Below, piece by piece: positions 1-41,142 of a stretch of 41,142 bases of DNA. A model generated the notes under the pieces. The model was not told the DNA's origin. It did not search any database and saw only the letters and a list, made by a program, of their open reading frames with translations. The position numbers and the translations under genes were made by a program. Source of the stretch: a phage; sequence record PZ019083.1. The stretch is one strand, 5' to 3'. Positions within the stretch are counted from its first letter, which is position 1. Each line of letters begins with the position of its first letter.

Positions 1-561
1 ATGCAAGGGGATTCTATGAAGCTGAAACTTAAGCAGCCATCGCCAGAGGTGGTGCAAGCTGCACATGAAGAAGCTGTTAGCGCAAACCGTCGCCGTAAAC
101 GACCGCGCGGTAAACAGAGCCTTTATCAATCATCCCGTAATTCCGCCGCATTGTGGGACCCGGACTATTGTGACGCGTTAATCGAGTTCTTCGACCGCAC
201 GTCATGGGAACTTGTACCTACGTCCAAGGGCGACGAACGCCCGTTGATTCAGGATAAGCCACCATCGCTGGCCCGCTTCGCCTTACACATCGGCGTAACT
301 ATCCCAATTATTAAGCTATGGCTGCGTGAGATTCCCGCATTTGCGGAAGCCTATGAGACAGCACAGGCGCTGGAAGAGGCATACTTCACTGAGACGGGGG
401 CGGCGGGCATCTCTGCTACATTTGCTGCCGCGAAACTGGGCCTTAGCAAAGAGAAACCGGTTGAGTCCACCGAAGAAACAGCACCGACCGAGATTGTTTT
501 CAGTGTTGCAGAGCCTGTAGGTAAAATCGTAACAACTAACATGGGCGAGGTAGAGGAATGA
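1..561 (+). CDS. terminase small subunit (may be 5'-incomplete at window edge; alternative ATG at 16)
   Basis: Basic N-terminus, 4-nt overlap with the downstream large terminase gene; position and size typical. Confidence 0.55.
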   Translation: MQGDSMKLKLKQPSPEVVQAAHEEAVSANRRRKRPRGKQSLYQSSRNSAALWDPDYCDALIEFFDRTSWELVPTSKGDERPLIQDKPPSLARFALHIGVTIPIIKLWLREIPAFAEAYETAQALEEAYFTETGAAGISATFAAAKLGLSKEKPVESTEETAPTEIVFSVAEPVGKIVTTNMGEVEE

Positions 562-1808
562 GTATTCAGCTATCCGCGCCCCAGGCTCTGTTCCTGAATT
601 GCGATAACAAGTACAAGGCCTACGTCGGTGGCTTCGGCAGCGGTAAGACATTTGTTGGTTGCCTTGACCTGCTTACGTTTATGCTAAAGCACCCCGGTAC
701 GCGCCTGGGCTACTTCGGCCCCACATACCCAGCTATCCGCGACATCTTCTACCCAACATTCGAGGAAGCGGCTAACCTGCTTGGCCTTGATGTGCTGGTT
801 AAATCCGGCGACAAAGAAGTCGTGGTTACTCGTGGTAAGACGGTGCTCGGGACCATTATCTGCCGTTCGATGGATAATCCCGGCTCGATAGTCGGTTTCA
901 AAATCGCGGCTGCGGTCGTGGATGAGCTCGATGTATTGAGCCGCGAGAAAGCCGAGCTGGCGTGGAACAAAATTGTTGCTCGTATGCGTCTGGTTATACC
1001 AGGTGTAATTAACCACATCTCCGTCACCACGACGCCGGAAGGGTTCAAGTTCGTCTATGCCAAGTTCAAAGAGAACCCGACGCCGAGTTACTCAATGGTG
1101 CAGGCATCAACTCACGAGAACGCGCGATTCCTGCCACCGGATTACATTAGCTCGCTGACAGAGACTTACCCCGCGCAACTGATTAACGCGTATCTGAACG
1201 GGGAGTTCGTTAACCTGACCTCCGGCAGCGTGTATTACGCCTATGAGCGCCGTAAGCACCGCAGTAAAGAGACAATTCAACCTGGCGACACGCTGTACAT
1301 CGGGCAGGACTTCAACGTTACGAAGAACGCAAGCGCCGTGTATGTGCAACGTAAAGATGGCTGGCACGCTGTAGCAGAACTGAAAGGCCTGTTCGACACA
1401 CCAGACACCGTGCGCGTAATTACTGAGAGGTGGAAGTCACAAGGCCACCGCATAGTCATTTACCCCGACGCCAGCGGCAAGAACCGCAAAACCAACTCGG
1501 CATCAATCTCAGATATTGCATTACTCCAGCAGGCTGGGTTTGATGTTCGCGCTAAATCCGCCAACCCCCCGGTTAAAGACCGTGTTTTAGCCGTGAATAC
1601 CGCGCTGGAAAAAGGTAAGCTGTGGGTTAACGACCACTTATGCCCTGAGATAGCGAAGACGCTGGAGCAGCAGGCATACGACGATAACGGAGAGCCAGCT
1701 AAAGACGGCATCATTGACCATATGGCAGATGCTCTCGGCTATCCTGTAGTTTACGAGATGCCGGTGGTTAAACCAGTAATCAACATCCCGGTGACTTTCG
1801 CACTTTAA
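558..1808 (+). CDS. terminase large subunit
   Basis: Walker A-like motif GGFGSGKT near N-terminus, ATPase plus nuclease-sized protein (416 aa), precedes portal. Confidence 0.85.
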   Translation: MSIQLSAPQALFLNCDNKYKAYVGGFGSGKTFVGCLDLLTFMLKHPGTRLGYFGPTYPAIRDIFYPTFEEAANLLGLDVLVKSGDKEVVVTRGKTVLGTIICRSMDNPGSIVGFKIAAAVVDELDVLSREKAELAWNKIVARMRLVIPGVINHISVTTTPEGFKFVYAKFKENPTPSYSMVQASTHENARFLPPDYISSLTETYPAQLINAYLNGEFVNLTSGSVYYAYERRKHRSKETIQPGDTLYIGQDFNVTKNASAVYVQRKDGWHAVAELKGLFDTPDTVRVITERWKSQGHRIVIYPDASGKNRKTNSASISDIALLQQAGFDVRAKSANPPVKDRVLAVNTALEKGKLWVNDHLCPEIAKTLEQQAYDDNGEPAKDGIIDHMADALGYPVVYEMPVVKPVINIPVTFAL

Positions 1809-1819
1809 GAGGACAACAA

Positions 1820-3313
1820 ATGGTTTCCGCAAACATTAACGCAGGGCAAGGGCAGAACGTTAAAACCCGCCACCGCCAGTACGAAGAATATTTTCCTAAG
1901 TGGCAGAAGGTGCGACATGCGCTTTCTGGTGACCTGACATCATATTTACGTGATGTCGGTAAGAACGAGCCAGACCCGGTTTACGGTCGCCAGCGTCAGG
2001 CCGAATATGAAGCGGGGGCTATTTGCTACAACTTCACCAAGCGAACGCTTTCCGGCATGGTAGGCAGCGTAATGCGCAAAGACCCTGAGATGATTATTCC
2101 GTCTCAGATGGAGTACCTGACCACTAACTGCGACGGCTCCGGCGTTGGCCTGTGGCAGCACGCGCAGGATACCCTGTATGAGATTGACGCCGTTGGGCGC
2201 GGCGGTTTGCTGGTGGACGCGCCCGCGGTAGAAGTCGCCACTATGGCGGAGCAAAACGAGGGCTTACTAAACCCTACAATTGCTTTCTACACAGCCGAGA
2301 ACATCATCAACTGGCGTCTTCAGCGCGTAGGGTCGGTCAATCGTGTTGTTATGGTAGTATTGCGTGAAGAATACGAGTACACCGACGGCACGGATGAGTT
2401 CAGCCCTAACTATGGTGAACAATACCGCGTCCTTGACATCTTCGAAGGCCAGTATCGCCAGCGTCTGTACCGCTTTAACCAGAAAGGCGCACTGATGGAA
2501 GGTGGCTATATCGAAATCTTCCCGAAACTCGGTAATATTCCGGTAGGGGTGATTCCGTTCACGTTCATCGGCGCGGGAAATAACGACTCAACCCCTGATG
2601 ATGCCCCTTTGCTGCCGTTGGCTGAACTTAATATCGGGCATTTCCGTAACAGCGCGGACAATGAGGAGTCCAGCTTCGTAGTAGGCCAGCCTACTTTGTT
2701 CATCGCCCCGGGCGAGAACATGAGCGCCGAGCAATGGGTGACAGCCAACCCTCACGGCGTGCGCATGGGGTCGCGTTCCGGCCATAACATCGGCTATGGC
2801 GGCAATGCGTTTCTGGTTCAGGCGGGGGAGAACAACCTCGCCAAACAGAACATGCTGGATAAAGAGAATCAGGCCATCCAGATTGGCGCACAGCTTATTA
2901 CCCCGACGCAGCAAATCACTGCTGAATCGGCGCGCCTGCAACGCGGCGCTGACACGTCCGTTATGGCAACAATCGCACGTAACGTAAGCATGGCGTATAC
3001 CGATGCGCTGAAATGGGTTGCGGGTATGCTTGGGATTAGTGACGGTACTGAAATTGAGTTCAAACTGAATATGGAGTTCTTCCTGCAGCCGATGACCGCT
3101 CAGGACCGCGCTCAGTGGATGGCAGATATTAACGCTGGCCTGCTACCTGCTACCGCTTACTACGCTGCGTTGCGTAAGGCGGGGGTAACAGACTGGACGG
3201 ACGAGGATATTCGGAACGCTATCGAGGATGCGCCACTGCCGTTAGGTGCTGCCGCGCAGGTGGCGGGAGAGATTCCGCAGTCGGCACAGCAACAAGACGC
3301 CGCTCAGCCGTAA
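1820..3313 (+). CDS. portal protein
   Basis: 497 aa ORF directly after terminase, followed by hairpin terminator. Confidence 0.7.
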   Translation: MVSANINAGQGQNVKTRHRQYEEYFPKWQKVRHALSGDLTSYLRDVGKNEPDPVYGRQRQAEYEAGAICYNFTKRTLSGMVGSVMRKDPEMIIPSQMEYLTTNCDGSGVGLWQHAQDTLYEIDAVGRGGLLVDAPAVEVATMAEQNEGLLNPTIAFYTAENIINWRLQRVGSVNRVVMVVLREEYEYTDGTDEFSPNYGEQYRVLDIFEGQYRQRLYRFNQKGALMEGGYIEIFPKLGNIPVGVIPFTFIGAGNNDSTPDDAPLLPLAELNIGHFRNSADNEESSFVVGQPTLFIAPGENMSAEQWVTANPHGVRMGSRSGHNIGYGGNAFLVQAGENNLAKQNMLDKENQAIQIGAQLITPTQQITAESARLQRGADTSVMATIARNVSMAYTDALKWVAGMLGISDGTEIEFKLNMEFFLQPMTAQDRAQWMADINAGLLPATAYYAALRKAGVTDWTDEDIRNAIEDAPLPLGAAAQVAGEIPQSAQQQDAAQP

Positions 3314-3323
3314 GTTCACCTAT

Positions 3324-3345
3324 AGCCCCGAAAGGGGCTTTCTTA
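3324..3345 (+). terminator. intrinsic terminator (AGCCCC-GAAA-GGGGCT + T-run)
   Basis: Perfect GC hairpin followed by T-rich tract after portal stop. Confidence 0.6.
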
Positions 3346-3349
3346 TAGT

Positions 3350-4426
3350 ATGCTATTAACTTTAGCACCACAGGGTTTAACTATGAGCTTACTTACATCC
3401 CTAATCAGCCACCAGATATGGCTGCAACGAACCGCATCCGGCGAAGTGAAAGACCTCGCACCGTTCATTCAGGAAATGCGGGACGAAATCAAACGGCAGG
3501 TGCTGTTATTCGGTGACGACGGGCGAAGCACCGCGCGGCTGAATAAACTGTTACGCGACCTTGAAGAAGCGCTAACCGGACTTACCGGCGACTGGCAAAC
3601 AAAGCTGACAGAAGACCTCAAGGAGCTGGCGGCGTATGAGGCTGAGTGGAACGTAAAGACGCTGGCCACCAACGTAGATGCGGAATTTGTCACGCCTACC
3701 GCCGAACAGGTGTGGGCTGCCGCTGAGTTTCAACCCTTATCATTAAGCGACAAGCCTGTTGATTTCACTAAGCTGATGTCGGGATGGGGTGAAACCGAAG
3801 TAGCACGTCTCGTAACCGGCGTTAAGATGGGCTTTGTTCAGGGTAAGACAACACGGCAGATTGTTACAGAAGTAGTCGGTAAAGGTGGGCTGGCTGACGT
3901 ATCAGAGAAATATGCGGCTACAGTAATCCGCACCGCGCTGTCCCACGTATCCAACGAAGCCCGTAACGAGACGTACCGCCAGAACGACGACATCATCGAG
4001 AAGTACGAGTGGGTGTCGACGCTGGACAGCCGTACCAGTACGATTTGTAGGGCCAGAGACGGAATGACGTGGGAAATCGGTAAGGGGCCGATGCCGCCAG
4101 CACATCCGAATTGCCGGAGTACCACTGCACCAGTAATCAGTTCGGAGTTCGACTTCCTCGATAAGGGAGCAAAACGAGCAGCTAAGGGTGCGGACGGCGG
4201 TATGCAGGTAAGTGCAGACACCACCTATTATGAGTTCCTGAAACAACAACCGGCATGGTTTCAGGACCAGGCTCTAGGCCCTGTTCGCGGTAAGATTTTC
4301 CGTAACAGCGGTATATCGCCGGAAGAGTTTCGCGTAATATCTGTAGATGGTTTCGGGAATCCGCTCACGCTTAAGCAGATGGCGGAACTCGATAAACGTG
4401 TTGCTGATTATCTGAAAGGGGAATAA
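3350..4426 (+). CDS. head morphogenesis / minor head protein (Mu F or SPP1 gp7-like)
   Basis: 358 aa ORF after portal; C-terminal Cys/His-containing region; start could instead be ATG 3371. Confidence 0.55.
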   Translation: MLLTLAPQGLTMSLLTSLISHQIWLQRTASGEVKDLAPFIQEMRDEIKRQVLLFGDDGRSTARLNKLLRDLEEALTGLTGDWQTKLTEDLKELAAYEAEWNVKTLATNVDAEFVTPTAEQVWAAAEFQPLSLSDKPVDFTKLMSGWGETEVARLVTGVKMGFVQGKTTRQIVTEVVGKGGLADVSEKYAATVIRTALSHVSNEARNETYRQNDDIIEKYEWVSTLDSRTSTICRARDGMTWEIGKGPMPPAHPNCRSTTAPVISSEFDFLDKGAKRAAKGADGGMQVSADTTYYEFLKQQPAWFQDQALGPVRGKIFRNSGISPEEFRVISVDGFGNPLTLKQMAELDKRVADYLKGE

Positions 4427-4887
4427 TGATGGGCTTTTTCAAAGTAACTGATGTACCGTCACGCCGCGTAGTACAGTACGCCCGTGTGTCTGGTTCCGGC
4501 GAGAACGTAACCTACGTTGAAGATGAAAGTGTACTAGGTACACCCGTAGACGAGATGCCCTACGCAGACAAGACAGGTATCGCGCTCTCTGCCGCTGGTA
4601 TGCTTTATGAGATTCCGTATCTGGCTGACGCAGGCGACGTGTACTTCTCGGCGCAACCGCAGGACGCTGAACTGGCAGACGGCAGCGCAACTATCACTGT
4701 CGAAGTTAAGGCGGGCAAAGCGCCGTATGCTCTTACCTGGTACAAAGACGGAAAGGAAGTTGTAAACGCACCTGAAGAGGCCTTGTCTCTGACGGTTAAC
4801 GCAGTAGGTGAATACTTCGTTAAAGTCACCGATGCCAATGGTGTGGAGACGGTAAGCAAAGCGGCGAAGGTCACTAAGCCAGAATAA
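4426..4887 (+). CDS. hypothetical virion-associated protein with Ig-like C-terminal region
   Basis: ATGA start-stop overlap with upstream gene; C-terminal beta-rich repeat-like segment. Confidence 0.4.
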   Translation: MMGFFKVTDVPSRRVVQYARVSGSGENVTYVEDESVLGTPVDEMPYADKTGIALSAAGMLYEIPYLADAGDVYFSAQPQDAELADGSATITVEVKAGKAPYALTWYKDGKEVVNAPEEALSLTVNAVGEYFVKVTDANGVETVSKAAKVTKPE

Positions 4888-4892
4888 ACTGA

Positions 4893-4913
4893 AGCCCCGA
4901 AAGGGGCTTTTTA
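4893..4913 (+). terminator. intrinsic terminator
   Basis: AAGCCCC-GAAA-GGGGCTT hairpin followed by TTTTT. Confidence 0.6.
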
Positions 4914-4963
4914 GTGCCTGTGATTATTCCAGTTATTCCACTCAATTGTAAATGTTGGAATAA

Positions 4964-4977
4964 ACTATTCGAATAGT
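4964..4977. promoter_or_regulatory. 14-bp perfect palindrome ACTATTCGAATAGT abutting a TTGACT -35-like hexamer (4977-4982)
   Basis: Perfect dyad; the half-site ACTATTC recurs in promoters elsewhere in the window. Confidence 0.4.
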
Positions 4978-5024
4978 TGACTTTTCACTGAAAATATGAT
5001 AAGCTCCACCTGAGCTTGTGAAGT

Positions 5025-5171
5025 ATGAACAAGCGACCGCGGCGCGGGCAGGTAACGGAGCGGGACGTAAGTCCTGAGTGTAGTTACGCTGACGCGTTCG
5101 GAAGGGCCATACTCTATTGCTTGTGTAAAAAAGTAACGGGTTTACTGAGATTACGCCGTTTCTATGTTTAA
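5025..5171 (+). CDS. possible 48-aa basic Cys-containing mini-protein (or noncoding RNA)
   Basis: ATG-initiated ORF between promoter-like site and hairpin 5187-5206; weak RBS. Confidence 0.2.
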   Translation: MNKRPRRGQVTERDVSPECSYADAFGRAILYCLCKKVTGLLRLRRFYV

Positions 5172-5230
5172 ATGATAAGGACTAGCGCCCCGCTTTAAGG
5201 CGGGGCTTTACTTATCGAGAAAGGGGAAAC

Positions 5231-5617
5231 ATGAATCTTAAAGCAACTGTCGTAGCCGGAGCATGTTTCGTTGTCCTGGCCTACGCACACAGCATTTATC
5301 AGTATCGCAGCGGCTGGAACGAAGGCCGGGCGAATCTCGTTTCGCAGCAACAGCAGAAAGCACAGGCTGAGTTAGCGAAGAAAACACAACGGCAGCAGCA
5401 GGATGAATCAAAGGCCGCAGCCGCTGACAACGAAGGCAAGACGAAATCAGAGGTGATTACACGTGAAGTCGTTAAGTACATTAAAACGCCTGGTCGCAGC
5501 GTGTGCACTTTCGACGATGCTCGCGTCCTGCTCAAGTCCCGCGCTGTTGCCAACGCCAATTCCATCCCCGGATACGACAATGATGCAGCCGCCGTGCAAG
5601 TTGGCCCCGCCAAGTAG
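5231..5617 (+). CDS. i-spanin (Rz-like inner membrane spanin)
   Basis: N-terminal TM helix, Q/A/K-rich coiled-coil region, strong RBS AAAGGGGA; contains start of overlapped lipoprotein gene. Confidence 0.6.
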   Translation: MNLKATVVAGACFVVLAYAHSIYQYRSGWNEGRANLVSQQQQKAQAELAKKTQRQQQDESKAAAADNEGKTKSEVITREVVKYIKTPGRSVCTFDDARVLLKSRAVANANSIPGYDNDAAAVQVGPAK

Positions 5618-5726
5618 TGATGCTGACGAGGATTTGGCTATCGACGTTCAGAACGCAGAATGCGCCCGCCAGAATCGTCTGAAGGTATTCCGGTTGCAGG
5701 ATTACGTGAGGAATATTCTGGAATAG
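5463..5726 (+). CDS. o-spanin (Rz1-like outer membrane lipoprotein), +1 frame overlapping i-spanin 3' end
   Basis: GTG start, signal peptide with lipobox LASC (Cys23), proline-rich mature region with extra Cys. Confidence 0.55.
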   Translation: MKSLSTLKRLVAACALSTMLASCSSPALLPTPIPSPDTTMMQPPCKLAPPSSDADEDLAIDVQNAECARQNRLKVFRLQDYVRNILE

Positions 5727-5805
5727 TTGCCTTGTATGTTGGAATAATTTATTCTTGACATGTAAATCCGGGTGGCCCGGGTTCCAACGTCCAGGGGACA
5801 TACTG

Positions 5806-6432
5806 ATGAGCGAAGAAGTGAAAGACGAAACTATCGAACAACAAGAGACTAAGACCACGTTTACCAAAGAGGAAGTTGACGCGCTGGTATCAGGTCTTAA
5901 AGCTAACAACGAGAAACTCTTGTCTGAAAAGAAAGCTGCTGCCGCTGCCGCTAAAGAAGCCGCAGATGCGAAGCTGAAAGCCGAACAGGAACGCGCAAAA
6001 CAGAACGGCGAACTTGAGGCATTCGAGAAAACGTTACGTAGTCAGTATGAGCCAGTACTAGCCGAGAAAGACGGTAAGATTAACAAAATGGCTGAGCGTA
6101 TCCTCGGCGCAGAACGTAAATCAGTTATCAGCCAGTTGTCTGGCATGTTGATTGATGAGAGCGCAGCGGATATCATCGCTATGATGGTCAAGACCGAATT
6201 CGACGGCGATGACGTTGTGACCAAGTTCACTGGTGCAGATGGTAACGTCATCACCACCGACGCAGAGCAATTTAAAAAGTATCTGCGTGAGCACAAAGCA
6301 TTCTCGCATCTGATTAAAGCAGATGCAGCAACCGGCGGCGGGGCTTCCGGTAACAAAAATTCTACTGGCGGGGCCGGTGGTACGGACGTAATCCAGCAAA
6401 AACTTAACGCCAAATACGGCAAACGAGGATAA
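5806..6432 (+). CDS. head scaffolding protein
   Basis: Acidic, K/E/A-rich coiled-coil protein immediately upstream of major capsid gene. Confidence 0.55.
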   Translation: MSEEVKDETIEQQETKTTFTKEEVDALVSGLKANNEKLLSEKKAAAAAAKEAADAKLKAEQERAKQNGELEAFEKTLRSQYEPVLAEKDGKINKMAERILGAERKSVISQLSGMLIDESAADIIAMMVKTEFDGDDVVTKFTGADGNVITTDAEQFKKYLREHKAFSHLIKADAATGGGASGNKNSTGGAGGTDVIQQKLNAKYGKRG

Positions 6433-6438
6433 CAGAAT

Positions 6439-7407
6439 ATGTCTCTGTCAGATATGAAGGTTTATAACGACGATATCGTCGGTACCACTATCGAACTGCT
6501 TGGTCAGAAAACTGACCAGTTTAACGCGGCCTCTGGTGGGGCAATTGTACTGTCTACCGCTTCATGGCGCGGTGACTTCTCCCGTGAGTCTTTCTTTAAC
6601 CAGATTGCCTCAGCTAAACGCCGCGTTGACCGTTACGCGGCTATCGCCTCTCAGGCCGCTACCGCTCTGACTCAGGGAGAGCATGTAGGCGTTAAAGTCG
6701 CTGGCGGCTTCGGTCCAGTACTGTTCGAGCCTGCGCAAATGACCTGGCTGAACGAAGACCCGGCAAGCGCGATTCGTGCTATTTCAGAAGGCTTCTCTGA
6801 CGCACTGTTGGCAGACCAGCTTAACACTGCTGTTGGTGCTGCGGTTGCCGCGGTATCCGGTCAGACCGCACTGGTTAACGACGTATCTGCGTCCGCGGGC
6901 CTGTCCCTGAACGTGCTGAACAACAGCCACGCTAAATTCGGCGACCAGTCTCAGTTGCTGATTACCGACATCATGACTGGCGCGGCTTACCACACTCTGG
7001 TAGACAAAGCGCTGACCAACGCAAACCAGCTGTTCGTTGCCGGTAACGTTATGGTTGTCGATGTTCTCGGTAAGCGTTACGTAATCTCCGACATCCCTGC
7101 GCTGTACGAAGCTGGTACTCCGAACAAGACTAAGGTCCTGTCCGTAGTTGCAAACGGCATCATCGTTGACAATGCTTCTGACATTATCAGCAACATTGAC
7201 ACCAGCAACGGTAACACCCGCATCCAGACCACCTGGCAGGCGGACTACAGCTTCGGCCTGAAACTGAAAGGCTATAGCTGGGATGCTACCAACGGCGGTA
7301 AATCTCCGCTGGATGCAGAACTGTTCACCGCATCCAACTGGGACAAAGCTGTTGCCGAGAACAAGCACACCCTCGGTACTCTGGCAATCGCTGACGCAGA
7401 CCTGTAA
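6439..7407 (+). CDS. major capsid protein
   Basis: 322 aa ORF with strong RBS, after scaffold, followed by strong terminator. Confidence 0.7.
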   Translation: MSLSDMKVYNDDIVGTTIELLGQKTDQFNAASGGAIVLSTASWRGDFSRESFFNQIASAKRRVDRYAAIASQAATALTQGEHVGVKVAGGFGPVLFEPAQMTWLNEDPASAIRAISEGFSDALLADQLNTAVGAAVAAVSGQTALVNDVSASAGLSLNVLNNSHAKFGDQSQLLITDIMTGAAYHTLVDKALTNANQLFVAGNVMVVDVLGKRYVISDIPALYEAGTPNKTKVLSVVANGIIVDNASDIISNIDTSNGNTRIQTTWQADYSFGLKLKGYSWDATNGGKSPLDAELFTASNWDKAVAENKHTLGTLAIADADL

Positions 7408-7426
7408 CACGGTTGATGGCAGAAAC

Positions 7427-7449
7427 AAAGGGGCTTCGGCCCCTTTTTA
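7427..7449 (+). terminator. intrinsic terminator
   Basis: AAGGGGC-TTCG-GCCCCTT hairpin + T-run after capsid gene. Confidence 0.65.
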
Positions 7450-7464
7450 CTAGGAGAAATTAAA

Positions 7465-7632
7465 GTGGAAATTAAATACGTACCAATGCCAATCACCATC
7501 GAGCAGAAGCGCGAATATAACCGTCAGGGGTTCCGCGTGGTAGATGCGCGTTTCGCACCAGAAGGTGCTGTGGTAGAATCGACTAAAGAAGAGACGCCAC
7601 GCCGCCAGCGTCGGGCGAAATCAGAGGAATAA
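7465..7632 (+). CDS. small hypothetical protein (55 aa, GTG start)
   Basis: AGGAG RBS 6 nt upstream of GTG; not in ORF track because under 60 aa. Confidence 0.35.
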   Translation: MEIKYVPMPITIEQKREYNRQGFRVVDARFAPEGAVVESTKEETPRRQRRAKSEE

Positions 7633-7635
7633 TTT

Positions 7636-8148
7636 ATGCCGCTAATCGTGGAAGATGGGTCGATAGTACCTGATGCCGACAGTTACGTTAGTCTGGCTGA
7701 CGCCCGCGCGTTAGCGGCTAATTATGGTCTTGAGCTACCTGCAGACGATACTGCCGCGGAGGTGGCCCTGCGCAACGGTGCTACTTATGTTGGGCTTGCG
7801 GAGCCGCAGATGTGCGGTCGCCGTGTATCCGCCGAGCAGTCTCTGGCATACCCACGTACCGGAACAACACTAAACGGCTTCACCGTAGCTGATAATGTTA
7901 TTCCGTCGCAGTTAATCCGGGCGCAAGTAATCGCTGCTGTTACGTACGGCGTAGGTACGGATGTTCGGGCTAACTCTGATGGACGTTCCGTGCAGACCGA
8001 ACGTGTCGAGGGTGCGGTGACAGTGACCTACTTCAACAACGGCAACAGTGGCGCTACAACCGCCATCACCGCTGCGGACGACGCCTTACGCCCGTTACGG
8101 TGCGGCGGCCTCAATAATGGCTTCTCATTTAACGTGTACCGGGGTTAA
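7636..8148 (+). CDS. head-tail connector / adaptor protein
   Basis: 170 aa, position after capsid gene. Confidence 0.45.
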   Translation: MPLIVEDGSIVPDADSYVSLADARALAANYGLELPADDTAAEVALRNGATYVGLAEPQMCGRRVSAEQSLAYPRTGTTLNGFTVADNVIPSQLIRAQVIAAVTYGVGTDVRANSDGRSVQTERVEGAVTVTYFNNGNSGATTAITAADDALRPLRCGGLNNGFSFNVYRG

Positions 8149-8150
8149 AA

Positions 8151-8765
8151 ATGGCGAAGACTAAAACAGAGATGTTTACCCTTATCGGTGCGAACCTCCC
8201 CGATAACACCACCGGACTTATTACCCCAGCCGCATTGCGCGAGGTAATGACGCAGATGGCTGACTCGCCTATTTACGCCACTCCAGGCGTTAAAGAGGTT
8301 GAAGTTCTCCGTGCCGCGTCGACCGTAACACAAGCGCCCACCGCATTAGATACGGCATTGCAGTTAACTTTTGGCGCTGCGCAGGGTGGCGCATCTGACC
8401 CGGTAATGATTAATGCCGCGGGGCTGGTTACGTTTAACACCGCAGGTAACTACGCCGTTCGCATCAAGTTACAGGCGGGTCGCACGGGCGCGAGCGGTAC
8501 ATCTATCCTGTTGTCACGGATTCTTCTGAACGGTTCTCAGTACGGGTCTCCCGCAGCTACTAAACTGGTAAGCGCCGACGTAACGATTCCGATTGAGTCT
8601 CGCGTCGTTATCAATCCAACCGCGGGCCAGACGTTTGCCGTTCAGATTATGCGGGATAGTGCCGGAAGCAACTACGGCGGCGTATACCCGCAAGCGGCTA
8701 CCGTAACTGCATGGGGGACAGCGCCCTCCGCACTACTGGTTATCTCGAGACTGGAGGCCGCGTAA
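8151..8765 (+). CDS. hypothetical structural protein
   Basis: 204 aa Ala/Thr/Gly-rich ORF in neck region, tightly packed. Confidence 0.4.
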   Translation: MAKTKTEMFTLIGANLPDNTTGLITPAALREVMTQMADSPIYATPGVKEVEVLRAASTVTQAPTALDTALQLTFGAAQGGASDPVMINAAGLVTFNTAGNYAVRIKLQAGRTGASGTSILLSRILLNGSQYGSPAATKLVSADVTIPIESRVVINPTAGQTFAVQIMRDSAGSNYGGVYPQAATVTAWGTAPSALLVISRLEAA

Positions 8766-9124
8766 TGAGCACCGCTTTCAGTAAACGTATGCAAGGCGTG
8801 GGCACACGCCTGCTAACCAAATTCGGTAGCACGGTATCTCTTGTTCGCGCTGGCTCAAAAGTGTGGGATGAAGTTCTCGGTGAGTACGTCTGGTCTTCGG
8901 ATGAAGTGTTGCCGTTGAAAGCGGTCCCGGTTCCGGTAAACGTGGGGCTGGTGAACGGTACGACGATTCAGGCTGGCGACATGATTGTTAAAGCCGATTG
9001 CAGCGTCGTTCCGAAGATGGAAGACAAGGTACAATTCGGCGGCGAGCAATGGTCTGTCGTAGCTATCGAGAAGAAGATGGTTAACGATGATGTCGTGGCC
9101 TACTTTATTCAGGTGAGAAAATGA
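8765..9124 (+). CDS. head closure / head-tail joining protein
   Basis: ATG 8765 overlapping upstream TAA; 119 aa. Confidence 0.4.
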   Translation: MSTAFSKRMQGVGTRLLTKFGSTVSLVRAGSKVWDEVLGEYVWSSDEVLPLKAVPVPVNVGLVNGTTIQAGDMIVKADCSVVPKMEDKVQFGGEQWSVVAIEKKMVNDDVVAYFIQVRK

Positions 9125-9516
9125 GTTTCGCGCTTGATGTCTCTAAGTTCGTGGAAAAGGCGAAGAAGAACCCTGAGACGGTGATGCGTCAGGTGTCTAT
9201 TAAGTTGTTTTCCGCTATTATAAAGGCGAGTCCGGTAGATACAGGCCGATTTCGCATGAACTGGATGGCATCTGGTGGCATTCCTGCTTCCGGGATTACG
9301 GACGCTACGGATAAATCAGGAAACATAGCTATCGGAAACGCTGCAAGTTTCGTACTGAAAGCTGCAGACTGGCGCGAGTTCACGTTGACAAATAATCTGC
9401 CGTATGCCCAACGACTGGAGTATGGCTGGTCGCAACAGGCCCCCGCCGGGGTTGTCAGGACTAACGTGTCCCGCTTCCAGCAACTCATTAACGAAGAAGC
9501 CAACAAGGTGAAATGA
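9121..9516 (+). CDS. neck / tail completion protein (HK97 gp10-like position)
   Basis: ATGA overlap with upstream gene; 131 aa. Confidence 0.4.
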   Translation: MSFALDVSKFVEKAKKNPETVMRQVSIKLFSAIIKASPVDTGRFRMNWMASGGIPASGITDATDKSGNIAIGNAASFVLKAADWREFTLTNNLPYAQRLEYGWSQQAPAGVVRTNVSRFQQLINEEANKVK

Positions 9517-9929
9517 TGGGCTACTTTGAGGACTTAACAAAAGCGTTCGATGTGCCGCTGGTAGCCTTCGGAACCGCAAACGGCATCAAGGTCGCGCTCG
9601 AAAACATCGACGCGCCGACGTCGACTGATACGCCGTATCTGGCGAGTTACATGTTGCTGGCAGATACGGAACAGGCGGATTTGTTCTTCACGGAACAACG
9701 CTCTGGTATTTATCAGGTAGACATTAACTACGCATCGGTGAAAGGTAGCGCGCCAATCAATAAAATGGCAGACTTACTTAACACGGCGTTTAAAGCAGGT
9801 AAGTCATTTTCGCGTAACGACATCTGCGCCGAGGTTCAATCGGTTAGCCTGGGGCCGCTGATTGTAGAAAACGGATGGGCCAAACGACCATTGTCAATTA
9901 ACTTTATTGCATTCACCAAGAGGCTGTGA
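9513..9929 (+). CDS. tail terminator-like protein
   Basis: ATGA overlap; 138 aa immediately upstream of major tail gene. Confidence 0.35.
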   Translation: MMGYFEDLTKAFDVPLVAFGTANGIKVALENIDAPTSTDTPYLASYMLLADTEQADLFFTEQRSGIYQVDINYASVKGSAPINKMADLLNTAFKAGKSFSRNDICAEVQSVSLGPLIVENGWAKRPLSINFIAFTKRL

Positions 9930-9931
9930 AT

Positions 9932-11098
9932 ATGGCTACAACTCCTTTTAAGGGCGTTAATACCGCGCAATTCTATGTGGCGGAGACTACCCCGGGCGTA
10001 ACCCCGGACAACCCTGTCTGGTCGCCGCTGCGTAACACTGGCGGCGTTCCGGCCATTACCCGCGACACGCTGACCTCCAACGAGCTGGACGGCAGCCGTG
10101 AAACTACGTCCATCCGCACAGGTAACAAGCAGGTTAGTGGGGAGTACGCTATTGAGCTTAGCTCGAAAAGTCAGGACGACTGGTTAGCCGGGGCTTTAGG
10201 TTCTACGTGGCAATCCGGTGTTTCTCTGTCAGGGCTATCTATTACCGTCGCACCGGCTGGTAAGACGTTTACCCGTGCTGATGGCAGCTTTATTACCGAC
10301 GGCGTTCAAGTGGGCGACCTGATCGCGTTCACCGACTTAACCGGCGATAACGCCAAACCGTTTATCGTAACCGAGGTAAGTGCGACTGTTGTCACCGGTG
10401 CTGGTATCCAACATACTCTGACCACTGAGACCGTAACTACCGCCGCTAAGACAGGTGACAAACTAGAAACGGGAAGCCAGTGTAAGACGTTCTCTATTCT
10501 TACCTGGTACAAAGGTCAGTGTGGCGGGACTGACGCGTACACGCTGACCAAAGGCGTGGAAGTTTCTGGTTTTACCATCGAACAGGCCGTAAACGCGATG
10601 GTAACCGGTAGTTTCCCGTTCATCGGGCGCAGCCAGGAGATTCTCACCACGCCCCCGACAGGTTCTGATTTCTCCTCGGTTACGTTTGGCGATGAGCCGT
10701 TCTCCTCGGTTGACGTTTCTGTGTTCGACGGTTCTACCCCGTTGCGTTGCGATAGCCTGACTATCACCAACGACAACAGCGCATCCGCGCAGTTCGAACT
10801 CGGCAACACTAACGTAGCGTTTGTGGAGCGTAGCCGTGCGGCTAACACCTTCTCCATCTCCGGCAAGCTGTATGACATGGCTATGATTCAGAAGTTTATC
10901 AACGAGCAGCAGGTAGAGATTAACTCTATTCTGGCGGGGGTAAATGGGGCTATGTCTTTCAGTTTGAAACGCGCAGAACTCACGGCGGTTACACCAGAAA
11001 TATCTGGTCCGGAATCAATCACTCAGTCCATTGAAGGCCAGGCTACCGGCAACCAGTACCAGTCGTCCATTATTATCCAGCGTATCACCTACGCATAA
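9932..11098 (+). CDS. major tail protein
   Basis: AAGAGG RBS then ATG 9932; 388 aa; followed by strong terminator. Confidence 0.6.
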   Translation: MATTPFKGVNTAQFYVAETTPGVTPDNPVWSPLRNTGGVPAITRDTLTSNELDGSRETTSIRTGNKQVSGEYAIELSSKSQDDWLAGALGSTWQSGVSLSGLSITVAPAGKTFTRADGSFITDGVQVGDLIAFTDLTGDNAKPFIVTEVSATVVTGAGIQHTLTTETVTTAAKTGDKLETGSQCKTFSILTWYKGQCGGTDAYTLTKGVEVSGFTIEQAVNAMVTGSFPFIGRSQEILTTPPTGSDFSSVTFGDEPFSSVDVSVFDGSTPLRCDSLTITNDNSASAQFELGNTNVAFVERSRAANTFSISGKLYDMAMIQKFINEQQVEINSILAGVNGAMSFSLKRAELTAVTPEISGPESITQSIEGQATGNQYQSSIIIQRITYA

Positions 11099-11102
11099 AA
11101 CT

Positions 11103-11126
11103 AAGGCCCCGAAAGGGGCCTTTTTC
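11103..11126. terminator. bidirectional intrinsic terminator
   Basis: AAGGCCCC-GAAA-GGGGCCTT flanked by A-run and T-run, between convergent operons. Confidence 0.6.
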
Positions 11127-11357
11127 TTACTCATCAATGTTACTCCTGTAGTCCCGTAACTTTTCCAGACTTTCAATTGCTTCCGCTAAGTCTGTTCCTG
11201 TGTCCTTGTGCCCGCGAAGGCCCAAGCACAATAGCTTCTTCAATGCGTGTTGCAACGCAGGGTCACGGATGTCGAAAGCACGGAGAACATCGTAAACGTC
11301 TACTGTCATGGTGCTGCCGTGTGTATTTGTCATTGTGCGGTTGTATTTTGAAGTCAT
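11127..11357 (-). CDS. hypothetical protein, DUF3310-like
   Basis: 76 aa; motif ALQHALKKLLCLGLRGHKDTGTDLAEAIESL resembles DUF3310 phage proteins (from memory); ATGA coupling to upstream gene. Confidence 0.4.
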   Translation of the reverse strand: MTSKYNRTMTNTHGSTMTVDVYDVLRAFDIRDPALQHALKKLLCLGLRGHKDTGTDLAEAIESLEKLRDYRSNIDE

Positions 11358-12484
11358 CCCAGCATCTCCGGTGAAATAGTTAAACGTGCGACCTCGCCGT
11401 ATTCGGCGCTATAAGTAATTACATTTGCACTACGGCCCGACATCCAACCGCCTCTGGATGCGTAGGCGTCTTTGGCCGCTAAGGTGCGGTGTTGCTCAAC
11501 AATCATGTTACGGCTTTCTACAATCTTTTGGTGGTGCAGGTGGCCTACGTGGGCGTAGCTATAAACGCTCTCGCCGAACGCTTTGCGGAACTTGGCGATC
11601 ATAACCGGTTCAATAGCGTCGAATCGTGCTTTATGCCCGTGGTGAAAGAACAACGTCGTTTTGCCGTGTTGCACCATCTTGTAAACGTCCGGCGACGTGT
11701 CGACGATCACTCGGCTGTCTTTTGAGTATAAAGTCGTGAACATTTCCGCCAACCACACAGACCCTACAGGGTCGTGATTTCCTTGCACGATAAGCAAGCG
11801 AACATTTTTGTGCTTAACGAGCGCCATATCAACAACACGGCGGACCATACGAATCATGTAACGTACAAGTTTCTGGTAGCGCGTATCTGCATCCAACACA
11901 TGGCGCGACTCAGGCGTAACGGCGTCCAGGCTATCGAAGTGCGCGAAGTCGCCCAGCAGGTTAATAACTCCAGTTCCCGCGTCTGGTGCTTTCTGAAACG
12001 CGGCATCAAACCACCGAGAAAACAGGTCTTCAGCAATCTTCATATCCCAGTCGTCGCCGCTCTCGTCGGCCCAGGCCAGCATGCCGAGATGGAAATCAGA
12101 TACCGTGTAAAGATTGAGTAGCTTGTCATCACGTTTGGCTCGAGTCGCTTTAACAGGGACAACCGGCGTAATCTCTGACTTCATGCCTTCAATTACGGCT
12201 TTCATCAACTCGACCTGACGTTCGGCGTCAGTATCGGTCTTAACCCATTGCAGTTTAGTGTTGCCAAACTCGTCCACTAGTGACGACGTTCCTTTAATCT
12301 TGTAGCCGTCTGGCACAAGGTGACTAACGTCACGTCCGTGGCCTACACCTTTCTTAGCCAGCTTCGCTTTACGGATACGAATAACGCGGTCCGAGATGCC
12401 GTATTTACGGGCGATGTCTACATTCTTCATCCCGGCGTTCAATTCTTCCTGTAACTGTTCGTCGGTTATTTTCTTATGGGCCAT
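11354..12484 (-). CDS. HTH-containing calcineurin-like metallophosphoesterase
   Basis: Motifs SDFHLG, GDFAHFD, GNHD, HHGH, GHLHH; N-terminal HTH-like segment; start at ATG 12484 (MAHKK) with GAGGAAG RBS. Confidence 0.6.
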   Translation of the reverse strand: MAHKKITDEQLQEELNAGMKNVDIARKYGISDRVIRIRKAKLAKKGVGHGRDVSHLVPDGYKIKGTSSLVDEFGNTKLQWVKTDTDAERQVELMKAVIEGMKSEITPVVPVKATRAKRDDKLLNLYTVSDFHLGMLAWADESGDDWDMKIAEDLFSRWFDAAFQKAPDAGTGVINLLGDFAHFDSLDAVTPESRHVLDADTRYQKLVRYMIRMVRRVVDMALVKHKNVRLLIVQGNHDPVGSVWLAEMFTTLYSKDSRVIVDTSPDVYKMVQHGKTTLFFHHGHKARFDAIEPVMIAKFRKAFGESVYSYAHVGHLHHQKIVESRNMIVEQHRTLAAKDAYASRGGWMSGRSANVITYSAEYGEVARLTISPEMLG

Positions 12485-12522
12485 GCTTACTTCCTCGTGT
12501 TTAGGATTTGTCTTATAGTAGC

Positions 12523-12714
12523 CTACTTCTCTTTCACGTTCGAGTTGCAAGCCCAGATTAAAATAAATACCCACGGCAGCAGAACCCAGCCAAGAAACAG
12601 GTTAGCCGTGAATATCGCTAACTTCGCTTTATGGTTACGGAAGTACGCAACCAGGAAAGGCGCGAAATAAGCGAGAAGTGCAAACAGAATCAAGGAAACT
12701 GGTAAACTGGACAT
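12523..12714 (-). CDS. superinfection-immunity-like small membrane protein (Imm_superinfect family-like)
   Basis: Two TM helices; motif YFAPFLVAYFRNHKAKLAIFTANLFLGWVLLPWVFILIWA; AAGGGG RBS before ATG 12714. Confidence 0.5.
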   Translation of the reverse strand: MSSLPVSLILFALLAYFAPFLVAYFRNHKAKLAIFTANLFLGWVLLPWVFILIWACNSNVKEK

Positions 12715-12744
12715 TTTAAACCCCTTCATTGTTGGTGTAAGTGA

Positions 12745-12773
12745 ATAGTACCCTATTATATTGGGGTGTGCAA
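12745..12773 (-). promoter_or_regulatory. sigma70-type promoter TTGCAC-17-TACTAT (class A) driving the antisense accessory operon
   Basis: Near-identical to promoters at 34294 and 35511. Confidence 0.55.
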
Positions 12774-12881
12774 GTAATGTGATAGAATAATTTTGCGCCT
12801 AGTGTCGCACACGAAAAGCGGGTGGTTCCCGTCTGGCGCATTTACCGTTAACCTGTAACCTCTTAACCAAAGGATTAAAGA

Positions 12882-13301
12882 ATGAAACTTTCTGATTTTT
12901 ATTTCGAAGAGAAAGCACTGGTAGGCAAGAAGATGCCTATTCTCCTGCCAAATGGCGAAGACTCAGGCGAGTGGCTTAACGTTGTAAGCCCCGATGCGGA
13001 TGCCGCCGTTAAAGCTGGGCGTGCGTTCATTATCGCGTACCGTCGCGGGTTGGCGCGTTTCGAAGAACTGGAAAAAGCCGCCAAAGAATCAGGCGACTAT
13101 ACTGAATATAACCTGGCTATTAACGAACTGGCGGAAGACCTCAACCGGCAACTCGCGGCAGAAGTTGTAAACGGCTGGAGCTTTGACGACGAGCCTTTCT
13201 CTAAGGAAGCATTTAACAAATTGCTCGACCAGTTCAAAGGGCTTGGAACCCAGGTGGCGGCGTTCCATAACGCTGAACGTAAAGCATTACAGGAAAAGTA
13301 G
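12882..13301 (+). CDS. tail assembly chaperone (G-like)
   Basis: 139 aa ORF immediately upstream of tape measure gene, followed by a -1 frame ORF. Confidence 0.5.
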   Translation: MKLSDFYFEEKALVGKKMPILLPNGEDSGEWLNVVSPDADAAVKAGRAFIIAYRRGLARFEELEKAAKESGDYTEYNLAINELAEDLNRQLAAEVVNGWSFDDEPFSKEAFNKLLDQFKGLGTQVAAFHNAERKALQEK

Positions 13302-13666
13302 ACGCGCTGTACAGGTTCGCCACCTACGAGTTTGTGGATAAGCATAAAATCAGAGAGTTTGATTCTATAGCTGACGGTCACGAACAGGCGCTTATCGCGA
13401 TGGGTGTAATCGATAAGAAAAAACGTGCAGCGCGACGGGGTGGGCCAGAATGCCCGCCCCTTTTTATATCCACCTTTGAAACGTACTGTGGCATTAAGTT
13501 TACGCGACACGTGCGCGAGGACGCTGTAGTATTGTTTGCAAGAGAATCCGTTACGTGGCAAGACCTGAAATCCTATCTCGATGTTACGCAAAAACAGCTT
13601 AGCCTGTTCGAGATAGACATTATCATGGGCTTAGAAGCAATCTTTGAAGGTAGAAATCATGGCTGA
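13283..13666 (+). CDS. -1 frame extension of tail assembly chaperone (GT-like frameshift product C-terminal part)
   Basis: Frame -1 open from 13283; shifty A_AAG codon directly before TAG stop of upstream ORF; ends 8 nt inside tape measure gene. Confidence 0.4.
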   Translation, partial: SITGKVDALYRFATYEFVDKHKIREFDSIADGHEQALIAMGVIDKKKRAARRGGPECPPLFISTFETYCGIKFTRHVREDAVVLFARESVTWQDLKSYLDVTQKQLSLFEIDIIMGLEAIFEGRNHG

Positions 13667-15932
13667 TACCGCTAGCTTGATAGTACGAGTATCCTCGACC
13701 GGCGTCGATAAAACCACATCGCAACTGAACGGCCTCACCAAAGCGGCTGGCGCTGCCGCCGCTGCCGTTGTTAGTCTGGAAACCGCTAAGCAGGTGTTCA
13801 GCGCACTGGTGGACTCCCAGCGCAATTTCGATAAGCTAAACTCCGGCCTAATCACAATGACCGGAAGCGCAGAGAACGCGGCTAAGGCTTTCAGCGTTCT
13901 GCAACAGTTCGCAAAAGAGACCCCATACGGTCTCAATCAGGCGGTAGAGGGATTTACCAAGCTCGTTGCGCTCGGTCTGAACCCCAGCAAAGAGGCGCTG
14001 ATTTCCTACGGCAACACCGCGGCGGCTATGGGTAAAGACCTTAATCAAATGATTGAGGCGGTGGCGGACGCCAGTACCTTTGAGTTTGAGCGACTGAAAG
14101 AGTTTGGCATCAAGTCGTCACAGCAGGCGGATACAGTTTCTTTCACGTTCCGCGGTGTTACCACCACGGTTAAAAAGAACTCCGAAGAGATTCAGAAATA
14201 TCTGTTAAACATCGGCAACACCGATTTCGCCGGGGCGATGGAGACGCGCTCGAAGACATTAGATGGTCAGTTGTCGAGCCTCGCTGACTCCTTCGACGGT
14301 CTCGTTCTTGCCGTAGCGCAGTCGGGTTTTGGCGACGCCGTAGGTGAGCAAGCAGCGACAGCGGAAGATGCTATTACCGCACTCACCGACGCCATAGCGT
14401 CTAATGAGATAGCCGCCACGCTCCAGGATTGGGTGACGCTGTTCAACGAGTCGTTCAAGTTTATTTCTGATGCCATGAATGACCTGGCATTCTATACAGA
14501 GGACAAATCAACGGACATGTCCGACTCGCTGGGGGCTATCCCTGACGCTATCCGAGAGTGGTTGCCTGAGATCCAAAGAATAGCGAAGGATATGTATGTA
14601 GAGTTCCAGGCTATCGACATGCAAGCGGCGCTTCTGGCGCAGTCTATTAAGGCTGCCTTCACTCCAGGAGAGACTGCGGAGGGTACATACGCCGCGGGTC
14701 AGGCCGCTATTCAGTTCTTCAAAGACACCGAAAGGGCAAAAAACAAGGCCGAGGCGGACGGGATAACCCAACGCTCGAAGCAGCGTAAAAAAGAAATTGA
14801 GGAACAGCGCAAGCAGTACGACGAGCGTAAGAAGCAAGAAATTGACTTAGCCAGCCTTGTTAATAAAAAGGGTGGAACCGGAGGAACCGGAAACACCAAC
14901 GACAAAGACGCGAAAGCCGCCGCTAAGAAAGCGGAGCAATTGCGTAAACAGGCGCAAGATTATCTCGACACTCTGGCCCGTCAGAACAACGACGAGTTAA
15001 AGGCTATTGATGCGCAGGAACAGCAGAAACTGGCTAAGGCAAAAGAGTTCTACAGCCAGGGCGCGCTGTCACTGAAAGAATACGAGCAAGCAAAAACGGC
15101 TATTGTCCTCGAAGCAGGGCAAAAACGACAAGATGAACTGGATAAACGCCAGAAAGAAGCCCAGGAAAAACAGCAGAAAGGCGACGACTTCATGGCTCAG
15201 ATTATGGGCCAGAACGCTACTGAGCTTGAGCTTCTCGACATCCAGGAACAGCAGAAACTGGCGGTAGCCGATAAGTACCGTGAGCAGGGGCTTATTAACG
15301 AGAAGCAGTATCAGGCCGCGCTTAACGCCATCAACGAGCAATACGCAACCAAGCGTGCCGATGCAACGGCAACGGCCTTCGGTAACATGGCTTCAAACAT
15401 CGGGTCTGCGTTGGGTGAGGCTTCTGGCGCGTACAAGGCATTCGCTATCGTACAGGCCACCATAGCCACGTACACCGCAGCTATCGAGGCGTACAAGTCC
15501 ACGGCGGCTATCCCTGTAGTCGGCCCGTTCCTGGCCCCTGTAGCCGCTGCCGCTGCCGTTGGGGCAGGTATGGCGCAGGTTTCCGCTATAAGGTCCGCAC
15601 GTGAACAGGGCGGTCAATTATCCGCGGGGCAGGCTTCCACCATCGCAGAACGCGGTAAACCAGAAGTTATCATGCCTGCTGGTGCATCACGTGTGCGCAC
15701 CGCGCAGCAGATGAAGGAAATTATGGGGCAAAACGGGTCTTCTTCCGGCCCGTCTAATGTTACCATCGTAAACAACACGAGTTCTCAAATCGGCAATGTA
15801 TCCACAGAACAGGATGATGAGGGCCGTCTACGCATCATCATCGAAGAGCAAGTGGCGGCATCTTTGCAGAACAGCAACAGTAAGATTAGCAAGGCCCGCA
15901 AGGCCACAAGAAATGCGCCGGGGTTCAAATAA
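13659..15932 (+). CDS. tail tape measure protein
   Basis: Long Ala/Gln/Lys-rich coiled-coil protein, ATG 13659 with AAGGTAG RBS. Confidence 0.8.
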   Translation: MADTASLIVRVSSTGVDKTTSQLNGLTKAAGAAAAAVVSLETAKQVFSALVDSQRNFDKLNSGLITMTGSAENAAKAFSVLQQFAKETPYGLNQAVEGFTKLVALGLNPSKEALISYGNTAAAMGKDLNQMIEAVADASTFEFERLKEFGIKSSQQADTVSFTFRGVTTTVKKNSEEIQKYLLNIGNTDFAGAMETRSKTLDGQLSSLADSFDGLVLAVAQSGFGDAVGEQAATAEDAITALTDAIASNEIAATLQDWVTLFNESFKFISDAMNDLAFYTEDKSTDMSDSLGAIPDAIREWLPEIQRIAKDMYVEFQAIDMQAALLAQSIKAAFTPGETAEGTYAAGQAAIQFFKDTERAKNKAEADGITQRSKQRKKEIEEQRKQYDERKKQEIDLASLVNKKGGTGGTGNTNDKDAKAAAKKAEQLRKQAQDYLDTLARQNNDELKAIDAQEQQKLAKAKEFYSQGALSLKEYEQAKTAIVLEAGQKRQDELDKRQKEAQEKQQKGDDFMAQIMGQNATELELLDIQEQQKLAVADKYREQGLINEKQYQAALNAINEQYATKRADATATAFGNMASNIGSALGEASGAYKAFAIVQATIATYTAAIEAYKSTAAIPVVGPFLAPVAAAAAVGAGMAQVSAIRSAREQGGQLSAGQASTIAERGKPEVIMPAGASRVRTAQQMKEIMGQNGSSSGPSNVTIVNNTSSQIGNVSTEQDDEGRLRIIIEEQVAASLQNSNSKISKARKATRNAPGFK

Positions 15933-17332
15933 TGACTGACTTATATTTCCCACGTAGCCTTAAGCCTATCGTATCGAAAGGCTACTCAATGACCAGACGT
16001 AACAACGTCTGGAGCGTTGATTTAGCCGGTGGCGGGGTGCGTCAGGGCCGCGACACGTATTACGACGTGTTCCCAATAAGCGTAACCCTGATTACATCGG
16101 CGCTGGGGCGGCAGGCGTTTCTGTCGTTCCTCGAAAAAGTAGACGGTGGTGCGTCAAGTTTCTGGATGGCGCACGACTTCGGCATGGGTATTGAGGATTA
16201 CCAGGTAACAATCACGTCCACCATCGCTGAGTCCACCGAAGATGGCATTAACTGGACGATTACTTTCACGGCAACCGCCGAGAAATCGCCGTTCCAGGAC
16301 CTTGAGAACCAGTGCCTGATTAACAATCTTCCGGATTTGTACGGTTGTTACGGGGACTGTCTGGGTAGTTTCCTGAAAATATATGCGAACTACGAGACGA
16401 CGTTCCCGCGCATCTGGAGCAATGAAGGGCCTGCAGGATACCCGCCGATTAACCTTCTGGCGTCGACTCTTGATAGCCGCATTGTGTATGACGGGCCGCA
16501 GGTTTATTACATCAACCGAAACGGCAATCTTGTGCAGTCCGCCGCCGGTGAATGGCCACTTACGTTTATCGATGGCTCGGCAGTTGGGCGTGTGCCGCCG
16601 GAGGCATCAGTAATTAACAGATTCCTATATTCAAGCAATTTCTCTTCGTCAAACTGGAACAAAGGTTTGGTGAGTGTATCAGTATCTGAAACAGGTGTTT
16701 TAACAGCCGCGGGCACGTACGACGTAACTGCTACCGCCACAAGAGGTAACCACCTAATAAACCAGACTGTAGATGTTAGCGTTGGTGTTGGCGACATGGT
16801 TACTTTTAGTTTCTTCGCAAAAGCAAACGGATACAATTTCATACGGATGTACGTGCGAGAACTTCCTACAGTATTAGGCTCAGCAGTTGTTGATTTGCGG
16901 GATGGTAGCATTTATTCCGGCCCAGGCGGTACAGATGTAACCGACGTAGGCGGAGGGTGGTTCCGAATATCGGAGACGATTACCGCAACAGAAGATAAAA
17001 CAATGAGCATACGGATGGACGCATGGATATATTCAGACGGAGTTACCGGGTCATTTACGGGGGATGGCGTTTCAGGGGTTAAATTATCCGCGGCTACTGT
17101 AGAGGTAAACCAAAATACAACATCCCCGGTAATAACCGATGCCGTTGTTGTCACCCGCTCGACAGCGTCCGCAAAAGTAACCATGAATGGCGCGACAAGC
17201 ATTGACATTACCTATTCCGACGGCACTGTGGTAAACGTTCCGTCTGTAGATGGTTACGCCACCATCCCGCAGGCCGATTCTGCGTGGGGTAGTAAGTACA
17301 TCACCCGTATTGATTTTAATGTGGACGGTTAA
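15932..17332 (+). CDS. minor tail protein (distal tail / tip component)
   Basis: ATGA overlap with tape measure; 466 aa beta-rich. Confidence 0.5.
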   Translation: MTDLYFPRSLKPIVSKGYSMTRRNNVWSVDLAGGGVRQGRDTYYDVFPISVTLITSALGRQAFLSFLEKVDGGASSFWMAHDFGMGIEDYQVTITSTIAESTEDGINWTITFTATAEKSPFQDLENQCLINNLPDLYGCYGDCLGSFLKIYANYETTFPRIWSNEGPAGYPPINLLASTLDSRIVYDGPQVYYINRNGNLVQSAAGEWPLTFIDGSAVGRVPPEASVINRFLYSSNFSSSNWNKGLVSVSVSETGVLTAAGTYDVTATATRGNHLINQTVDVSVGVGDMVTFSFFAKANGYNFIRMYVRELPTVLGSAVVDLRDGSIYSGPGGTDVTDVGGGWFRISETITATEDKTMSIRMDAWIYSDGVTGSFTGDGVSGVKLSAATVEVNQNTTSPVITDAVVVTRSTASAKVTMNGATSIDITYSDGTVVNVPSVDGYATIPQADSAWGSKYITRIDFNVDG

Positions 17333-17335
17333 TTT

Positions 17336-17851
17336 ATGAGTCAGGAATCAGTAGAAGCCGCCTATCGCCGCAAGCTGGCCTCAAATCCAGACGGCGAGAT
17401 GGATTACATCACGTTGCAAATCAGCCACCCGTTGCTGTCGAAGACGTACTATCTTGTGCGCGGGTTGCAGGAACTTACGGCAACACTGGAAACCGGCGAA
17501 ACAATCACGTTCGAACCTACTCCGATGGAGGCGTCGGGGGCCGCTAACAACAGCGATATGGACCAGACGACGACGTTTACTCTACCGGATATCCTCAATC
17601 AACTGGATGATGAGATGGATAAAATCCCGATGAGTAATACCGAGTTGCCGAAATTCGTCTTCCGCCGTTACGTCAGTACCGACCTGTCTTATCCAGCTGA
17701 CGGCCCGGTCGTGTACGAGTTACAGGCCATCAACCAGGAGAAGGGCGAGTTCTCCGCAGATGTCGGTACACCTATGCTGAACCAACGAAGCACTGGTATA
17801 CTAATGACACCTAAAGAGATACCGTTATTACGCGGCCTGTTGACCACATGA
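17336..17851 (+). CDS. minor tail protein (L-like position)
   Basis: 171 aa between tip proteins. Confidence 0.4.
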   Translation: MSQESVEAAYRRKLASNPDGEMDYITLQISHPLLSKTYYLVRGLQELTATLETGETITFEPTPMEASGAANNSDMDQTTTFTLPDILNQLDDEMDKIPMSNTELPKFVFRRYVSTDLSYPADGPVVYELQAINQEKGEFSADVGTPMLNQRSTGILMTPKEIPLLRGLLTT

Positions 17852-18213
17852 ATATTAACGACTACACGGGTATACCTTACGATTTTCGCAAACGTAATTG
17901 CTGGCATCACGTGCGCATTGTCCGCGCGGATGCCGGGTTAGAAACCCCTGCGTTCGACGTTACAAGCCCAACAGCAATTAACGAAGCGTTTGACGAAGGC
18001 CGCCGTGACACGAAGGGGCTTACAAAAATTGATAAGCCTGAAAACTTCTGTGCGGTGCTTATGGGGTATCGCCGTGGTGGTCGTATCGTGTGGCACGCAG
18101 GAGTTTACTTTGACGGGATGGTGAGTCATTGCGAGCTTGCGTCCCGTCAGGTACGGCTTGACAGGCTGGCGGACCTCAGAGACACGTACACGGAGATTGA
18201 ATTTTGGCGATAA
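17848..18213 (+). CDS. tail assembly protein, NlpC/P60-like (K-like)
   Basis: Conserved Cys (NCWHH) and His (HAGVY) spaced as in NlpC/P60 folds. Confidence 0.4.
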   Translation: MNINDYTGIPYDFRKRNCWHHVRIVRADAGLETPAFDVTSPTAINEAFDEGRRDTKGLTKIDKPENFCAVLMGYRRGGRIVWHAGVYFDGMVSHCELASRQVRLDRLADLRDTYTEIEFWR

Positions 18214-20774
18214 TCCTGCGCTACACGCGAAACGCCGACGGCGCTTTCGACCGTACAAAACACGTCGGGATGCCGATGGAGTTTGTCGTTAACCGTATCC
18301 CTGACGGCGTGCCAGTGCGCGTCTACCTCGGTGAGATCGGCGATGATACAGATGTAACAGACGACTTCGAAGCGCTCAAAGACGAGGACGCCGTGTACCA
18401 CATTATCGAGAGTGCCGGCGGTGGTATCGGCGACGCTATCGGGAGTGTATTCAGCTTCATCCTTAAGCCAATTGCCAAACTGTTCGGGCTTAACACAGCA
18501 GCTAACGCTAATTATTCCGCTACCAACAACCAAGCTACGTCGCCCAATAACAGCCTCACTGACCGCTCAAACAAGCCGCGTCCTTATGAGCGTTCTTATG
18601 ATATCTGTGGGACAGTGCAGACTATCCCCAATGACCTGATGCAGACGTACAAGGTGTTTAACGCCGCTGGTGCGCTTATCGAATACGCGTACTATGACGC
18701 CGGTCGAGGGTATCTGCATATTGAGGAAGACGGTGTAACTGAGGCAGATACCCGAATCAGCGAGATAACTGGCTCGTCGGTGACAGTGTATTCTCCTTAC
18801 ACGTCGCCGAATAATACCAATTCCCCGCAATTGCGCATTGGCGACCCGATAGACCAGAAATTGTACGTTACATTTAAAAACGCCGATGTCGATGGTGCTG
18901 TTCTTCCCGCCCCTAATGACATCGCTATAGACGTAGCCTTGTACACGGTACAACGGCAAGGCGCTACAGGTATTGTAGTTGGCAATGACGCTGGTTTTGA
19001 CGAGATTCTTTCCGTCGGGGATCTGGCCTATTTTGACAATGTATACGCGGACACCACACCCTCTTATCAGGGGGATGAAGTTAACCTGGACGGCCACTAC
19101 ACGGTTCTTTCGGTGAGCGAAACCACACTTGTAGTCGATATAAGTCCAAACCAGTCTGTATGGAACCAGATAGGAACAACCCAATGGGAAATAGACGCCA
19201 ACGTAGGGAATCATCTTATAGGTCCAGCGGACACTTACGCTGCTTCCCTCTCTGAGTGGGCGTACATCACCCGCGGTGCTGTCGACCGTGTTGTAGCCAA
19301 TGTCGCTGCCAGCAACGGCCTGTATAAATACAACGGCGACTATAACCGCGCTTCAGTGACGGTGGAACTGCAATATCAGATGGTGGACGAGTTGAAACAA
19401 CCTGTAGGTGGTATATTTACAGTACAAGGAACAGTAACAGGCAGGAACACAGATTACACGGGGATTACTCTTTATGGAAGTTTACCAACTGCTTCCAGAT
19501 TCCGCGCCCGTATGCGTCGTGTTTCCGACACCGATAAAGATTTTGAAGGTACTGTTAGCGACGAGGTTACTTTCACTAATCTGTATGGGCAGTCACTTGA
19601 CACAACGCCCCACTACGGCAACCGTACTACCGTACACTGCGCTCGTAAACAAACGCCACGTGCCGCGGAGGTGTCCGAACCGGAACTACGTATGATTGCC
19701 ACCGAGATGTGCTACAAATACTTAGGTAACGGCGTATTCGATACGGTAATGACCCCTAATACGCAGGCAGTACAATCACTAATCCGCTTGGCTCGCGACC
19801 CCGCGGTGGGTAATCTGGAACTGTCAACGGCAAACATGGACAAGTTACTTGCTGTGCAGGAAGAGATTGAGTCCTATTTCGGGAGTGAATTAGCGGGTCA
19901 GTTCTGCTACACGTTCGACGACTACGACACCACGATGCAGGACATCGTTCAAACTATAGCTGAGGCCGTGTTCTGTACCGCGTACCGTAAAGGCGCGGAT
20001 ATTATGCTGCGATTCGACCGTCCGGTAGCTGGGCCTGAGATGGTGTTCACCCACCGCAGCAAAACTACCGGTACAGAGAAATGGACGCGCACATTCAACG
20101 ATTCAACAACTTACGATAGCCTGTCGTTCTCATACATCGACCCGGATATAAACGTACAGGAAACGATTTATATCCCGGAAGAACTCGGCGCAAACACCGA
20201 GGAGTACGAATCTAAGGGCGTACGTAACTATCAGCAGGCGTACTGGCTTGCGTGGCGTCGTTACCAACGCAATGCGTTAAGTAAAGTTGTTGTAGAGTTC
20301 GAAGCTACTGAAGAAGGTGTGCTCGCTACCCCCGGCGGCGTAATCAGCGTGGTTAAAGGCTCACGTATCGCCCCGCAGGATGGTTATGTTGTTGCCGTTA
20401 ATGGGCTTACGCTGACGCTATCTCAGCCTGTTACGTTTACTCCTGGCGACGACCACTCCATCATCCTCAAGAAGCGCGATGGTTCCGTACAGAGTATCTC
20501 TGTTATCAAAGGAAGCCATGACCGCGAGGTGGTTATGCTCTCCGCGCCACAGGAGGCAATTTACACGGGGAATAGCGCACTAAAAACTGAGTTTTCATTC
20601 GGCAACGAAGCAAGGCATAATGCTCAGAAGATAGTTGTTTCTTCAATCGACCCGGGCGACGACCGCACGGTCAAGATTACGGGATACAACTATGACGACG
20701 GATTCTATAAATACGACGGCGTCGCGCCATATGGCAGCGGTTTCTCCGACGGATTCAGCAATGGTTTTAATTAA
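18204..20774 (+). CDS. host specificity / central tail fibre protein (J-like)
   Basis: 856 aa at the end of the tail tip module. Confidence 0.55.
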   Translation: MAIILRYTRNADGAFDRTKHVGMPMEFVVNRIPDGVPVRVYLGEIGDDTDVTDDFEALKDEDAVYHIIESAGGGIGDAIGSVFSFILKPIAKLFGLNTAANANYSATNNQATSPNNSLTDRSNKPRPYERSYDICGTVQTIPNDLMQTYKVFNAAGALIEYAYYDAGRGYLHIEEDGVTEADTRISEITGSSVTVYSPYTSPNNTNSPQLRIGDPIDQKLYVTFKNADVDGAVLPAPNDIAIDVALYTVQRQGATGIVVGNDAGFDEILSVGDLAYFDNVYADTTPSYQGDEVNLDGHYTVLSVSETTLVVDISPNQSVWNQIGTTQWEIDANVGNHLIGPADTYAASLSEWAYITRGAVDRVVANVAASNGLYKYNGDYNRASVTVELQYQMVDELKQPVGGIFTVQGTVTGRNTDYTGITLYGSLPTASRFRARMRRVSDTDKDFEGTVSDEVTFTNLYGQSLDTTPHYGNRTTVHCARKQTPRAAEVSEPELRMIATEMCYKYLGNGVFDTVMTPNTQAVQSLIRLARDPAVGNLELSTANMDKLLAVQEEIESYFGSELAGQFCYTFDDYDTTMQDIVQTIAEAVFCTAYRKGADIMLRFDRPVAGPEMVFTHRSKTTGTEKWTRTFNDSTTYDSLSFSYIDPDINVQETIYIPEELGANTEEYESKGVRNYQQAYWLAWRRYQRNALSKVVVEFEATEEGVLATPGGVISVVKGSRIAPQDGYVVAVNGLTLTLSQPVTFTPGDDHSIILKKRDGSVQSISVIKGSHDREVVMLSAPQEAIYTGNSALKTEFSFGNEARHNAQKIVVSSIDPGDDRTVKITGYNYDDGFYKYDGVAPYGSGFSDGFSNGFN

Positions 20775-20790
20775 AGAGGACTATATATAT

Positions 20791-22818
20791 ATGTCAAGCG
20801 GATGCGGTGACGTTTTAAGCCTGGCGGATTTACAGACCGCCAAGAAACACCAGATTTTCGAAGCCGAGGTTATCACCGGTAAATCCGGCGGTGTCGCTGG
20901 TGGTGCTGATATTGATTATGCGACCAATCAGGTAACCGGGCAGACGCAGAAGACGCTCCCCGCCGTGTTGCGTGATGCGGGTTTTAGGCCAGCATCTTTT
21001 ACCTTTGAAACAGGTGGGACCGTATCTGATGCGGGTACTATTGTTTTATGGCCTGAGCCAAGTGGAGATGGGATGTGGTATTACTGGACAGGAAGTCTAC
21101 CAAAAGTAATCCCTGCGGCATCATCCCCTATTGGAGACGCTAATTGGGTGCCAATTGATATCAACGGAGCAGGTAACGACGAGGAGCTATGGCGAACTGT
21201 TTTGAGCTACGTGGGTATTAACCTCGTACCCGGCAGCTTCGAACGCGGTGGTACTTTAAACAATCTTCGCGATGCTATTTGGTCTGAAAAAGAGGCGAAA
21301 GCATACGTTAACTATAACGCACAATTGTCGCCGGTGTTAGTTCCATCTGGCAGCACACCGAACGACATAATTGGTAGCGAAGATGTATCTAAATTCGTAG
21401 GTCATGGGGTAAACATAATTTCATCACCCCGTAAAATGCGTCTGTCGGAGGTAATAGACTTTGGTTCATCTAATGCCCTCGATACCGGTGTAGACCGTGC
21501 GCAATTTAATGGTTTTTCTAAGACTACAAATACCACGGTAGCCGTCGGGGCGACTACGGTAGACTGTGCGCTTTATGTAGACCCTGCATGGTACCAACTC
21601 CCCGGCGGTAGCTCCGGCGGTGTATACCCGCAAAAAGTACAGATAAGAAACACATCGGTGGTATGCGACGCCCCCGCAATCGGGCAAGCTGGCGTTTTTG
21701 TGGAGCAAGGTGGGTTTTTTAATTTCGAAAAAATGGATATTTATGACTTCACTAACGCCATCTGGTTAAAGGGCGCCTGGATTACAACAATCAGAAAAGT
21801 TGTCTCTAACGGTCGTCTTAGAATAGAAAGCGGTACGTCAATAAAGGTTGAACAATGCTCATTCGGCGGTGCGTCAACTAAATTTTCAGCCAACAACGGC
21901 GGTATCTACTTCACAGGGGTATCCTATAGCCACATAGATAACTGTACTAGTGACGGAGGGGCGTTAACTCCATACAAATTTAATGGGTGTAATGCCATTA
22001 AATTGACCGCATGCGGCTGCGAGGAGACAGGCTCATCTGATGCAAACGAGGGTAAAGCCCTGGCATTCGAGAGCAACAACCTTAACATTATAGTGGAGGG
22101 GTTTACTAACCGGCAGTTAGCACACGCCACCAAACCTGTAGCGTCATTTATATCTAACAATAAGGTTACATTCCGTAATTGCGTGTTCTCGCAGACAGGA
22201 ACCAGCCTGTCTAACAGAGATTTTTATATTGCTGAAAACGGTAATGTGATAAATGTTATTGATTGCCAATTCAGCAACGATTCTCTCGATAGCCCTAGAA
22301 TTAAATTCGAAAACGGCGTAACAACATCATCCGTCTATGTAACGGTAAACGGCAGAACATCAAGATACTATTCAAAGGGGGACGGGAAAACATACCGCGC
22401 CCGATTATACGACCAGGAAGGCTCTGACGCTAACGGTTCCTTCATCAAACACTGGAACGGTACAAAGACATGCCGTCATGCTTTCAGCGCTGCACTTTTT
22501 ACGGGTAACTCTAGCCAAGAGACAGTATCTGGCGTGACGATATATAAGTCTAATGGAGTGGCTTGGACGTTCCCGGATGGTGGTTTCTCCACACAACCCG
22601 TAATAACGGCTCAGATTTTATCAACGGGCGGGGCTGCGCCTGCGCTAACACAGGTCAATATCGACTCCACGGGTTTCGGTACTACATCCGCAGGCTCTTT
22701 TTTCCTTTCCGGGCTTAAATCATTTGCTTCTGGCGCCGGAGGTATATCCGCGGCGGTGCGTGTTATGGTAACTGCGTCCGGGACGTGGACTAACGAGGAA
22801 GACGTTACCCCAGCCTAG
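20791..22818 (+). CDS. tailspike / tail fibre with beta-helix-like (depolymerase-like) domain
   Basis: AAGAGGA RBS then ATG 20791; Gly/Asn/Ser/Thr-rich repetitive beta-strand region. Confidence 0.5.
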   Translation: MSSGCGDVLSLADLQTAKKHQIFEAEVITGKSGGVAGGADIDYATNQVTGQTQKTLPAVLRDAGFRPASFTFETGGTVSDAGTIVLWPEPSGDGMWYYWTGSLPKVIPAASSPIGDANWVPIDINGAGNDEELWRTVLSYVGINLVPGSFERGGTLNNLRDAIWSEKEAKAYVNYNAQLSPVLVPSGSTPNDIIGSEDVSKFVGHGVNIISSPRKMRLSEVIDFGSSNALDTGVDRAQFNGFSKTTNTTVAVGATTVDCALYVDPAWYQLPGGSSGGVYPQKVQIRNTSVVCDAPAIGQAGVFVEQGGFFNFEKMDIYDFTNAIWLKGAWITTIRKVVSNGRLRIESGTSIKVEQCSFGGASTKFSANNGGIYFTGVSYSHIDNCTSDGGALTPYKFNGCNAIKLTACGCEETGSSDANEGKALAFESNNLNIIVEGFTNRQLAHATKPVASFISNNKVTFRNCVFSQTGTSLSNRDFYIAENGNVINVIDCQFSNDSLDSPRIKFENGVTTSSVYVTVNGRTSRYYSKGDGKTYRARLYDQEGSDANGSFIKHWNGTKTCRHAFSAALFTGNSSQETVSGVTIYKSNGVAWTFPDGGFSTQPVITAQILSTGGAAPALTQVNIDSTGFGTTSAGSFFLSGLKSFASGAGGISAAVRVMVTASGTWTNEEDVTPA

Positions 22819-22831
22819 TTGACCTAAAACT

Positions 22832-22854
22832 AAGGCCCCAAACGGGGCCTTTTC
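22832..22854. terminator. bidirectional intrinsic terminator
   Basis: AAGGCCCC-AAAC-GGGGCCTT + T-run, between convergent late (+) and replication (-) operons. Confidence 0.6.
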
Positions 22855-22855
22855 T

Positions 22856-22993
22856 CTACTCTTCTGCTAACTTCTCCAGTACAAACGCCAGTTGCGCATT
22901 AGCGGCGTCTCTTTGCTGCCGTAGTCGTAGAACCTCTTCTTCGAGTTCCTTGATACGTTTTTGCAATGCTGGAATCGGCGCTACGATGTTCAT
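22856..22993 (-). CDS. small coiled-coil protein (45 aa)
   Basis: ATGA start-stop overlap with HNH gene; translation MNIVAPIPALQKRIKELEEEVLRLRQQRDAANAQLAFVLEKLAEE. Confidence 0.3.
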   Translation of the reverse strand: MNIVAPIPALQKRIKELEEEVLRLRQQRDAANAQLAFVLEKLAEE

Positions 22994-23304
22994 GCGGTTT
23001 CTCCGTGGTTTTCATGAAATCCGTAAGCAGCTTCCGCGGCTTTACGCGCGGCAACAGCTTCGTTAAAATCATCAAACCTTCCAATAGTTTTTGTCTTTCT
23101 AAATTTGGTTATCTGCACCAACCACTTGCACCGCTCTTTGTCAAATGACACCCCTACCGCCCCAGACCTATTACGCCCAGTAGCCAGCCTGTTCATAGCG
23201 TTTTCTTGCTTAGTAACTACTCTTAAATTTGCGAGCCTGTTATCCGCGCGATTATGATTCTGGTGGTCTATTTCCATGCCGTCTGGTATAGGGCCATTGA
23301 ACAT
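22990..23304 (-). CDS. HNH endonuclease with AP2-like DNA-binding domain; N-terminal part of the domain lies upstream behind in-frame stops
   Basis: Motif EIDHQNHNRADNRLANLR (HNH) then GVSFDKERCKWLVQ...GRFDDFNEAVAARKAAE (AP2-like). Confidence 0.55.
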   Translation of the reverse strand: MFNGPIPDGMEIDHQNHNRADNRLANLRVVTKQENAMNRLATGRNRSGAVGVSFDKERCKWLVQITKFRKTKTIGRFDDFNEAVAARKAAEAAYGFHENHGETA

Positions 23305-23481
23305 TTCCCATATGACTCGGTGCGCGCGGTAGATAACTCCATTGTAGCGAAACTGAATGTAGCCGAACTTGTTTAGTGTTCCCGCTACCGCACCTTTAGC
23401 AACATTTTTTAGCGGGTTTTATGATCCATATCAGATTTCCAGTCTCTGGTTCATACCGTAGGACATTCTTCCAGATAAACA

Positions 23482-24903
23482 TTATCGTTTCCTTCTCTTC
23501 ATATAATTAAGTAGTTCGTCCTGTACAGACCTTTTCTCGTCTGTACGCGCGGCGACAACTTCATCAAGAGTATTTCGGGCTATTATTTGATAAATGAATA
23601 CAGACCGTTTGTATCCAGATTGCATCTGCCTTACCGGGCCTATACGCTCGATAACCTGCAGATAATGTTCCAGGTTCCACCCCTGACTAATAAATGCCAT
23701 GTGGTGTCCGCCATGTTGTAGCGACAGCCCGTGGCCCGCAGAAGCTGGGTGTATCAGGAGCATAGGTATCTCACCGCGGTTCCACGCTTCCATCTGCTTA
23801 TTGCCCTTAGCACCTTTTGCAAATGCCTGTGCTTGGGGGAATCGCTTAAGGATGCGCTCCAGTTCGTGCTTGAACTGATAGGCGACCAGTAACGGCGCAC
23901 CCTGTAACTCCTCAACAATTGACTCAAGCGCATCCAGTTTCGTGTCGTGCACTTTCTCCCATTCTTTGGTTGCTTCGCCGTCTTCGCCCGTCACATACAC
24001 AGCACCGGAAGCAATCTGCAAGCACTTAGCCGTTTTAGCGGCGGCGTTGGCGGCCTGCACCTCCCCACTCTCCAGTTCCGCGATTAACTTTTTCTCCATG
24101 TCGTCGTACGCCTGACGCGCTTTCTTCGGCAGGTCGATTTCAACCGGTACAATAATCGGCGCTTCACAACCAAACCACTCGGCGGGGTCGATGGTCAGGC
24201 TGATGTCTTTCATCTTCTGATGAATCTCATTATCGGCACCAGGTCGCGCGTGATATTCACGCGCCATAGCCGACTTACCTTTCTGTACCGAGTTAAACCA
24301 GCGGTCGGTGAATGCTGTGTACGATGAACCGAGTCGCTCACCGGCGTCGATAAACCAGTTCTGACCCCACAAGTCTTTGAGGCCGTTTGGCGACGGCGTA
24401 CCAGTCAGGTTGATGAAACGCCTAACCTTACCGAACGCCACTTTACTAAGCGCCTTTGCTCGCTTGCTTCCGCCAGAACGGCTACGGAATGATTTAAGCT
24501 TCGTGCTTTCATCAGCAACAATAACGGTAAAAGGCCAGTCGTCTTTGCCGTAGTAGTCAATCAGCCACTCGATAACCTCGTAGTTGGTGCATACCACGTT
24601 AGCGTCTGACTCCAGAGCCGCGATGCGGCGCTTCTCCGAACCTGTTGCATCGGCGACACTCAGACACGGGAAACCCCACTTAGTTTGTTCTGCGGGCCAC
24701 GTACCAGACGCAACGCGCAACGGGGCAAGGATTAACACGCGGTCCTCTTCGGTAAGCTGCCCGTTGCGAAACAGTCGGTTGAGCACCCACATAGTAGAGG
24801 AGGTTTTACCCCCTCCCATGCCGCACCAGATATTACAGCGAGGGTGTTGCAACATGAACGAAGTCATGAGCTTCTGGTATTCACGCCTTTGAAACTTACT
24901 CAT
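23482..24903 (-). CDS. SNF2/DEAD-like superfamily 2 DNA helicase
   Basis: Walker A GMGGGKT, DExx box VADEST, helicase C-terminal motifs. Confidence 0.8.
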   Translation of the reverse strand: MSKFQRREYQKLMTSFMLQHPRCNIWCGMGGGKTSSTMWVLNRLFRNGQLTEEDRVLILAPLRVASGTWPAEQTKWGFPCLSVADATGSEKRRIAALESDANVVCTNYEVIEWLIDYYGKDDWPFTVIVADESTKLKSFRSRSGGSKRAKALSKVAFGKVRRFINLTGTPSPNGLKDLWGQNWFIDAGERLGSSYTAFTDRWFNSVQKGKSAMAREYHARPGADNEIHQKMKDISLTIDPAEWFGCEAPIIVPVEIDLPKKARQAYDDMEKKLIAELESGEVQAANAAAKTAKCLQIASGAVYVTGEDGEATKEWEKVHDTKLDALESIVEELQGAPLLVAYQFKHELERILKRFPQAQAFAKGAKGNKQMEAWNRGEIPMLLIHPASAGHGLSLQHGGHHMAFISQGWNLEHYLQVIERIGPVRQMQSGYKRSVFIYQIIARNTLDEVVAARTDEKRSVQDELLNYMKRRKR

Positions 24904-25091
24904 TTTGCCACCAGAACTAACTCTTTACGTCCGAACGCCGTAACGTTACCAGTTACATCTTCGATAACCAGTTTACCGTTCGACTCGACAAACACCGTAT
25001 CTACGGCAACAGGGCGACGGGTCTTAACGTTGAAAATCAGGTCACCAGGTACGATGTCACGTGCTGGTTTGCGGTCATATTCGTGTTTCAT
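24900..25091 (-). CDS. hypothetical protein (63 aa)
   Basis: ATGA coupling to helicase gene; immediately downstream of promoter at 25125-25153. Confidence 0.4.
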   Translation of the reverse strand: MKHEYDRKPARDIVPGDLIFNVKTRRPVAVDTVFVESNGKLVIEDVTGNVTAFGRKELVLVAK

Positions 25092-25121
25092 TTCTCAATT
25101 CCTTATATTGTTGGTGTAGGG

Positions 25122-25406
25122 CTAACTATAATAGTTAGCTATTAGGTCGTCAACCTGTTTAAACGAACCAACGACAAAAACATTCGCGCCACGTTTACGC
25201 ATCCGCGCGTGTTCACGTAGCTGGTGCGGGTCTGGCTTCGTGTTTTCGTCTTTCTTAACCTCGACGAACCAGACTATGCCGCCGGGGAGAATTACCAGCA
25301 GGTCAGGAGCGCCTGAGCGCCCCTCGTAAGACAGCTTACGAACGAGGCCACCAATGGCCTCGAACATCTCTTTTGCGTATTTCTGAATCTTGCCTTCCGG
25401 GGTCAT
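25122..25406 (-). CDS. VRR-NUC domain nuclease
   Basis: Motif GAPDLLVILPGGIVWFVEVK typical of VRR-NUC PD-(D/E)XK fold. Confidence 0.65.
   Translation of the reverse strand: MTPEGKIQKYAKEMFEAIGGLVRKLSYEGRSGAPDLLVILPGGIVWFVEVKKDENTKPDPHQLREHARMRKRGANVFVVGSFKQVDDLIANYYS
25125..25153 (-). promoter_or_regulatory. sigma70 promoter TTGACG-17-TATAGT (class B) embedded in 3' end of VRR-NUC gene
   Basis: Same architecture as promoters at 28680 and 30799. Confidence 0.5.
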
Positions 25407-25555
25407 GAGCGCAGAACCCAGGTTATAAACGCTCCTCCGAGAACGGCAACGCCAACAAACTTAAAGAACAGGCCGTAACAGAACATCGCAGCTATTCCCG
25501 CGCCGAGTAACAGTGCGAGCATGGTTACTATCGCCCAAAATACAAACATTGTCAT
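25403..25555 (-). CDS. small membrane protein (50 aa)
   Basis: Two hydrophobic helices; ATGA overlaps on both sides. Confidence 0.35.
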   Translation of the reverse strand: MTMFVFWAIVTMLALLLGAGIAAMFCYGLFFKFVGVAVLGGAFITWVLRS

Positions 25556-25641
25556 AATACGCACCCCTCGCGTTTCGTGTGCTCAATACCGCAGCGCGGA
25601 CAGATTCGGCAGTCTTCTTCGTAGAACCAGTAAATTTTCAT
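25552..25641 (-). CDS. mini zinc-ribbon-like protein (29 aa)
   Basis: Translation MKIYWFYEEDCRICPRCGIEHTKREGCVL (C-x2-C-x2-C ... C); ATGA overlaps on both sides. Confidence 0.3.
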   Translation of the reverse strand: MKIYWFYEEDCRICPRCGIEHTKREGCVL

Positions 25642-25769
25642 TCCAGCACCCACAGATAAATTGCGATGAACATTCCCAATACCGCAGCCATCATGCCGTA
25701 TTGGCCCTCGTGACAATAGACACCGGCGGCAAATCCTGCCAGTAACGCGATAATCAGTTTACTTAGCAT
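25638..25769 (-). CDS. small membrane protein (43 aa)
   Basis: Hydrophobic; starts 11 nt inside DNA polymerase 3' end. Confidence 0.3.
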   Translation of the reverse strand: MLSKLIIALLAGFAAGVYCHEGQYGMMAAVLGMFIAIYLWVLE

Positions 25770-27939
25770 AGCGCTTCATCTCCGCACCTTCTGCCACAAG
25801 AGGGAACCCTTCGGCCCATTCCGGTAATTCGCACATTAATTTTTCCAGTTCAGCCACCGTGTACTCAGGTGTGTCTGGAGTTTCACACACTAATTCATCG
25901 TGTACCGAAAGCACGATGGGGTACCCGCCGCCCTCAACATTAATCATCGCGTATGCGAGTAAATCACGGCACAGCGCCTGAGTGCAGTTTTCCACCAGTT
26001 TACCGGAGTAGGTGTACTGGAAGCCCCACTGACGGGTTAACTGGTTTTCGCCCTGGTACTTGATGCGCACGTTAGTGGACACCTTCCCGTCTTCGTCTGC
26101 CTCTTTAGACACACTTAACCCGACGCCCGGATAAGACATAACGCGGCCCGACGGCAACGTCATGCGCAGCCACCAACCAGCGACTTTGTTGCCGTTGTTA
26201 TCTGTTTCTACGTTACGCGAAAACTTAACTCCCCGCGGACCTGCAGTGAACTCTTTACCTGGGTTGCGGATAGCCGCCATAGCTGCGTCTTCAATATCAC
26301 GCCAGAATGCTACTGTTTCAGGGTGAGACTCCCGCCACATGCGCTTGATAGCGTCACAGGTGCGCCACACTTTCTTATCAAGAATATATGACGGCCGGTC
26401 GTCTTTTTCACCAGGACGTGGTTGTCGCTTGGCTTCCTGAATACGTGCCCACTCATATCCACGTGCGGTAGCGGTCCAGATGTGGTCGGGGAAAGTACCG
26501 TCCATTGTTTTAGCCATATCAACCAGGTCAAGGCCGAGGTTCTTGGCGAACTGTACGAATGCGCCGACACCGCCCGCGTAGCCAAGACCCAATTCACAGG
26601 CTTTACCAATCTGGCGTAAGTCTTTACGTTCTTTCTTAATGTAATCCGGATCCATGCCAAACATCTTACCCGCGGTTACACAGTAAATATCCAGCCCAGC
26701 GCGGAACGTATCGAGCGCGGTTTCTTCTCCCGCCAGCCACGCAAGCCCACGGCCTTCAACGTTAGAGTAATCGGCAACGACAAACTTATGCCCTGCTTCC
26801 GGGATAATGCAGCTACGAACTGTCGATGCCGTCAGCTTGGCTACGTCAAATCGGCGGTGAGCACGACCCTTAAGTAACGCTGAAATGCCTTTATCCAGTT
26901 CATCATCATGATAGTACCCGCGGGCCAGGTTCTGCGGCTGAAAGCCTTTACCCGCCCATCGCAAAGTACGTTTTGCCCCGCCGTACTGTAAACAACCGCG
27001 GCGTCGGTCGTCCGACGAGCGGCCCAACAGCAGCGGGTTATATTTCGTTGATGCGGTGGATGCGGCCCCGAGGCGCATTTCGATAATCGTGCGAGCGTCG
27101 TCCGGTAAATCATCATCCGCCAGCAGGTCGTTAAGCGTCGACTTCTGCGCATTGTGGATGCGGTGCGCTGGCGCAAGTTCACGCAGAATCGGAAGGAAGT
27201 CTTTACCGGTAAGTGAGCCGCCGTATTTGCGTTGGGCTTCTTCCTGTAACTGTGCCTTGTGCTTCTCCACGGCTTCAATCGCTGCTTCTGCCAGCGCTAC
27301 GTCAACCTTAAACCCGCGGTCGTTGATTAACTGGTCCAGTTCCAGTACACGGTCTTCAAACTCGGAGTTACCCCACCGCGGCAGCTTATGGAAGACTTCC
27401 CGCATCGCAGTGATGTCGCTCACGGCGTACTTGATGAACAGCGCCCACTCATCGGGATGTGTTTCAGCGGTGTAGCGGCGGATTTTGTAGTTCTTAGGTG
27501 TCGGTTTAGAAAAACGCTGAATCAGCGCCTTGCCGCGTTTGTCTTTTGCGTTGTCCGCAGACACGCCCAGCACTTCGCACAATGCGTCAAGTGAACCCGG
27601 CAGCGCGTGGCGAAACGCCCAAATCATCGTATCAATGGTGTTGCTTACCGGAATATCAAAGTCCCAGCAGTGTTTCATGATGAGCCTGTCGAACATTGAG
27701 CCGTTGTGCCACACCATCTTAATGCGGCTGTTTGGCTTAACCAGACGGCGTAAGGCGCGGTGCAAATCCCCCGGCATGTCGCTGCCGTCTGTGCAATCCC
27801 ATACCTGCACAGGCTCGTCGTCAAAAGCGTATGTGCAGATAAGCACTTCGGTAGTTGGGTGCTCTGCGTAAGCGTATGAACCGACTTTCTTTAAATCGGC
27901 TTCGGAGAATGTTTCAAAGTCTAAGAACAGGTAACTCAT
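25759..27939 (-). CDS. DNA polymerase, family A with N-terminal 3'-5' exonuclease
   Basis: N-terminal LDFETFS exo motif, 726 aa, Pol A-like C-terminal region. Confidence 0.8.
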   Translation of the reverse strand: MSYLFLDFETFSEADLKKVGSYAYAEHPTTEVLICTYAFDDEPVQVWDCTDGSDMPGDLHRALRRLVKPNSRIKMVWHNGSMFDRLIMKHCWDFDIPVSNTIDTMIWAFRHALPGSLDALCEVLGVSADNAKDKRGKALIQRFSKPTPKNYKIRRYTAETHPDEWALFIKYAVSDITAMREVFHKLPRWGNSEFEDRVLELDQLINDRGFKVDVALAEAAIEAVEKHKAQLQEEAQRKYGGSLTGKDFLPILRELAPAHRIHNAQKSTLNDLLADDDLPDDARTIIEMRLGAASTASTKYNPLLLGRSSDDRRRGCLQYGGAKRTLRWAGKGFQPQNLARGYYHDDELDKGISALLKGRAHRRFDVAKLTASTVRSCIIPEAGHKFVVADYSNVEGRGLAWLAGEETALDTFRAGLDIYCVTAGKMFGMDPDYIKKERKDLRQIGKACELGLGYAGGVGAFVQFAKNLGLDLVDMAKTMDGTFPDHIWTATARGYEWARIQEAKRQPRPGEKDDRPSYILDKKVWRTCDAIKRMWRESHPETVAFWRDIEDAAMAAIRNPGKEFTAGPRGVKFSRNVETDNNGNKVAGWWLRMTLPSGRVMSYPGVGLSVSKEADEDGKVSTNVRIKYQGENQLTRQWGFQYTYSGKLVENCTQALCRDLLAYAMINVEGGGYPIVLSVHDELVCETPDTPEYTVAELEKLMCELPEWAEGFPLVAEGAEMKRYAK

Positions 27940-27954
27940 TATTTTCGACCCTTA

Positions 27955-27979
27955 GTAAAAAGGCCCAATGAAGGGCCTT
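27955..27979 (-). terminator. intrinsic terminator / attenuator between DUF2815-like gene and DNA polymerase
   Basis: On minus strand: AAGGCCC-TTCATT-GGGCCTT followed by TTTTT. Confidence 0.45.
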
Positions 27980-27998
27980 AGTTAAATTGATTCAGATA

Positions 27999-28625
27999 TT
28001 AGCGGCGACGACGTTCGCGGCGCGGTGCTTCATCTTCTTCGTCGTCTTCCAGGTCATTGACGCTTGCGGCGACTTTAGAACCACCAAACGCCTTACCTTC
28101 GCCGACGTATTTAATTCCCAGCAGTTTAACACCGAGGACTTTATATTTCTGGCTGAACCAGATTTCAACGCTTACGTTAGCGACGCATCCGCTGTAAACC
28201 TGTTCGCCTTCAATCTGTTCACCGTCTACATTGAAGTCCTGTTCTACCTGAGTCTCACCTTTTTTAGAGGTTATAATCAGCGGCTGTTTCTGCGCCTTCG
28301 CTTTGAAGTAGAAGCCTTCCGGGAAGTCTTCAAAGGGATTGTCACGCTCGGCAATGTCTTTAACAGCACATTTATCCATGTGCTTACCTTCGCCGTAGTT
28401 GGACCTCATCCACTTCTCTGCGGCGGCAGCACCTAACGCTTCTTCAACTACGGCGTAAACAGTGTCGTAAAGCGCATCGATTTGCGCATGGTCTGGCGGC
28501 AGGATAATAGTCGCGCTGTACTGGCCTTTAGTAATTGAGCCATCATCGTTTTCGCGGTCTTTTTCGCGTTCGAATACGTTAACCCAAGCAGTGTTTACTT
28601 TACGCAGATTTAATGTCAGTCCCAT
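27999..28625 (-). CDS. putative ssDNA-binding protein (DUF2815-like)
   Basis: 208 aa with acidic C-terminal tail, adjacent to polymerase and Cas4-like nuclease. Confidence 0.45.
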   Translation of the reverse strand: MGLTLNLRKVNTAWVNVFEREKDRENDDGSITKGQYSATIILPPDHAQIDALYDTVYAVVEEALGAAAAEKWMRSNYGEGKHMDKCAVKDIAERDNPFEDFPEGFYFKAKAQKQPLIITSKKGETQVEQDFNVDGEQIEGEQVYSGCVANVSVEIWFSQKYKVLGVKLLGIKYVGEGKAFGGSKVAASVNDLEDDEEDEAPRRERRRR

Positions 28626-28679
28626 CTTGATTTCTCGCTTTTAAGTTTACTCCGGGAAGCTGCCCGGCCAGTGATTAGA

Positions 28680-28708
28680 ACTATAATAGCTAACTATTCA
28701 GGTGTCAA
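28680..28708 (-). promoter_or_regulatory. sigma70 promoter TTGACA-17-TATAGT (class B)
   Basis: Consensus -35, 17-bp spacer containing GAATAGT element. Confidence 0.6.
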
Positions 28709-28712
28709 CACT

Positions 28713-29954
28713 TTATTCTAAATCTTCTCCACTAACCTGATTCCACTCAGGCCGTTTGTCGTCTGCCGTTGCAACGCATGGCGCTCCCGGCTTACGGGTA
28801 ATGAAGTCTTTCAGTTCTTCTTCCGGTATTACTTTAACAGCTTCGGTCGGTGTCATTAGCACTTCTTTAGTTAGCTTGTCGCCGTAGAGTTCTGTTACTT
28901 TCTCCGCGTCTTTCCACGCACGATTACTGGGACGGCCTTCAACCAGTTTGTACCCAGGCACTTTCTTACCTGAATGCAAAGCGGCGGCCATCGCTTTTTC
29001 AACCTTGTCGATGTGCTGGCGCAACAGCGGCAACTTCTCATACTCAGCTACGAGTTGCTCAGGCGTAAGTTCCAGCGCAAAGTCGTCCTCCAGTTCTTCC
29101 GCCAGTACCGCGTTAACGGTTTTTGTACGCGCGGCGCACTGTTCTGAGAACCGACACCACTGACAACCATCTGCAGAAGGCTTGAAGTCCGACGCTTTCA
29201 GGTTCTTCTTGCCGCGGGAATAAGCATCAAGAGCCAACAGCGCGCGTTTATGTGCGAACTTAGCGAACAGTTCCAGACCTTCAACCGAGATGTCCCACTC
29301 CGACGCACCGCCAGCATACGGCTGGAAGATTACCAGACGAACGGTTGTTATGTTATAACGTCTCTTGAGTCGGCGATAAACACCGAGAGCGTAAAGCATA
29401 AGCTGCTTGTTTTCTTTCGCTTCGACGCGATGTCGCCCGGTTTTAAGGTCCCCAATAATGAGCATGTGCTCGTCGGTGTTAGCCAGTTCCTGAACGGCAA
29501 CAAGGTCAGCGGTCCCGAACGTCTCAACGCCTTCATACCCAGGATGCAATACCTCAGTGAGATTGACGCGCATTTCCAGCTTGGCGTAAGTCGCAACGTC
29601 GATAATCGCTTTGCAGTAGTCGGTATACTTGCGCACCTGCTCAATCATGTCAGCCGTAATCAGTACCGCGCCTTTCACCGGGCTGATTAGAGCCTTAATC
29701 TGACCTTTGCCCTCATCCAACACGTAAGCACCAACTTCACGCTCTAATGGAAACGCAGTGCCTTTGATGTACTGGTTAAGGTGCATTTCCGCTATGGTGT
29801 GCATAGTCGTACCTAATACTGCGGCCTTACCGGACGTGTTAGGAATATCTTTTTCACAGGCCAGTGATGCAGCACAGCTTAGCCACTTTTTAGCGCCAGA
29901 CGGCGACAGCAGGGCGTGCACATCGTTATTGCCGCCGCGTTCTTTTAAAATCAT
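28713..29954 (-). CDS. Cas4-like PD-(D/E)XK exonuclease (DUF2800-like) with C-terminal Cys cluster
   Basis: N-terminal LSPSGAKKWLSC, C-terminal CQWCRFSEQC; ATG 29954 with GGGAGA RBS and ATGA coupling. Confidence 0.55.
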   Translation of the reverse strand: MILKERGGNNDVHALLSPSGAKKWLSCAASLACEKDIPNTSGKAAVLGTTMHTIAEMHLNQYIKGTAFPLEREVGAYVLDEGKGQIKALISPVKGAVLITADMIEQVRKYTDYCKAIIDVATYAKLEMRVNLTEVLHPGYEGVETFGTADLVAVQELANTDEHMLIIGDLKTGRHRVEAKENKQLMLYALGVYRRLKRRYNITTVRLVIFQPYAGGASEWDISVEGLELFAKFAHKRALLALDAYSRGKKNLKASDFKPSADGCQWCRFSEQCAARTKTVNAVLAEELEDDFALELTPEQLVAEYEKLPLLRQHIDKVEKAMAAALHSGKKVPGYKLVEGRPSNRAWKDAEKVTELYGDKLTKEVLMTPTEAVKVIPEEELKDFITRKPGAPCVATADDKRPEWNQVSGEDLE

Positions 29955-30223
29955 ACCCTGTTCTCCCACTGGTCGATTAAATGTCGTGTCTTATGCCCAC
30001 AATGCATAGCCCACCCATACATCGACTCAAAAACATAAAAGTCAGGCTTGGCGAAAGTCGTGCGCTTAATCTGTGACACGTGACGGCCTAAAGATATAGG
30101 CCGCGGTACTTTGCCTAAGTACGCCATCTCTTCCATCTGGTGCGCACCGGACGGCGCACGCAACAGCCATAGTGCCTCCGTGTTGTCCCGCCTGTCTACG
30201 GCCCGGTAGAGTTGGTAAATCAT
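29951..30223 (-). CDS. hypothetical protein (90 aa)
   Basis: Coupled upstream of nuclease gene. Confidence 0.35.
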   Translation of the reverse strand: MIYQLYRAVDRRDNTEALWLLRAPSGAHQMEEMAYLGKVPRPISLGRHVSQIKRTTFAKPDFYVFESMYGWAMHCGHKTRHLIDQWENRV

Positions 30224-30266
30224 AATTCCGACCCTCAGTTAAAGCGGCCCGAAGGCCGCGAGATAG

Positions 30267-30767
30267 TTAGTCTTCTTCGAAATACTTGTTCTTGATTGCC
30301 GTCAGGCGTTCAAGGTACTCAGCAAGGTCTTCATCTTTAATCGCGGCAATCTTCATCTTCTTACCGGTGAACTCCTCCAGCAGTTCATCAGAATCATCAC
30401 ACGCGGCATCGCTCGGACCTTCGTTAATGGCGTCGTCGATAGCCTGAATCTGGTCACGCAGAGACTGGTAATCGACTTCTTCTTTCTCTTCTTCCGGCTC
30501 TGGTGTCGGCTCCTCTACTTTAGCTTTACGCGGCTTGCGTTTTGGCTTCTCTTCTTCAACCGGTTTAGTATCAACTACGTCTTCACCTTCGACCGGGATT
30601 TCTTTTGATCCTTCTTCTGCACACTTGGCTACTGCTTCTTTGGTATACGCTACCGTCTCTACTTCCAGAGGCGCGGAAACCTGAACAACTTGTTTCACGC
30701 TGTTCGCAGCAATCAGTTCATGAGCAACTACGAAACGTTCCAGTAATACTAAGAATTTCTCTAACAT
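30267..30767 (-). CDS. highly acidic hypothetical protein with short basic patch
   Basis: E/D-rich (PEPEEEKEE, DDSDELLEE) plus KPKRKPRKAK. Confidence 0.4.
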   Translation of the reverse strand: MLEKFLVLLERFVVAHELIAANSVKQVVQVSAPLEVETVAYTKEAVAKCAEEGSKEIPVEGEDVVDTKPVEEEKPKRKPRKAKVEEPTPEPEEEKEEVDYQSLRDQIQAIDDAINEGPSDAACDDSDELLEEFTGKKMKIAAIKDEDLAEYLERLTAIKNKYFEED

Positions 30768-30798
30768 TTGTTTCTCTCCTCTCGTTTGGTATGGGCTA

Positions 30799-30827
30799 AC
30801 TATAATAGCGAACTATTCACATGTCAA
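30799..30827 (-). promoter_or_regulatory. sigma70 promoter TTGACA-17-TATAGT (class B), overlaps operator repeat R1
   Basis: Consensus hexamers; spacer carries ACTATTCACATGTCAA. Confidence 0.6.
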
Positions 30828-30855
30828 TGGGCTTTTCTAAAATAATTAATATGGT

Positions 30856-30871
30856 ACTATTCACATATCAA
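30856..30871 (+). promoter_or_regulatory. operator repeat R2 (ACTATTCACATATCAA) overlapping -10 TACTAT of the Cro-like gene promoter
   Basis: 15/16 identical direct repeat of 30812-30827, 44 bp apart. Confidence 0.45.
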
Positions 30872-30891
30872 CTGACTAAGGAGTAATTGAC

Positions 30892-31107
30892 ATGCAACCA
30901 TCTGAACTAGGCATTCGTGTAGAACAACGCCGTAAAGAACTTGGCATCTCCCAGCGCCGTCTGGCTGTCCTGACCGGGGTTTCCCAGGGCGCGATTAACC
31001 AGCTTGCGCTCGGGGTAACTCAGGACGTCCGCCCGGCGACGCTGTTTAAACTGGCGGAAGTGCTGCAAGTAGACGCCAAGTGGCTGGCGTTAGGTGAAGG
31101 GGCTTAA
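30892..31107 (+). CDS. Cro/CI-type (XRE family) HTH transcriptional regulator
   Basis: Motif GISQRRLAVLTGVSQGAINQLALG; 71 aa. Confidence 0.65.
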   Translation: MQPSELGIRVEQRRKELGISQRRLAVLTGVSQGAINQLALGVTQDVRPATLFKLAEVLQVDAKWLALGEGA

Positions 31108-31122
31108 CGCCCCTTTCTTTTT
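31098..31122 (+). terminator. intrinsic terminator
   Basis: AGGGGC-TTAAC-GCCCCT + TTTCTTTTT, stop codon inside loop. Confidence 0.55.
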
Positions 31123-31124
31123 AT

Positions 31125-33395
31125 CTATTCCAAATCCTCCTCTGTCACCACCAGCATTTCATTCGGTTCGTATATTGTCTTCGGAATCTTGTTATCGTTT
31201 ATACCCCACGGCAATCGGTATTGCTTAGGGATAGGCCTGTTGTTGTTACCCAGACCTGAGACGATAACCCCGGCCTCGTGCATCTCTTCCAGTTTCTTTC
31301 GAAGGTCGTTATTAGCGTTAATCGGTACGCCGTAACTATCTTCTTTCGCTGCTTTGACGATAGCCGACATGGAAAACCCCCGCTTGTCGTCACCCTGCTC
31401 CTGCAATTTACCTAACGCGTAAATAACCGTAGCTTCTTTGGTATCCAGTTTCTCGAACTGACCTACCTTTTCTTTAACAGCCGCTTTACCTTCCTTTGTC
31501 AGCCCTTCTTCCCGCTCTTTCTCCTCGTCGGTCTTGAATGGTTCGAAACCCCACGGCATCAGCACAAGCGCCTTGTGTGGTTCAGGCAGGTCGAGGTTTA
31601 CGATTGTGCCGTATTCCTCCGTGCTTCCGAGGAACTCAACCGCGCGGTACTCTTTCGGTGGTGGCGCTTCACGGAACTGTACCGACTCCAGTACCATGCC
31701 AACCGTCTTCTGTTGAGGCCCGTGCTTAAATTTCGAGTGGTATACATTTATTTGACGTTCGGTCGCGCGTTCGATTGTTAGTTCCACGTCGACACCAGCG
31801 TACAGCGCCCCACTGCCACGGGCTTTCTTTCCACCTTTCGGCGTATGGTGGACAACGCCTACCGCGGCTTTAGTTGCGTCGCGTACTTCTTTCAGGATGG
31901 CGATAACTTTACCCATGCCGATTGTCGTTGATGAACTGTTCTCGTCGAACTTATCAATCGTCAGGGCCAGCGTCTGGTTGAGGGTGTCGAACGCAACCAT
32001 ACCAATAGGCTCGTCGCCCGCAGTTTCGCGCATTAACTTAATCAGGCTTTTCAGTTTCCCGACTTCGCCCATGTCGATAACATGTACATAATCTTTACCT
32101 TCCTCGCCATATTTAGCCGCTAGTGCGTCGATACGTGTGCGCGTAGCTGCGCCACCTTCACCGTCGATATAGAAATGGTGGCAACGCTGGGTATCTGCCC
32201 CGGCAAATCTGTATCCGGCGGCGCTAAGGTACATCATCCCCAGCGTATAAAACGATTTGTACGTTCCAGACTCCCCGACGATATCCCAGATGCAGTCTGT
32301 CGGCATGTATCCTTCTACGACGAAATCAGCCTTTACCGGTTCCGGTAACTCGTCCTCCTCTGAGTCCTCGTCGTCTTCCAGGTCGTCCAGACTGCATGAA
32401 ACTGACTCACGCGCACCCCAGCCGATGGCCTCGGCGACTTCACTGAATGGAAGACCAGTCGCATCACACGCATACTTCCACACCTCTTTCGGTGACATGC
32501 CCTCGGTTGCCGTGATGTCTGTGTCGTGAATCATGGTTACGTTAGGTGCTTCGTACCCCTCGCGCGGGAAGCACAGCAGGAAGTCGTCCGGGCGCGGGGT
32601 CGGGTCGCTGTAGTTTTCTGCGTGTTCCGGTGTGGCGGGCATCTTAAGTCCACGCGGCGTCATGATGCCGCCGTATTCGAACGCCAGTGCCTCGAACGCA
32701 TCAGTAAATGCCGTGCGCAGTTCTTCTGGTATCTGGTAATCCGATGCGCTGCTCACCTCGTAATCCGGGATGCCTTCCAGTAACTCGTCCGGGTCAATCA
32801 GGTCGTTACGGCGCGACCAGATAACGGTAGAGCCGACAGGCGGCAGGTACATCGGCTGCGACAGAGTGAACCCGCTGTGGTCCGCACCCATGCCTTTGAA
32901 GAAGTGCTCCAGCAATCCATGACGAACACGGATGATGCCACCACCTTCGACCGGGCGGCCCAGCGGCATGACGACGCGAAAGCGCGGTGACTCATCGGTA
33001 TGTGATGCCGTGGTGTAGAGGCACATAGCCAGGCGGCTACGCTTAACCAATCGCACCGCCTCCTGATACTCGTCAGGTGTTGCACTGTCGAAGTCCAGAT
33101 ACGCCAGCGACGATTTGTTTACAGACGCATCGCAGCGATAGAAGAAGCCTTTACGCGCCTGCTTAAAGTCCCCAGTTTCCGGGTCTTTTACGGTGCTGTG
33201 CGTTGAGTCGCACGCGGCGGTGATATACCCCGGCGCGGTCTTCGGGTTAATTCCGTCGCGAACAGCATCGAGCGGCTGGATTAACTCTTTCAGGTCGTCC
33301 AGTGTTGCCGTGTGTGTGGTTCTGACGTTTATATCCTTTTTCTCCGCCCGCGCGTTGCGACGAGACCACGAGTAGGATAAAATTACATCGGACAT
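31125..33395 (-). CDS. primase-polymerase domain fused to RecA/DnaB-like ATPase (replicative primase-helicase)
   Basis: Walker A GESGTYKS, Walker B-like VAFDT, N-terminal primase-polymerase-like region. Confidence 0.65.
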   Translation of the reverse strand: MSDVILSYSWSRRNARAEKKDINVRTTHTATLDDLKELIQPLDAVRDGINPKTAPGYITAACDSTHSTVKDPETGDFKQARKGFFYRCDASVNKSSLAYLDFDSATPDEYQEAVRLVKRSRLAMCLYTTASHTDESPRFRVVMPLGRPVEGGGIIRVRHGLLEHFFKGMGADHSGFTLSQPMYLPPVGSTVIWSRRNDLIDPDELLEGIPDYEVSSASDYQIPEELRTAFTDAFEALAFEYGGIMTPRGLKMPATPEHAENYSDPTPRPDDFLLCFPREGYEAPNVTMIHDTDITATEGMSPKEVWKYACDATGLPFSEVAEAIGWGARESVSCSLDDLEDDEDSEEDELPEPVKADFVVEGYMPTDCIWDIVGESGTYKSFYTLGMMYLSAAGYRFAGADTQRCHHFYIDGEGGAATRTRIDALAAKYGEEGKDYVHVIDMGEVGKLKSLIKLMRETAGDEPIGMVAFDTLNQTLALTIDKFDENSSSTTIGMGKVIAILKEVRDATKAAVGVVHHTPKGGKKARGSGALYAGVDVELTIERATERQINVYHSKFKHGPQQKTVGMVLESVQFREAPPPKEYRAVEFLGSTEEYGTIVNLDLPEPHKALVLMPWGFEPFKTDEEKEREEGLTKEGKAAVKEKVGQFEKLDTKEATVIYALGKLQEQGDDKRGFSMSAIVKAAKEDSYGVPINANNDLRKKLEEMHEAGVIVSGLGNNNRPIPKQYRLPWGINDNKIPKTIYEPNEMLVVTEEDLE

Positions 33396-33453
33396 GTTGT
33401 ATTTCCTTCAGCAAGTAATTTGGCCTCGGCGTTCACCGCGTCGGGGCTTTCTT

Positions 33454-33729
33454 TTATTCCAGGTCGCGGGAGATATTACCCTCGGGGACCAACACTTTTC
33501 CAATACTTCTCGCTTTCCCGTTAAGCGGCGTTGCTCTTGTTGCCCGATAAAACTTTCCTTTATTAAGAACCTCTCCGTGTTGCTCAAGAACACTTAAAGC
33601 ATGTTTAATCGGATTTACACCGTAATTATCTAACCGGTATCTACGAAGCCCGTCTAGTGTAAAAGCGCCGTTCGCCTCGGTCAGTCTGCGTGCGCACATT
33701 AATACGTGTTTCTGGAATTTAGTTAGCAT
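33454..33729 (-). CDS. hypothetical protein (91 aa)
   Basis: Coupled downstream of small HTH gene. Confidence 0.35.
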   Translation of the reverse strand: MLTKFQKHVLMCARRLTEANGAFTLDGLRRYRLDNYGVNPIKHALSVLEQHGEVLNKGKFYRATRATPLNGKARSIGKVLVPEGNISRDLE

Positions 33730-33898
33730 CTTTTACGTTCTCCTTAATCCAAGCCTCCACGGTAGCGCGGTCAAATGTGCCTGGCTGCCGGTAGCCGTTA
33801 ATAACCCGGCAACACTCGGGGAACTTACCTGACCGAAGCCAGCGATTAAGTGTCATAGGGGAAACTCCGATTAAGTCTGCTACTTCTTTCTGTGTCAT
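33719..33898 (-). CDS. small HTH DNA-binding protein (AlpA/excisionase-like fold)
   Basis: MTQKEVADLIGVSPMTLNRWLRSGKFP; ATG 33898 with AGAGGG RBS. Confidence 0.5.
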   Translation of the reverse strand: MTQKEVADLIGVSPMTLNRWLRSGKFPECCRVINGYRQPGTFDRATVEAWIKENVKDAN

Positions 33899-33927
33899 TT
33901 TACACACCCTCTTTATCAAGTGAAACA

Positions 33928-33956
33928 ACTATAACACCTACAATAACTAAACACAA
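33928..33956 (-). promoter_or_regulatory. candidate promoter TTGTGT-17-TATAGT for minus-strand replication operon
   Basis: -10 identical to class B promoters; weak -35. Confidence 0.35.
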
Positions 33957-33960
33957 CCTA

Positions 33961-33988
33961 TTGACAAAATAAAATGTAGCTGTAAAAT
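33961..33988 (+). promoter_or_regulatory. sigma70 promoter TTGACA-16-TAAAAT
   Basis: Consensus -35; faces a 350-bp noncoding stretch. Confidence 0.5.
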
Positions 33989-34210
33989 CAACGTATCGAA
34001 GGACCTTAGTTCAGAATTACTTAGAAACAGTATTCTTAAGTCTCTGGTGACCAAAGCCCGGCCCATAAAGGACGGGCGCTGAGAGTCACTTCGACAACGT
34101 TAGTATCTAAGTTTCCTCAAAGTAACAGCAAGTAGCAAGAAAGCCCCCGTCTATTTAAATTTTGCCATATGGTATAAATCATTGATTTGCAAGCTCACTC
34201 ACTCACTCTT

Positions 34211-34226
34211 GGTGCCTTCGGCACCA
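34211..34226 (+). other. GGTGCC-TTCG-GGCACC hairpin (UUCG tetraloop)
   Basis: Perfect 6-bp stem, followed by GTTCGTTTCGTTTCG. Confidence 0.4.
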
Positions 34227-34293
34227 CGTTCGTTTCGTTTCGCTCGCTACCCCCATTAAACGAAAGAATCACAACGGCAACGTAACTATTCTC

Positions 34294-34322
34294 TTGCACA
34301 CCCCAACATAATAGGATACTAT
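34294..34322 (+). promoter_or_regulatory. sigma70 promoter TTGCAC-17-TACTAT (class A)
   Basis: Near-identical to 35511 and 12745(-); ACTATTC copies at 34285 and 34318. Confidence 0.55.
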
Positions 34323-34356
34323 TCACTTATCGGAACGAGACAGAGGAGTGAGGGTT

Positions 34357-34542
34357 ATGTTTAAGAAGGGTCAGTTGGTGAGAATTTTGGAGACAGGGGG
34401 GTTAGCGGTTATTTCATTCGCACACCACAAAGAATGTAGTGTTTATTTTGCAAAATCTTTAACGGGGTCCTATCTCACCGTGTTATACGCACAAGATATG
34501 AAACTCATCGGCAACAATTTTAAATTCAAAGGGGCGAAGTGA
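34357..34542 (+). CDS. hypothetical protein (61 aa)
   Basis: GAGGAG RBS 7 nt upstream. Confidence 0.45.
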   Translation: MFKKGQLVRILETGGLAVISFAHHKECSVYFAKSLTGSYLTVLYAQDMKLIGNNFKFKGAK

Positions 34543-34745
34543 TGGAAGAATTATTTGAAGAACTGAAACATCATGAGTTCGAGGAGATATATTTTGTAGC
34601 TGAACGCTACGAGGTGCATTTAGTGGACGGGGTTACAATTATTACAATGGATAGCCAGCAAATGCTAAATAGCTTACGGGCTATACGAACGGCATCTAAT
34701 CATGATGCTCGTGCCGACGACTCCGAGGGAGGTTGCCGTGAATAA
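34542..34745 (+). CDS. hypothetical acidic protein (67 aa)
   Basis: TGATG overlap coupling; AAGGGG RBS. Confidence 0.4.
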   Translation: MEELFEELKHHEFEEIYFVAERYEVHLVDGVTIITMDSQQMLNSLRAIRTASNHDARADDSEGGCRE

Positions 34746-34805
34746 TTACCCGTTCATTTTAATTGTCAGCGCCGTTTATGTGGTGCACGCGTTGCGGGGG
34801 TTGGT

Positions 34806-35000
34806 ATGAGTCCCTATAACGAATCCCGCTTACGCCGTCTGATTGGTGGTCTGCGCGCCGCCGAGTTTGTTGTTGAATGTTGGGAGAAGGTGCAATATGC
34901 CCCATGGAAGTCGTGGCATTTGGCTCATGCTAAGGAGGTAGCACAGTACCGTGAGTACAAGTTAAACAGTTTCCTTAAACACCACGGGGTTGAGTTATGA
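34806..35000 (+). CDS. hypothetical protein (64 aa)
   Basis: ORF with ATG start. Confidence 0.4.
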   Translation: MSPYNESRLRRLIGGLRAAEFVVECWEKVQYAPWKSWHLAHAKEVAQYREYKLNSFLKHHGVEL

Positions 35001-35140
35001 GAGAAGCATTTGAACGGTGGGCCGTAGTCGAGGGTCTGCCGGTTAACAAGGGTTCAAAGAAAGAGTACCTGAACGTTAAGACGCGTCTCGCGTGGCGGGC
35101 GTGGAAAGCTGGTGTGCAAGCTGTGATGAATAAGGGGTGA
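34997..35140 (+). CDS. hypothetical protein (47 aa)
   Basis: ATGA overlap with upstream stop. Confidence 0.35.
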   Translation: MREAFERWAVVEGLPVNKGSKKEYLNVKTRLAWRAWKAGVQAVMNKG

Positions 35141-35143
35141 GAC

Positions 35144-35350
35144 ATGAGTGAGTGGGTTAAGTGTAGTGAGCGGATGCCGGGGCTAGGCAAACCAGTTTTG
35201 GTCGTCAGTAGTATGGGCGGTGTGGTCCAGAACAATGTGTACGAGTGGGATGGGGTAACTTGGTGTGATTTCCGGGCGGACTACGGGGAACACGCGAAGG
35301 AAGTGTTTTCTCACTGGATGCCGTTACCCGAGCCGCCGTCGCTGGTGTAA
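35144..35350 (+). CDS. DUF551-like protein
   Basis: C-terminal SHWMPLPEPP signature recalled from DUF551; AAGGGG RBS. Confidence 0.45.
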   Translation: MSEWVKCSERMPGLGKPVLVVSSMGGVVQNNVYEWDGVTWCDFRADYGEHAKEVFSHWMPLPEPPSLV

Positions 35351-35510
35351 CAGGTGGTGTAACAGGTCAATAGTTTGAGATTTTACTGAGTGACTTACGC
35401 TGCTACACAGCAGCGTATCATTTTTCTCATTTTTGTTCTATTTCACCAAACGCAACAATCGAAGCGACTATTGCAGGAGATGCAACAATACAAACACCAA
35501 TAAAATTTAC

Positions 35511-35539
35511 TTGCACGCTAATATAGAATAGGTTACTAT
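35511..35539 (+). promoter_or_regulatory. sigma70 promoter TTGCAC-17-TACTAT (class A)
   Basis: Consensus-like; ACTATTCA overlapping -10/+1. Confidence 0.55.
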
Positions 35540-35570
35540 TCATTTACACAAACGAGAGGAGAGGCGGAAG

Positions 35571-35720
35571 ATGGTTACTTTAATGGTTATGGAGTTCGAA
35601 AACAGCGCAGCAACTTACCGCGAGATGACTATGGCACAGGCGTACCACCTGGCCTCAAACGGCAACTTCTACAAGGCGCAAATCATCAACGAGTTCGGGG
35701 TAATTGACTATGAATTTTAG
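35571..35720 (+). CDS. hypothetical protein (49 aa)
   Basis: GAGGAGAGG RBS. Confidence 0.4.
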   Translation: MVTLMVMEFENSAATYREMTMAQAYHLASNGNFYKAQIINEFGVIDYEF

Positions 35721-35982
35721 AAGCTACACCGTTACCGTTGATTTTGAGGGGCTGGAGTTGCCCCTCCCGAACAACTACCGATATATCTCACGTGACCGTT
35801 TCGGTTTTATCCAGGCGTGGAGGAACAAGCCAACAGACACTGAGTTCGGGATGTCAGGCGGAGAAGAGTTGCCGATCACTTTCGGGCATCAGAGTAGTCA
35901 CGACGAACTTAAAACTGTGATTCGTAAGTATCGCCGCCGAGGTAACACCGGGCTTATAGCTATAACCGGCGCTGTTGAGTAA
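35710..35982 (+). CDS. hypothetical protein (90 aa)
   Basis: Overlaps upstream ORF by 11 nt. Confidence 0.4.
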   Translation: MNFRSYTVTVDFEGLELPLPNNYRYISRDRFGFIQAWRNKPTDTEFGMSGGEELPITFGHQSSHDELKTVIRKYRRRGNTGLIAITGAVE

Positions 35983-36001
35983 ACGAGAGGAGAGACAGAA
36001 G

Positions 36002-36520
36002 ATGGGTAACAAAAACGAAGTATTTGAGTACCTGATTGACCAACTACGGCAGCAGGTAAACAGCAACCAGTGTGAAGACCTGGCGCACGAGGTGCAGTCA
36101 CTTAAGAATCAGTTACGTGATGCTTCGGCGCTGGTGGCCGAGTTACAGCGAGAGCTGCAACATCAGATTGACCTGGCGTCGGGTGTGTATAGATGGTCTA
36201 CCGCACATTTCGACGAGAAAGGTAAAGTCACCAAGGTCGAGAGTGGGGTTAAGACAGAGCAATCCGGTTGCCGTAAAGAAGACGTGCAGGAATGTGAGAA
36301 CGATTGGGTTGAGTTTCACGGTTTGTTTATTGCAGAGGGGGACCTGCGAAATGAACCTGGGTATACCTTCTGCCGTAAATGCGGGCTGAAAGAATACTCC
36401 CGTAAATGTGAACATGAATGGTCCATGGTAACTGGCGACGGCCCAAGTTTCTATGAGTGCGATGTGTGCGGAGCCCGTAGTAAAGATTTACCGTACGACT
36501 TACGGTGGTTGGCACTATGA
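36002..36520 (+). CDS. hypothetical protein with coiled coil and C-terminal zinc-ribbon-like Cys pairs
   Basis: GAGGAGAG RBS; CRKCG ... CDVCG. Confidence 0.45.
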   Translation: MGNKNEVFEYLIDQLRQQVNSNQCEDLAHEVQSLKNQLRDASALVAELQRELQHQIDLASGVYRWSTAHFDEKGKVTKVESGVKTEQSGCRKEDVQECENDWVEFHGLFIAEGDLRNEPGYTFCRKCGLKEYSRKCEHEWSMVTGDGPSFYECDVCGARSKDLPYDLRWLAL

Positions 36521-36720
36521 CCAGCATCTTATTTATCTGGGTATTGTCCGCAGGCCAGATGCAACTCGCAGCATCAGAAACGTTTTATTCGATGGGGGCG
36601 TGCCAGTCAGCGGCACGCGCCGCGGAGAACGCGCACTTCATGTTTCAGGGCGACAAACCAAACGATTCAGAGGTACGCGCTATCTGCTCACCTAAGCGAC
36701 TTGGTAAACAGGAGAAGTGA
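36517..36720 (+). CDS. putative secreted small protein (signal peptide-like N-terminus)
   Basis: ATGA coupling; hydrophobic N-terminus MTSILFIWVLSAGQ. Confidence 0.35.
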   Translation: MTSILFIWVLSAGQMQLAASETFYSMGACQSAARAAENAHFMFQGDKPNDSEVRAICSPKRLGKQEK

Positions 36721-36722
36721 TT

Positions 36723-36905
36723 ATGGTTGCTCGTAAAGGCTTTTATGAAGATGGTCATTTCGATAGCAAAGTAAACGGTGAATACGTCACATACGAAGAC
36801 TACGCGAAACTTGAAGCCGAGTTACAGAAATACAAAGACCAGTTCCCGGATTACGTCGAGTGCGCGAACTGTGGGTCAGTTACACATGTGGAGGGGGTGG
36901 AGTGA
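36723..36905 (+). CDS. hypothetical protein (60 aa) with CxxC
   Basis: GGAGAAG RBS 5 nt upstream of ATG. Confidence 0.4.
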   Translation: MVARKGFYEDGHFDSKVNGEYVTYEDYAKLEAELQKYKDQFPDYVECANCGSVTHVEGVE

Positions 36906-37198
36906 TGTCTCTGGCTACTGATATCCTGAAACGTAGCGGCCTCGCGCCGCTGTCACCGAGAGCGAACACCCGGATATACAAGCGCCGCCGTAATGCGCTG
37001 TACCCTGAGATTCAGGCCAGGCGCAAAGCGGTACGCGCCTGTGGATTCCAGAACGGGAAGGCCGTGAATCTTAGTGAGTTTAAAACCCAGGAACGCGCAG
37101 CAATCGCTAATCGGTTATTTAATTACTGGAAGTCGCTGGGGTACGATGATATTCCAACGAAACCACAGAGACGACAATACATCTGGCGTCATAAATAA
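36905..37198 (+). CDS. hypothetical basic protein (97 aa)
   Basis: TGATG coupling. Confidence 0.4.
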   Translation: MSLATDILKRSGLAPLSPRANTRIYKRRRNALYPEIQARRKAVRACGFQNGKAVNLSEFKTQERAAIANRLFNYWKSLGYDDIPTKPQRRQYIWRHK

Positions 37199-37228
37199 AC
37201 CGTTATTAAGATAATTCCTAACCGTGCT

Positions 37229-37268
37229 ATCCTCCAGTTACTGCATACTTAATACGCACCTGGAGGAT
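37229..37268 (+). promoter_or_regulatory. stem-loop pairing ATCCTCCAG with CCTGGAGGAT, sequestering the holin Shine-Dalgarno
   Basis: 9-bp inverted repeat, 21-nt loop; second arm contains GGAGGA 6 nt before holin TTG start. Confidence 0.4.
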
Positions 37269-37273
37269 TCATC

Positions 37274-37582
37274 TTGGATAAATTTACTGAAACAGTGACG
37301 GGGTGGCTTCTCGCTGCCGCACTGGTCGGTGGATTGGTCGGACTAAGACAACATAAAAAGTCTATATCCGGGCCGATTGACGGACTGGTATTTCTTCTAA
37401 CCGGCTTTGCGTGTGCCATTTTCGGTGCACCTCTTGCCGCTCAATGGTTCGGTATTACCGGTGAGCGTGAGATAGCTGGCCTCGGATTCATCATTGCCAT
37501 TCTCTGGATGCCTATCTATTCCCGCCTTTCTGGCATCGTATCGGGTGGAGATATTTCCCGTCCGGGAGGACCTCATGACTGA
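37274..37582 (+). CDS. holin (3 predicted TM segments)
   Basis: Small protein with three hydrophobic helices and charged C-terminus, TTG start after GGAGGA. Confidence 0.55.
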   Translation: MDKFTETVTGWLLAAALVGGLVGLRQHKKSISGPIDGLVFLLTGFACAIFGAPLAAQWFGITGEREIAGLGFIIAILWMPIYSRLSGIVSGGDISRPGGPHD

Positions 37583-37847
37583 GCTATTCTGGTTTGTCGT
37601 AATGCTTTCAATGGGCGCTTCGTCCCTGTTCAACGTGTATAATGAGCGTGTGGACGACGGGCTGTTCGGGCGTGTTCTCTATATCCTGACCGCTATTGTC
37701 TGCGCCGCCGGGTGTATCCACCTGTTACAGGGCGGCATGTCGCCTACGTTGCCCGAGACATTAATCACATTAGTTGCGCTGCGTCAGATTCGTCAGGCGT
37801 GGCTGTCGTACGGAGGACATAAGCGTGTCTCGAAACATTTCAGATAA
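37575..37847 (+). CDS. second holin / antiholin-like membrane protein (2 TM)
   Basis: GGGAGGA RBS; two hydrophobic helices; overlaps neighbours. Confidence 0.45.
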   Translation: MTELFWFVVMLSMGASSLFNVYNERVDDGLFGRVLYILTAIVCAAGCIHLLQGGMSPTLPETLITLVALRQIRQAWLSYGGHKRVSKHFR

Positions 37848-38310
37848 TGGATTGCATTTTACCTCTGCATTTGAGGGATTCCGCGGAACTGCGTATCGTG
37901 CTACCCCAAACGAGAAGTACCTTACTATTGGGTACGGACATTACGGGCCGGACGTAACCCCGGGTAAGACCATCACACCGGGGCAGGGCTTGCTGTTACT
38001 GAATCGCGATATGGCTAAGGCTGTAGCTGCGGTTGACGCGGCAGCACACCATTCGCTGACACAGGCACAGTTTGATGCAGTGTGCGACCTGGTCTATAAC
38101 GCGGGTGCTGGTGTGATTGCAGCTACTACAGGCACGGGTAAGGCGCTGCGTTCTGGTGATATTGCAACGCTGCGGGCTAAGCTGGCGCTGTTTATCAACC
38201 AGAACGGCAAACCGTTACTCGGCCTGCGTCGCCGTACAGCCGGACGCCTTGCACTGTTCGACGGTAAACCGTGGCAGGAGGCTGAGGCTATTGGGAGGGC
38301 TGTTAAATGA
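37825..38310 (+). CDS. endolysin, lysozyme-like (glycoside hydrolase, T4/lambda-type fold)
   Basis: Motif FEGFRGTAYRATPNEKYLTIGYGH with catalytic Glu context; GTG start after GGAGGA. Confidence 0.65.
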   Translation: MSRNISDNGLHFTSAFEGFRGTAYRATPNEKYLTIGYGHYGPDVTPGKTITPGQGLLLLNRDMAKAVAAVDAAAHHSLTQAQFDAVCDLVYNAGAGVIAATTGTGKALRSGDIATLRAKLALFINQNGKPLLGLRRRTAGRLALFDGKPWQEAEAIGRAVK

Positions 38311-38455
38311 TGGAAGAGAACTGGGACGTATAGTACAATTGCAGCGCCGCTTGTGCTTGCGAAGGATTGAAGTGATGATGGACGAATACGAAGGCGTTTA
38401 GTAAACTTACATCACGCTGCTTGTGCTTGCACCACCCCGAAACCCGGACCCCGAA

Positions 38456-38484
38456 ACCCGGACCGCGAATCCGGGTTTTATTTT
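38456..38484 (+). terminator. intrinsic terminator
   Basis: ACCCGGA-CCGCGAA-TCCGGGT + TTTTATTTT. Confidence 0.55.
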
Positions 38485-38613
38485 GCCCGCAGTTTGATAG
38501 ACTAACGGCAACAGAAGATTAAACAACATTGAGGGCACTCCGGGTATCATCACCCTCATGGACCTGTAACAAGGTCTGGCCAAAGTGCGGTAACGCGTGC
38601 CGGAGAATCTCTG

Positions 38614-38642
38614 TTGACACCTAAGACTAATCCGACGATACT
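38614..38642 (+). promoter_or_regulatory. candidate promoter TTGACA-17-GATACT
   Basis: Consensus -35, 4/6 -10. Confidence 0.35.
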
Positions 38643-38648
38643 TAAATC

Positions 38649-38714
38649 ACCTCCTGTTCCATCCCTCTACTCTCCAGTTTTATCCCGGCCCTGACCCAGC
38701 CGGGATTTTTTTTT
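38649..38714 (+). ncRNA. candidate short RNA (about 65 nt) ending in strong terminator
   Basis: Promoter-like site upstream, TCCCGGC-9nt-GCCGGGA hairpin + T9; carries ATCACCTCCT. Confidence 0.25.
38683..38714 (+). terminator. intrinsic terminator
   Basis: 7-bp GC stem, 9-nt loop, nine consecutive T. Confidence 0.65.
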
Positions 38715-38736
38715 ATTTATTTTCTGCAATGACTAG

Positions 38737-38765
38737 TTGACTATTACCTTCGACCCTATTATATT
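38737..38765 (+). promoter_or_regulatory. sigma70 promoter TTGACT-17-TATATT
   Basis: Near-consensus hexamers upstream of gene at 38800. Confidence 0.55.
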
Positions 38766-38799
38766 TACTGCATCGACAACGAGAACGGAGTAGAGAGAA

Positions 38800-38940
38800 A
38801 TGAGAATTTACAAGGTTGAGCTTCACGGTAAAGTACTTGGTCATTATAACTTTGGCGAGTACATCTCCGCCGATTGCGCACGTGACATCCTGATTAGCGA
38901 AGGTTTTAGTCAATACATCAAAGTCACGGAGATTAAATAA
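38800..38940 (+). CDS. hypothetical protein (46 aa)
   Basis: GGAG RBS; not in ORF track (under 60 aa). Confidence 0.4.
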   Translation: MRIYKVELHGKVLGHYNFGEYISADCARDILISEGFSQYIKVTEIK

Positions 38941-39089
38941 TGAAAATCACAGATACCGAAGCATTCAAAGACGCACAACTGATGGCACGCATCGCCGTTA
39001 GTAACCTGAGCAACAGCATTCCGGCTGACGCGTTCTGGTTCGCTGCGATGCAGACACTGAAAGCAGCTTATGCAGGAGAGAAGAAATGA
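38940..39089 (+). CDS. hypothetical protein (49 aa)
   Basis: Start-stop overlap TAATG. Confidence 0.35.
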   Translation: MKITDTEAFKDAQLMARIAVSNLSNSIPADAFWFAAMQTLKAAYAGEKK

Positions 39090-39247
39090 GCGAACAAGGT
39101 CAAGTAAGCCAGCCATTACGAGTAGGCCGTAAAGTAAATCACACCCCGTTCCCAACACGCGAGGAACTGATGAAACGTAACGGTTTCCCTGGGCCAGACA
39201 AGAACAAGTATCTCAATCGCATGTGGGGAGAGCGTAAAAATGACTGA
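39086..39247 (+). CDS. hypothetical protein (53 aa)
   Basis: ATGA overlap. Confidence 0.35.
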   Translation: MSEQGQVSQPLRVGRKVNHTPFPTREELMKRNGFPGPDKNKYLNRMWGERKND

Positions 39248-39425
39248 CCGCGACTACGAAAAGATGATGGTAGAGGCCGTTAACAGCGGCATAGACATTG
39301 GCCACGTGATGCACGTCCTGAATACTAAAATCGCGGTAGCCGAGCAAATGGTAGAGTCGCTATATGAGACGCGCCGCGAGCTGATTAACCGCTTCAACCT
39401 GAACAAAGGTGACACCAATGCCTAA
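39240..39425 (+). CDS. hypothetical protein (61 aa)
   Basis: ORF track; overlaps upstream by 8 nt. Confidence 0.4.
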   Translation: MTDRDYEKMMVEAVNSGIDIGHVMHVLNTKIAVAEQMVESLYETRRELINRFNLNKGDTNA

Positions 39426-39666
39426 AATAACAATCGCATCACTCGAGCGCCGTATTCTGGTGCTTGAGTCAGAGAAACAGACGTTAGGCGGGCAACTGTC
39501 AATTAACGGTGAGTACCAGTTAGCCGCATTTAAGGTTCTTCTCATGTTGTTGAGAGGAGAAGAGGAAAAGATGAACGCCTGCGAGCATGATTACCGCCTG
39601 CATTTAGTTGATGGGGTACATCGAGTCACATGCTTAAAATGTGGTAAAGCGTATGGAGTCGCCTGA
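39418..39666 (+). CDS. hypothetical protein with C-terminal Cys/His cluster
   Basis: CEHDYRLH ... CLKCG. Confidence 0.4.
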   Translation: MPKITIASLERRILVLESEKQTLGGQLSINGEYQLAAFKVLLMLLRGEEEKMNACEHDYRLHLVDGVHRVTCLKCGKAYGVA

Positions 39667-39835
39667 GCCGGTAGTTATTGACGGTGTCCTGTGGAAACCT
39701 TACTCGGTTAACCACATCGACGCCGACGGGAAGAAGTTCAGCTTCTACATTTTTGCAATTAGCCGTGAGCACGCCGCCTGTGTGGTTGACGATATACGAG
39801 AAACGGCGTGGCTTGGTGATGAGATAGTGGGGTGA
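39653..39835 (+). CDS. hypothetical protein (60 aa; start uncertain, GTG 39641 possible)
   Basis: ORF track frame. Confidence 0.3.
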   Translation: MESPEPVVIDGVLWKPYSVNHIDADGKKFSFYIFAISREHAACVVDDIRETAWLGDEIVG

Positions 39836-39839
39836 GAGT

Positions 39840-39932
39840 ATGAGTCTTGAGGTTGTTATTGGTCTTGTAGCCACCGGTTATTTTATCGGCGTATTGATTG
39901 GCTTTCTGTGGGGTAAAGACAGTGTTCAGTGA
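39840..39932 (+). CDS. 30-aa single-TM peptide
   Basis: MSLEVVIGLVATGYFIGVLIGFLWGKDSVQ. Confidence 0.3.
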   Translation: MSLEVVIGLVATGYFIGVLIGFLWGKDSVQ

Positions 39933-40092
39933 CATCAACGCAGCAATCGAAGAAGCAATCTGGCGTCGCTACAATGGCGAGCAACAGCGGCACTTTTGCC
40001 TCGTGCAACGCGGTAACATGGTTGCCGCGTTGCAGGACCGCGATAACAAATACCCGAATGCGATGTGGACAACGAGGAATTTCTTAGGATGA
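39898..40092 (+). CDS. hypothetical protein (start uncertain, GTG 39922 possible)
   Basis: ORF track. Confidence 0.3.
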   Translation: MAFCGVKTVFSDINAAIEEAIWRRYNGEQQRHFCLVQRGNMVAALQDRDNKYPNAMWTTRNFLG

Positions 40093-40286
40093 AACATTTC
40101 TTAATTGGTTTCAATTGGGCGGACAATACCGGACGTAGTGGTTTCGGGAATAGCGAACGTACACCTACCAACGGCGATAAATTTACATACGACGAACTAA
40201 GGAAAATTGAACAGAGCATCGCAAAGTCTCTCCCCTACGGTGCCGAAGTGATTATTCTTAGCGTATCGGAGATTGCCGCAGAATGA
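40089..40286 (+). CDS. hypothetical protein (65 aa)
   Basis: ATGA overlap with upstream stop. Confidence 0.3.
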   Translation: MKHFLIGFNWADNTGRSGFGNSERTPTNGDKFTYDELRKIEQSIAKSLPYGAEVIILSVSEIAAE

Positions 40287-40519
40287 TTACCAGCATTCCT
40301 AACCTGATTAAAGAATTCGGCACGATGGCGGAGACATGCCGACAAACCGGCATCAACGAAATGACGATTGCGAAGTACAGCAAAGACGTGAACTGCGAGC
40401 GCCACGTAATTTATAACAACCGTCTCATGACGCACGTTAAGACAAGCCCGGTATTATTCACGCGCCGTGGTATCACTAAAACAGAGCAACGCATTGCTAA
40501 AGAGGAGAGCGGAGAATGA
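40283..40519 (+). CDS. hypothetical protein, possible HTH (78 aa)
   Basis: ATGA overlap; segment CRQTGINEMTIAKYSKD. Confidence 0.35.
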   Translation: MITSIPNLIKEFGTMAETCRQTGINEMTIAKYSKDVNCERHVIYNNRLMTHVKTSPVLFTRRGITKTEQRIAKEESGE

Positions 40520-40698
40520 TTGAGGTTTTAGAGTTTCTTAGCCGTTTTGGAAATAATGTATTTATTATGGCGTTCGCATGGGCGCTTATATCAAGTTGGT
40601 CTGTAGTGAAGCAACTACCAAAGATTCAATTATGGATGATTGTTGGTGGGTTATATGTATCTGGTATCGCGGGCATCCTTTTGTGGTTTTTCAAATGA
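40516..40698 (+). CDS. small membrane protein (2 TM)
   Basis: GGAG RBS, ATGA overlap, hydrophobic helices. Confidence 0.4.
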   Translation: MIEVLEFLSRFGNNVFIMAFAWALISSWSVVKQLPKIQLWMIVGGLYVSGIAGILLWFFK

Positions 40699-40796
40699 GA
40701 TTATTAATCATCCCTAACGCCTGGACCATTCCTGTAGCTAACGACCATTACGGCGGCGATGGTAAAAGAGCGCCACGACACGGCCTGTATAACTGA
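40695..40796 (+). CDS. hypothetical protein (33 aa)
   Basis: ATGA overlap. Confidence 0.25.
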   Translation: MRLLIIPNAWTIPVANDHYGGDGKRAPRHGLYN

Positions 40797-40810
40797 TTGG
40801 AGAGTAAGAG

Positions 40811-41032
40811 ATGAAAATTCAGCTAATATCAGATGATGATGTTATGAATTGTGTAGGTAAGATGCACCACGGAGAGCCTACTTATTACATCCGTAACGTA
40901 TTAAAATACACATATCCGAATTTAGACACACCATCAGTTCTCCGTAAGCTTAAGGATATGGAGAAAAGAGGCCTCGTAAAGCGAACTAAAAGTCCGCTCT
41001 TCAAAAATAACATAACCTGGACCTCGGTATAG
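40811..41032 (+). CDS. hypothetical protein (73 aa)
   Basis: GGAGAG RBS; followed by terminator. Confidence 0.45.
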   Translation: MKIQLISDDDVMNCVGKMHHGEPTYYIRNVLKYTYPNLDTPSVLRKLKDMEKRGLVKRTKSPLFKNNITWTSV

Positions 41033-41041
41033 CCGCTACTT

Positions 41042-41063
41042 GCCCTCTACGGAGGGCTTTTCT
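41042..41063 (+). terminator. intrinsic terminator
   Basis: GCCCTC-TACG-GAGGGC + TTTTCT. Confidence 0.55.
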
Positions 41064-41142
41064 GTACATCCCGCCCAATCCCCTTATATAATCCATTTAG
41101 ACGCGTAGGGCGCGTCTGGTGCGCTCTGATGGTCAGACGCAT

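Follow-up and report, generated by a model that had tools for sequence, protein, structure and literature searches.

A conserved RNA fold upstream of the spanin gene in Kagunavirus and related phages, a candidate leader of the spanin-capsid operon

The window analyzed here is the whole of a phage sequence of 41,142 nucleotides (PZ019083.1), which blastn assigns to Kagunavirus (Guernseyvirinae). In its head module, a 343-bp intergenic stretch lies between the gene of an Ig-like head protein (4426-4887) and that of the i-spanin (5231-5617), and this stretch is 95-99% identical in 168 of the 181 phage records matching it in blastn. The operon that starts with the spanin continues with scaffold, major capsid and tail genes and ends at 11098. 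An earlier note, made from the sequence alone, had described an island between two terminators with an inverted repeat, a palindrome, a promoter-like site, a mini-ORF and a hairpin. All these features are found where it had placed them. Those at the DNA level, with the neighboring reading frames, are as follows.

4892-4909, no strand assigned: GC hairpin with a T-run, called terminator-like; it reads as bidirectional and would end the head-gene transcript
4924-4931 and 4933-4940, + strand: TTATTCCA, present twice in direct orientation; distal part of a conserved upstream array
4956-4963, - strand: TGGAATAA, the inverted copy of the TTATTCCA 8-mer, from a sequence scan
4964-4977, no strand assigned: perfect 14-bp palindrome ACTATTCGAATAGT, abutting the -35 element; possible regulator site
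4977-5005, + strand: putative extended -10 sigma-70-type promoter, from sequence reading and conserved elements
5025-5171, + strand: 48-aa ORF with an ATG start, judged not to be a gene
5231-5617, + strand: i-spanin gene, opening the downstream operon
5463-5726, + strand: ORF of an o-spanin candidate, in a frame overlapping the i-spanin

Hairpins of the same type as that at 4892-4909 also occur at 3320, 11101 and 22830 (families D2 and D4). In Jerseyvirus templet, a minus-strand tRNA-Ser is called by ARAGORN, and given in two GenBank records, across the upstream terminator; we judged it a false positive because the Rfam tRNA model does not see it and the window has no tRNA. A search for tRNA and tmRNA genes in the window gave neither.

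The putative promoter consists of a -35 element TTGACT (4977-4982), a 17-bp spacer, a TG at 4997-4998 and a -10 element TAAGCT (5000-5005), and would start transcription at about 5008-5013. A consensus promoter scan did not call it on the + strand because the -10 element matches at only three of six positions. The -35 element, the spacing, the TG and the TA...T of the -10 element are conserved in all homologues, paralogs included, and the deposited record of phage phi135 has a promoter annotated at the equivalent position. From the terminator at 4892-4909 to the start of the spanin gene, no further promoter of the sigma-70 type was found.

Upstream of the promoter, the 8-bp inverted repeat of the earlier note is made up of the direct copies at 4924 and 4933 and the inverted copy at 4956. 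TTATTCCA has five matches in the window where 1.1 would be expected, and three of these fall within 40 nt. The resulting array, TTATTCC(A) twice and then GGAATA, is kept across Kagunavirus, Jerseyvirus and phiEap-2-type phages and is missing from the promoters of the paralogous copies described below. Its conservation in three clades makes the array a good candidate for binding by a regulator. The palindrome ACTATTCGAATAGT indeed abuts the TTGACT hexamer, its last T being the first base of the hexamer. Perfect 14-bp palindromes occur twice in the window where about 2.5 are expected, so on its own the palindrome is within chance. It is near-invariant within Kagunavirus and degenerate in Jerseyvirus (TTTATTCAAAAAGT) and phiEap-2. 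Its proposed role as an operator for a dimeric regulator is plausible, and we regard it as a candidate site.

The motif ACTATTC had been said to recur in promoters across the genome. Enrichment is apparent, with 11 matches in the window against 4.1 expected, but the setting differs from that of the palindrome: the other copies lie inside the -10/start region or in the spacer of early promoters of the type TTGCAC-17-TACTATTCAC. Early promoters with ACTATTC flank an XRE-type HTH gene (30892-31104), and one regulator shared by the island and the early promoters is possible. Motifs related to GAATA/TATTC are also present upstream of the scaffold gene and at 7626. At 33454-33507 the window has another promoter-like copy, with the same 40-nt spacing of TTATTCCA and a palindrome with three mismatches; it lies inside a minus-strand ORF and was judged to be due to chance.

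Downstream of the promoter, we infer a structured RNA of about 200 nt on the + strand, from 5006 to about 5217. Transcription in this direction, and hence the RNA itself, is deduced from the promoter-like motif, strand-specific G-U pairs and covariation. In the predicted 5' domain, P1 and P2-P4 begin about 7 nt past the likely transcription start; its elements, all on the + strand, are as follows.

5006-5124: RNA 5' domain, P1 followed by the stacked P2-P3-P4 (fold, covariation, covariance model R1)
5014-5019 with 5029-5034: hairpin P1 (fold)
5037-5039 plus 5041-5046 with 5093-5101: P2 (fold)
5049-5056 with 5083-5087 plus 5089-5091: P3 (fold)
5061-5066 with 5071-5076: P4, with a GUAA loop (fold)
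from 5102: unpaired conserved tract AAGGGCCAUACUCUAUUG (conservation)

Covariance model R1 was built from 20 Kagunavirus sequences. In the window it has a single match (5006-5124, 149.8 bits), and 54 copies were found with it among an initial set of loci. Jerseyvirus copies score 42-48 bits and the phiEap-2 copy 20 bits (E=0.02). In the covariation alignment, which was fitted to model R1, standard pairs occupy 94.7% of the cells, as compared to 28-43% once the 3' partners are displaced by 1-3 columns. The observed covariation score was reached by none of 500 shuffles of this alignment. Folding and covariation analysis across related phages had been proposed in the earlier note, and it bears out a maintained structure, with changes on both sides at 13 of the 29 pairs. 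For one P2 pair (columns 42/107) the fitted alignment has CG 14 times, UA 13 times and AU twice; a plain MAFFT alignment, made with no structure fitting, gives the same picture for this pair (CG 15, UA 8, AU 1). Two invariant G-U pairs in P2 are compatible only with an RNA from the + strand.

The more distant homologues vary in a similar manner. The Jerseyvirus homologue is about 71% identical, the sequences of P1 and P4 differ at the same places, and in P2 GGCGCG/CGCGUU is replaced by GGUGCG/CGCAUU, a compensated change. A scan of IMG/VR for the core CGCRTTCGGAAGGGCC gave more variants, some with wholly different P3-P4 sequences and one with an A-U at the covarying P2 position. Conserved nucleotides gather at the junctions, the distal P3-P4 hairpin is free to vary, and the unpaired tracts are conserved as much as the stems. 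These substitution patterns show that the predicted fold of the 5' domain is evolutionarily maintained.

Further structural likenesses were considered and dropped. A pseudoknot between the P1 loop (AGUAUG) and CAUACU in the tail (5108-5113) is missing in Jerseyvirus, in the paralogs and in several Kagunavirus variants. Resemblances to the GGAA loop of SRP RNA, to the RfaH ops element and to the stem of the I-E CRISPR repeat were rejected because the relevant bases pair in P2 or vary among the phages. Rfam 15 gave no match in the whole window at gathering score, and under permissive thresholds the best matches had E values of 0.58 or worse and lay on hairpins. Rfam searches at the Jerseyvirus, vB_SenTO17 (phiEap-2-type), St162 and paralog loci gave nothing relevant, and a literature search returned no paper describing the leader RNA. 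The putative leader is a conserved and previously unannotated RNA, outside Rfam and the searched literature.

These results bear on the possibility that only the DNA matters, i.e., that operator, promoter and terminator are functional and the RNA fold is incidental. The conserved repeat array and palindrome would fit such an explanation, as would the related GAATA/TATTC motifs upstream of the scaffold gene and at 7626. However, it accounts neither for the 13 covarying pairs and the strand-specific G-U pairs nor for the 98% conservation of 119 nt past the promoter, and we regard it as most improbable.

The 48-aa ORF exists at 5025-5171 as the earlier note had described, and we examined whether this basic, Cys-containing micro-protein could be the functional product. 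Some GenBank records indeed annotate a hypothetical protein of 36-39 aa at this position. However, among 50 distinct full-length sequences the length of 48 aa occurs only in this window. In most Kagunaviruses the ORF has 36 aa because the run at 5128-5133 is one A shorter; variants have 17, 19, 34 or 40 aa, and the ORF is absent from several Kagunaviruses and from all Jerseyvirus and phiEap-2-type copies. Its start codon lies in the loop of hairpin P1 and is removed by an 11-nt deletion in Jerseyvirus. Substitutions are compensatory in the stems and not synonymous in the reading frame. With frame and length varying among the homologues and the ATG absent from Jerseyvirus and phiEap-2-type phages, the proposed micro-protein has next to no probability, and on this comparative evidence the ORF is best considered not a gene.

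The 3' part of the predicted RNA runs up to the spanin start and comprises the elements below, again on the + strand.

5125-5172: 3' linker with conserved GAGAUUACGCCGU (conservation)
5173-5217: two-part long hairpin (fold, covariation)
5174-5179 with 5211-5216: lower stem, GAUAAG/CUUAUC in Kagunavirus
5187-5193 with 5200-5206: upper GC stem GCCCCGC/GCGGGGC, called terminator-like
5158-5162 (GUUUC) with 5226-5230 (GAAAC): long-range helix, pairing kept across genera

The GCCCCGC/GCGGGGC hairpin at 5187-5206 is present and terminator-like, as had been noted: followed by TTTACTTATC, it answers to the definition of an intrinsic terminator in the window. The upper stem covaries: at 5191/5202 (A6 columns 45/56) all four of CG, GC, AU and UA occur. 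The T-run of Kagunavirus is at the same time the 3' arm of the conserved lower stem. Jerseyvirus has a lower stem of its own sequence (AUACG/CGUAU), and one Kagunavirus has a perfect version of 19 bp. The homologous hairpins of Jerseyvirus and phiEap-2 have no T-run and gave no terminator call. The position between two terminators thus holds for this window and not for Jerseyvirus and phiEap-2; what had been described as a terminator is the top of a longer conserved hairpin and is terminator-like only in Kagunavirus.

The long-range helix would close this hairpin and enclose the ribosome-binding region of the spanin gene. Its 3' partner (5226-5230) is positioned between the Shine-Dalgarno sequence (5221-5226) and the AUG at 5231. 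In Jerseyvirus the helix is kept with one compensatory change, U-A to A-U, and phiEap-2-type leaders likewise fold onto the spanin ribosome-binding region. There is thus modest comparative support for a helix onto the ribosome-binding region. Such a helix can form only in read-through RNA.

To compare conservation along the locus, identity to the window was measured over 37 distinct Kagunavirus loci aligned with MAFFT.

RNA 5' domain: 98.1%
RNA 3' part, 5125-5186: 95.5%
3' hairpin: 98.2%
repeat and promoter region: 92.9%
spanin gene: 90.4% (third codon positions 84%)
scaffold gene (module swapped): 54%
Ig-like gene (module swapped): 42%

What is best conserved in the neighborhood of the head module thus appears to be an RNA, not a protein. 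The earlier suggestion of a structured RNA from a small transcription unit gains support from the covariation, from conservation above that of the flanking genes and from the promoter and hairpin being kept across genera.

Homologues of the leader RNA occur in Kagunavirus, in Jerseyvirus and, weakly, in phiEap-2-like phages. A search of 5,426 complete E. coli genomes gave no related sequence, which argues that the RNA is neither a mimic of a host RNA nor prophage-borne. Among 185,579 species-representative bacterial genomes, true matches were found only on two phage-like contigs, one within a MAG and one within a draft assembly; four other matches were chance hits in GC-rich DNA. Three soil-metagenome matches of 18-27 bits, of single origin, were rejected as a by-product of the pattern search; on the one contig that was inspected, the match lay antisense within an alpha/beta-hydrolase ORF. 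An IMG/VR scan for TTATTCCAGTTATTCC mostly returned chance matches in AT-rich contigs and gave one new true locus. Both the spanin and the leader are absent from Vibrio phages whose capsid module is related; relative to these phages, leader and spanin together are an inserted module. In phage St162 a module of leader and spanin is relocated and still together. Other clades (St162-type, Serratia-type) have different spanin leaders of similar length, each with its own upstream repeats, which in the Serratia-type leader are CTCGCAA/TTGCGAG.

All 120 copies with enough flanking sequence are co-oriented with a downstream transcription unit and occur in two settings, with none elsewhere. In 108 of them the RNA core lies 110-122 nt upstream of the spanin start, and in the other 12 it lies 131-147 nt upstream of a conserved early promoter (TTGCAC-17-TACTAT). 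The latter are second copies found in some Kagunaviruses, located between divergent HTH/primase genes and the rightward early genes. Two sequence types occur among them, and their core promoter is almost unchanged. In these paralogs the RNA is followed by a hairpin and then by the separate conserved promoter, and the promoter of the RNA moved together with it in the duplication. Most Kagunaviruses, including the one in the window, lack the early copy. The early slot of the window is occupied by an unrelated sequence of 250 nt with its own promoter and with the 3' hairpin seen in type-1 paralogs. This slot is hypervariable, with only 3 of 190 matching records covering at least 80% of the slot sequence of the window.

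The explanation that we favor, with no more than middling confidence, is that the RNA forms the 5' leader of the spanin-scaffold-capsid-tail operon and acts mostly in cis. Upon firing of the promoter at 4977-5005, RNA polymerase would transcribe the leader and pass the 3' hairpin; it has to cross both because no other sigma-70-type promoter was found before the spanin. The hairpin would be a partial stop in Kagunavirus and probably none in Jerseyvirus, and together with the 5' domain it may decide the amount of read-through and the stability of the RNA. In read-through RNA, GCCGUUUC would pair with the bases between the spanin Shine-Dalgarno sequence and AUG, and this closing helix may set spanin translation. 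The 5' domain appears the likeliest part to be recognized by a factor, either RNA polymerase, a phage protein or a host protein, which would then decide read-through, stability or translation. Upstream, a DNA-binding protein that regulates the promoter may have its sites in the TTATTCC array and the palindrome.

Several observations favor a leader acting in cis. The distance to the downstream unit is fixed and all 120 copies are co-oriented with it, the 3' hairpin lacks terminator character in Jerseyvirus and phiEap-2, and the helix onto the ribosome-binding site is kept with a compensatory change. Moreover, leader and spanin stay together in St162 and are both absent from the Vibrio relatives. 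On the other hand, the early paralog, with its own following promoter and its hypervariable slot, looks more like a self-contained RNA gene, and the promoter was duplicated along with the RNA. The helix at the ribosome-binding site depends on a single compensatory event, and the consensus scan made no call for the + strand promoter. Among 30 ORFs scanned with PHROGs (early, regulatory and other small ones) were two HTH regulators (33722-33928 on the minus strand, and 30892-31104), holins and an endolysin, and many ORFs received no function; no Q- or N-like antiterminator and no factor able to read the 5' domain emerged from these scans. A published RNA-seq study of a Kagunavirus gives gene-level classes only (PMC12645636).

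Another explanation is a trans-acting small RNA, an RNA moron in which the promoter, the RNA of about 200 nt and the 3' hairpin form an autonomous gene. Such an RNA would accumulate and bind a protein or pair with an mRNA of host or phage, and read-through into the spanin gene would be incidental. The unit has its own near-consensus -35 and extended -10 elements and a GC hairpin at its 3' end. It was copied as a whole, promoter included, into a hypervariable accessory slot where another promoter follows, and it is an insertion relative to the Vibrio relatives. The conservation of unpaired tracts at the level of the stems also fits this explanation. Against this, every copy is directly upstream of, and co-oriented with, a transcription unit, and in Jerseyvirus and phiEap-2 the 3' hairpin has no U-tail. 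The helix at the spanin ribosome-binding site requires read-through RNA. A k-mer complement search within the phage returned complementary targets only as 10-12-mers at chance level, and no related sequence was found in E. coli genomes. We consider this the strongest rival of the cis leader, serious and still a tentative possibility.

The 5' domain might also be an RNA-only processive antiterminator of the put type. In such a scheme, RNA polymerase, bound by the nascent two-hairpin domain that it is transcribing, would no longer respond to the leader hairpin, nor to Rho-dependent or intrinsic stops farther downstream. Two irregular stem-loops a few bases past the likely start, followed by a stop signal and a long operon, are what would be expected, and the 30 ORFs scanned with PHROGs included none recognized as Q- or N-like. 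In some genomes paralogs head two operons, as putL and putR do in HK022 (PMC9378689). However, with filters off model R1 had no match better than E=1.7 in HK022 24000-36000, which we take to be the immunity and early-promoter region, put itself not being annotated in the HK022 record. The domain measures about 95 nt, as compared to about 70 for put. Between 5231 and 8000 the + strand showed no strong terminator other than the leader's own hairpin, which leaves no evident need for processivity, and the early copy is missing in most Kagunaviruses, this window included. Furthermore, the hairpin would serve no purpose if promoter and antiterminator were both constantly active. We consider a put-like antiterminator unlikely.

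A riboswitch or a protein-dependent attenuator, in which a metabolite or a late phage protein toggles the hairpin or the ribosome-site helix, would agree with the order of promoter, conserved structured domain, hairpin and ribosome-binding site, and with conserved nucleotides at the junctions next to a variable P3-P4. Nevertheless, no Rfam riboswitch matched even at permissive thresholds, and a conserved alternative partner for the 5' arm of the hairpin was not found in the 5' domain: the candidate upstream segment stays constant where the hairpin stem covaries. About 60 nt of weakly structured linker separate the 5' domain from the hairpin. Such a switch thus appears very unlikely.

A cis-acting leader at this position is likely a control point for late gene expression and lysis, since it lies behind what is apparently the sole promoter between the upstream terminator and the spanin-scaffold-capsid genes. 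Kagunavirus and Jerseyvirus are frequently isolated as candidates for biocontrol of E. coli K1 and Salmonella, and hundreds of their genomes have been deposited. In deposited genomes the leader region is blank or annotated as a short hypothetical protein. The leader RNA would merit an Rfam family, and the GenBank annotations could be corrected. A bolder possibility, which we hold to be doubtful, is that the 5' domain represents a new class of factor-independent RNA that reprograms the transcription or translation machinery of the host. In its cis form this could be a put-like antiterminator unrelated to put, and in its trans form a host-takeover or anti-defense RNA. Should RNA polymerase or a host factor prove to be its target, the 5' domain would join the very few RNA-only regulators of this kind as a second, unrelated example. 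In either form, the new RNA class would serve a whole subfamily of virulent phages that infect E. coli and Salmonella, with a duplicate at the early operon in some genomes.

Comparison with known systems shows partial similarity to four of them. Translational operators and 5' UTRs that sequester the ribosome-binding site are a general class found at late or lysis genes of phages. The leader resembles these in its predicted pairing with the bases that lie between the spanin Shine-Dalgarno sequence and AUG, which is seen across genera, but such a model leaves the conserved 5' domain and the early-locus paralog unexplained. Phage morons are units of promoter, gene and terminator inserted between conserved genes. 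Like them, the leader is inserted between head genes as compared to the Vibrio relatives and has its own promoter, a 3' hairpin and a copy in an accessory slot. Unlike in morons, the cargo would be RNA instead of protein, and its 3' end is structurally joined to the ribosome-binding site of the next gene.

The late leader of phage lambda consists of the promoter pR', the 194-nt 6S transcript and the terminator tR', followed by S-R-Rz/Rz1 and the morphogenesis genes, and is controlled by the Q protein at the promoter. The locus described here likewise combines a strong putative promoter, about 200 nt of untranslated RNA and a hairpin with lysis-type and then head and tail genes, the lysis-type genes being only Rz/Rz1-type spanins here and S-R-Rz/Rz1 in lambda. 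No conserved RNA fold is known to be required in the lambda leader. Here, in contrast, the fold is under selection and PHROGs detected no Q-like protein among the 30 ORFs.

The put RNAs suppress downstream terminators in cis through the zinc-binding domain of the RNA polymerase beta' subunit. In HK022, the antiterminator RNAs putL and putR head two operons (PMC9378689). The similarity is one of layout only: irregular stem-loops close to a promoter, stop signals downstream, no antiterminator protein recognizable among the 30 scanned ORFs, and paralogs at the heads of two operons, with 108 copies at the spanin gene and 12 at the early locus. Unlike put, the domain of about 95 nt is followed by a further 3' domain of 100 nt that reaches the spanin ribosome-binding region.

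The leader-plus-spanin module (4921-5617), when compared with 4426-4887 and 5806-7407, is bordered by mosaic boundaries. At least 95% identity to the capsid protein of the window was found in only 19 phage records, versus 168 records for the leader. In aligned columns of 37 Kagunavirus loci, identity was about 42% for the Ig-like gene and about 54% for the scaffold gene.

The proximal part of the array of TTATTCC-type repeats upstream of the leader promoter, GGAATAAnnTATTC, is found again within the head operon, at 5720-5760 and 7626-7639. Over both strands and with overlaps counted, it has seven matches, against 1.3 expected. One copy lies immediately 5' of the scaffold gene and is followed by TTGACA (5755-5760) with no recognisable -10 element, and another is located where the gene at 7636 begins. 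These recurrences may be additional sites, inside the head operon, for the putative regulator of the upstream array. The array itself also contains a promoter-like site on the opposite strand:

4923-4952, minus strand: promoter-like site TTTACA-18-TG-AATAAT (10 of 12 matches), inside the repeat array

The scan called this site both in Kagunavirus and in Jerseyvirus (in the Salmonella phage templet, L001, at 1501-1530, minus strand), and transcription from it would run directly into the bidirectional hairpin at 4892-4909. The site may be a mere by-product of the conserved AT-rich repeats.

The early promoters of one family carry a common operator-like motif, which takes the form TAATAGnnnACTATTCAC or TTGCAC-17-TACTAT. 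Its sites are:

12738-12774, minus strand: early promoter site
28679-28722: early promoter site
30798-30871: early promoter site
34293-34333: early promoter site

Two copies of the motif flank the XRE-type HTH gene (30892-31104). Five of the 11 occurrences of ACTATTC belong to these early-promoter sites, and all five lie outside the island at 4913-5230.

Upstream of the conserved early promoter there is a hypervariable intergenic slot (33930-34260), which was compared with 4100-4400 of contig L051 and 11680-11990 (minus strand) of contig L020. In the window it holds about 250 nt of non-coding, unrelated sequence in addition to a consensus promoter:

about 33961-33989: consensus promoter TTGACA-17-TAAAAT

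The 3' end of this sequence is a CTCACTCACTCACTCTTGGTGCCTTCGGCACC hairpin identical to that of the leader RNA's type-1 paralogs, i.e., one of the two sequence types of its second copy in the early locus of some Kagunaviruses. Of the 190 matching records, only 3 include 80% or more of the window's slot sequence, which folds no better than its shuffles (z = -0.95).

ARAGORN and the GenBank records place a tRNA-Ser(tga) at 1434-1512 (minus strand) in templet, and phage wast is annotated likewise; the call takes in the last stretch of the upstream CDS, the whole terminator hairpin and some of the repeat array. The Rfam tRNA model did not detect this tRNA in templet, and the window has no corresponding call. 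The tRNA is probably a false positive that has been propagated into annotations. The covariance model of the leader-RNA 5' domain, R1, matched three soil-metagenome contigs with 18-27 bits:

L272 1406-1530, minus strand: R1 match
L278 3014-3138: R1 match
L282 6167-6291: R1 match

In L272, the one soil contig examined, the match is antisense within an alpha/beta-hydrolase ORF. This result cautions that hits selected by a pattern can score high by construction.

The early rightward operon closes with two holin genes and the endolysin gene (37274-38307). The spanins (5231-5726) are located inside the head module, some 8 kb past these genes on the circular map; more distant relatives of the spanin (L243-L248) immediately follow an endolysin-like reading frame. 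In other clades of the Guernseyvirinae, the spanin gene is preceded by leaders that are not homologous to this one and span about 200-300 nt:

L227 and L233, 900-1000: other-clade leader region
L057, 1570-1650: other-clade leader region
L168, 560-910: other-clade leader region

What the St162-type leader has in common with that of the window is limited to the AUAGUCUAUU tract and a comparable arrangement of hairpins. Each clade's leader is preceded by its own heptamer repeats, e.g., CTCGCAA/TTGCGAG in Serratia-type contigs and TTCCGCA/TGCGGAA in Tsm2. The comparison suggests co-evolving pairs of regulator and site.

Follow-up and report, generated by a model that had tools for sequence, protein, structure and literature searches.

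The window analysed here is the whole of a 41,142-nucleotide stretch of phage DNA (sequence record PZ019083.1), a complete and circularly permuted Kagunavirus (Guernseyvirinae) coliphage genome whose linear map has been opened at the small terminase gene. With a nucleotide identity of about 94% to the nearest records, the phage is an isolate-level variant within a subfamily that is much used in phage therapy work. Two overlapping genes at positions 5231 to 5726 had been read in the initial annotation as an overlapped spanin pair, and both open reading frames are indeed found at these coordinates. The pair had been placed between head morphogenesis and scaffold genes, a position that can be refined: the Mu-F-like head morphogenesis gene (3350-4426) is followed by a Hoc-like decoration gene (4426-4887), the immediate upstream neighbour of the i-spanin slot, and the scaffold gene (ATG at 5807, end at 6432) lies downstream of the pair. 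The synteny check proposed along with this reading turned out in its favour, as the order portal, Mu-F, Hoc, spanin and scaffold gene is the same in 52/52 loci.

The i-spanin gene (plus strand, ATG at 5231, stop at 5617) is preceded by the ribosome-binding site AGGGGA (5222-5227) and encodes a protein of 128 amino acids; its assignment draws on the open reading frame and its translation, on hydropathy and on the match to PHROG 2536, 'Rz-like spanin' (E = 2.2e-54). The N-terminal transmembrane helix previously proposed for this protein is borne out by its hydropathy profile, in which the Kyte-Doolittle 15-residue mean reaches a maximum of 2.17 at residues 5-19, is negative afterwards and reveals no second hydrophobic segment. 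The helix covers approximately residues 4-22 (nucleotides ~5240-5296) and leaves the protein with a single transmembrane segment and an otherwise periplasmic topology. The sequence of the membrane segment is variable, its hydrophobicity is kept in 24/24 aligned homologues, and the periplasmic residue Cys92 is invariant in the family alignment. When compared by tblastn with K1H gp06, which is annotated as 'Rz-like spanin', the i-spanin is 92% identical over all 128 residues. A single-sequence AlphaFold model of low confidence, especially beyond residue ~60 (mean pLDDT 61, below 50 after residue ~79), places helices at residues 3-84 and 94-107, and the coiled coil of the initial annotation stays a putative one. 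For the Jersey i-spanin family, a pair of helices joined by a linker that contains beta structure has been predicted (Kongari et al. 2018, PMC6139136). A PDB sequence search with the i-spanin gave no match and hence no solved homologue, and the Pfam Rz/Rz1 families match neither spanin at E <= 0.1, the only Pfam matches to the two proteins (Nucleoside_tran, DUF4148) lying far below threshold. Since there is neither a Pfam Rz/Rz1 match nor a solved homologue, the spanin assignment rests on topology signals and on family curation.

The o-spanin gene (5463-5726, plus strand) is read in the +1 frame, starts with GTG and specifies a precursor of 87 amino acids; lipobox, PHROG matches and codon-position diversity all speak for it. 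Its ribosome-binding site, GAGG (5450-5453, plus strand), precedes the GTG codon by 9 nt and falls within the coding sequence of the i-spanin; the two genes overlap over 155 nt (5463-5617), which is an overlapped architecture. Residues 1-22 form the predicted signal peptide; the N-terminus MKSLSTLKRLVAACALSTMLAS, directly followed by Cys, fits the PROSITE PS51257-type lipoprotein rule, with the pattern ACALSTMLASC and a lipobox LASC that ends in Cys23 (codon 5529-5531) and is followed by Ser-Ser. Because the +2 residue is Ser and not Asp, the lipoprotein is expected to be sorted to the outer membrane. The mature protein contains nine proline residues among its 65 amino acids, and its proline-rich stretch comprises residues 26-51; the description of the product as a proline-rich, GTG-started lipoprotein of the +1 frame with the lipobox LASC is thus upheld in each of its parts. 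All relatives share Cys45 and Cys67, so that, to judge from the translations, periplasmic cysteines available for disulfides are present in both proteins (Cys92 in the i-spanin). No hydrophobic segment follows the signal peptide, and the protein is therefore not a unimolecular spanin of the T1 gp11 type.

The o-spanin likewise matches 'Rz-like spanin' families, PHROG 5672 at 3.3e-28 and PHROG 1267 at 3.8e-18, and the tblastn comparison with K1H yields 91% identity over 57 aligned residues (31-87). Many GenBank records, and PHROG 5672 as well, carry a shortened o-spanin of 47-48 amino acids without the lipoprotein signal; the Shelanagig annotation (Center for Phage Technology) sets the o-spanin start at the position homologous to that used here. 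Comparative evidence supports the 87-amino-acid, GTG-started form as the probable gene product. In 47/47 distinct homologous loci, the +1 frame has retained a signal peptide of hydrophobic character together with a Cys of the lipobox type, even though the signal sequences themselves differ. The variants of the lipobox found in the relatives are LASC, LSAC, MSAC, LTSC, LSGC, LNGC, ITGC, LFGC and YGC, with LASC common to the window phage and several relatives. The o-spanin ribosome-binding site (GAGG/GGAGG) is invariant in all loci of the same geometry, and the homologous site carries GTG as start codon, or ATG in three sequences. In the relatives, position +2 is occupied by S, Q or A, and never by D.

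The diversity of codon positions, computed on 34 distinct nucleotide sequences of the same geometry, follows the frame that is expected in each part of the locus: where only the i-spanin is encoded it peaks at position 3 of the i-frame codons (0.249 versus 0.117 and 0.094), and where only the o-spanin is encoded it peaks at position 3 of the o-frame codons (0.262 versus 0.096 and 0.037). Judged by these sequence comparisons, both overlapping reading frames are real and under purifying selection. The same patterns bear on the idea that the 128-amino-acid protein is a head assembly or virion component and that the +1 open reading frame is fortuitous, an idea which has the position of the pair between the head morphogenesis and decoration genes and the scaffold gene as its sole support. 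We regard it as exceedingly improbable: the +1 open reading frame displays a third-position diversity pattern of its own beyond the overlap, and in every relative the lipobox, the ribosome-binding site and the start of this frame are preserved. In fEg-Eco19, an HNH gene splits the spanin pair, and the lipoprotein open reading frame, parted from its partner, has regained a newly formed signal peptide. Moreover, the 128-amino-acid protein possesses a membrane anchor, and the homology check by which a spanin was to be told from a virion component matched it to spanin PHROG families only.

The remaining lysis genes are located near the other end of the linear map. A holin gene (37274-37582, plus strand) and a second holin or antiholin gene (37575-37847, plus strand), whose open reading frames and starts were checked and for which the K1H annotation was consulted, have products that match PHROG 2359 and 2508; they are followed by the gene of a soluble lysozyme-type endolysin (GTG at 37825, end at 38310, plus strand; PF00959, E = 7.4e-27). 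As had been claimed, this cassette at 37.3-38.3 kb has no adjoining spanin. Scans for open reading frames and lipoproteins found no other credible spanin candidate in the window, and none after the holin-holin-endolysin cassette. It should be noted that the genome-wide lipoprotein scan considers the first lipobox-like match of each open reading frame only, so that the true o-spanin was missed by it (VAAC precedes LASC); its remaining hits are antisense or internal frames.

One element of the initial annotation has to be corrected, namely the separation of 'about 32 kb' between the spanin genes and the lysis cassette. While endolysin and spanin genes lie 31.5 kb apart on the linear map, the route through the genome ends runs downstream from the endolysin stop (38310) to the i-spanin start in 8,062 nt, both genes being on the same strand. 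Contigs of relatives connect the region corresponding to ~40.5 kb of the window to window position 1-3, and the circular K1H record has its origin inside the small terminase gene. The larger separation is an artefact of the linear map, and spanins and holin-endolysin cassette are about 8 kb apart on the circular one. Only small open reading frames and the terminase, portal, Mu-F-like and Hoc-like genes are found between endolysin and i-spanin, and the order holin, endolysin, portal, Mu-F, Hoc and spanin is directly visible in relatives. The spanin genes are not adjacent to the endolysin gene, and the phage consequently lacks a contiguous lambda-type holin-endolysin-spanin cassette; the lysis cassette heads the same co-directional gene block to which the spanins belong. 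For permuted phage genomes, the distance between a gene and a cassette should, in our view, be taken on the circular map.

The region between the Hoc-like gene and the i-spanin is rich in features that may be regulatory, all of them on the plus strand. Directly 3' of the Hoc-like gene, a terminator-like hairpin, AAGCCCCGAAAGGGGCTT followed by TTTAG (4892-4914), would close the upstream head-gene unit; the scan output assigns this hairpin to the minus strand, and the plus-strand T-run was read from the sequence. A palindrome, GGAATAAACTATTC (4957-4970), comes next and precedes what we infer, by reading the sequence, to be a sigma-70-like promoter with a -35 element TTGACT (4977-4982), a 17-nt spacer and an extended -10 element TGaTAAGCT (4997-5005). 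Three sequence types (TTGACT/TAGACT/TGGACT, 17 nt, TGnTAAGCT/TACGCT/TAACCT) retain the key positions of this site, and the palindrome occurs ~245-273 nt before the i-spanin ATG, at a fixed distance in most loci. A second copy, GGAATAATTTATTC (5741-5754, plus strand), stands between the o-spanin and scaffold genes at a distance of 16 nt from the o-spanin stop, a spacing that recurs in 44/52 loci; the pattern GAATA-N(1-5)-TATTC has only these two matches in the window. At this second copy, the stretch GGAATAATTTATTCTT is nearly invariant in eight relatives, and GAATAATTTATTCTT is identical in 8/8, with the first G alone differing (Hafnia phage TS33). A candidate for the protein that would bind the GGAATAAnnTATTC site is the 71-amino-acid HTH protein encoded at 30892-31107.

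The promoter-like site is followed by a conserved leader of about 200 nt (5012-5213) with a 5' hairpin, a long nested hairpin (~5037-5101), the conserved motif TTCGGAAGGGCC (5097-5108) and, 24 nt before the i-spanin start codon, a strong intrinsic terminator (stem 5187-5206, then TTTACTT). Across 31 sequences, the 19 pairs of the leader stems are paired in 98.6% of the cases, as compared with 31-45% when the partners are slid, and six pairs have changed on both sides; 0/500 shuffles reach the observed values. The terminator stem is kept by compensatory changes (C-G to G-C, C-G to U-A, G-C to A-U). Rfam has no match to the whole window at gathering thresholds or to positions 4850-5850 at E <= 1, and the leader would consequently represent an undescribed RNA element. 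The window contains no tRNA genes. An open reading frame of 48 amino acids within the leader (5025-5171) is unlikely to be coding, as its ATG is deleted in Jerseyvirus relatives and a 1-nt difference in an A-run alters its C-terminus relative to all close relatives (36 amino acids there). Neither the TTCGGAAGGGCC motif nor the palindrome has further copies in the window, for instance near the lysis cassette, and a regulatory element common to both halves of the lysis equipment is therefore unsupported.

Two intrinsic terminators and a promoter-like site thus stand between the spanins and the upstream head genes, and there is no terminator between the spanins and the scaffold and major capsid genes. 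A scan for sigma-70 promoters from the terminator at 5206 to the scaffold start at 5807 found none; an ordinary promoter at the downstream palindrome was considered and rejected, because no -10 element accompanies the TTGACA at 5755 (the sequence there is CGGGTT). As terminators are present on the upstream side only, any co-transcription of the spanins would be with the scaffold/capsid unit. From this arrangement of signals, the spanin pair most probably opens the scaffold/major-capsid transcription unit as its first cistron, and it may plausibly be expressed along with the scaffold and capsid genes. One might instead suppose, as the initial annotation implied, that the spanins are transcribed by read-through with the upstream head genes, from terminase to Hoc-like, and that the hairpins and the promoter-like site are functionless. 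All genes concerned are co-directional, and similar hairpin terminators are present across the late block (3324, 4892, 11103), so that partial read-through may be the rule. We nonetheless consider this rather unlikely in view of the two terminators (4892-4914 and 5187-5206) that separate the Hoc-like gene from the i-spanin, the compensatory changes that keep the stem of the second, and the retention of the key promoter positions in three diverged sequence types.

A more far-reaching proposal builds on the spanin-first operon favoured here. Palindromic operator, promoter, covarying leader and terminator could together constitute a control region resembling lambda pR'-tR', in which expression of the spanins and the capsid genes would depend on antitermination, with a protein or a cis-acting RNA of the put type as the agent. 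The proposal is tentative, and we would sooner doubt it than rely on it; if true, it would mean that, in a virulent siphovirus, the final function of lysis is coupled to the expression of the capsid genes. The one RNA-seq study found for a Kagunavirus, on K1B4, sorts the genes into no more than three coarse classes of timing, with lysozyme and capsid genes falling together into one broad class, and does not mention the spanins. The conclusion of the initial annotation that the spanins are expressed with the late head genes rather than with the endolysin is a conjecture. Late-gene control in the Guernseyvirinae does not appear to have been described so far, and the conserved promoter-like site, structured leader and terminator that directly precede the spanin, scaffold and capsid genes may merit a separate look.

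The slot between the Hoc-like and the scaffold gene also deserves attention as a site of insertion. Relatives carry unrelated inserts in it (RusA, a hydrolase, a 'DNA pol III beta' moron, an HNH gene), and one could picture the pair as one more moron of this hotspot within the head module, which protects the infected cell by superinfection exclusion or receptor masking in the manner of T5 Llp or Cor-type lipoproteins and has no role in lysis. The promoter-like site upstream of the pair and the repeated palindromes that bracket it are compatible with such a unit, and an experimental lysis phenotype for the pair was not found in the literature; nor was an experimental test of any Jersey-family spanin, the sole wet-lab study found on Jersey-type lysis, a paper on the lysis system of phage S10, having left the spanins out. 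We judge a purely protective role to be very improbable all the same. A type II inner-membrane protein combined with an overlapped, proline-rich lipoprotein and conserved periplasmic cysteines is the defining signature of spanins. The pair is universally conserved in the subfamily (Guernseyvirinae) and in Dhillonvirus, unlike the neighbouring inserts. Its GC content is the same as that of the flanks and gives no compositional sign of a foreign origin, which makes a recent acquisition unlikely. Finally, the genome encodes a canonical holin and endolysin, yet no other spanin; in Gram-negative hosts, the combination of a canonical holin with a soluble endolysin is said (reportedly by Berry et al. 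in 2012) normally to need one.

We therefore retain the assignment of the pair to lysis and envision its function as follows. The N-terminal helix of the 128-amino-acid protein would insert into the inner membrane and expose a mostly helical domain in the periplasm, while the 87-amino-acid protein would undergo export, receive its acyl group at Cys23, be processed by signal peptidase II and be directed to the outer membrane. On the model of lambda Rz/Rz1, both partners would bind each other via their periplasmic C-terminal parts, and disulfide-linked complexes would cross the periplasm through the murein meshwork. Once the holin has triggered and the endolysin has destroyed the murein, these complexes would fuse the inner and the outer membrane as the last step of lysis. 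Complex formation, disulfides and membrane fusion are all projected from the lambda paradigm and the family assignment.

Taken together, we estimate with a probability of about 0.9 that the pair is a genuine two-component spanin of Kagunavirus, a member of the Jersey i-/o-spanin family and probably the first cistron of the scaffold/major-capsid unit. That an overlapped spanin pair outside the lysis cassette can be recognised by a reader from the sequence alone is worth recording; the significance of the finding is otherwise small.

Compared with known systems, the pair is, as far as its predicted topology goes, a functional analogue of lambda Rz/Rz1 and not a sequence homologue. Both systems join a type II inner-membrane protein to a proline-rich outer-membrane lipoprotein encoded in the +1 frame, and both have periplasmic cysteines; however, there is no detectable homology between them, the o-spanin gene of the window is overlapped rather than fully embedded, and the pair stands apart from the endolysin gene. 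P2 lysB/lysC, the prototype of the overlapped architecture (Kongari et al. 2018, Fig. 1, PMC6139136), shares that architecture with the pair studied here but is part of the lysis cassette and falls into an unrelated sequence family. T4 pseT.3/pseT.2 provide a known precedent for a split set of lysis genes (Kongari et al. 2018, PMC6139136); these genes have a separated architecture and belong to an unrelated family, and the T4 holin and endolysin genes are also mutually unlinked.

The closest parallel is the Jersey family itself, for which Kongari et al. (2018, PMC6139136) list 27 members, including K1G, K1H (gp06/gp07), K1ind1-3, EP23, HK578, Jersey, SETP3 and SE2, of the overlapped type and with an overlap of 155 bp in phage Jersey. 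Sequence homology, overlapped type, length of the overlap and position between head-decoration and scaffold genes are all as in the window, and there is no substantial difference. The records of K1H, L AB-2017, Shelanagig, SE2, St162 and EP23 likewise annotate spanins at this position. The i-spanin of Escherichia phage Schulenberg (MK931438) is 90.6% identical to that of the window and shows no relevant difference, and the genome note on this phage (PMC6763661) already describes the spanins as genetically separate from the holin/antiholin and endolysin genes. The gene family, the 155-bp overlap and the location apart from the genes for holin and endolysin have thus all been published already, and the overlapped spanin pair described here is a correct but ordinary finding in an arrangement that is not new.

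The 128-amino acid i-spanin is encoded on the plus strand by an ATG-started gene (5231-5617), which is overlapped over 155 nt by the GTG-started gene (5463-5726, plus strand, +1 frame) for the 87-amino acid o-spanin. A single N-terminal hydrophobic segment is present in the i-spanin (maximal Kyte-Doolittle mean over 15 residues of 2.17, residues 5-19), the remainder of the protein is polar, and Cys residues occupy positions 12 and 92. A single-sequence AlphaFold model of this protein, which is of low confidence beyond residue ~60, contains helices at residues 3-84 and 94-107 with a break near the invariant Cys; the coiled coil of the initial annotation is accordingly a putative feature. The N-terminus of the o-spanin, MKSLSTLKRLVAACALSTMLAS followed by CSS, satisfies the PROSITE PS51257-type lipoprotein rule (lipobox LASC, Cys23), and the mature protein contains nine Pro among its 65 residues and two additional Cys residues. 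A ribosome-binding site (GAGG) is located 9 nt 5' of the GTG codon, and the sequence AGGGGA precedes the i-spanin ATG. By topology and family assignment, the 128-amino acid protein is predicted to be a type II inner-membrane protein and the 87-amino acid protein an outer-membrane lipoprotein. The overlapped spanin pair is confirmed, and the initial annotation had described its reading frames accurately with respect to coordinates, N-terminal membrane segment, GTG start, +1 frame, LASC motif and richness in Pro.

The window phage belongs to the genus Kagunavirus (Guernseyvirinae) and shares ~94% nucleotide identity with ULINTec2, BUCT789, K1H and others. Both proteins match PHROG families of the 'Rz-like spanin' type (2536, 2.2e-54; 5672, 3.3e-28; 1267, 3.8e-18); neither has a match in Pfam, and they thus possess no sequence homology to Rz/Rz1 of lambda. 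Spanins are annotated at the same location in K1H (gp06 and gp07, the latter noted as 'overlapping gene'), L AB-2017, Golestan, SE2, St162 and the Dhillonvirus EP23, and also in the Center for Phage Technology annotation of Shelanagig, where the o-spanin start is at the homologous position. Kongari et al. (2018; PMC6139136) defined matching 'Jersey' families of i- and o-spanins with 27 members (including K1G, K1H, K1ind1-3, EP23, HK578, JL1 and SO-1), and the genome announcement of Escherichia phage Schulenberg (PMC6763661), whose i-spanin is 90.6% identical to that of the window, states that the spanins are genetically separate from the holin/antiholin and endolysin genes. Neither the gene family nor its arrangement in the genome is thus new, and the significance of the finding is low. 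Our literature search found no experimental test for any member of the Jersey-type spanin families.

Many public records list the o-spanin as an ORF of 47-52 amino acids that starts at an internal ATG (window ~5580), among them those of L AB-2017 (L_20), SE2 (gp37), EP23 (gp06) and TS33. This form carries neither a signal peptide nor a lipobox, and PHROG 5672 (47 positions) rests on it. Conservation supports the 87-amino acid GTG-started form. We compared 52 loci of GenBank phages and IMG/VR that carry homologous gene pairs; these yield 47 distinct pairs of proteins, each of which retains, in the +1 frame, a lipobox-type Cys and a signal peptide that is hydrophobic. The signal sequences and lipoboxes themselves vary (LASC, LSAC, MSAC, LTSC, LSGC, LNGC, ITGC, LFGC), the ribosome-binding site GAGG/GGAGG is invariant, and translation starts at the homologous codon, a GTG that is replaced by ATG in three sequences. 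The position after the acylated Cys is occupied by S, Q or A; D is absent there, which agrees with sorting to the outer membrane. Among 24 aligned i-spanin homologues, Cys92 is invariant, and the membrane segment varies in sequence while retaining its hydrophobicity. Among 34 distinct nucleotide sequences that share one geometry, diversity peaks at codon position 3 of the i frame 5' of the overlap (0.249 vs 0.117 and 0.094) and at codon position 3 of the o frame 3' of it (0.262 vs 0.096 and 0.037); inside the overlap, the i frame dominates the pattern. The sequence comparison indicates that the overlapping +1-frame arrangement exceeds chance. The view that the 128-amino acid protein is a head component overlapped by a fortuitous reading frame is contradicted by the conservation of lipobox, signal peptide, ribosome-binding site and start codon in the +1 frame, and by the o-frame diversity peak beyond the overlap.

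Upstream of the spanin genes lie those for a Mu-F-like head morphogenesis protein (3350-4426, after the portal gene) and a Hoc-like decoration protein (4426-4887); downstream, the ATG-started scaffold gene (5807-6432) is followed by that of the major capsid protein (6439-7407). All 52 loci share this placement within the head gene cluster, with portal, Mu-F, Hoc, spanin and scaffold in this order on a single strand. Holin (37274-37582), second holin/antiholin (37575-37847) and a soluble lysozyme-type endolysin with a GTG start (37825-38310) form the lysis cassette, behind which ORF, profile and lipoprotein scans of the window revealed no spanin-like gene.

The Hoc-like-to-scaffold interval is an insertion hotspot (window 4888-5230; slots in the relatives' loci L003, L004, L007, L009 and L010), with a distance from the Hoc-like gene to the spanins of ~300 to ~1950 nt; inserts flanking the pair encode an antisense RusA-like resolvase, a hydrolase, a 'DNA pol III beta' moron and small ORFs. 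A mosaic boundary is located exactly at the scaffold start codon (window 5806-7607): numerous relatives, ~87% identical elsewhere, can be aligned as far as 5806 and then only in a 72%-identical patch (6022-6357), with similarity returning near 7607, and the window thus carries a scaffold/major-capsid allele different from theirs. The hotspot character of the slot would suit a moron encoding a protective membrane protein and a lipoprotein, but the pair is universally conserved, bears the full spanin signature and equals its flanks in GC content, and no other spanin candidate accompanies the canonical holin and endolysin of this genome.

The initial annotation read the pair as one half of a lysis cassette split by about 32 kb, with the spanins expressed together with late head genes and not with the endolysin. 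This interpretation is partly supported: the separation from the holin-endolysin genes stands, whereas the distance is an artefact of the linear map. The window is a complete genome (ends 1 and 41142) in circular permutation, which begins at the small terminase gene: the contigs of relatives join window ~40.5 kb directly to window 1-3, and in K1H, deposited as a circular record, this gene spans the origin. Distances should be read on a circle. Through the ends, 8,062 nt separate the endolysin stop from the i-spanin start downstream of it on the same strand, and the order holin, endolysin, portal, Mu-F, Hoc and spanin is directly visible in three relatives. Lysis cassette and spanins consequently share one co-directional block, which starts at ~35.7 kb, passes through the ends and reaches ~22.8 kb, with minus-strand genes at 11127-12574 as its sole interruption. 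The only RNA-seq study of a Kagunavirus that our search found assigned lysozyme and capsid genes to one broad temporal class and does not mention spanins; the proposed contrast between expression with head genes and expression with the endolysin accordingly finds no support. We found neither a terminator nor a recognisable sigma-70 promoter in the stretch from the o-spanin stop to the scaffold start. We infer that the spanin genes are the first cistrons of a scaffold/capsid unit, and transcription into this unit would have to pass a terminator.

This strong intrinsic terminator (plus strand; GCCCCGC-TTTAAG-GCGGGGC, stem 5187-5206, then TTTACTT to 5213) was detected by a terminator scan and its stem ends 24 nt 5' of the i-spanin ATG. 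Further upstream on the plus strand, a hairpin with a T-run (4892-4914) directly follows the Hoc-like gene, and a sigma-70-like promoter can be read at 4977-5005 (TTGACT, 17 nt, TGaTAAGCT), whose key positions are kept in three diverged sequence types. Alignments and folding delineate a conserved plus-strand leader of ~200 nt between promoter-like site and terminator, comprising a 5' hairpin, a nested hairpin and the conserved stretch TTCGGAAGGGCC. Pairing in the nested hairpin and the terminator stem is maintained by compensatory changes. Across 31 sequences, whose kinship inflates the counts, 19 leader/terminator pairs are 98.6% paired vs 31-45% with slid partners, six pairs are changed on both sides, and none of 500 shuffles matches the observed values. 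A 48-amino acid ORF inside the leader (5025-5171, plus strand) is annotated in some relatives as a hypothetical protein of 36-39 amino acids. This ORF, which lacks its ATG through a deletion in Jerseyvirus relatives and whose C-terminus is altered in the window vs all close relatives by one additional A in the run at 5128-5133, is probably non-coding. Near-identical plus-strand terminator hairpins of the form (A)AG(G)CCCCGAAAGGGG(C)CT(T) with a T-run stand at three places between co-directional late genes, behind the portal gene (3324-3339), the Hoc-like gene (4892-4909) and, as a bidirectional version, a tail gene (11103-11122).

Two palindromes of the form GGAATAA(N2-3)TATTC, each then followed by TTGAC, bracket the spanin cassette on the plus strand; the window has no further copies. 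The upstream copy, GGAATAAACTATTC (4957-4970), is situated between the Hoc-like terminator hairpin and the promoter-like site, ~245-273 nt before the i-spanin ATG in most loci; the downstream copy (5741-5754) precedes the scaffold start and lies 16 nt past the o-spanin stop in 44 of the 52 loci. The latter is near-invariant in eight relatives, with the Hafnia phage TS33 differing in the first base only, and no -10 element follows it. The palindrome is possibly a regulator binding site. Neither leader nor palindromes have a match in Rfam, and we found no description of these elements in the literature; the conserved promoter-leader-terminator and the bracketing palindromes may merit a separate look. 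Directly 5' of the scaffold start, two conserved small hairpins are present on the plus strand (5768-5799): CCGGGTGGCCCGG (5768-5780), with the compensatory variant GCGGGTGGCCCGC in Dhillonvirus EP23, and GTCC-AGG-GGAC (5789-5799), with the ribosome-binding site of the scaffold gene inside it.

By analogy with the established model for lambda Rz/Rz1 (summarised in PMC6139136), i- and o-spanin would bind each other via their periplasmic C-terminal parts, disulfide-linked complexes would span the periplasm, and these would fuse inner and outer membranes once the endolysin has removed the murein. For the Jersey i-spanin family, Kongari et al. predicted two helices with a beta-containing linker; they placed the Jersey families in the overlapped class, and the 155-bp overlap in phage Jersey is identical in length to that of the window pair (PMC6139136). 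The promoter-leader-terminator resembles pR'-6S RNA-tR' of lambda in its layout, and passage through the terminator might involve antitermination. In Escherichia virus fEg-Eco19 (OL539727; locus L007, 2501-3565), an HNH homing endonuclease gene sits where the spanin genes overlap and splits the two ORFs; the i-spanin is cut to 119 amino acids, and the o-spanin has an unrelated new signal peptide, MRLPILLLVIWCYGC, and lipobox (…LLLVIWCYGC) in front of a conserved mature part. This is a natural transition from overlapped to separated spanin genes, like that of T5/Shivani in Kongari et al. (2018).

Follow-up and report, generated by a model that had tools for sequence, protein, structure and literature searches.

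A leftward gene island in the tail module of Guernseyvirinae siphoviruses: a core HTH-metallophosphoesterase gene between two positions of exchangeable cargo

Introduction

Several siphoviruses of the subfamily Guernseyvirinae, among them K1G (gp20-gp23), Bas74 (Bas74_0021-0023), SETP3 and ZCEC5, carry a leftward gene island between their tail tube and tail assembly chaperone genes. In Bas74, K1G and others the annotations 'superinfection immunity protein' and 'DNA repair exonuclease' already stand at this position, and the former is listed in genome papers (PMC9825357; PMC5582158). A literature search on Guernseyvirinae and Drexlerviridae returned genome descriptions only, with no functional study of the island genes and no experiment on the three proteins considered here.

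Each of the better characterized counterparts of the island proteins resembles them in part. Imm of phage T4 is small, resides in the inner membrane and has two hydrophobic segments, and cor of phage T1 (29623-29850, minus strand), also small and envelope-targeted, runs opposite to the tail genes that it adjoins and lies beside a bidirectional terminator. The nucleases of the Mre11/SbcD family consist of a metallophosphoesterase (MPE) core and a capping domain and have the Rad50/SbcC ATPase as partner. The MPE of Pseudomonas putida, encoded in an operon of the order Lhr-Core/MPE/Exo/ligase, is a stand-alone endonuclease for single-stranded DNA without capping domain, and its residues His81 and His113 are needed for DNA cleavage but not for hydrolysis of bis-pNPP (PMC7826289).

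Here we analyze the island in a stretch of 41,142 nucleotides (sequence record PZ019083.1; hereafter the window), which is a nearly complete Kagunavirus genome (Guernseyvirinae) with about 91% identity to ZCEC5 and Bas74. A first-pass annotation had seen in it an undescribed moron-type system of three genes. The comparisons presented below suggest that the island is probably a conserved feature of Guernseyvirinae siphoviruses with three positions of different evolutionary status, and not a single system.

The Island and Its Relatives

The minus-strand block at 11127-12773, located between the tail tube and chaperone genes as first described, was confirmed to contain three co-oriented ORFs, which we refer to as slot 1, the core gene and slot 3 (Table 1). 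All three had been thought to be coupled by ATGA overlaps. Only the MPE stop and the start of the 76-aa gene overlap in this way, whereas 38 nt separate the Imm stop from the MPE start and the MPE gene has a ribosome-binding site of its own (GAGGAAG).

How does this block compare with the islands described before? Position and orientation are those of the K1G, Bas74, SETP3 and ZCEC5 islands, and the Imm and MPE proteins of the described Guernseyvirinae islands are 97-98% and 95-98% identical, respectively, to those of the window. Bas74 contains exactly the same three genes. K1G has a phosphatase of the PNKP type and a dNMP kinase where the window has the 76-aa gene, ZCEC5 has an extra 58-aa ORF, Jersey-like phages have HNH and Ant genes added, and in some relatives Imm is swapped for unrelated signal-peptide or single-TM proteins. 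The leftward island is part of the standard gene content of a well-sampled phage subfamily, has been annotated before and is not a new system. Bas74, as a member of the BASEL phage collection with exactly this island, is a convenient starting point for work on the HTH-MPE protein.

Table 1. Features of the island and its flanks in the window
Feature	Position	Strand	Basis or role
Tail tube gene, 390 aa	9926-11098	+	Flanks the island on one side
Bidirectional intrinsic terminator (predicted), convergent junction of tail tube gene (+) and leftward operon (-)	11103-11122	both	Terminator scan, read directly
Slot 3 cargo, 76-aa protein	11127-11357	-	phrog_2452
HTH-metallophosphoesterase (MPE), 376 aa, core gene	11354-12484	-	phrog_704, invariant motif residues, AF2 model
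Slot 1 cargo, 63-aa two-TM Imm_superinfect protein	12523-12714	-	PF14373, phrog_1039, hydropathy
Leftward promoter region, two overlapping sigma-70-like candidates	12745-12783	-	Scan and conservation
Predicted rightward promoter, TTGGGG-16-TGaTAGAAT, extended -10	12761-12788	+	Read from sequence
int-alpA-like structured RNA, leader of the tail assembly chaperone/tape measure operon	12792-12856	+	Rfam RF02996, covariation
Tail assembly chaperone gene	12882-13301	+	Flanks the island on the other side

Transcription Signals

The island has conserved promoter-like sites and a conserved terminator-like hairpin, in keeping with the view that it is an independent transcription unit. The hairpin, AAGGCCCC-GAAA-GGGGCCTT, has an 8-bp stem with six G-C pairs, a 4-nt loop and a T-run on each strand, and it scores as a terminator on both strands. 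The bidirectional terminator of the earlier description is thereby retained, but the island is not bracketed by it, the hairpin being present at the 3' end only. A match of the terminator to the Rfam family Histone3 (18.5 bits, E 0.1) was dismissed as chance.

For the leftward promoter a near-consensus site, TTGCAC-17-TACTAT at 12773-12745, had been proposed. The site is there and is conserved even in distant relatives, Kagunavirus and Jersey-like phages sharing the hexamers TTGCAC, changed to TTGCGC in two of them, and TACTAT, changed to TATTAT in one, but it agrees with the consensus at only 7 of 12 positions (3/6 and 4/6) and lies under the threshold of the scan. An overlapping candidate, ATCACA-17-TATAAT at 12783-12755, reaches 10 of 12 consensus positions in the scan; unlike TTGCAC and TACTAT, however, its ATCACA hexamer varies among the relatives. 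The rightward candidate on the other strand has 8 of 12 consensus positions and was not listed by the scan, and the complement of its TAGAAT is invariant in two alignments of relatives. If it is a promoter, it could restart transcription of the tail genes after the terminator. Transcription is predicted to start at about 12738 in the leftward and at about 12795 in the rightward direction. Through the compact divergent promoter region and the bidirectional terminator, the island would be transcribed independently of the rightward structural operon.

The HTH-Metallophosphoesterase Protein

The 376-aa protein matches phrog_704 'DNA repair exonuclease' with an E-value of 2e-162 and contains the motifs DFH (130-132), GNHD (235-238), HHGH (281-284) and GHLH (314-317), in agreement with the DxH, GNHD, HGH and GHxH elements reported for it at first. 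Motif II, by contrast, is GDFAH and hence of the form GDxxH instead of the GDxxD originally given. D130, H132, G178, D179, N236, H237, H282, G314 and H317 do not vary among 73 homologues that are 32-50% identical, and H182 of GDxxH is kept in at least 90% of the same alignment. The Pfam profiles Metallophos and Metallophos_2 score under their gathering thresholds (22.3 vs. 27 bits and 17.1 vs. 21.5 bits, respectively). In the AF2 model (pLDDT 92) a three-helix N-terminal bundle is followed by a β-hairpin with a helix and then by the MPE core, corresponding to a LuxR/GerE-like HTH (residues ~8-44), a linker (61-103) and an MPE domain (~119-376), so that the proposed fusion of HTH and MPE in one protein held when the structure was predicted. 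By predicted fold and motifs the protein is placed in the binuclear metallophosphoesterase superfamily.

Searches of PDB sequences with the single protein and with a profile gave weak matches of the HTH to GerE and FixJ and sub-threshold matches to Mre11/SbcD only. In Foldseek searches with the model the best PDB folds were Mre11 (E 7.8e-9), PolD DP1 and Rv0805, a Class III cyclic-nucleotide phosphodiesterase (E 1e-7), with purple acid phosphatases at 3e-7; such a ranking of model-based matches does not separate nucleases from other MPEs. With Mre11/SbcD and PolD DP1 (E 8e-9 to 1e-7) the protein shares the five MPE motifs, a motif I of the DxHLG type and the histidines in motifs II and III. 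It differs from them in that identity is only 12-15% with TM-scores of 0.40-0.46, in that no capping or OB domain is evident (the AF2 model has no extra C-terminal domain) and in its additional N-terminal module of HTH and β-hairpin. Moreover, no Rad50/SbcC-like (SMC-like) partner was found among the ten ORFs of the replication module that were scanned. The equivalents of His81 and His113 of the P. putida MPE are H182 in GDxxH and H237 in GNH. The phage gene does not lie in an operon of the P. putida kind and encodes the HTH in addition. The PDB sequence and profile searches gave no direct sequence match to the P. putida MPE, and one public record, a homologue of 94% identity, is named after it.

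What could such a protein do? Its predicted active site and fold are closest to those of Mre11/SbcD and PolD DP1, and from the sequence we infer a Mn2+-dependent DNA phosphodiesterase that is fused to a DNA-binding HTH and acts on DNA ends or secondary structures, presumably during replication, recombination or packaging of the phage genome. A distinct recombination exonuclease (phrog_69) and a gp2.5-like annealing protein are also encoded by the window phage, and with these in place a second nuclease would not obviously be needed. It could be imagined instead that the protein chiefly binds DNA as a regulator, with late or packaging genes as possible targets, and that the phosphoesterase domain is a sensor or vestigial. 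The weak LuxR/GerE-type matches of the N-terminus (E 0.016-0.026), a short match to phrog_836 'late transcriptional activator' (7e-4), the name 'transcriptional regulator' given to the HTH-MPE in some records and its location close to the terminase genes, immediately upstream of them in Dhillonvirus and nearby in Jedunavirus, would fit such a role. However, all HTH matches stay under curated cut-offs, and invariance of the seven metal ligands and the catalytic histidine at so low an identity argues for a working active site, making a mainly regulatory protein extremely unlikely in our view.

Distribution of the Three Genes and the Question of a Single System

The MPE gene is found in 2,036 of 50,697 phage records (about 4% of the collection), as compared with 363 records for Imm and 774 for the 76-aa gene. 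Its family comprises 4,529 clusters at 50% identity, and the full-length architecture is kept in the homologues. In all Guernseyvirinae loci examined in which the flanking tail genes are kept, the gene occupies the same place. The first-pass annotation had itself set against its reading the case of an ordinary repair nuclease conserved at this place in the relatives, and by the phrog_704 assignment this is largely what the loci contain. Outside the subfamily the neighbourhood changes. In T1 the MPE is gp16 (40822-41955), located after dam and before the lysis genes; in Dhillonvirus it lies between endolysin and TerS; in a Vibrio phage it follows SSB; and in Hanrivervirus, Kyungwonvirus, Changchunvirus and Jedunavirus its neighbours differ from those in the window. 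In the T1-like, Dhillonvirus, Jedunavirus and Vibrio phages it stands among replication, lysis or terminase genes and without Imm. By these comparisons the MPE gene is a core gene, and the HTH-MPE is among the more widespread phage enzymes without an experimental function, T1 included. We also considered the MPE and the 76-aa gene as an obligate pair and rejected this, as the MPE is followed by unrelated genes in Dhillonvirus, Changchunvirus and the Vibrio phage.

Do the three genes form one system nevertheless? In the original proposal they would jointly serve superinfection exclusion or counter-defence, with the MPE degrading a cyclic oligonucleotide or another nucleotide second messenger. 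In favour of the proposal, a promoter and a terminator of its own are predicted for the block, its first gene belongs to the Imm family, Rv0805 is among the fold matches and the operon differs at its ends from one relative to another. Against this stand the many records in which the MPE occurs, usually without Imm, the DNA-binding HTH that it carries and its motif II, which has the form found in the DNA-cleaving P. putida enzyme. In addition, the distributions of the three genes differ, the MPE gene does not deviate from the flanks in its GC content (0.51-0.52), and none of the three proteins matches a PADLOC-DB family at E <= 0.1. NCBIfam likewise gave no match for any of them, and in Pfam and NCBIfam together only Imm passes a curated cut-off. 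We therefore regard a joint three-gene system as very unlikely. The moron-like behaviour holds for part of the island: among close relatives unrelated genes replace each other between conserved flanks in slots 1 and 3 only, while the MPE gene is present in every related locus examined.

Slot 1: An Imm-Family Protein and Its Replacements

On sequence grounds the 63-aa protein belongs to the Imm_superinfect family (PF14373), as recognized from the start, scoring 46.9 bits where the cut-off is 27.9 (E 2.5e-12; positions 2-42 of the 42 in the profile), and it matches phrog_1039 'immunity to superinfection' (3.4e-22). Kyte-Doolittle windows of 19 residues at or above 1.6 form two blocks, one from about residue 1 and one up to about residue 58, indicating two hydrophobic segments, which are connected by the loop RNHKAK. 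An alternative upstream ATG at 12729 would give a 68-aa form; the ATG at 12714 is preceded at 6 nt by AAGGGG, and the 63-aa form is also annotated in K1G. In tblastn searches the protein reached imm genes of T4-like Proteus phages with 49-54% identity over residues 26-60. By analogy to T4 Imm, the slot 1 protein would reside in the inner membrane and keep the DNA of later phages from entering the infected cell, albeit the phage in this case is a siphovirus with a different injection apparatus. In one Kagunavirus transcriptome, the time classes of which are coarse, an Imm homologue belongs to the last-peaking expression class (PMC12645636), which fits poorly to a simple 'early' model.

In relatives slot 1 is occupied by unrelated ORFs, namely two Imm alleles (among them a 70% allele of the 63-aa Imm), two signal-peptide proteins of 108 aa (phrog_14165) and 107 aa, and a single-TM protein of 97 aa, between conserved flanks that consist of a promoter region of about 170 nt on one side and the leader before the MPE start on the other. 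Slot 1 is an exchangeable cassette for small envelope-targeted proteins, which are similar in this respect to T1 cor. Cor is of a different protein family than Imm, and its gene is found at the end of the tail module and not between tube and chaperone genes. Such swappable envelope proteins between conserved flanks offer a natural panel for the specificity of superinfection exclusion in siphoviruses. The slot 1 allele tracks the class of the adjacent chaperone/tape-measure allele in 36 of 39 Kagunavirus-type loci across the conserved spacer of about 170 nt that separates them, and slot 3 assorts freely over these classes. Two more far-reaching readings, which we consider speculative and rather unlikely, are that the HTH-MPE is a sequence-targeted nuclease independent of a partner and with its own role, or that slot 1 holds exclusion proteins matched to the phage's own tape-measure or injection type. 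Possible tasks of a sequence-targeted HTH-MPE are the processing of concatemers or packaging sites and an attack on host or competitor DNA; if true, this would differ from generic Mre11-like repair.

Slot 3: The 76-aa Protein and Its Alternatives

The 76-aa protein belongs to the unnamed phage family phrog_2452 (5.7e-35), and its AF2 model (pLDDT 88) consists of a β-hairpin and three helices. It had been called DUF3310-like. Pfam gave no match at E <= 10 for the protein and 19 homologues, and no precomputed Pfam domain is recorded for its homologues either, but a weak resemblance of fold remains. Foldseek searches of BFVD with the model matched SaV-like, DUF3310 and 'nucleotide kinase' proteins with E-values of 2.6e-3 to 3e-2 and TM-scores of 0.6-0.7, among them a SaV-like protein (E 2.6e-3, TM 0.59) and a DUF3310 protein of phage P60 (E 3.3e-3, TM 0.70), while the 27 better matches were to proteins unnamed or unrelated in name. 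The predicted fold thus weakly resembles domains of the SaV-like/DUF3310 (PF11753) and T7 gp1.7 type. Like these, the 76-aa protein occurs both on its own as a small phage protein and within longer proteins as a domain. Compared with the 'nucleotide kinase' entries the 76-aa protein is much shorter, and its closest structural relatives are unnamed proteins. The coordinates of the PHROG profile hinted at a remnant of the K1G ATPase; this idea was abandoned, as the homologues are free-standing proteins of 61-127 aa and the K1G kinase is unrelated in sequence.

All 39 Kagunavirus-type loci with an MPE of at least 92% identity contain either the 76-aa gene or the phosphatase and dNMP kinase genes, with none having both and none neither, and some Kagunavirus-type loci have HNH, Ant and small ORFs in addition. 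Slot 3 is a second site of exchange, filled in the window by a protein with a putative SaV/DUF3310 fold and in other Kagunaviruses by the PNKP-type HAD phosphatase and the dNMP kinase; homing HNH endonucleases or an Ant-like gene are at times added next to the 76-aa gene. Mutual replacement at a single site hints at related roles in nucleotide metabolism.

It could also be considered that the MPE and the slot 3 genes constitute an end-healing module that mends tRNA or DNA cut by host nucleases, in analogy to T4 Pnkp and to bacterial Pnkp, which combines a kinase, an MPE phosphatase and a ligase. In K1G-type relatives the MPE is indeed followed directly by the PNKP-type HAD phosphatase (PF25109, 72 bits) and a P-loop kinase. 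Furthermore, cleavage by the P. putida MPE yields mixed 3'-PO4 and 3'-OH ends (PMC7826289), and the MPE domain of Clostridium thermocellum Pnkp serves as a 2',3'-cyclic phosphodiesterase (PMC2190708). However, the kinase falls in a dNMP-kinase family (phrog_139), which points to nucleotide metabolism, the island has no ligase, the window has neither phosphatase nor kinase, and most of the MPE-bearing phages examined have no phosphatase or kinase adjoining the MPE. We judge such a module highly improbable. A general linkage of MPE and PNK was likewise discarded, as T1 pnk (4948-5478) lies about 35 kb from the MPE.

A Structured RNA beside the Island

An int-alpA-like RNA adjoins the leftward promoter, flanking the island and lying outside the leftward operon, and is present in a single copy in the window. 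Its match to RF02996 is full-length (1-71 of 71, E 3.5e-5) at 31.5 bits as against a gathering cut-off of 35.8, which was reached in none of 12 related loci. Folding the intergenic leader as a single sequence was uninformative (z = 0.29), and the predicted structure becomes visible only through comparison and Rfam. In the alignment 93.9% of the cells are paired, as compared with 35-48% after sliding of the partners, and in 5 of the 14 pairs both sides have changed, so that covariation of the sequences supports the structure.

Gene Content and Predicted Transcription of the Island

Megablast of positions 10900-13100 against 50,697 phage records matched 295 of them, with Escherichia phage ZCEC5 (91.4%) and Bas74 (90.9%) at the top and K1G as a further close match. 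Given these best matches and the classification of ZCEC5 and K1G as Kagunavirus (Guernseyvirinae), the window is a nearly complete Kagunavirus genome, in which the terminase-to-tail genes run rightward and the replication module runs leftward (helicase, family A polymerase, gp2.5-like SSB, exonuclease phrog_69, helicase-primase). The coordinates confirm three minus-strand ORFs between the tail tube and chaperone genes, encoding an Imm_superinfect-family protein (Imm), an HTH-metallophosphoesterase (MPE) and, downstream, a 76-residue protein. This island is already known: it is annotated in GenBank (K1G ORF18-21; Bas74_0021-0023, including 'superinfection immunity protein' and 'DNA repair exonuclease') and mentioned in genome papers (PMC9825357, PMC5582158), and no functional study of its genes was found in the literature searched. 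Reverse-oriented exclusion genes adjoining tail genes are a theme already described, with cor of T1 as one case.

Features of the window and of related phage loci (L numbers)
Feature	Position	Strand	Remarks
Tail tube gene	9926-11098	+	390 aa; one flank of island
Terminator hairpin	11103-11122	both
76-aa ORF	11127-11357	-	76 aa
MPE ORF	11354-12484	-	376 aa
Imm ORF	12523-12714	-	63 aa; preceded by AAGGGG-N6; upstream ATG 12729 would give 68 aa
TTGCAC-17-TACTAT	12773-12745	-	7/12 consensus positions
ATCACA-17-TATAAT	12783-12755	-	10/12 consensus positions
TTGGGG-16-TGaTAGAAT	12761-12788	+	possible extended -10 promoter
int-alpA-like element	12792-12856	+	outer stem and two hairpins
Tail assembly chaperone gene	12882-13301	+	other flank of island
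Second chaperone ORF	13334-13666
Terminator-like hairpin	13437-13460	+	9 pairs, 8 G-C, then TTTTT
HNH gene, replication region	22990-23304	-
L007 (Dhillonvirus mckay)	3486-5506		MPE and terminase genes
L009 (Jedunavirus IME346)	3492-6355		MPE and terminase genes
L002	3228-4267		phosphatase and dNMP kinase
L014, L018, L025, L028, L034, L035, L041, L045, L065	about 3606-3936 in most		non-Imm slot 1
L027	about 3669-3962		non-Imm slot 1
L048	3596-3919		non-Imm slot 1
L012	725-1213, 1501-1971		HNH genes
L011	807-1439		HNH gene
L005	4171-4671		HNH gene

The leftward operon would be transcribed from a conserved sigma-70-like promoter and end at a bidirectional terminator. The promoter TTGCAC-17-TACTAT of the first-pass annotation was located, but its description as near-consensus does not hold, and ATCACA-17-TATAAT, which overlaps it, matches the consensus better. 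In Kagunavirus and Jersey-like relatives the former hexamers are fixed as TTGCAC or TTGCGC and TACTAT or TATTAT; ATCACA varies. As to the terminator said to bracket the operon, what stands is a hairpin that scores as terminator on both strands. Similarly, of the claim that all genes are ATGA-coupled only the MPE/76-aa junction is left, as Imm and MPE are 38 nt apart and there is a separate GAGGAAG ribosome-binding site. In GC content the MPE gene (0.51-0.52) does not differ from its flanks; only the Imm/promoter stretch has a lower value (0.43-0.44). For tail-gene transcription to restart past the terminator a rightward promoter would be needed; a possible one lies back-to-back with the leftward promoter, its -10 hexamer invariant among relatives.

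A Core Phosphoesterase Gene

Is the island a single three-gene system? Several observations argue against it. In the phage collection Imm is found in 363 records, MPE in 2,036 and the 76-residue protein in 774. Among 72 IMG/VR loci collected for encoding MPE relatives, with neighbours typed, MPE always occupies the same place where Guernseyvirinae tail genes are kept. Elsewhere its neighbours are different: in T1 it is gp16, preceded by dam and small ORFs and followed by an HNH gene and the lysis cassette, an arrangement also found in Hanrivervirus, Kyungwonvirus and Changchunvirus, while it lies between endolysin and TerS in Dhillonvirus, after the primase near terminase genes in Jedunavirus and after SSB in a Vibrio phage. 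No Imm adjoins MPE in any of these phages examined, and the small genes downstream of it are unrelated to the 76-residue protein. No PADLOC or NCBIfam model matches any of the three proteins. With such different distributions, other MPE neighbours without Imm and annotation already public, the proposal of a novel three-gene accessory system is not supported; the island is one core nuclease-like gene, known and conserved, flanked by two exchange slots, slot 1 at the Imm position and slot 3 at that of the 76-aa gene.

MPE matches phrog_704 'DNA repair exonuclease' (2e-162) without reaching the Pfam Metallophos cut-offs. Among the 1.84 billion cluster representatives searched, 4,529 are related to it (E ≤ 1e-3); most have 370-420 residues and therefore keep the full architecture. 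In an AF2 model (pLDDT 92) residues 8-44 form an N-terminal bundle of three helices, 61-103 a beta-hairpin with helix and 119-376 the MPE core. The GerE/FixJ-type matches of the HTH are weak. The active site is intact: across 73 homologues of 32-50% identity D130, H132, G178, D179, N236, H237, H282, G314 and H317 are invariant and H182, D184, D238, H284 and H315 nearly so, motif II being GDFAH instead of the GDxxD read earlier. A purely regulatory role of this HTH fusion conflicts with the invariance of the catalytic residues. In the Foldseek ranking of PDB structures Mre11 (E 7.8e-9) precedes PolD DP1 (8e-8), Rv0805 (1e-7) and purple acid phosphatase, and since these matches are mixed, the fold is secure and the substrate class only suggested. 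Rv0805 is a cNMP phosphodiesterase, which would suit a second-messenger phosphodiesterase or an integrated counter-defence system, a reading disfavoured by the distribution of MPE as a core gene, its DNA-binding domain and the missing Imm linkage outside the subfamily. In a P. putida MPE, DNA cleavage requires both His81 and His113, but bis-pNPP hydrolysis does not (PMC7826289); these residues correspond to H182 and H237. On the favoured reading, the HTH-MPE would be a DNA phosphodiesterase that depends on Mn2+ and processes ends or secondary structures while DNA is replicated, recombined or packaged. In Dhillonvirus (L007) the gene immediately precedes those for the small and large terminase, and in Jedunavirus (L009) it is close to them; given this adjacency, it may be connected with the packaging of DNA.

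Two Exchange Slots

The 63-residue protein belongs to the Imm family as claimed (Pfam Imm_superinfect, 46.9 bits against a cut-off of 27.9; also phrog_1039). It has a basic loop between two hydrophobic segments, reaches imm genes of T4-like Proteus phages by tblastn, and its records are almost all of Guernseyvirinae hosts. T4 Imm works at the inner membrane, where it opposes the entry of DNA from superinfecting phage, and by analogy the Imm of the island would do the same. In one Kagunavirus transcriptome with coarse time classes an Imm homologue adjoining the chaperone gene is in the last-peaking class (PMC12645636). Slot 1 is bounded on one side by the promoter region and on the other by the MPE leader, both conserved, and holds unrelated ORFs: Imm (94-98% identity), an Imm allele (70-73%), a 108-residue signal-peptide protein (phrog_14165), a 97-residue single-TM protein or, in one Jersey-like locus, a different signal-peptide protein of 107 residues. 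All are envelope-targeted, which would fit a slot for exclusion-type proteins.

In 36 of 39 loci the slot 1 allele tracks the allele class of the chaperone and tape-measure genes beside it; many of the loci, having been drawn from one metagenome, are non-independent. Class A has 18 high-identity and two mid-identity Imm, class B eight mid-identity and one high-identity, class C the 108-residue protein in 9/9, and a single further locus combines the 97-residue protein with a chaperone type of its own. Both slot 3 types occur in each of classes A, B and C, with counts (phosphatase-kinase against 76-aa gene) of 7/13, 5/4 and 5/4. One possible explanation of the association is a functional fit between exclusion protein and injection apparatus; an equally possible one is limited recombination homology, with about 170 nt between slot 1 and chaperone against 1.1 kb of MPE gene on the other side. 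Given this alternative and the non-independent loci, the association is a lead only.

In all 39 Kagunavirus-type loci slot 3 contains one of two cargoes, the 76-aa gene or the pair of PNKP-type HAD phosphatase (PF25109) and dNMP kinase (phrog_139), and no locus has both or lacks both; the phosphatase-kinase version occurs in L002 and 16 IMG/VR loci. Such cargo, of the K1G type, would suit an end-healing module formed with MPE, an idea undermined by the kinase being a dNMP kinase, by the missing ligase and by the 35 kb separating pnk from the MPE gene in T1. The 76-residue protein, a member of phrog_2452 (PHROG function unknown), has only small, free-standing homologues. Of its label 'DUF3310-like' a distant fold resemblance remains: neither it nor 19 relatives have a Pfam match even at E 10, and its model (pLDDT 88) is closest to unnamed phage proteins, with a weaker likeness (E 2.6e-3 to 3e-2) to entries called SaV-like, DUF3310 or 'nucleotide kinase'. 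The two cargo types may be functional replacements or simply alternatives, and their swap together with the faint gp1.7-type likeness hints at a role of the 76-residue protein in nucleotide metabolism.

Some loci carry extra cargo (HNH endonucleases, Ant, small ORFs), and part of the cargo variability is probably due to homing-type insertions. HNH genes (phrog_99, phrog_953) lie at varying points of the island in L012, L011 and L005, and another is found in the replication region of the window.

An int-alpA-like Element beside the Predicted Promoters

Directly beside the promoter lies a conserved element that aligns with the full Rfam int-alpA RNA model (RF02996) at 31.5 bits (E 3.5e-5), below the gathering score of 35.8, which none of 12 related loci reaches. 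Of the cells in 14 distinct variants taken from related loci, 93.9% are paired, compared with 35-48% for slid partners, and both sides change in 5 of 14 pairs, three of them in the 4-bp second hairpin. It also occurs in L002, L005, L014, L015, L042-L050, L066, L073, L075 and L080. Since the element begins where the predicted rightward promoter would initiate, it would serve as 5' leader to the tail assembly chaperone/tape measure operon. Further downstream, a strong terminator-like hairpin lies within the second chaperone ORF, and the K1G chaperone is annotated at the same locus as a two-piece joined product.

Follow-up and report, generated by a model that had tools for sequence, protein, structure and literature searches.

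Dispersed promoters of a Kagunavirus-like phage share a 14-bp two-fold symmetric element, a candidate operator for a Cro-like protein

Genome context and three related promoters

The window (the whole stretch of DNA analyzed here, 41,142 bp, sequence record PZ019083.1) is the genome of a Kagunavirus-like (Guernseyvirinae) virulent siphophage, whose host is E. coli. It contains exactly three matches to TTGCAC-N17-TACTAT on the two strands, at 12745-12773 (minus), 34294-34322 (plus) and 35511-35539 (plus), as the original prediction had it. These are sites A, F and G. No further match appeared in the whole window when one mismatch was allowed. The expectation from dinucleotide shuffles is 0.08, and three matches were reached in 0 of 100 shuffles. 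The three sites and their surroundings are as follows.

11103-11122: bidirectional terminator, closes the antisense operon of site A
11127-12729, minus: antisense accessory operon, putatively driven by site A
11127-11357, minus: 76-aa ORF in this operon
11354-12574, minus: metallophosphoesterase/DNA-repair exonuclease in this operon
12523-12729, minus: Imm_superinfect protein in this operon
12744-12773, minus: site A, -35 TTGCAC 12773-12768, -10 TACTAT 12750-12745
12757-12744, minus: site A palindrome AATAGGGTACTATT, centre near -12.5
12783-12755, minus: alternative promoter ATCACA-17-TATAAT overlapping site A
34210-34226: terminator-like hairpin 5' of F
34294-34323, plus: site F, -35 TTGCAC 34294-34299, -10 TACTAT 34317-34322
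34310-34323, plus: site F palindrome AATAGGATACTATT
34357-35350, plus: small-gene operon headed by F
35396-35417: terminator closing the F operon, also the terminator-like hairpin 5' of G
35511-35540, plus: site G, -35 TTGCAC 35511-35516, -10 TACTAT 35534-35539
35527-35540, plus: site G palindrome AATAGGTTACTATT
35571-38310, plus: operon headed by G (DUF7170, small ORFs, two holins, endolysin)
37274-38310, plus: holin/endolysin genes, the downstream part of the G unit

Each site lies 5' of a gene string that runs in the same direction, about 25-45 nt from the first ATG. The earlier view that the sites head three transcription units is supported, and they are plausible promoters for the host RNA polymerase. 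The unit behind G, described before as small genes alone, extends into the holin and endolysin genes. The label "class A" given to these promoters belongs to T7 nomenclature and does not apply here. The match of A, F and G to the sigma-70 consensus is 7/12 (TTGCAC 3/6, TACTAT 4/6), and because it is so low a generic promoter scan had omitted them.

Sites A and F agree in 35 of 37 positions, cTTGCACACCCCAA[T/C]ATAATAGG[G/A]TACTATTCACTTA, so the predicted match over about 35 bp is accurate for this pair. For G it is generous: 28 of 36 positions, from TTGCAC through CACTTA, are shared with A/F. Site G retains the -35, AATAGGnTACTATTCA and the beginning of the leader, and it differs in the spacer from the -35 to the palindrome. 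About 36 Kagunavirus contigs together contain 51 exact copies of a 32-bp promoter cassette, with 1-3 locations per genome, and in Bas70 an additional copy precedes an antisense moron. These copies speak for cassette duplication, one of the two options originally offered. The ACCCCAA spacer segment, which had been taken as a sign of either a regulator or a duplicated cassette, is confined to A and F; at G it varies among phages, which therefore points to common descent of the cassette rather than to contact with a regulator. The near-identity of A and F outside the palindrome probably arose when a 32-bp unit of promoter and operator was copied; other Kagunaviruses also have this cassette ahead of other antisense morons.

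A 14-bp palindrome at promoters across the genome

In A, F and G the -10 is covered by a 14-bp palindrome, AATAG-N4-CTATT. This is the commonest palindrome with 5-bp arms in the window by an unbiased count, with six exact copies and four with one mismatch (0.86 expected). Searching for the 18-mer ATAATAGGNTACTATTCA of the original prediction with up to three mismatches also gave matches at 28683, 30802 and 30846 (six matches, 0.04 expected); A, F and G are therefore only part of a family. The original prediction had overlooked the palindrome, and with it the promoter sites B, C, D and E, some of which have the opposite orientation.

25125-25153, minus: site B, TTGACG-17-TATAGT, palindrome 25130-25143 in the spacer, centre near -18.5
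24900-25091 and helicase operon, minus: putative targets of B
28680-28708, minus: site C, TTGACA-17-TATAGT (11/12), palindrome 28685-28698 in the spacer
27999-28625 (ssDNA-binding protein) and DNA polymerase, minus: putative targets of C
30799-30827, minus: site D, TTGACA-17-TATAGT (11/12), palindrome 30804-30817 in the spacer
30267-30767 and exonuclease operon, minus: putative targets of D, divergent from the XRE gene
30848-30861, plus: site E, one-mismatch palindrome AATATGGTACTATT, -10 TACTAT 30855-30860
30816-30843, plus: alternative promoter TTCACA-16-TAAAAT at site E, whose start would fall inside the E palindrome
38732-38765, plus: site H, imperfect palindrome ACTAGTTGACTATT 38732-38745, promoter TTGACT-17-TATATT
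4972-4985, plus: site J, imperfect palindrome AATAGTTGACTTTT with TTGACT, 5' of spanin/head genes
3344-3357, plus: site I, imperfect palindrome TATAGTATGCTATT

Judged by how related phages are annotated, nine of the ten copies fall outside coding sequence and one falls within the final codons of a gene; site B is located in the 3' end of the resolvase ORF 25122-25406. All ten overlap promoter-like hexamers, and the seven strong sites, A-G, all overlap the -10 or the spacer (7/7). Sites B, C and D have the form TTGAC[AG]-17-TATAGT, match the sigma-70 consensus at 10-11 of 12 positions and are strong minus-strand promoters by this measure. Together with A, F and G they have the -10 A2/T6, a TTG-type -35 and a spacing of about 17 bp. 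Site E is directly 5' of the XRE gene and 44 bp from D.

The palindrome does not keep one position relative to the promoter. Its centre is near -12.5 in A, F, G and E, near -18.5 in B, C and D, and near -33.5 in H. In the SETP3 orthologue of A it lies 3 bp nearer the -35, and the -10 is TATTAT. Fixed contacts of sigma-70 cannot account for this variation.

Selective conservation of the arms

For the orthologous sites B, C, D and F, we compared the consensus sequences of Kagunavirus and Jerseyvirus. Identity extends over the arms at 39 of 40 positions, the central N4 at 5 of 16 and the flanks of ±10 at 52 of 80 (Fisher, arms against centre 3e-7, arms against flanks 3e-5). At site G, across 31 loci, the arms are constant while the sequence separating the -35 from the palindrome varies freely. 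The exact AATAG-4-CTATT occurs 175 times in 723 kb of Kagunavirus loci and 42 times in 262 kb of Jerseyvirus loci, and 0 times in 102 kb of Cornellvirus loci. The corresponding Cornellvirus promoters carry TATTA-N6-TAATA (TATTAG-N4-sTAATA), for example TTGCAA-6-TATTAGTGTCGTAATAT, a symmetric change of both arms relative to the AATAG type. Serratia phage Tsm2 retains AATAG-N4-CTATT at the orthologous promoters. From these alignments, a shared 14-bp two-fold symmetric element is under selection, which lends weight to the common regulator that had been the other option of the original prediction.

The similarity might be explained with no regulator at all, by recent duplication of the cassette and the constraints of sigma-70, the palindrome being a by-product of an AT-rich -10-like sequence. 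The identity of A and F extends to spacer bases that vary at G, the 32-bp cassette recurs within genomes, and in class 1 sites the right arm overlaps the -10. We nevertheless regard this explanation as quite unlikely. The left arm lies at -19 to -15 (class 1) or -25 to -21 (class 2), positions at which sigma-70 has no base-specific contacts, and the register shifts by 3-6 bp among sites and lineages. The contrast between arms and centre across genera and the joint change of the Cornellvirus arms also argue against it. Finally, B, C and D share the arms, yet they are not copies of the A/F cassette.

The motif itself was already known. PHIRE 20-mers are listed as "phage-specific promoters" for VB_EcoS-Golestan (PMC7203180, Table S4) and are assigned to a phage RNA polymerase for fBC-Eco01 (PMC9825357, Table S2). 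Among these 20-mers, seven per genome (e.g. TAATAGGATACTATTCACTT, TGAATAGTACCCTATTATAT; consensus tgAATAGTa-ccTATTat-T), are the orthologues of A, F, G, D and E. Both genome papers provide lists only and mention neither the two-fold symmetry nor a connection to an HTH gene, nor the sites whose palindrome is in the spacer, nor the Cornellvirus variant. That the 20-mers are promoters of a phage-encoded RNA polymerase, as published for fBC-Eco01, is hardly credible to us, despite their recurrence. The annotations of Bas70, SETP3, TS6 and Tsm2 include no RNA polymerase gene, and the structural and replication genes of these phages are matched by the large ORFs of the window. Sigma-70-type -35 and -10 hexamers with 17-bp spacing are always present, and the extended motif TATAATAGnnnnCTATTCA points in the same direction as the genes at A, F, G and E but is antisense to them at B, C and D.

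The XRE protein as candidate reader

30892-31107, plus: XRE/HTH_3 protein, 71 aa, proposed repressor, monocistronic
31086-31111: terminator at the end of the XRE gene, overlapping its stop codon
33719-33898, minus: HTH_17 (Xis/MerR-like) protein, 59 aa, first gene of the leftward early helicase-primase operon

The XRE gene has sites D and E as its neighbors, and these two lie between divergent promoters. Its product matches HTH_3 (E=1e-12). The gene is syntenic in Kagunavirus (at least 94% identity), Jerseyvirus (48%), Cornellvirus (39%) and Serratia phage Tsm2 (42%), and its product is the sole HTH protein detected in all four lineages. The best solved relatives are 434 Cro and 434 repressor; the phmmer alignment with 434 Cro covers the full length (E=7e-6). 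The AlphaFold model (pLDDT 82) has five helices, and its top Foldseek match is 2cro (40% identity, TM 0.71-0.77), with 1pra and 3cro also found. By both sequence and model the protein thus has an HTH_3 domain in the five-helix fold of 434 Cro, and like 434 Cro it is a single-domain protein of 71 aa.

434 operators are 14 bp long, with conserved outer bases and an uncontacted centre. The likeness to OR1-3 and OL1-3 is close: a two-fold symmetric site of 14 bp, inside the range of about 14-18 bp for operators of this type, half-sites conserved over the outer 5 bp, and a looser central 4 bp. The layout is also similar. The operators overlap core promoters, and a pair (here D/E) sits beside the regulator gene between divergent promoters. 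The half-site differs, being AATAG here and ACAAG in 434.

The correspondence between protein and DNA is less tidy. The recognition helix starts with GVSQ in the three AATAG lineages and with GVTQ in Cornellvirus. It reads QGAINQ in Kagunavirus and QSLITH in Jerseyvirus, though the core arms are identical, and the Jerseyvirus and Cornellvirus helices differ only subtly, though the arms differ. Protein-DNA covariation is therefore suggestive, not clean. Also counting against XRE as the reader, Jerseyvirus has lost the left arm of E and has a mismatch in D, and the Cornellvirus equivalent of D is not a clean palindrome.

The palindrome could be an operator read by the HTH_17 protein instead. This protein has a domain match (E=5e-9) and shows 70-86% conservation across nearly all loci of Kagunavirus and Jerseyvirus, the two large genera with AATAG-N4-CTATT. 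It is undetectable in Cornellvirus, whose palindrome differs. Judged by gene order, it rather than XRE is probably the HTH gene classed as "early" in the Kagunavirus RNA-seq paper. We give this reading a slim chance. Tsm2 has AATAG-N4-CTATT at the orthologous promoters and no HTH_17 homologue, and Cornellvirus has an equivalent palindrome system without the protein. The HTH_17 recognition helix is SPMTLNRW in the window type and TRQTINNW in the Bas70 type, with the palindromes unchanged, and the gene's own promoter region has no full palindrome. The nearest solved relatives, 6ama/6amk (E=5e-3), are presumably BldC, which binds direct repeats head-to-tail, not palindromes.

Another factor, either a host DNA-binding protein or a phage protein without a recognizable DNA-binding domain, is an unlikely reader. 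The majority of early ORFs have no Pfam or PHROG function, and the imperfect covariation of XRE helix and arms would leave room for it. However, Jerseyvirus and Cornellvirus both infect Salmonella and have different palindromes, which argues against a conserved host factor. XRE is the sole recognizable DNA-binding gene common to the four lineages and adjoins a site pair, and the 5-4-5 geometry suits a 434-type HTH dimer.

The element could also serve as the loading site of a Q/AlpA-type processive antiterminator, which would join RNA polymerase at the promoter and allow read-through of the many intrinsic terminators inside the gene strings of this genome. The lambda QBE and the Pseudomonas aeruginosa AlpA-binding element both lie between -35 and -10 (PMC9371919), as does the palindrome of B, C and D. 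The AlpA element is 6 bp long, asymmetric and bound by one protomer; AlpA has contact residues up to position 142 and an N-terminal ring in the RNA exit channel (PMC9371919). Here a palindrome occurs at a variable register, and the sole HTH proteins, of 59 and 71 aa, have no additional domain. We therefore consider antitermination very improbable.

Proposed regulation by XRE

Binding, footprint or transcription-start data for Guernseyvirinae phages were not found in the searchable literature, and the sole RNA-seq study of a Kagunavirus gives gene-level time classes, which are too coarse here. The analysis shows the family of sites, its symmetry, selective conservation and lineage variant, and the phyletic pattern and fold of the protein; the start points of transcription, binding to the element, the protein responsible and the direction of its effect are inferred. 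A-G may be host sigma-70 promoters with embedded operators of the phage's Cro-like XRE repressor, with a probability of roughly 0.55. The low sigma-70 match of A, F and G (7/12) counts against this reading. An XRE dimer would set one recognition helix on each 5-bp arm, the two separated by a single turn of the DNA helix, leaving the central 4 bp uncontacted. Because each site overlaps the -35, the spacer or the -10, bound XRE should occlude RNA polymerase. XRE would then repress the replication, accessory and small-gene/lysis operons across the genome, as well as its own gene via the D/E pair.

Such an arrangement would differ from that of 434. The phage lacks a cI partner, an integrase and a lysogeny module, and its family has been described as virulent. 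In the annotations of Bas70, SETP3, TS6 and Tsm2 there is neither an integrase nor a second repressor, and the genome papers of related phages report no lysogeny genes. With a single XRE gene and neither a cI-type partner nor integration functions, the locus is not a lambdoid immunity region with a cI-cro switch. Its operators would be dispersed over at least seven promoters, 23 kb and three registers rather than gathered in a single immunity region.

Dispersed-operator regulons are known from the P1 C1 operators, the mycobacteriophage L5 gp71 "stoperators" and the conserved inverted repeats of phiC31. In these, one phage repressor acts at many short genomic sites, at or just 3' of promoters, and controls most units, as is proposed here. 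Those phages are temperate, however, and their repressors maintain lysogeny. The P1 and L5 sites are asymmetric, unlike the palindrome here, and the three repressors are unrelated or only distantly related to the XRE protein.

A broader suggestion, which we hold as doubtful, is that one 71-aa Cro-like protein times nearly the whole transcription program of a virulent siphophage that encodes neither an RNA polymerase nor a sigma factor. If true, nearly every promoter would carry an operator, in one of three registers (-10, spacer or, imperfectly, -35), and the order of operon shut-off would depend on the quality and register of the operator. Relatives that superinfect might also have their early promoters silenced by this repressor. 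Genus-specific "immunity" (AATAG-type or TATTA-type) would then exist in phages that never lysogenize.

Imperfect copies of the palindrome cover the -35 in two or three putative promoters that point rightward. At H, a possible weak operator by its sequence, the -35 TTGACT is at the palindrome centre, with a terminator 5' and a small-gene/terminase unit 3'. Site J may likewise be a weak operator, and its promoter match is poor. Site I has a terminator (3324-3339) just 5' and a head-morphogenesis gene 3'; it is kept in Bas70 and is listed by PHIRE in Golestan.

Genome context

The window falls in the genus Kagunavirus, subfamily Guernseyvirinae, as judged by megablast. Its mosaic pieces show about 90% identity to the E. 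coli phages K1G, K1H, K1ind1-3, Ro145clw, Golestan and the BASEL phages Bas70-76. Several hundred related genomes are present in the phage collection that was searched. The gene order matches that of the annotated relatives Bas70 and SETP3.

Layout of the window
1-22.8 kb, plus strand: terminase, head and tail genes
11.1-12.7 kb: antisense accessory block
22.9-33.9 kb, minus strand: replication genes
34.3-41.1 kb, plus strand: small genes, lysis genes and further small genes

The annotations of the related phages Bas70, SETP3, TS6 and Tsm2 contain no RNA polymerase gene, integrase or second repressor. An Rfam scan of the whole window matched no family.

A palindrome in dispersed promoters

The original prediction described three almost identical promoters of the form TTGCAC-N17-TACTAT. 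The window holds exactly three such sequences (A, F and G below), where 0.08 are expected by chance, and a window scan with one mismatch allowed gave no further match. The claimed identity over about 35 bp is true of A and F, which agree at 35 of 37 positions (counted from the C before TTGCAC through CACTTA, read off the alignment), but G agrees at only 28 of 36 (TTGCAC to CACTTA). All three match the sigma-70 consensus at 7 of 12 positions only and are therefore omitted by a generic promoter scan, which at A gives an overlapping ATCACA-17-TATAAT (10/12) instead. We argue from the sequence context that they are probably real promoters, since each precedes a string of co-directional genes whose first ATG lies 25-45 nt downstream, terminator-like hairpins precede F and G, and TTGCAC and TACTAT are unchanged across dozens of related phages.

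The three sites share a two-fold symmetric element, AATAG-N4-CTATT, with its right arm over the -10 and its centre near -12.5. While the sites of the predicted family are real, this symmetry and the further palindrome-bearing promoters had been missed. The window contains six exact and four one-mismatch copies, against 0.86 expected, and in an unbiased count of all palindromes with 5-bp arms this is the commonest of the genome, above terminator stems.

Palindrome sites in the window
A, 12745-12773, minus: palindrome over the -10
B, 25130, minus: exact copy in the spacer; helicase operon
C, 28685, minus: exact copy in the spacer; SSB/DNA-polymerase operon
D, 30804, minus: exact copy in the spacer; exonuclease operon
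E, 30848: one-mismatch copy, AATATGGTACTATT, 44 bp from the 30804 copy and directly upstream of a 71-aa HTH gene
F, 34294-34322, plus: palindrome over the -10
G, 35511-35539, plus: palindrome over the -10
H, 38732; J, 4972; I, 3344: imperfect copies in intergenic, promoter-like places

At B, C and D, the copy lies within the 17-bp spacer of a strong minus-strand promoter (TTGAC[AG]-N4-AATAGnnnnCTAT-TATAGT, 10-11/12 to consensus), with its centre near -18.5. In two of the three imperfect copies, H and J, the palindrome is centred exactly on a -35 TTGACT; Bas70 conserves all three copies. At A, F, G and E the extended motif TATAATAGnnnnCTATTCA points along transcription; at B, C and D it is antisense. 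A reading of the symmetry as a bidirectional promoter was rejected: the best opposite-strand -10 (TATTAT) has no -35, the two starts would be about 29 bp apart, and at G there is no gene to serve.

The ORF of the Holliday-junction resolvase (25122-25406, minus) contains promoter B and its palindrome (25122-25153) in its last codons, so that B is an internal promoter for the helicase genes downstream. The single mismatch of H (38732-38745) affects the left arm in Kagunavirus (ACTAGTTGACTATT) but the right one in Jerseyvirus (AATAGTTGACTAGT). Both forms resemble the trp operator half-site, CTAG. This likeness to TrpR sites and that to OxyR sites (ATAG-N7-CTAT) were discarded, as the spacing or the half-site does not fit.

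Two conserved families of 5' leaders can be told apart, and they cut across the promoter classes. It seems that promoter modules have recombined with leader modules.

Leader families
AACGAGA..GGAG: after F (34330-34356), G (35547-35570), D (30768-30798, minus) and H (38775-38790)
ACACCAACAAT[G/A][A/T]AAGG: after A (12715-12740, minus) and B (25092-25120, minus)

Selection on the arms

The comparison set comprised two complete relatives (Bas70 and SETP3), 37 Kagunavirus loci and 12 Jerseyvirus loci, the loci spanning up to 20 kb around the HTH gene. Every member carries the palindrome at syntenic promoters. Exact copies number 175 in 723 kb of Kagunavirus loci and 42 in 262 kb of Jerseyvirus loci. 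Between the Kagunavirus and Jerseyvirus consensus sequences of four orthologous sites, the arms are identical at 39 of 40 positions, as against 5 of 16 in the central four bases and 52 of 80 in the ten-base flanks (Fisher 3e-7 versus the centre and 3e-5 versus the flanks). The ten bases that separate the -35 of G from its palindrome vary freely among phages (gctaatatag, actgggggag, actaagatag, acacagatat and others) while the arms are constant.

The palindrome is also kept while its register shifts by 3-6 bp. In the SETP3 orthologue of A (TTGCAT-7-AATAGTGTCCTATTAT), it lies 3 bp nearer the -35 than in the window, and the -10 is a different hexamer, TATTAT. Because the register shifts, and because the left arm lies where sigma-70 reads no bases, the palindrome is not a core promoter element; its behaviour is that of a site bound by a symmetric dimer. 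That an operator exists here and is under selection we hold to be very probable.

In Cornellvirus (Salmonella phage TS6 and four further loci), AATAG-N4-CTATT is absent from 102 kb. The matching promoters bear TATTA-N6-TAATA instead, for example TTGCAA-tcatag-TATTAGTGTCGTAATA-t and TTGACA-ctgtta-TATTACTGTTCTAATA-t, with a -10 TAATAT overlapping the right arm. Compared with the Jerseyvirus form TAATAG-N4-CTATTA, both arms have changed in mirror fashion, the pattern that would be expected of an operator co-evolving with its dimeric reader. A host factor is an unlikely reader, since Jerseyvirus and Cornellvirus both infect Salmonella. One locus (L053; XRE 38% identical, with ACAAC-N4-GTTGT pairs upstream of an HTH gene) was dropped as evidence of covariation, because the contig is unrelated and GC-rich and encodes a CI-like repressor of 220 aa.

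The candidate reader

The window has genes for two small HTH proteins.

Small HTH genes
30892-31107, plus: XRE protein, 71 aa, HTH_3 (E=1e-12); monocistronic, terminator over the stop codon, flanked by D and E
33719-33898, minus: HTH_17 protein, 59 aa, Xis/MerR-like (E=5e-9); first gene of the leftward helicase-primase operon

XRE is at least 94% conserved in Kagunavirus and is 48%, 39% and 42% identical in Jerseyvirus, Cornellvirus and Serratia phage Tsm2, respectively. The HTH_17 protein is a genuine rival as reader of the palindrome, because it is 70-86% conserved across Kagunavirus and Jerseyvirus (70-71% identity to the Bas70 and SETP3 homologues by tblastn) and is not detected in Cornellvirus. 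In Tsm2, which represents a fourth lineage of the Guernseyvirinae, the orthologues of B, C and F bear AATAG-N4-CTATT, yet neither tblastn nor Pfam on its early ORFs found an HTH_17 homologue. The palindrome system of Cornellvirus likewise lacks this protein, and XRE is the sole HTH common to all four lineages. The HTH_17 recognition helix varies between alleles inside Kagunavirus, whereas the palindromes do not. Its promoter region has no full site, while a pair of sites surrounds the XRE gene. Its nearest solved relatives are 6ama/6amk (E=5e-3), structures of BldC, a binder of direct repeats, and this also speaks against it.

Among solved structures, XRE comes closest to 434 Cro and 434 repressor, both by sequence (E=7e-6 over the full length) and by predicted fold. 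With a single-sequence AlphaFold model (pLDDT 82), the top Foldseek match was 2cro (40% identity, TM 0.71-0.77), and the 3cro Cro-OR1 complex was also matched. The 434 operators are 14 bp long, with conserved outer bases and an uncontacted centre; this palindrome has the same 5-4-5 geometry. The recognition helix of XRE starts with GVSQ in the three AATAG lineages and with GVTQ in Cornellvirus, a difference that is compatible, if weakly, with XRE as the reader.

In Cornellvirus (TS6, L054, 1205-4095) and Tsm2 (L060, 6799-9567), the XRE gene lies upstream of the helicase-primase gene on the same strand. HTH_17 has this place in Kagunavirus and Jerseyvirus, whose XRE gene forms a convergent unit of its own.

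Proposed regulation

Bound to the arms, an XRE dimer would lie over the -10 at A, F, G and E, occupy the spacer at B, C and D, and cover the -35 at H and J. RNA polymerase would thereby be excluded, and XRE would act, in the manner of Cro, as a global repressor of three groups of operons: accessory, replication and small-gene/lysis. The XRE gene would be negatively autoregulated through D and E. At an alternative XRE promoter, TTCACA-16-TAAAAT (30816-30843), the centre of D would lie near -40 and that of E near +4; speculatively, this layout recalls OR2/OR3 at lambda PRM. The full statement, a selected operator bound by XRE with repression as the outcome, we judge slightly better than even (about 0.55). 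The system would best be filed as a repressor-operator system of the 434-Cro type. For that type it is unusual in belonging to a virulent phage and in being spread over nearly all promoters.

A 365-bp non-coding gap (33929-34293) separates the leftward HTH_17 operon from F. Its back-to-back promoters share a -35 region (TTGACA, 33961-33966, plus, 11/12 with TAAAAT; TTGTCA, 33967-33962, minus). They have no full palindrome site (33940-33988) and may be unregulated immediate-early promoters. The plus-strand promoter would give a non-coding transcript of about 250 nt ending at a hairpin (34210-34226) just before F. The gap, which has no Rfam match, could be an sRNA, leader or origin region.

In temporal RNA-seq of the Kagunavirus phage K1B4, sampled at 5-120 min and without start sites, an HTH-domain gene is among four early genes and the imm gene is late (PMC12645636). 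We matched K1B4 genes 004 and 008 to the XRE and HTH_17 genes by gene order alone.

A portable promoter cassette

The shared sequence had been ascribed either to a common regulator or to duplication of a promoter cassette. Both hold; that interpretation is partly supported and is substantially extended here. Outside the operator, A and F have ACCCCAA[T/C]AT in common, a stretch that G does not conserve. About 36 IMG/VR contigs hold 51 copies of an exact 32-bp cassette, TTGCACACCCCAAYATAATAGGNTACTATTCA, a single genome having it at up to three places. The names of these contigs overlap heavily with those of the Kagunavirus contigs recovered by the XRE protein. Bas70 has a further copy before an antisense moron near the head genes, and the list for phage fBC-Eco01 includes two identical copies (PMC9825357). 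Repetition within and across genomes suggests that the cassette is a portable promoter-operator unit, which would place accessory genes under a common regulator.

The extra A-type cassette (5138-5151 in Bas70) is found in Bas70, Golestan and fBC-Eco01, where it drives a small antisense gene that lies between those for head decoration and spanin; neither that gene nor its cassette is present in the window (at about 4890-5230). The promoter and leader of G (35511-35575) are kept up to the ATG, and the first ORF behind them differs. At least a dozen unrelated ORF starts occur there among 31 Kagunavirus loci, so this is a hypervariable gene slot after a fixed expression cassette.

Relation to published work

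The Guernseyvirinae (Kagunavirus, Jerseyvirus and Cornellvirus) are among the most commonly isolated phages of E. coli and Salmonella for therapy and biocontrol. To our knowledge, their transcription programme is essentially uncharacterised. Our literature searches found no paper on operators or a repressor regulon in this subfamily, and nothing relevant on promoters of Jersey-like phages or on AATAG/CTATT operators. Cro-type repressors and dispersed operators are textbook matter in temperate phages, so the reading of XRE and its operator is not conceptually new.

The motif itself is already present in the PHIRE output of two genome papers, on Golestan (PMC7203180) and on fBC-Eco01 (PMC9825357). 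The former lists seven "conserved promoter sequences", e.g. TAATAGGATACTATTCACTT (PMC7203180). Neither paper notes the symmetry, the HTH gene or the spacer class (PMC7203180, PMC9825357). We reject the published assignment, made for fBC-Eco01, to promoters of a phage RNA polymerase: related annotations hold no such gene, and the motif occurs in both orientations.

If the proposal is true, it corrects this mis-assignment and defines a concrete regulon, in which a single small repressor acts through a defined 14-bp operator on at least seven promoters, and of which a natural variant in specificity exists. Phage engineering would also gain a compact, orthogonal repressor/operator pair whose operator already comes set in promoters.

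A GC-rich hairpin, AAGGCCCCnnnnGGGGCCTT, is present in four near-identical copies (3325, 4894, 11106 and 22835), all at operon boundaries. It is terminator-like on both strands and looks like a repeated terminator cassette, a counterpart to the repeated promoter cassette.

What the first reader, a model, noticed from the sequence alone, without database searches (positions are those of the whole stretch)
12882..13666. Likely programmed -1 ribosomal frameshift in tail assembly chaperone at A_AAG immediately before the stop codon
The ORF upstream of the tape measure gene ends …CAG GAA AAG TAG. The -1 frame is open from 13283 and continues for 128 codons to 13666. Lys-tRNA slippage from AAG to AAA while the stop codon occupies the A site would produce a fusion protein, as in lambda G/GT-type chaperones, although the heptamer is not the canonical X_XXY_YYZ.
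Basis: partly seen in the sequence, partly recalled or inferred. Interest (0 to 1): 0.4.

Follow-up and report, generated by a model that had tools for sequence, protein, structure and literature searches.

The report
Tail chaperone frameshift at stop-adjacent A_AAG
This is the ordinary two-in-one tail assembly chaperone gene of a K1G-like E. coli phage, where a small share of ribosomes slip back one base at A_AAG just before the stop codon to make a longer fusion protein; close relatives already have it annotated, but the slip signal (a four-base site plus the stop itself) is an unusual, strongly conserved form.

Summary
ORF G (12882-13301, 139 aa) ends CAG GAA AAG TAG. The -1 frame is open from 13283 to 13666 and its end overlaps the tape measure start (ATG 13659).

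The window is a Kagunavirus, about 95% identical to phage K1G. G and the -1 ORF match the two halves of one 259-position PHROG chaperone profile. The identical fusion (…ALQEK|VDALY…) is already deposited for K1G (ADA82267.1, YP_009168804.1), by prediction only.

All 89 relatives examined (T part 37-99% identical) have A_AAG followed at once by TAG or TAA, never TGA. The preceding codon varies (GAA, GCA, GTA, GGA, TCA, AAA), so tandem heptamer slippage is not what is conserved. Variation periodicity switches from frame 0 to frame -1 exactly at the junction. No start codon is conserved before T codon 36, and no conserved downstream structure or SD-like stimulator exists.

A-site hexamer slippage cannot be excluded. 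No experiment exists for this family.

Side observations: a terminator-like hairpin inside T (13437-13460), an int-alpA-like RNA in the G leader, and unexplained synonymous constraint at 13304-13309.

The parts
12870..12874 (+). Shine-Dalgarno (AAGGA) of the chaperone gene G, 7 nt before ATG 12882
   Evidence: Read from the sequence. Anti-SD duplex is -5.4 kcal/mol.
12882..13301 (+). Gene G: tail assembly chaperone, 139 aa, 15.6 kDa. This is the product of standard decoding.
   Evidence: Pfam Phage_TAC_4 at 21.9 bits (cut-off 21.1). PHROG 15027 positions 1-138 at E=2.7e-69.
13280..13282 (+). TAA in the -1 frame. It sets the 5' limit of the 19-nt window (13283-13301) in which a -1 shift can give an open reading frame.
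   Evidence: In relatives L075 and L080 the equivalent stop lies one codon before AAA, which confines the shift to GCA_AAG.
13295..13298 (+). Slip site A_AAG (frame 0: GA[A AAG]; frame -1: AAA G). tRNA-Lys re-pairs from AAG to AAA.
   Evidence: It is the only Z_ZZN motif in the permitted window. It is invariant in 73 of 73 distinct sequences and present in 89 of 89 loci.
13299..13301 (+). G stop codon TAG, directly 3' of the slip codon. Proposed stimulator ('shifty stop').
   Evidence: The stop is always at this position: TAG in 51 and TAA in 22 of 73 distinct sequences, never TGA. TAG is only 7 of 51 stops in the window's ORFs.
13298..13666 (+). T segment, read in the -1 frame after the slip (GTA GAC GCG ... 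to TGA 13664-13666), 122 aa. The fusion G-T is join(12882..13298, 13298..13666), 261 aa, 29.6 kDa.
   Evidence: Pfam Phage_TAC_18 at 62.5 bits. PHROG 15027 positions 137-259 at E=8e-70. Variation periodicity is in frame -1 from the junction onward. The K1G orthologue is deposited as a fusion.
13304..13309 (+). GCGCTG (T codons 4-5, Ala-Leu), with almost invariant synonymous positions. Possible 3' context element of the signal; function unknown.
   Evidence: GCG in 74 of 75 sequences, and the Leu codon always ends in G (76 of 76). Other conserved Ala, Leu and Gly codons use synonyms freely. No pairing partner was found.
13659..15932 (+). Tape measure protein gene. Its ATG 13659 overlaps the end of T (ATGGCTGA).
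   Evidence: PHROG 1538 at E=3.7e-185 and Pfam TMP_3. Anti-SD duplex is -5.0 kcal/mol.

Best explanation
Genes G and T of this K1G-like siphovirus form a lambda G/GT-type tail assembly chaperone pair expressed by programmed -1 ribosomal frameshifting.

Most ribosomes read G to its TAG and release a 139-aa chaperone. A minority slip back one base on A_AAG (13295-13298). The single E. coli tRNA-Lys (anticodon UUU) leaves AAG and re-pairs with AAA. The ribosome then reads GTA GAC GCG... in the -1 frame to 13666 and makes a 261-aa G-T fusion (...ALQEK-VDALYRF...).

The most likely trigger is the stop codon immediately 3' of the slip codon. With peptidyl-tRNA-Lys in the P site and UAG waiting for RF1 in the A site, the pause lets the tRNA re-pair (a -1 'shifty stop').

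By analogy with lambda, G and the G part of G-T coat the tape measure protein, and the T part recruits the tail tube protein.

Shown here: the ORF geometry, the homology, the invariance of the site, selection in the -1 frame from the junction, and the absence of an own start or other stimulators. Inferred: that slippage happens, its efficiency, P-site timing, and the protein functions.
For: 1. Geometry and family. G, then T in the -1 frame, then the tape measure gene. G and T hit the two halves of the 259-position PHROG 15027, and T is Pfam Phage_TAC_18.

2. Prior annotation. K1G RefSeq has a joined CDS. The exact fusion, 260 aa with the predicted junction, is deposited as ADA82267.1, YP_009168804.1 and D2XJ88.

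3. Conservation. A_AAG plus an immediate stop is present in 10 of 10 GenBank loci, 79 of 79 IMG/VR loci and Hafnia TS33, although the T part is only 37-55% identical in most of them. AAAGTA is 100% invariant, and the next base is only G or A, which keeps the stop. The closely related pair L048 and L050 differ as TAA versus TAG.

4. The preceding codon varies: GAA, GCA, GTA, GGA, TCA, AAA. P-site re-pairing of a second tRNA is therefore not conserved.

5. Mean entropy at codon positions 1, 2, 3. Upstream in frame 0: 1.17, 1.04, 1.51. Downstream in frame -1: 0.66, 0.58, 1.36. In the stretch before the GTG: 0.62, 0.78, 1.16.

6. No start codon is conserved before T codon 36, and GTG 13334 has a weak SD.

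7. No conserved RNA structure: the alifold consensus is empty, with z about -0.3. No SD-like motif sits at a fixed distance. A_AAG alone occurs in frame 32 times in the window, but next to a stop only here.

8. Literature. A_AA.G is the best tetramer in E. coli but is near background without a stimulator (PMC4066793). A slow stop in the A site together with a re-pairable P-site tRNA defines the 'shifty stop' (PMC3082878). E. coli has one tRNA-Lys, and the lambda G:GT ratio is 30:1 (PMC5009743). The window encodes no tRNA.
Against: There is no experimental evidence for either product in this phage group.

The invariance of AAAGTAR is partly forced by dual coding: Lys plus stop in frame 0, Lys-Val in frame -1. 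The stop is where G ends in every relative, so its role as a stimulator rather than just a terminator cannot be separated by comparison alone.

Well-established shifty stops are +1 events. The early reported potato virus M case, a -1 shifty stop as far as I recall, is treated with caution in PMC5009743.

NNA_AAG hexamer slippage of the A-site tRNA is documented (cdd, IS1222) and gives the same protein.

An ATG at T codon 36 is conserved in 72 of 76 sequences, so some independent initiation of a shorter T cannot be excluded.
Confidence: 0.8

Rival explanations
1. The same -1 frameshift and the same products, but by A-site slippage on an NNA_AAG hexamer. tRNA-Lys in the A site slips from AAG to AAA while the P-site tRNA (Glu, Ala, Ser or Val) does not re-pair, during or before translocation. 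The adjacent stop codon is merely the end of G and does not stimulate.
For: [quoted passage not shown] The distant relative Serratia Tlacuache has C_CGA_AAG that is not stop-adjacent. The base two before the tetramer is G in 71 of 73 sequences, which hints that the preceding codon matters.
Against: Without a stimulator, A_AA.G is near background in E. coli (0.147% against 0.112%; PMC4066793), and no structure or SD is conserved here. The stop is kept at exactly +1 codon in every relative, switches between TAG and TAA, and is never lost. The variable third T codon begins only with G or A. In-frame A_AAG occurs 32 times elsewhere in the window.
Confidence: 0.25
2. T is an independent gene translated from its own start (GTG 13334, ATG 13400, or reinitiation after the G stop). 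No fusion protein is made.
For: Many GenBank records annotate T this way. An ATG at T codon 36 (window 13400) is present in 72 of 76 sequences, with a moderate mean anti-SD duplex of -3.7 kcal/mol.
Against: Annotated starts differ between records (CTG or TTG at +6, GTG at +33, ATG at +99). GTG at codon 14 occurs in only 14 of 76 sequences and has a weak SD (-1.8 kcal/mol). The 35 codons upstream of the ATG are conserved as protein, with third-position variation in the -1 frame starting at the junction. tblastn similarity reaches residues 1-5 of the -1 frame in relatives at 40-55% identity. The PHROG profile is continuous across the junction.
Confidence: 0.05
3. The frame change is made at the RNA level: RNA polymerase slips on the A run and produces mRNAs lacking one A.
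For: Transcriptional slippage is used by some IS elements and other genes instead of ribosomal frameshifting (PMC5009743).
Against: The A run is only 4 nt in the window (GGAAAAG) and 3 nt in many relatives (GCAAAG, TCAAAG). From general knowledge, productive slippage needs much longer homopolymer runs. What is conserved is A_AAG in a fixed frame plus the stop, not run length.
Confidence: 0.02
4. Artefact: a sequencing error or recent mutation split a single G-T gene.
For: None beyond the general possibility.
Against: The same two-frame arrangement, with the same junction, is found in 89 independent genomes and contigs.
Confidence: 0.01

Closest known systems
Escherichia phage K1G ORF22A/ORF22B (ADA82267.1, YP_009168804.1/YP_009168805.1) and fKuEco01-type annotations
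   Same: Orthologous locus, about 95% nucleotide identity. It has the identical junction sequence CAG GAA AAG TAG ACG CGC TG and the same predicted fusion junction ...ALQEK|VDALY....
   Different: G is 138 aa in K1G and 139 aa here (one extra Asp codon at 13185-13190). The K1G annotation is a prediction. I found no paper describing or testing the site.
Phage lambda G/GT (Levin, Hendrix and Casjens 1993; Xu, Hendrix and Duda 2004, 2013, 2014, as cited in PMC5009743)
   Same: Two overlapping ORFs just upstream of the tape measure gene. A -1 shift near the end of G, ending on AAG read by tRNA-Lys, gives a fusion. Expected roles are G binding the tape measure protein and T recruiting the tube protein.
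   Different: Lambda uses the canonical heptamer G_GGA_AAG, some distance from the G stop, with two-tRNA slippage. Here the heptamer is G_GAA_AAG, the first codon is not conserved, and the stop is directly adjacent. There is no detectable sequence similarity to lambda G or T; the Pfam families here are TAC_4 and TAC_18. Three reverse-strand genes separate the tube gene from G.
A_AAG tetramer and NNA_AAG hexamer -1 frameshifting in bacteria (B. subtilis cdd A_CGA_AAG, IS1222 G_CGA_AAG, synthetic constructs; PMC5009743, PMC4066793)
   Same: A single tRNA-Lys slips from AAG to AAA with no requirement for P-site re-pairing. A_AA.G is the most efficient tetramer in E. coli.
   Different: Those cases rely on an upstream SD and/or a downstream structure, or are low-level and incidental. 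Neither stimulator is conserved here, and the slip codon is the last sense codon.
'Shifty stop' frameshifting (prfB CUU_UGA, pheL and Listeria phage CCC_UGA, antizyme; Weiss et al. 1987 as cited in PMC3082878)
   Same: A slowly decoded stop in the A site next to a P-site tRNA that can re-pair in an overlapping frame.
   Different: The established natural cases are +1. This would be a -1 version, using UAG or UAA (both read by RF1) rather than UGA.
Tail chaperone genes of Vibrio Queuovirinae phages pVco-14 and vB_VpaS_ALK (distant homologues)
   Same: The G part is about 30% identical, the T N-terminus is homologous (KVSQLYEWM), and T is in the -1 frame just before the tape measure gene.
   Different: They carry a canonical T_TTT_TTC heptamer separated from the stop by one sense codon (GCC or GGT), not a stop-adjacent A_AAG.

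Membership tests
Phage tail assembly chaperone pair with conserved programmed frameshift (lambda G/GT type) | Two ORFs located between the major tail (tube) gene and the tape measure gene | tested here: met
   G-T lies immediately 5' of the tape measure gene (13659-15932), and the tube gene (9926-11098, Pfam Phage_tube_2) is upstream. One deviation: three reverse-strand genes (11127-12729) lie between the tube gene and G.
Phage tail assembly chaperone pair with conserved programmed frameshift (lambda G/GT type) | The second ORF overlaps the end of the first in the -1 frame and lacks its own conserved start and SD | tested here: met
   There is a 19-nt overlap window. No start is conserved before T codon 36, and GTG 13334 has a weak SD. 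Protein-level selection begins at the junction.
Phage tail assembly chaperone pair with conserved programmed frameshift (lambda G/GT type) | A slippery sequence in the overlap, conserved among relatives | tested here: met
   A_AAG is invariant in 89 of 89 loci. It is a tetramer, not the canonical heptamer.
Phage tail assembly chaperone pair with conserved programmed frameshift (lambda G/GT type) | Sequence membership in chaperone families | tested here: met
   Pfam Phage_TAC_4 at 21.9 bits (cut-off 21.1, marginal). Pfam Phage_TAC_18 at 62.5 bits (cut-off 27). PHROG 15027 at E about 1e-69 for both halves. There is no NCBIfam or PDB relative.
Phage tail assembly chaperone pair with conserved programmed frameshift (lambda G/GT type) | Both products are made at a fixed ratio and both are required for tail assembly | not testable with these tools
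   No experimental data were found for Kagunavirus or Jerseyvirus.
Canonical tandem-slippage -1 PRF signal (X_XXY_YYZ plus stimulator) | A heptamer allowing re-pairing of both P- and A-site tRNAs | tested here: not met
   The window has G_GAA_AAG. Relatives have G_GCA_AAG, G_TCA_AAG and G_GTA_AAG. Only L026 (G_GGA_AAG) and L087 (A_AAA_AAG) are canonical.
Canonical tandem-slippage -1 PRF signal (X_XXY_YYZ plus stimulator) | A downstream stem-loop or pseudoknot 5-9 nt away, or an SD-like sequence about 10 nt upstream | tested here: not met
   The fold z-score is -0.34. RNAalifold on 36 representatives gives an empty consensus, and SD-like motifs are absent or at variable distance. Rfam finds nothing there.
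'Shifty stop' P-site frameshifting | A stop codon immediately 3' of a codon whose tRNA can re-pair in the new frame | tested here: met
   AAG is followed by TAG or TAA in all loci. Re-pairing of the sole E. coli tRNA-Lys from AAG to AAA follows from the literature (PMC5009743).
'Shifty stop' P-site frameshifting | Frameshift efficiency depends on the stop codon and on release factor activity | not testable with these tools
   This needs reporter assays with stop-to-sense mutants and altered RF1 levels.
Rfam int-alpA RNA (RF02996), for the leader element noticed in passing | A score at or above the family's gathering threshold | tested here: not met
   31.5 bits against 35.8 in the window, and 28-34.2 bits in six relatives at the same position. 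The match covers the full model length and the structure is kept. It is int-alpA-like and cannot be filed as a member.
Intrinsic (Rho-independent) terminator, for the hairpin inside T noticed in passing | A GC-rich stem-loop followed by a U run, with termination activity | tested here: inconclusive
   The pattern is met: 9-bp stem, 8 GC pairs, T5, and it is the top-ranked site in window 1-20000. Covariation is suggestive but the +3 slid control is as high. It is absent in two lineages. Termination activity was not tested.

The most novel reading that the evidence does not exclude
The Guernseyvirinae chaperone genes may be a natural, conserved -1 'shifty stop'. Its only stimulators would be an RF1-read stop codon (UAG or UAA, never UGA) directly after A_AAG, and perhaps the short constrained 3' context GCGYUG. 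The G:G-T ratio would then be set by, and respond to, RF1 termination kinetics rather than by an RNA structure.

A more speculative extension concerns the T region, which is ribosome-free on most transcripts. It carries a terminator-like hairpin (13437-13460) that could lower transcription into the tape measure gene. That hairpin could be melted only by frameshifted ribosomes, which would couple G-T synthesis to read-through.
Probability: 0.3. Interest if true: 0.55.

Novelty: new member of a known kind. Interest (0 to 1): 0.3.

Why it matters
For annotation, G-T should be called as a joined CDS: join(12882..13298, 13298..13666). Many GenBank records of Kagunavirus and Jerseyvirus phages, several of them therapy candidates, instead give T an arbitrary start (CTG, TTG, GTG or ATG).

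For recoding biology, about 90 diverged sequences keep only A_AAG plus an immediate UAR stop, with no structure or SD. That makes the family a clean natural test bed for two questions: whether a stop codon alone can drive useful levels of -1 slippage in E. coli, and whether RF1 activity tunes a virion assembly ratio. Beyond that, this is an expected feature of a siphovirus tail module.

Tried and rejected
- **Downstream stimulatory structure.** A single-sequence fold of 13299-13400 gave z=-0.34. RNAalifold over six windows from -20 to +110 on 36 representatives gave an empty consensus. Rejected.
- **Upstream SD-like stimulator.** Present at about -11 only in the Jersey group, absent or at other distances elsewhere. 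Rejected as a conserved element.
- **Tandem slippage on G_GAA_AAG.** The first codon is not conserved. Rejected as the conserved mechanism.
- **Own start for T.** No start is conserved before codon 36. Rejected as the main route.
- **Transcriptional slippage.** The A run is only 3-4 nt. Rejected.
- **Rfam.** No frameshift element and no hit at gathering level in the window.
- **PDB sequence search and NCBIfam on the fusion.** Nothing informative.
- **Literature on Kagunavirus, Jerseyvirus or K1G frameshifting.** No description found. The 95.5-kDa 'tail assembly chaperone' in the Ro145clw paper is a different ORF.
- **Xu et al. 2004.** It is not held in the library, so I could not check its table of slip sites.
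- **Not attempted.** Structure prediction of G or T (not needed for the verdict) and the search for homologous proteins (cost not justified).

Full report
**1. Observation**

- ORF G runs from ATG 12882 to TAG 13299-13301. It encodes 139 aa and ends CAG GAA AAG TAG.
- The -1 frame has a TAA at 13280-13282. It is then open from 13283 to TGA 13664-13666, which is 127 sense codons.
- That ORF ends inside the start of the next gene (ATG 13659, ATGGCTGA overlap). The next gene is the tape measure protein (PHROG 1538, E=3.7e-185).
- G has an SD (AAGGA, 12870-12874). GTG 13334 does not: its anti-SD duplex is -1.8 kcal/mol, against -5.4 for G and -5.0 for the tape measure gene.

**2. What the locus is**

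- The window is a Kagunavirus, a K1G-like virulent siphovirus of E. coli in the Guernseyvirinae. Its best matches are JSSK01 and K1G, at about 95% identity over 12700-13800.
- G is a marginal Pfam Phage_TAC_4 hit. The -1 ORF is a clear Phage_TAC_18 hit.
- The two ORFs match positions 1-138 and 137-259 of one PHROG profile (15027, 'tail assembly chaperone', 259 positions). That profile must therefore have been built from fused proteins.
- RefSeq K1G carries ORF22A plus a two-piece joined CDS, ORF22B.
- I assembled the 260-aa fusion for K1G with the junction ...ALQEK|VDALY.... That exact sequence is in NCBI and UniProt as ADA82267.1, YP_009168804.1 and D2XJ88, and also in fKuEco01-type phages.
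- The frameshift is therefore already annotated for a 95%-identical relative. It is a prediction only: I found no paper that describes or tests it.
- Many other records annotate T as a separate gene with differing starts: CTG or TTG at +6, GTG at +33, ATG at +99.

**3. Comparative anatomy of the junction**

I examined 10 GenBank loci, 79 IMG/VR loci retrieved with an alignment of the T part and Hafnia phage TS33. The T part is only 37-55% identical to the window in most of them.

- Every one has A_AAG followed immediately by a stop, with T in the -1 frame.
- Among 73 distinct sequences, AAAGTA is 100% invariant. The next base is G in 51 and A in 22, giving TAG or TAA and never TGA.
- The T codon that begins at that base encodes D, E, K, A, N, T, I or V. 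It varies, but it always starts with a purine, which keeps the stop.
- The closely related contigs L048 and L050 differ as TAA versus TAG.
- The codon before AAG is GAA, GCA, GTA, GGA, TCA or AAA. Re-pairing of a second (P-site) tRNA, as in X_XXY_YYZ sites, is therefore not conserved.
- In L075 and L080 a -1-frame stop lies one codon before AAA, which confines the shift to GCA_AAG.
- In the window the permitted interval is 13283-13301, and A_AAG is the only Z_ZZN motif in it.

**4. Is T translated from the junction?**

Mean column entropy by codon position switches phase at the slip site.
- Upstream, the most variable position is frame-0 position 3 (1.17, 1.04, 1.51).
- From the base after the stop, it is frame -1 position 3 (0.66, 0.58, 1.36).
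- This also holds for the 33 nt before the window's GTG (0.62, 0.78, 1.16).

Other evidence points the same way.
- The first 40 T residues align without gaps in 36 distinct variants, with the pattern KV.AL..[FY]A.[WY].[FY].
- No start codon is conserved in the T frame before codon 36. GTG at codon 14 exists in only 14 of 76 sequences.
- This rules out an own start as the main route. It does not exclude some extra initiation at the conserved ATG of codon 36.

**5. Stimulators**

- There is no conserved downstream structure. The window fold has z=-0.34. RNAalifold on 36 representatives returns an empty consensus for every window tried, and mean z is -0.34.
- SD-like motifs are absent or lie at variable distances.
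- Rfam has nothing at the site.
- According to Sharma et al. [quoted passage not shown]
- In the window's own ORFs, in-frame A_AAG occurs 32 times, but next to a stop only at the end of G.
- TAG is a minority stop in the window (7 of 51 ORFs) but the majority in this gene family.
- The only conserved candidate stimulator is therefore the stop itself. This fits the definition of a 'shifty stop': a slowly decoded stop in the A site beside a P-site tRNA with good re-pairing potential (PMC3082878).
- E. coli has a single tRNA-Lys for AAA and AAG (PMC5009743), and the window encodes no tRNA.

**6. Mechanism and its limits**

Peptidyl-tRNA-Lys on AAG slips to AAA while UAG awaits RF1, and decoding then resumes at GUA. 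This gives G (15.6 kDa) and G-T (261 aa, 29.6 kDa).
- The main rival is A-site slippage on an NNA_AAG hexamer without P-site re-pairing, which is documented for cdd and IS1222 (PMC5009743). It yields the same protein and cannot be excluded from sequence.
- The near-invariant G two bases before the tetramer (71 of 73) could fit that rival.
- Part of the invariance of AAAGTAR is forced by dual coding.
- Natural shifty stops that are well established are +1. The early potato virus M report, a -1 shifty stop as far as I recall, is treated with caution.
- The functional roles are inferred from lambda: G coats the tape measure protein, T recruits the tube protein, and the G:GT ratio is about 30:1.

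**7. Phylogenetic extent**

The G part finds 514 phage records.
- Within the Guernseyvirinae-like group the site is constant.
- Vibrio Queuovirinae phages have about 30% identity in G and a homologous T N-terminus (KVSQLYEWM). They use a canonical T_TTT_TTC heptamer separated from the stop by one sense codon.
- Serratia Tlacuache has C_CGA_AAG away from the stop.
- The tetramer-plus-stop signal is therefore a lineage-specific variant within a family that elsewhere uses standard sites.

**8. Unexplained detail at the site**

- T codons 4-5 (13304-13309, GCGCTG) lie beyond the G stop, yet their synonymous positions are almost fixed. GCG occurs in 74 of 75 sequences, and the Leu codon ends in G in 76 of 76.
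- Other conserved Ala, Leu, Gly, Ile, His and Phe codons in T use synonyms freely.
- No pairing partner was found. It may be 3' context for termination or slippage.

**9. Noticed in passing**

- **Terminator-like hairpin inside T.** The strongest terminator-like site in window 1-20000 lies inside T: GGGGTGGGC-CAGAAT-GCCCGCCCC followed by TTTTT, at 13437-13465.
  - A hairpin plus T-run recurs there in many divergent relatives. Outer stem pairs are maintained through non-synonymous changes on both sides (RG..PL, EK..FI, EE..SL), and Jersey-type phages have a different hairpin at the same place.
  - Pair counts are suggestive: 73.4% of cells are paired against 66.6% in shuffles, and the covariation score is 0.189 against 0.108 (0 of 500 shuffles). 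One slid control scores as high, and two lineages lack the element.
  - Most ribosomes leave at the G stop, so this stretch is largely untranslated and the hairpin could form. Termination activity is untested.
- **int-alpA-like RNA in the G leader.** An int-alpA-like structured RNA (Rfam RF02996) lies in the G leader at 12792-12856. It scores 31.5 bits against a gathering score of 35.8. It recurs at the same position in six relatives at 28-34 bits.

**10. Verdict**

- The feature is an expected tail chaperone frameshift, already annotated in K1G. Its signal type, a stop-adjacent A_AAG with no other conserved stimulator, is unusual and apparently undescribed in the literature I could search.
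- Interest is modest: 0.3.

Noticed in passing
window 13437-13470 (+), inside the T ORF; equivalents in L001, L006, L012-L028, L048-L052, L068-L076; a different hairpin in L009, L010, L083, L089: A strong intrinsic-terminator-like hairpin (9-bp stem, 8 GC pairs, loop 6, then TTTTT) lies in the coding sequence for 'GGPECPPLFI'. It is the top-ranked such site in window 1-20000. It recurs in many divergent relatives, with outer stem pairs kept through non-synonymous changes on both sides. It is absent in the MA12/VIPECOTH07 group and the L055/L060 group. Most ribosomes stop at 13301, so this region is mostly untranslated. It might act as a partial terminator between the chaperone and tape measure genes.
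   Followed up: partly
window 12792-12856 (+), 26 nt upstream of G ATG 12882; also L004 311-375, L027 416-479, L001 1593-1657, L048 320-386, L007 305-369, L028 390-436: A sub-threshold but full-length match to Rfam int-alpA RNA (RF02996): 31.5 bits against a gathering score of 35.8, E=4.4e-5 on 201 nt. It lies in the leader of the chaperone gene and is found at the same position in six relatives (28-34.2 bits). Some records annotate a small reverse-strand 'hypothetical protein' over it, for example Bas74_0024.
   Followed up: partly
window 13304-13309 (+): GCGCTG (T codons 4-5) has nearly invariant synonymous positions across 76 distinct sequences, although it lies beyond the overlap with G. 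Control codons vary freely. No RNA pairing partner was found.
   Followed up: partly
window 11103-12729: A reverse-strand module sits between the tail tube gene and the chaperone gene. It holds a 76-aa ORF (11127-11357), a 406-aa metallophosphoesterase or 'DNA repair exonuclease' (11354-12574; PHROG 704, weak Pfam Metallophos hits), and a 68-aa superinfection immunity protein (12523-12729; Pfam Imm_superinfect). A bidirectional terminator-like hairpin at 11103-11122 follows the tube gene. This interrupts the usual order of tube, then chaperone, then tape measure.
   Followed up: partly
L002, L003, L004-L010 (GenBank records PQ799475, PQ850627, PQ417132, NC_031021, MW082583, PQ474795, KC460990, NC_021777, MZ274225): Most deposited relatives annotate T as a separate gene with inconsistent start codons (CTG or TTG 6 nt after the stop, GTG at +33, ATG at +99) instead of a joined frameshifted CDS. 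This includes RefSeq records for MA12 and Jersey.
   Followed up: yes
window 13185-13190: G has a GAC GAC (Asp-Asp) where K1G and most relatives have a single GAC, giving 139 aa instead of 138. The nearest relatives JSSK01 and BCH953P1 also give a 139-codon match.
   Followed up: no
L011 (PP107912.1, Klebsiella phage vB_kpnM_D1, 'UNVERIFIED_ORG'): The T-part tblastn match is split into two pieces at 88% identity. This suggests an indel or sequencing error inside T in that unannotated record.
   Followed up: no

Follow-up and report, generated by a model that had tools for sequence, protein, structure and literature searches.

A single surplus A in a predicted HNH-AP2 homing endonuclease gene of a Kagunavirus-type coliphage genome

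The endonuclease gene on the minus strand at 22990-23482 appears to carry one lesion only, the insertion of a single base that turned an A5 homopolymer into A6 and shifted the reading frame at codon 26. The gene lies in a window of 41,142 nucleotides (the whole stretch of phage DNA analysed here, record PZ019083.1), which is a Kagunavirus-type (Guernseyvirinae) coliphage genome. We lean towards a real and recent inactivation of the gene by the extra A, with the A6 run probably present in the phage DNA itself; the truncated products would presumably be inactive. The right annotation of this span is one frameshifted HNH-AP2 homing endonuclease pseudogene; splitting it into an upstream stump and a 104-aa "HNH endonuclease" would be wrong. 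The features of the locus are as follows.

22990-23482, minus strand: whole free-standing HNH(HNN)-AP2 homing endonuclease gene (predicted), 493 nt, with one surplus base
23396-23482, minus strand: frame-A head, with ATG 23480-23482, 25 authentic residues (MFIWKNVLRYEPETGNLIWIIKPAK), then K-C-C and the premature TAA at 23396-23398
23405-23410, minus strand: A6 run (T6 on the plus strand), the +1 insertion site, where the frame is broken at codon 26
23419-23433, minus strand: off-frame stop triplets TGA 23431-23433 and TAA 23419-23421, within authentic N-terminal coding sequence
23464-23466, minus strand: spurious ATG (MSYGMNQ...), off-frame, falling in codons 6-7 of the authentic gene
ATG 23304 to TGA 22990-22992, minus strand: residual 104-aa ORF, from Met60 to the stop, without residues 1-59
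23194-23331, minus strand: HNH_3 (HNN-type His-Me finger) domain, residues 51-96 of the restored protein, with D72-H73 at 23263-23268
23029-23157, minus strand: predicted AP2-like DNA-binding domain, residues 109-151, three strands and a helix
23482-24903, minus strand: upstream neighbour, SNF2-related helicase gene, 473 aa, with TAA 23482-23484
22856-22993, minus strand: downstream neighbour, conserved 45-aa coiled-coil ORF (phrog_5915, E 2.2e-26)
22985-23526, minus strand: tract nearly identical to contig L004, candidate footprint of a recently transferred cassette
22832-22851, unstranded: terminator formed by a GC-rich hairpin, separating the convergent tailspike gene from the unit of helicase gene, HNH gene and 45-aa ORF

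The coding sequence is divided over two reading frames. Frame A, which opens at the ATG at 23480-23482, translates as MFIWKNVLRYEPETGNLIWIIKPAKKCC and stops at 23396-23398. It begins one base ahead of the frame considered in an earlier, sequence-only reading, whose codons, phased from 23481, give CLSGRMSYGMNQRLEI, a stop, YGS, a second stop, NPLKNVAKGAVAGTLNKFGYIQFRYNGVIYRAHRVIWEMFNGP and so on to GETA and the final stop. That reading had described a 104-aa ORF preceded by TAA 23419-23421 and TGA 23431-23433 after an ATG at 23464-23466 (MSYGMNQRLEI, stop, YGS, stop, NPLK...). All of these elements exist on the minus strand, and the frame of the ORF does extend upstream as had been proposed (...NVAKGAVAGTLNKFGYIQFRYNGVIYRAHRVIWEMF). 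Overlap of the two frames is limited to CCGCTAAAAAATGTTGC, which includes the A6 run at 23405-23410.

It is at this run that the window departs from its intact relatives. All 12 intact homologous genes, on independent contigs, have A5 (GCTAAAAATGTTGC in eleven, GCTAAAAATGTCGC in L013), whereas the window reads GCTAAAAAATGTTGC, with A6. Pairwise alignment with the HNH gene of phage Schulenburg (L001:2619-3110) contains a single 1-nt gap, A6 against A5, and the start of the Schulenburg protein, MFIWKNVLRYEPETGNLIWVIKPAKNVAKGAVAGT..., joins the frame-A head to the frame of the earlier reading exactly at the A-run. Deletion of one A from the run in the window likewise joins the frames, and yields a 163-aa protein (hereafter the restored protein); the intact form of the gene comprises 492 nt, or 163 aa plus the stop. 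The N-terminus MFIWKNVLRYEPETGNLIWIIKPAK is also present in the 12 intact homologues. From these comparisons, we take the ATG at 23480-23482 to be the true start and MFIWKNVLRYEPETGNLIWIIKPAK to be the conserved N-terminus of the family. The ATG at 23464-23466 had been read as the start instead, but MSYGMNQRLEI is not part of the protein, whose real N-terminus lies in the neighbouring frame. Nor do the two stops interrupt the N-terminal region. Over its first 75 nt, the gene is the same in the window as in the intact genes L004 and L013, hence the TGA and TAA triplets occur there too, out of frame and never read, and they are not mutations. The span suggested earlier, 22990-23466, was right at its lower end but falls 16 nt short at its upper end, which reaches 23482.

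Outside the run, the gene closely matches intact alleles. The restored protein shows 0 aa differences from P0121, a 163-aa protein on 12 metagenomic or read-archive contigs, and 99% identity with P0001, while the gene differs from its counterparts on L004-L010 by 1 synonymous nt. Compared to the Schulenburg gene there are 27 nt and 3 aa differences (160/163 aa identical, 98%; pN/pS 0.03), and the codons of the frame-A head show 7 nt differences with 1 aa change. Schulenburg was the sole record spanning the whole locus among 50,697 phage records, at 94.7% identity in megablast. A search of 5.8 billion protein clusters returned a 163-aa representative with 99% identity, from a cluster of 53 members; among the 15 members listed the length was 163-164 aa, and several were on 42-45 kb contigs.

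The exact 104-aa product was absent from the public collections searched, and the frameshifted allele was not found elsewhere in the public data searched. The exact pattern of the A6 junction had no match in viral_contigs or metagenome_contigs. Since an A5 control pattern likewise had none, these collections lack the allele and the scans are uninformative on the frequency of A6. The exact helicase protein of the window is not on record in the collections searched, and the exact 45-aa protein was found on one contig, L022, whose site holds an unrelated 59-aa ORF. The nearest cultured relatives are only ~90% identical, so that there is no near-identical genome for a base-by-base comparison.

Profile searches cover the restored protein almost from end to end. 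HNH_3 (Pfam PF13392) matches it with 82.5 bits against a cutoff of 24.8, over positions 1-46 of the 46 in the profile, whereas the 104-aa ORF alone scores 61 bits and matches profile positions 10-46 only. Because phrog_99 (PHROG 99, HNH endonuclease) covers residues 4-161 of the restored protein (E 6.7e-65), the frame-A head belongs to the family. The homologue alignment comprised 55 sequences. All 54 aligned homologues are single-ORF products, and every one of them has the N-terminal motif Y-x-P-E-T-G-x-L-x-W, which starts ~60 residues before the internal Met; the window encodes this YxPETGxLxW segment in frame A. Y10, G15, G30, Y41, H54 and R55, which all precede Met60, are invariant or nearly so. 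Across the 55 sequences, D72, H73, N85 and N97 are invariant, and N94 is conserved in at least 90%.

The AP2-like domain that had been noted in the 104-aa ORF finds its support at the level of the family. Pfam AP2 is detected at E<=0.01 in 34/55 homologues (best 3.2e-7), although the match of the restored protein itself, at 16.9 bits, falls under the cutoff of 33.3. When compared with solved structures, the family profile matched the AP2 domains of WRI1 (7wq5, E 9.6e-5) and TEM1 (7et4, E 0.0065) with its C-terminal part, and I-HmuI (1u3e, E 1.5e-9) with its N-terminal and HNH part. The AlphaFold model of the restored protein (pLDDT 89.6) predicts four N-terminal strands, a helix at 53-62, a beta-beta-alpha core (69-73, 86-90, 91-95) and an AP2 fold made up of strands 111-114, 119-126 and 129-136 and a helix at 139-153. 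The top Foldseek match of this model was I-HmuI (probability 1.0, E 1.2e-3, 99 columns, rmsd 3.2). Matches to the AP2 domains of TEM1 and AtERF1 had probabilities of 0.96-1.0 and weak E values of 0.05-0.55, and no Foldseek match of the model was found at E<=0.001. On its HNH_3 and AP2 family matches, we judge the locus to be a free-standing HNH(HNN)-AP2 homing endonuclease gene.

The distribution of the gene points to mobility. It is present in the window, in Schulenburg and on 12 contigs. UTI89UKE1 has an empty site, with the TGA of the helicase gene overlapping the ATG of the 45-aa ORF. Other contents are found at this junction as well: f2SE and ORH_001 have another HNH-AP2 allele, of 161 aa and about 48-51% identical to the restored protein; celemicas has a 58-aa, internally deleted remnant of the f2SE/ORH_001-type allele; ST20 and L022 have unrelated small ORFs; and in P0073 an HNH gene is fused to the 45-aa ORF. 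The element is polymorphic for presence and absence at a fixed site in otherwise syntenic genomes, and it is far more similar between genomes than its flanks are. The tract 22985-23526 differs from L004 by 1 substitution (99.8% identity), as against 90.3% identity in the helicase gene and 95.5% in the 45-aa ORF, and the intact P0121 copies sit in phage backbones ~90-95% identical to the window. A cassette that was transferred recently seems to have left this tract as its footprint; we take the cassette to be selfish, and it would be placed exactly between the helicase stop and the start of the 45-aa gene. The helicase TAA (23482-23484) and the endonuclease ATG share one base (TAATG), and the ATG of the 45-aa ORF (22991-22993) overlaps the endonuclease TGA (ATGA); the cassette may be translationally coupled at both ends. 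In Schulenburg, a terminator is annotated at the place that matches the hairpin at 22832-22851.

The break itself is probably the result of replication slippage that added one A to the A5 run in codons 25-26. Translation from the ATG at 23480-23482 would then end after 28 residues (MFIWKNVLRYEPETGNLIWIIKPAKKCC), and because of this premature end the endonuclease would not be made. The 104-aa ORF would be a leftover without a usable ribosome-binding site, probably inactive and not made in useful amounts. Such decay would fit the usual life cycle of these elements, which invade, spread and decay once empty sites run out. Frameshifted HNH-AP2 homing endonuclease genes are a documented and common state in phages (PMC10448857; PMC2248197). 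Since the rest of the gene is unchanged, the lesion is very recent, unless it is a homopolymer miscall in a gene that is otherwise untouched. The sequence-only reading had proposed a decaying or recently disrupted homing endonuclease gene. The recent disruption stands, but its mechanism is a single A5 to A6 insertion and not nonsense mutation.

The main alternative is the miscall. The phage would then truly have A5 and an intact, functional 163-aa enzyme, and the sixth A would be a homopolymer over-call, which we regard as possible but rather unlikely. The change is indeed a +1 in a homopolymer and the sole consequential difference from the intact allele, and an assembly error in an intact gene would likewise leave the rest of the gene unaltered. 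The A6 allele is also unique among the public data searched. Moreover, two further +1 expansions of A/T runs are unique to the window when compared with all four relatives, one at 5127-5132 (A6 against A5, at the stop or last codon of a 36-aa ORF) and one at 38706-38714 (T9 against T8, intergenic and outside conserved CDSs), which might reflect a systematic pattern of over-calling. Yet, a run of six A's is short for a systematic error. In our frameshift screen, 159 annotated CDSs from two relatives were searched by tblastn and indels were parsed against four genomes. Most indels of 1-2 nt were compensating pairs in divergent stretches, i.e. alignment noise, and among the genes of at least 100 aa covered by these 159 CDSs no other was frameshifted in the window alone. 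This argues against an artefact, because about 65% of the homopolymer runs of at least 5, or roughly two thirds, lie within conserved CDSs, and error-prone chemistry should have struck some of them. Three random events would all miss the conserved CDSs with a probability of roughly 0.04. Judging from their positions, the three window-specific expansions all fall where selection would tolerate them. Furthermore, it is in homopolymers that genuine slippage mutations tend to arise as well, and phages commonly carry homing endonuclease genes with a frameshift (PMC10448857). A real and recent inactivation by the extra A is the reading that we prefer.

It is very improbable that the A6 allele still yields a low level of the 163-aa protein, as an attenuated or phase-variable endonuclease, and we would give the idea that the A5/A6 run acts as a reversible on/off or leaky switch only the slightest of chances. 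Two routes could be envisaged: tRNA-Lys might slip by +1 on the ribosome (AAA to AAA within A AAA AAU), or the RNA polymerase might slip and leave out one A. A +1 shift at the first AAA, or the loss of one A in the mRNA, would restore the exact wild-type ...PAKNVAKG..., and A5/A6 changes are readily reversible. If true, an A6 phage would not have to bear the nuclease's cost or toxicity, and could either regain an active homing gene in one slippage event or make trace enzyme by +1 or transcriptional slippage; in effect, a selfish gene of a lytic phage would be phase-variable. However, all 12 intact relatives have A5 and a single frame and the two-frame arrangement is not conserved, hence nothing here evolved for recoding. 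The zero-frame codons that come next, AAA and UGU, put neither a slow codon nor a stop in the A site, an SD-like stimulator just upstream is lacking, and the downstream 96 nt fold with -20.8 kcal/mol (z = 0.10), which is no better than shuffles. The run, in addition, is only 6 nt long. For transcriptional slippage to be efficient in bacteria, about 9 or more A/T are required, and ribosomes slide only on longer poly(A). Programmed frameshifting was rejected, since the shift site is unconserved and both stimulators and downstream structure are absent.

There is next to no probability left for two nonsense mutations after the ATG at 23464-66, or for a start at the internal Met that gives a working 104-aa enzyme. 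Both stops and the 104-aa ORF exist, and the residues of the beta-beta-alpha-metal core (D72, H73, N85, N94, N97) and the AP2-like domain lie inside this ORF, but the stops stand unchanged in intact genes, in a frame that is never read, and MSYGMNQRLEI is without counterpart in any aligned homologue. The homologue alignment refutes the proposal of the internal Met as the normal start: 54/54 homologues start ~60 residues upstream. A product starting at Met60 would also lose the first 9 positions of the HNH_3 profile, including the nearly invariant H54/R55, and, according to the model, four beta-strands and most of helix 53-62. The HNH motif had been called intact in the 104-aa ORF, which is true of the DH/Asn core but not of profile positions 1-9 and H54/R55. 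Furthermore, upstream of Met60 nothing but GGGA resembles an SD sequence, and at ~3 nt or less from the ATG it is too near to serve as one; from the TAA to Met60 the 104-aa frame contains no ATG, GTG or TTG. We rejected a functional 104-aa enzyme because the homologues start further upstream, conserved residues are lost and no usable ribosome-binding site is present.

A frameshifted phage HNH-AP2 gene is an already known kind of thing, and beyond correct annotation the significance of this one is little. It illustrates, on a small scale, how a homing endonuclease gene looks when its decay has only begun, after one slippage event. Relatives show an empty site, two intact alleles, a deleted remnant and a fusion at the junction, in agreement with the invade-then-degenerate model that the literature gives for HNH-AP2 genes of phages (PMC2248197; PMC10448857).

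Among the known systems, Schulenburg (MK931438.1, Kagunavirus) has its annotated 492-nt HNH endonuclease gene Schulenberg_036 (QEG06824.1) in the corresponding position, flanked by the genes for a helicase and a 45-aa hypothetical protein. The two genes are 94.5% identical at the nucleotide level and have the overlapping start and stop junctions in common, but Schulenburg has A5 and one 163-aa frame, whereas in the window the run is A6 and the frame ends prematurely after 28 codons. The P0121 contigs, e.g. L004 (ERR13252807, 45,451 bp), have the same locus and, after removal of one A from the window gene, the same protein; their copies are intact. The alleles of f2SE (ANA49900.1) and ORH_001 (XVB94884.1), both in cluster P0009 (Jerseyvirus/Kagunavirus), share the insertion site and domain order with the window gene, and their last ~100 nt are 86-90% identical to it. 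The copy in Salmonella phage celemicas decayed by an in-frame internal deletion, whereas the window copy shows a frameshift.

I-HmuI, the HNH nicking endonuclease of SPO1 (PDB 1u3e), aligns to the family with its N-terminal beta-sheet region and HNH core (profile positions 27-104 to chain residues 21-103, ~24% identity). It is intron-encoded, whereas the window gene is free-standing. The C-terminal DNA-binding part of I-HmuI is helical and not AP2, and the aligned region comprises chain residues 21-103 only.

The window gene resembles the free-standing HNN/HNH-AP2 homing endonucleases of phages, the family of Magnani et al. (2004) as it is presented in PMC10448857 and PMC2248197, with examples in Xanthomonas phages Xp10/OP1/Xop411 and in ICP1 ('IPA-HNH') (PMC2248197; PMC10448857). 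Common to both are an N-terminal His-Me finger without Cys dyads and a C-terminal AP2 domain, and the shared motifs are AHRxxW, xP, DH, DNR, NLR and EN. The likeness extends to the patchy presence among related phages and the frequent decay by frameshift or truncation (PMC2248197; PMC10448857). The window copy does not differ in kind from this family, but stands at the earliest stage of decay, with one lesion.

The junction between the helicase gene and the 45-aa ORF, where the HNH-AP2 endonuclease gene of the window lies, is a Guernseyvirinae-wide insertion hot spot. We compared window 22985-23526 with loci from related phages (L015:26560-26720, L003:341-826, L019:419-595, L020:419-604, L021:503-988 and L022:1325-1504) and with the protein P0073. 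Among these loci, the junction was either empty, occupied by one of two distinct HNH-AP2 alleles, or filled with an unrelated ORF of 61 aa or 59 aa. The phage celemicas retains a 58-aa remnant at this position, which resulted from an in-frame deletion (MSKVSYDPETGIFTWV / AEIKVDRRK...) and lacks the HNH domain. Furthermore, in P0073 the C-terminus of the 45-aa ORF is fused with an HNH gene.

The two HNH-AP2 alleles share only about 48-51% identity at the protein level. Over the final ~100 nt, however, they reach 86-90% identity (window 22997-23097, corresponding to query positions 386-486), and the C-terminus encoded there, AVAARKAAEAAYGFHENHGETA, is almost unchanged. This pattern suggests that the alleles either have a 3' recombination arm in common or arose as mosaics.

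A second HNH_3 gene of 164 aa (L004:1093-1587) is located immediately upstream of the helicase gene on the contig that bears the closest intact copy of the window's endonuclease. The window does not appear to contain this gene, as its ORF listing gives only small ORFs directly upstream of the helicase.

Two further homopolymer runs, besides the A6 run in the endonuclease gene, were expanded by one nucleotide in the window only. The second window-unique expansion, counting that A6 run as the first, is the A-run at 5127-5132, which is A6 in the window and A5 in all four relatives compared (region 5025-5175). It abolishes the TAA of a conserved putative 36-aa ORF, MNKRPRRGQVTERDVSPECSYADAFGRAILYCLCKK, which, as read from the sequence, would thereby gain about 13 codons. 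The third is a run of T9 at 38706-38714, against T8 in each of the four relatives, and lies outside the conserved CDSs. Possibly, this run is a terminator tail, since it comes after AGCCGGGA.

Three other features of the window were observed in the comparison with its relatives:

4977-5045 (minus frame), a stretch of about 70 nt with similarity to small ORFs of relatives
12526-12841 (minus strand), the locus of a superinfection-immunity gene like T4 Imm
20635-22818 (plus strand), the tailspike gene

The first matches a portion of small ORFs in the early regulatory region of relatives (L015 38044-38175 and L016 37869-38012), with 83% protein-level similarity over 23 aa, and may be a repeated regulatory sequence.

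Schulenburg carries the Imm-like gene as one CDS of 109 aa. Both the window and UTI89UKE1 have it as two overlapping ORFs of 41 aa and 68 aa in different frames, reflecting either a frameshift of older date that the two share or another arrangement of the gene.

The tailspike has only its N-terminal ~145-200 residues in common with those of the nearest relatives, which are annotated as tailspike or endosialidase. Its receptor-binding part is unlike theirs, and therefore the host or capsule specificity of this phage probably differs from that of its nearest relatives.
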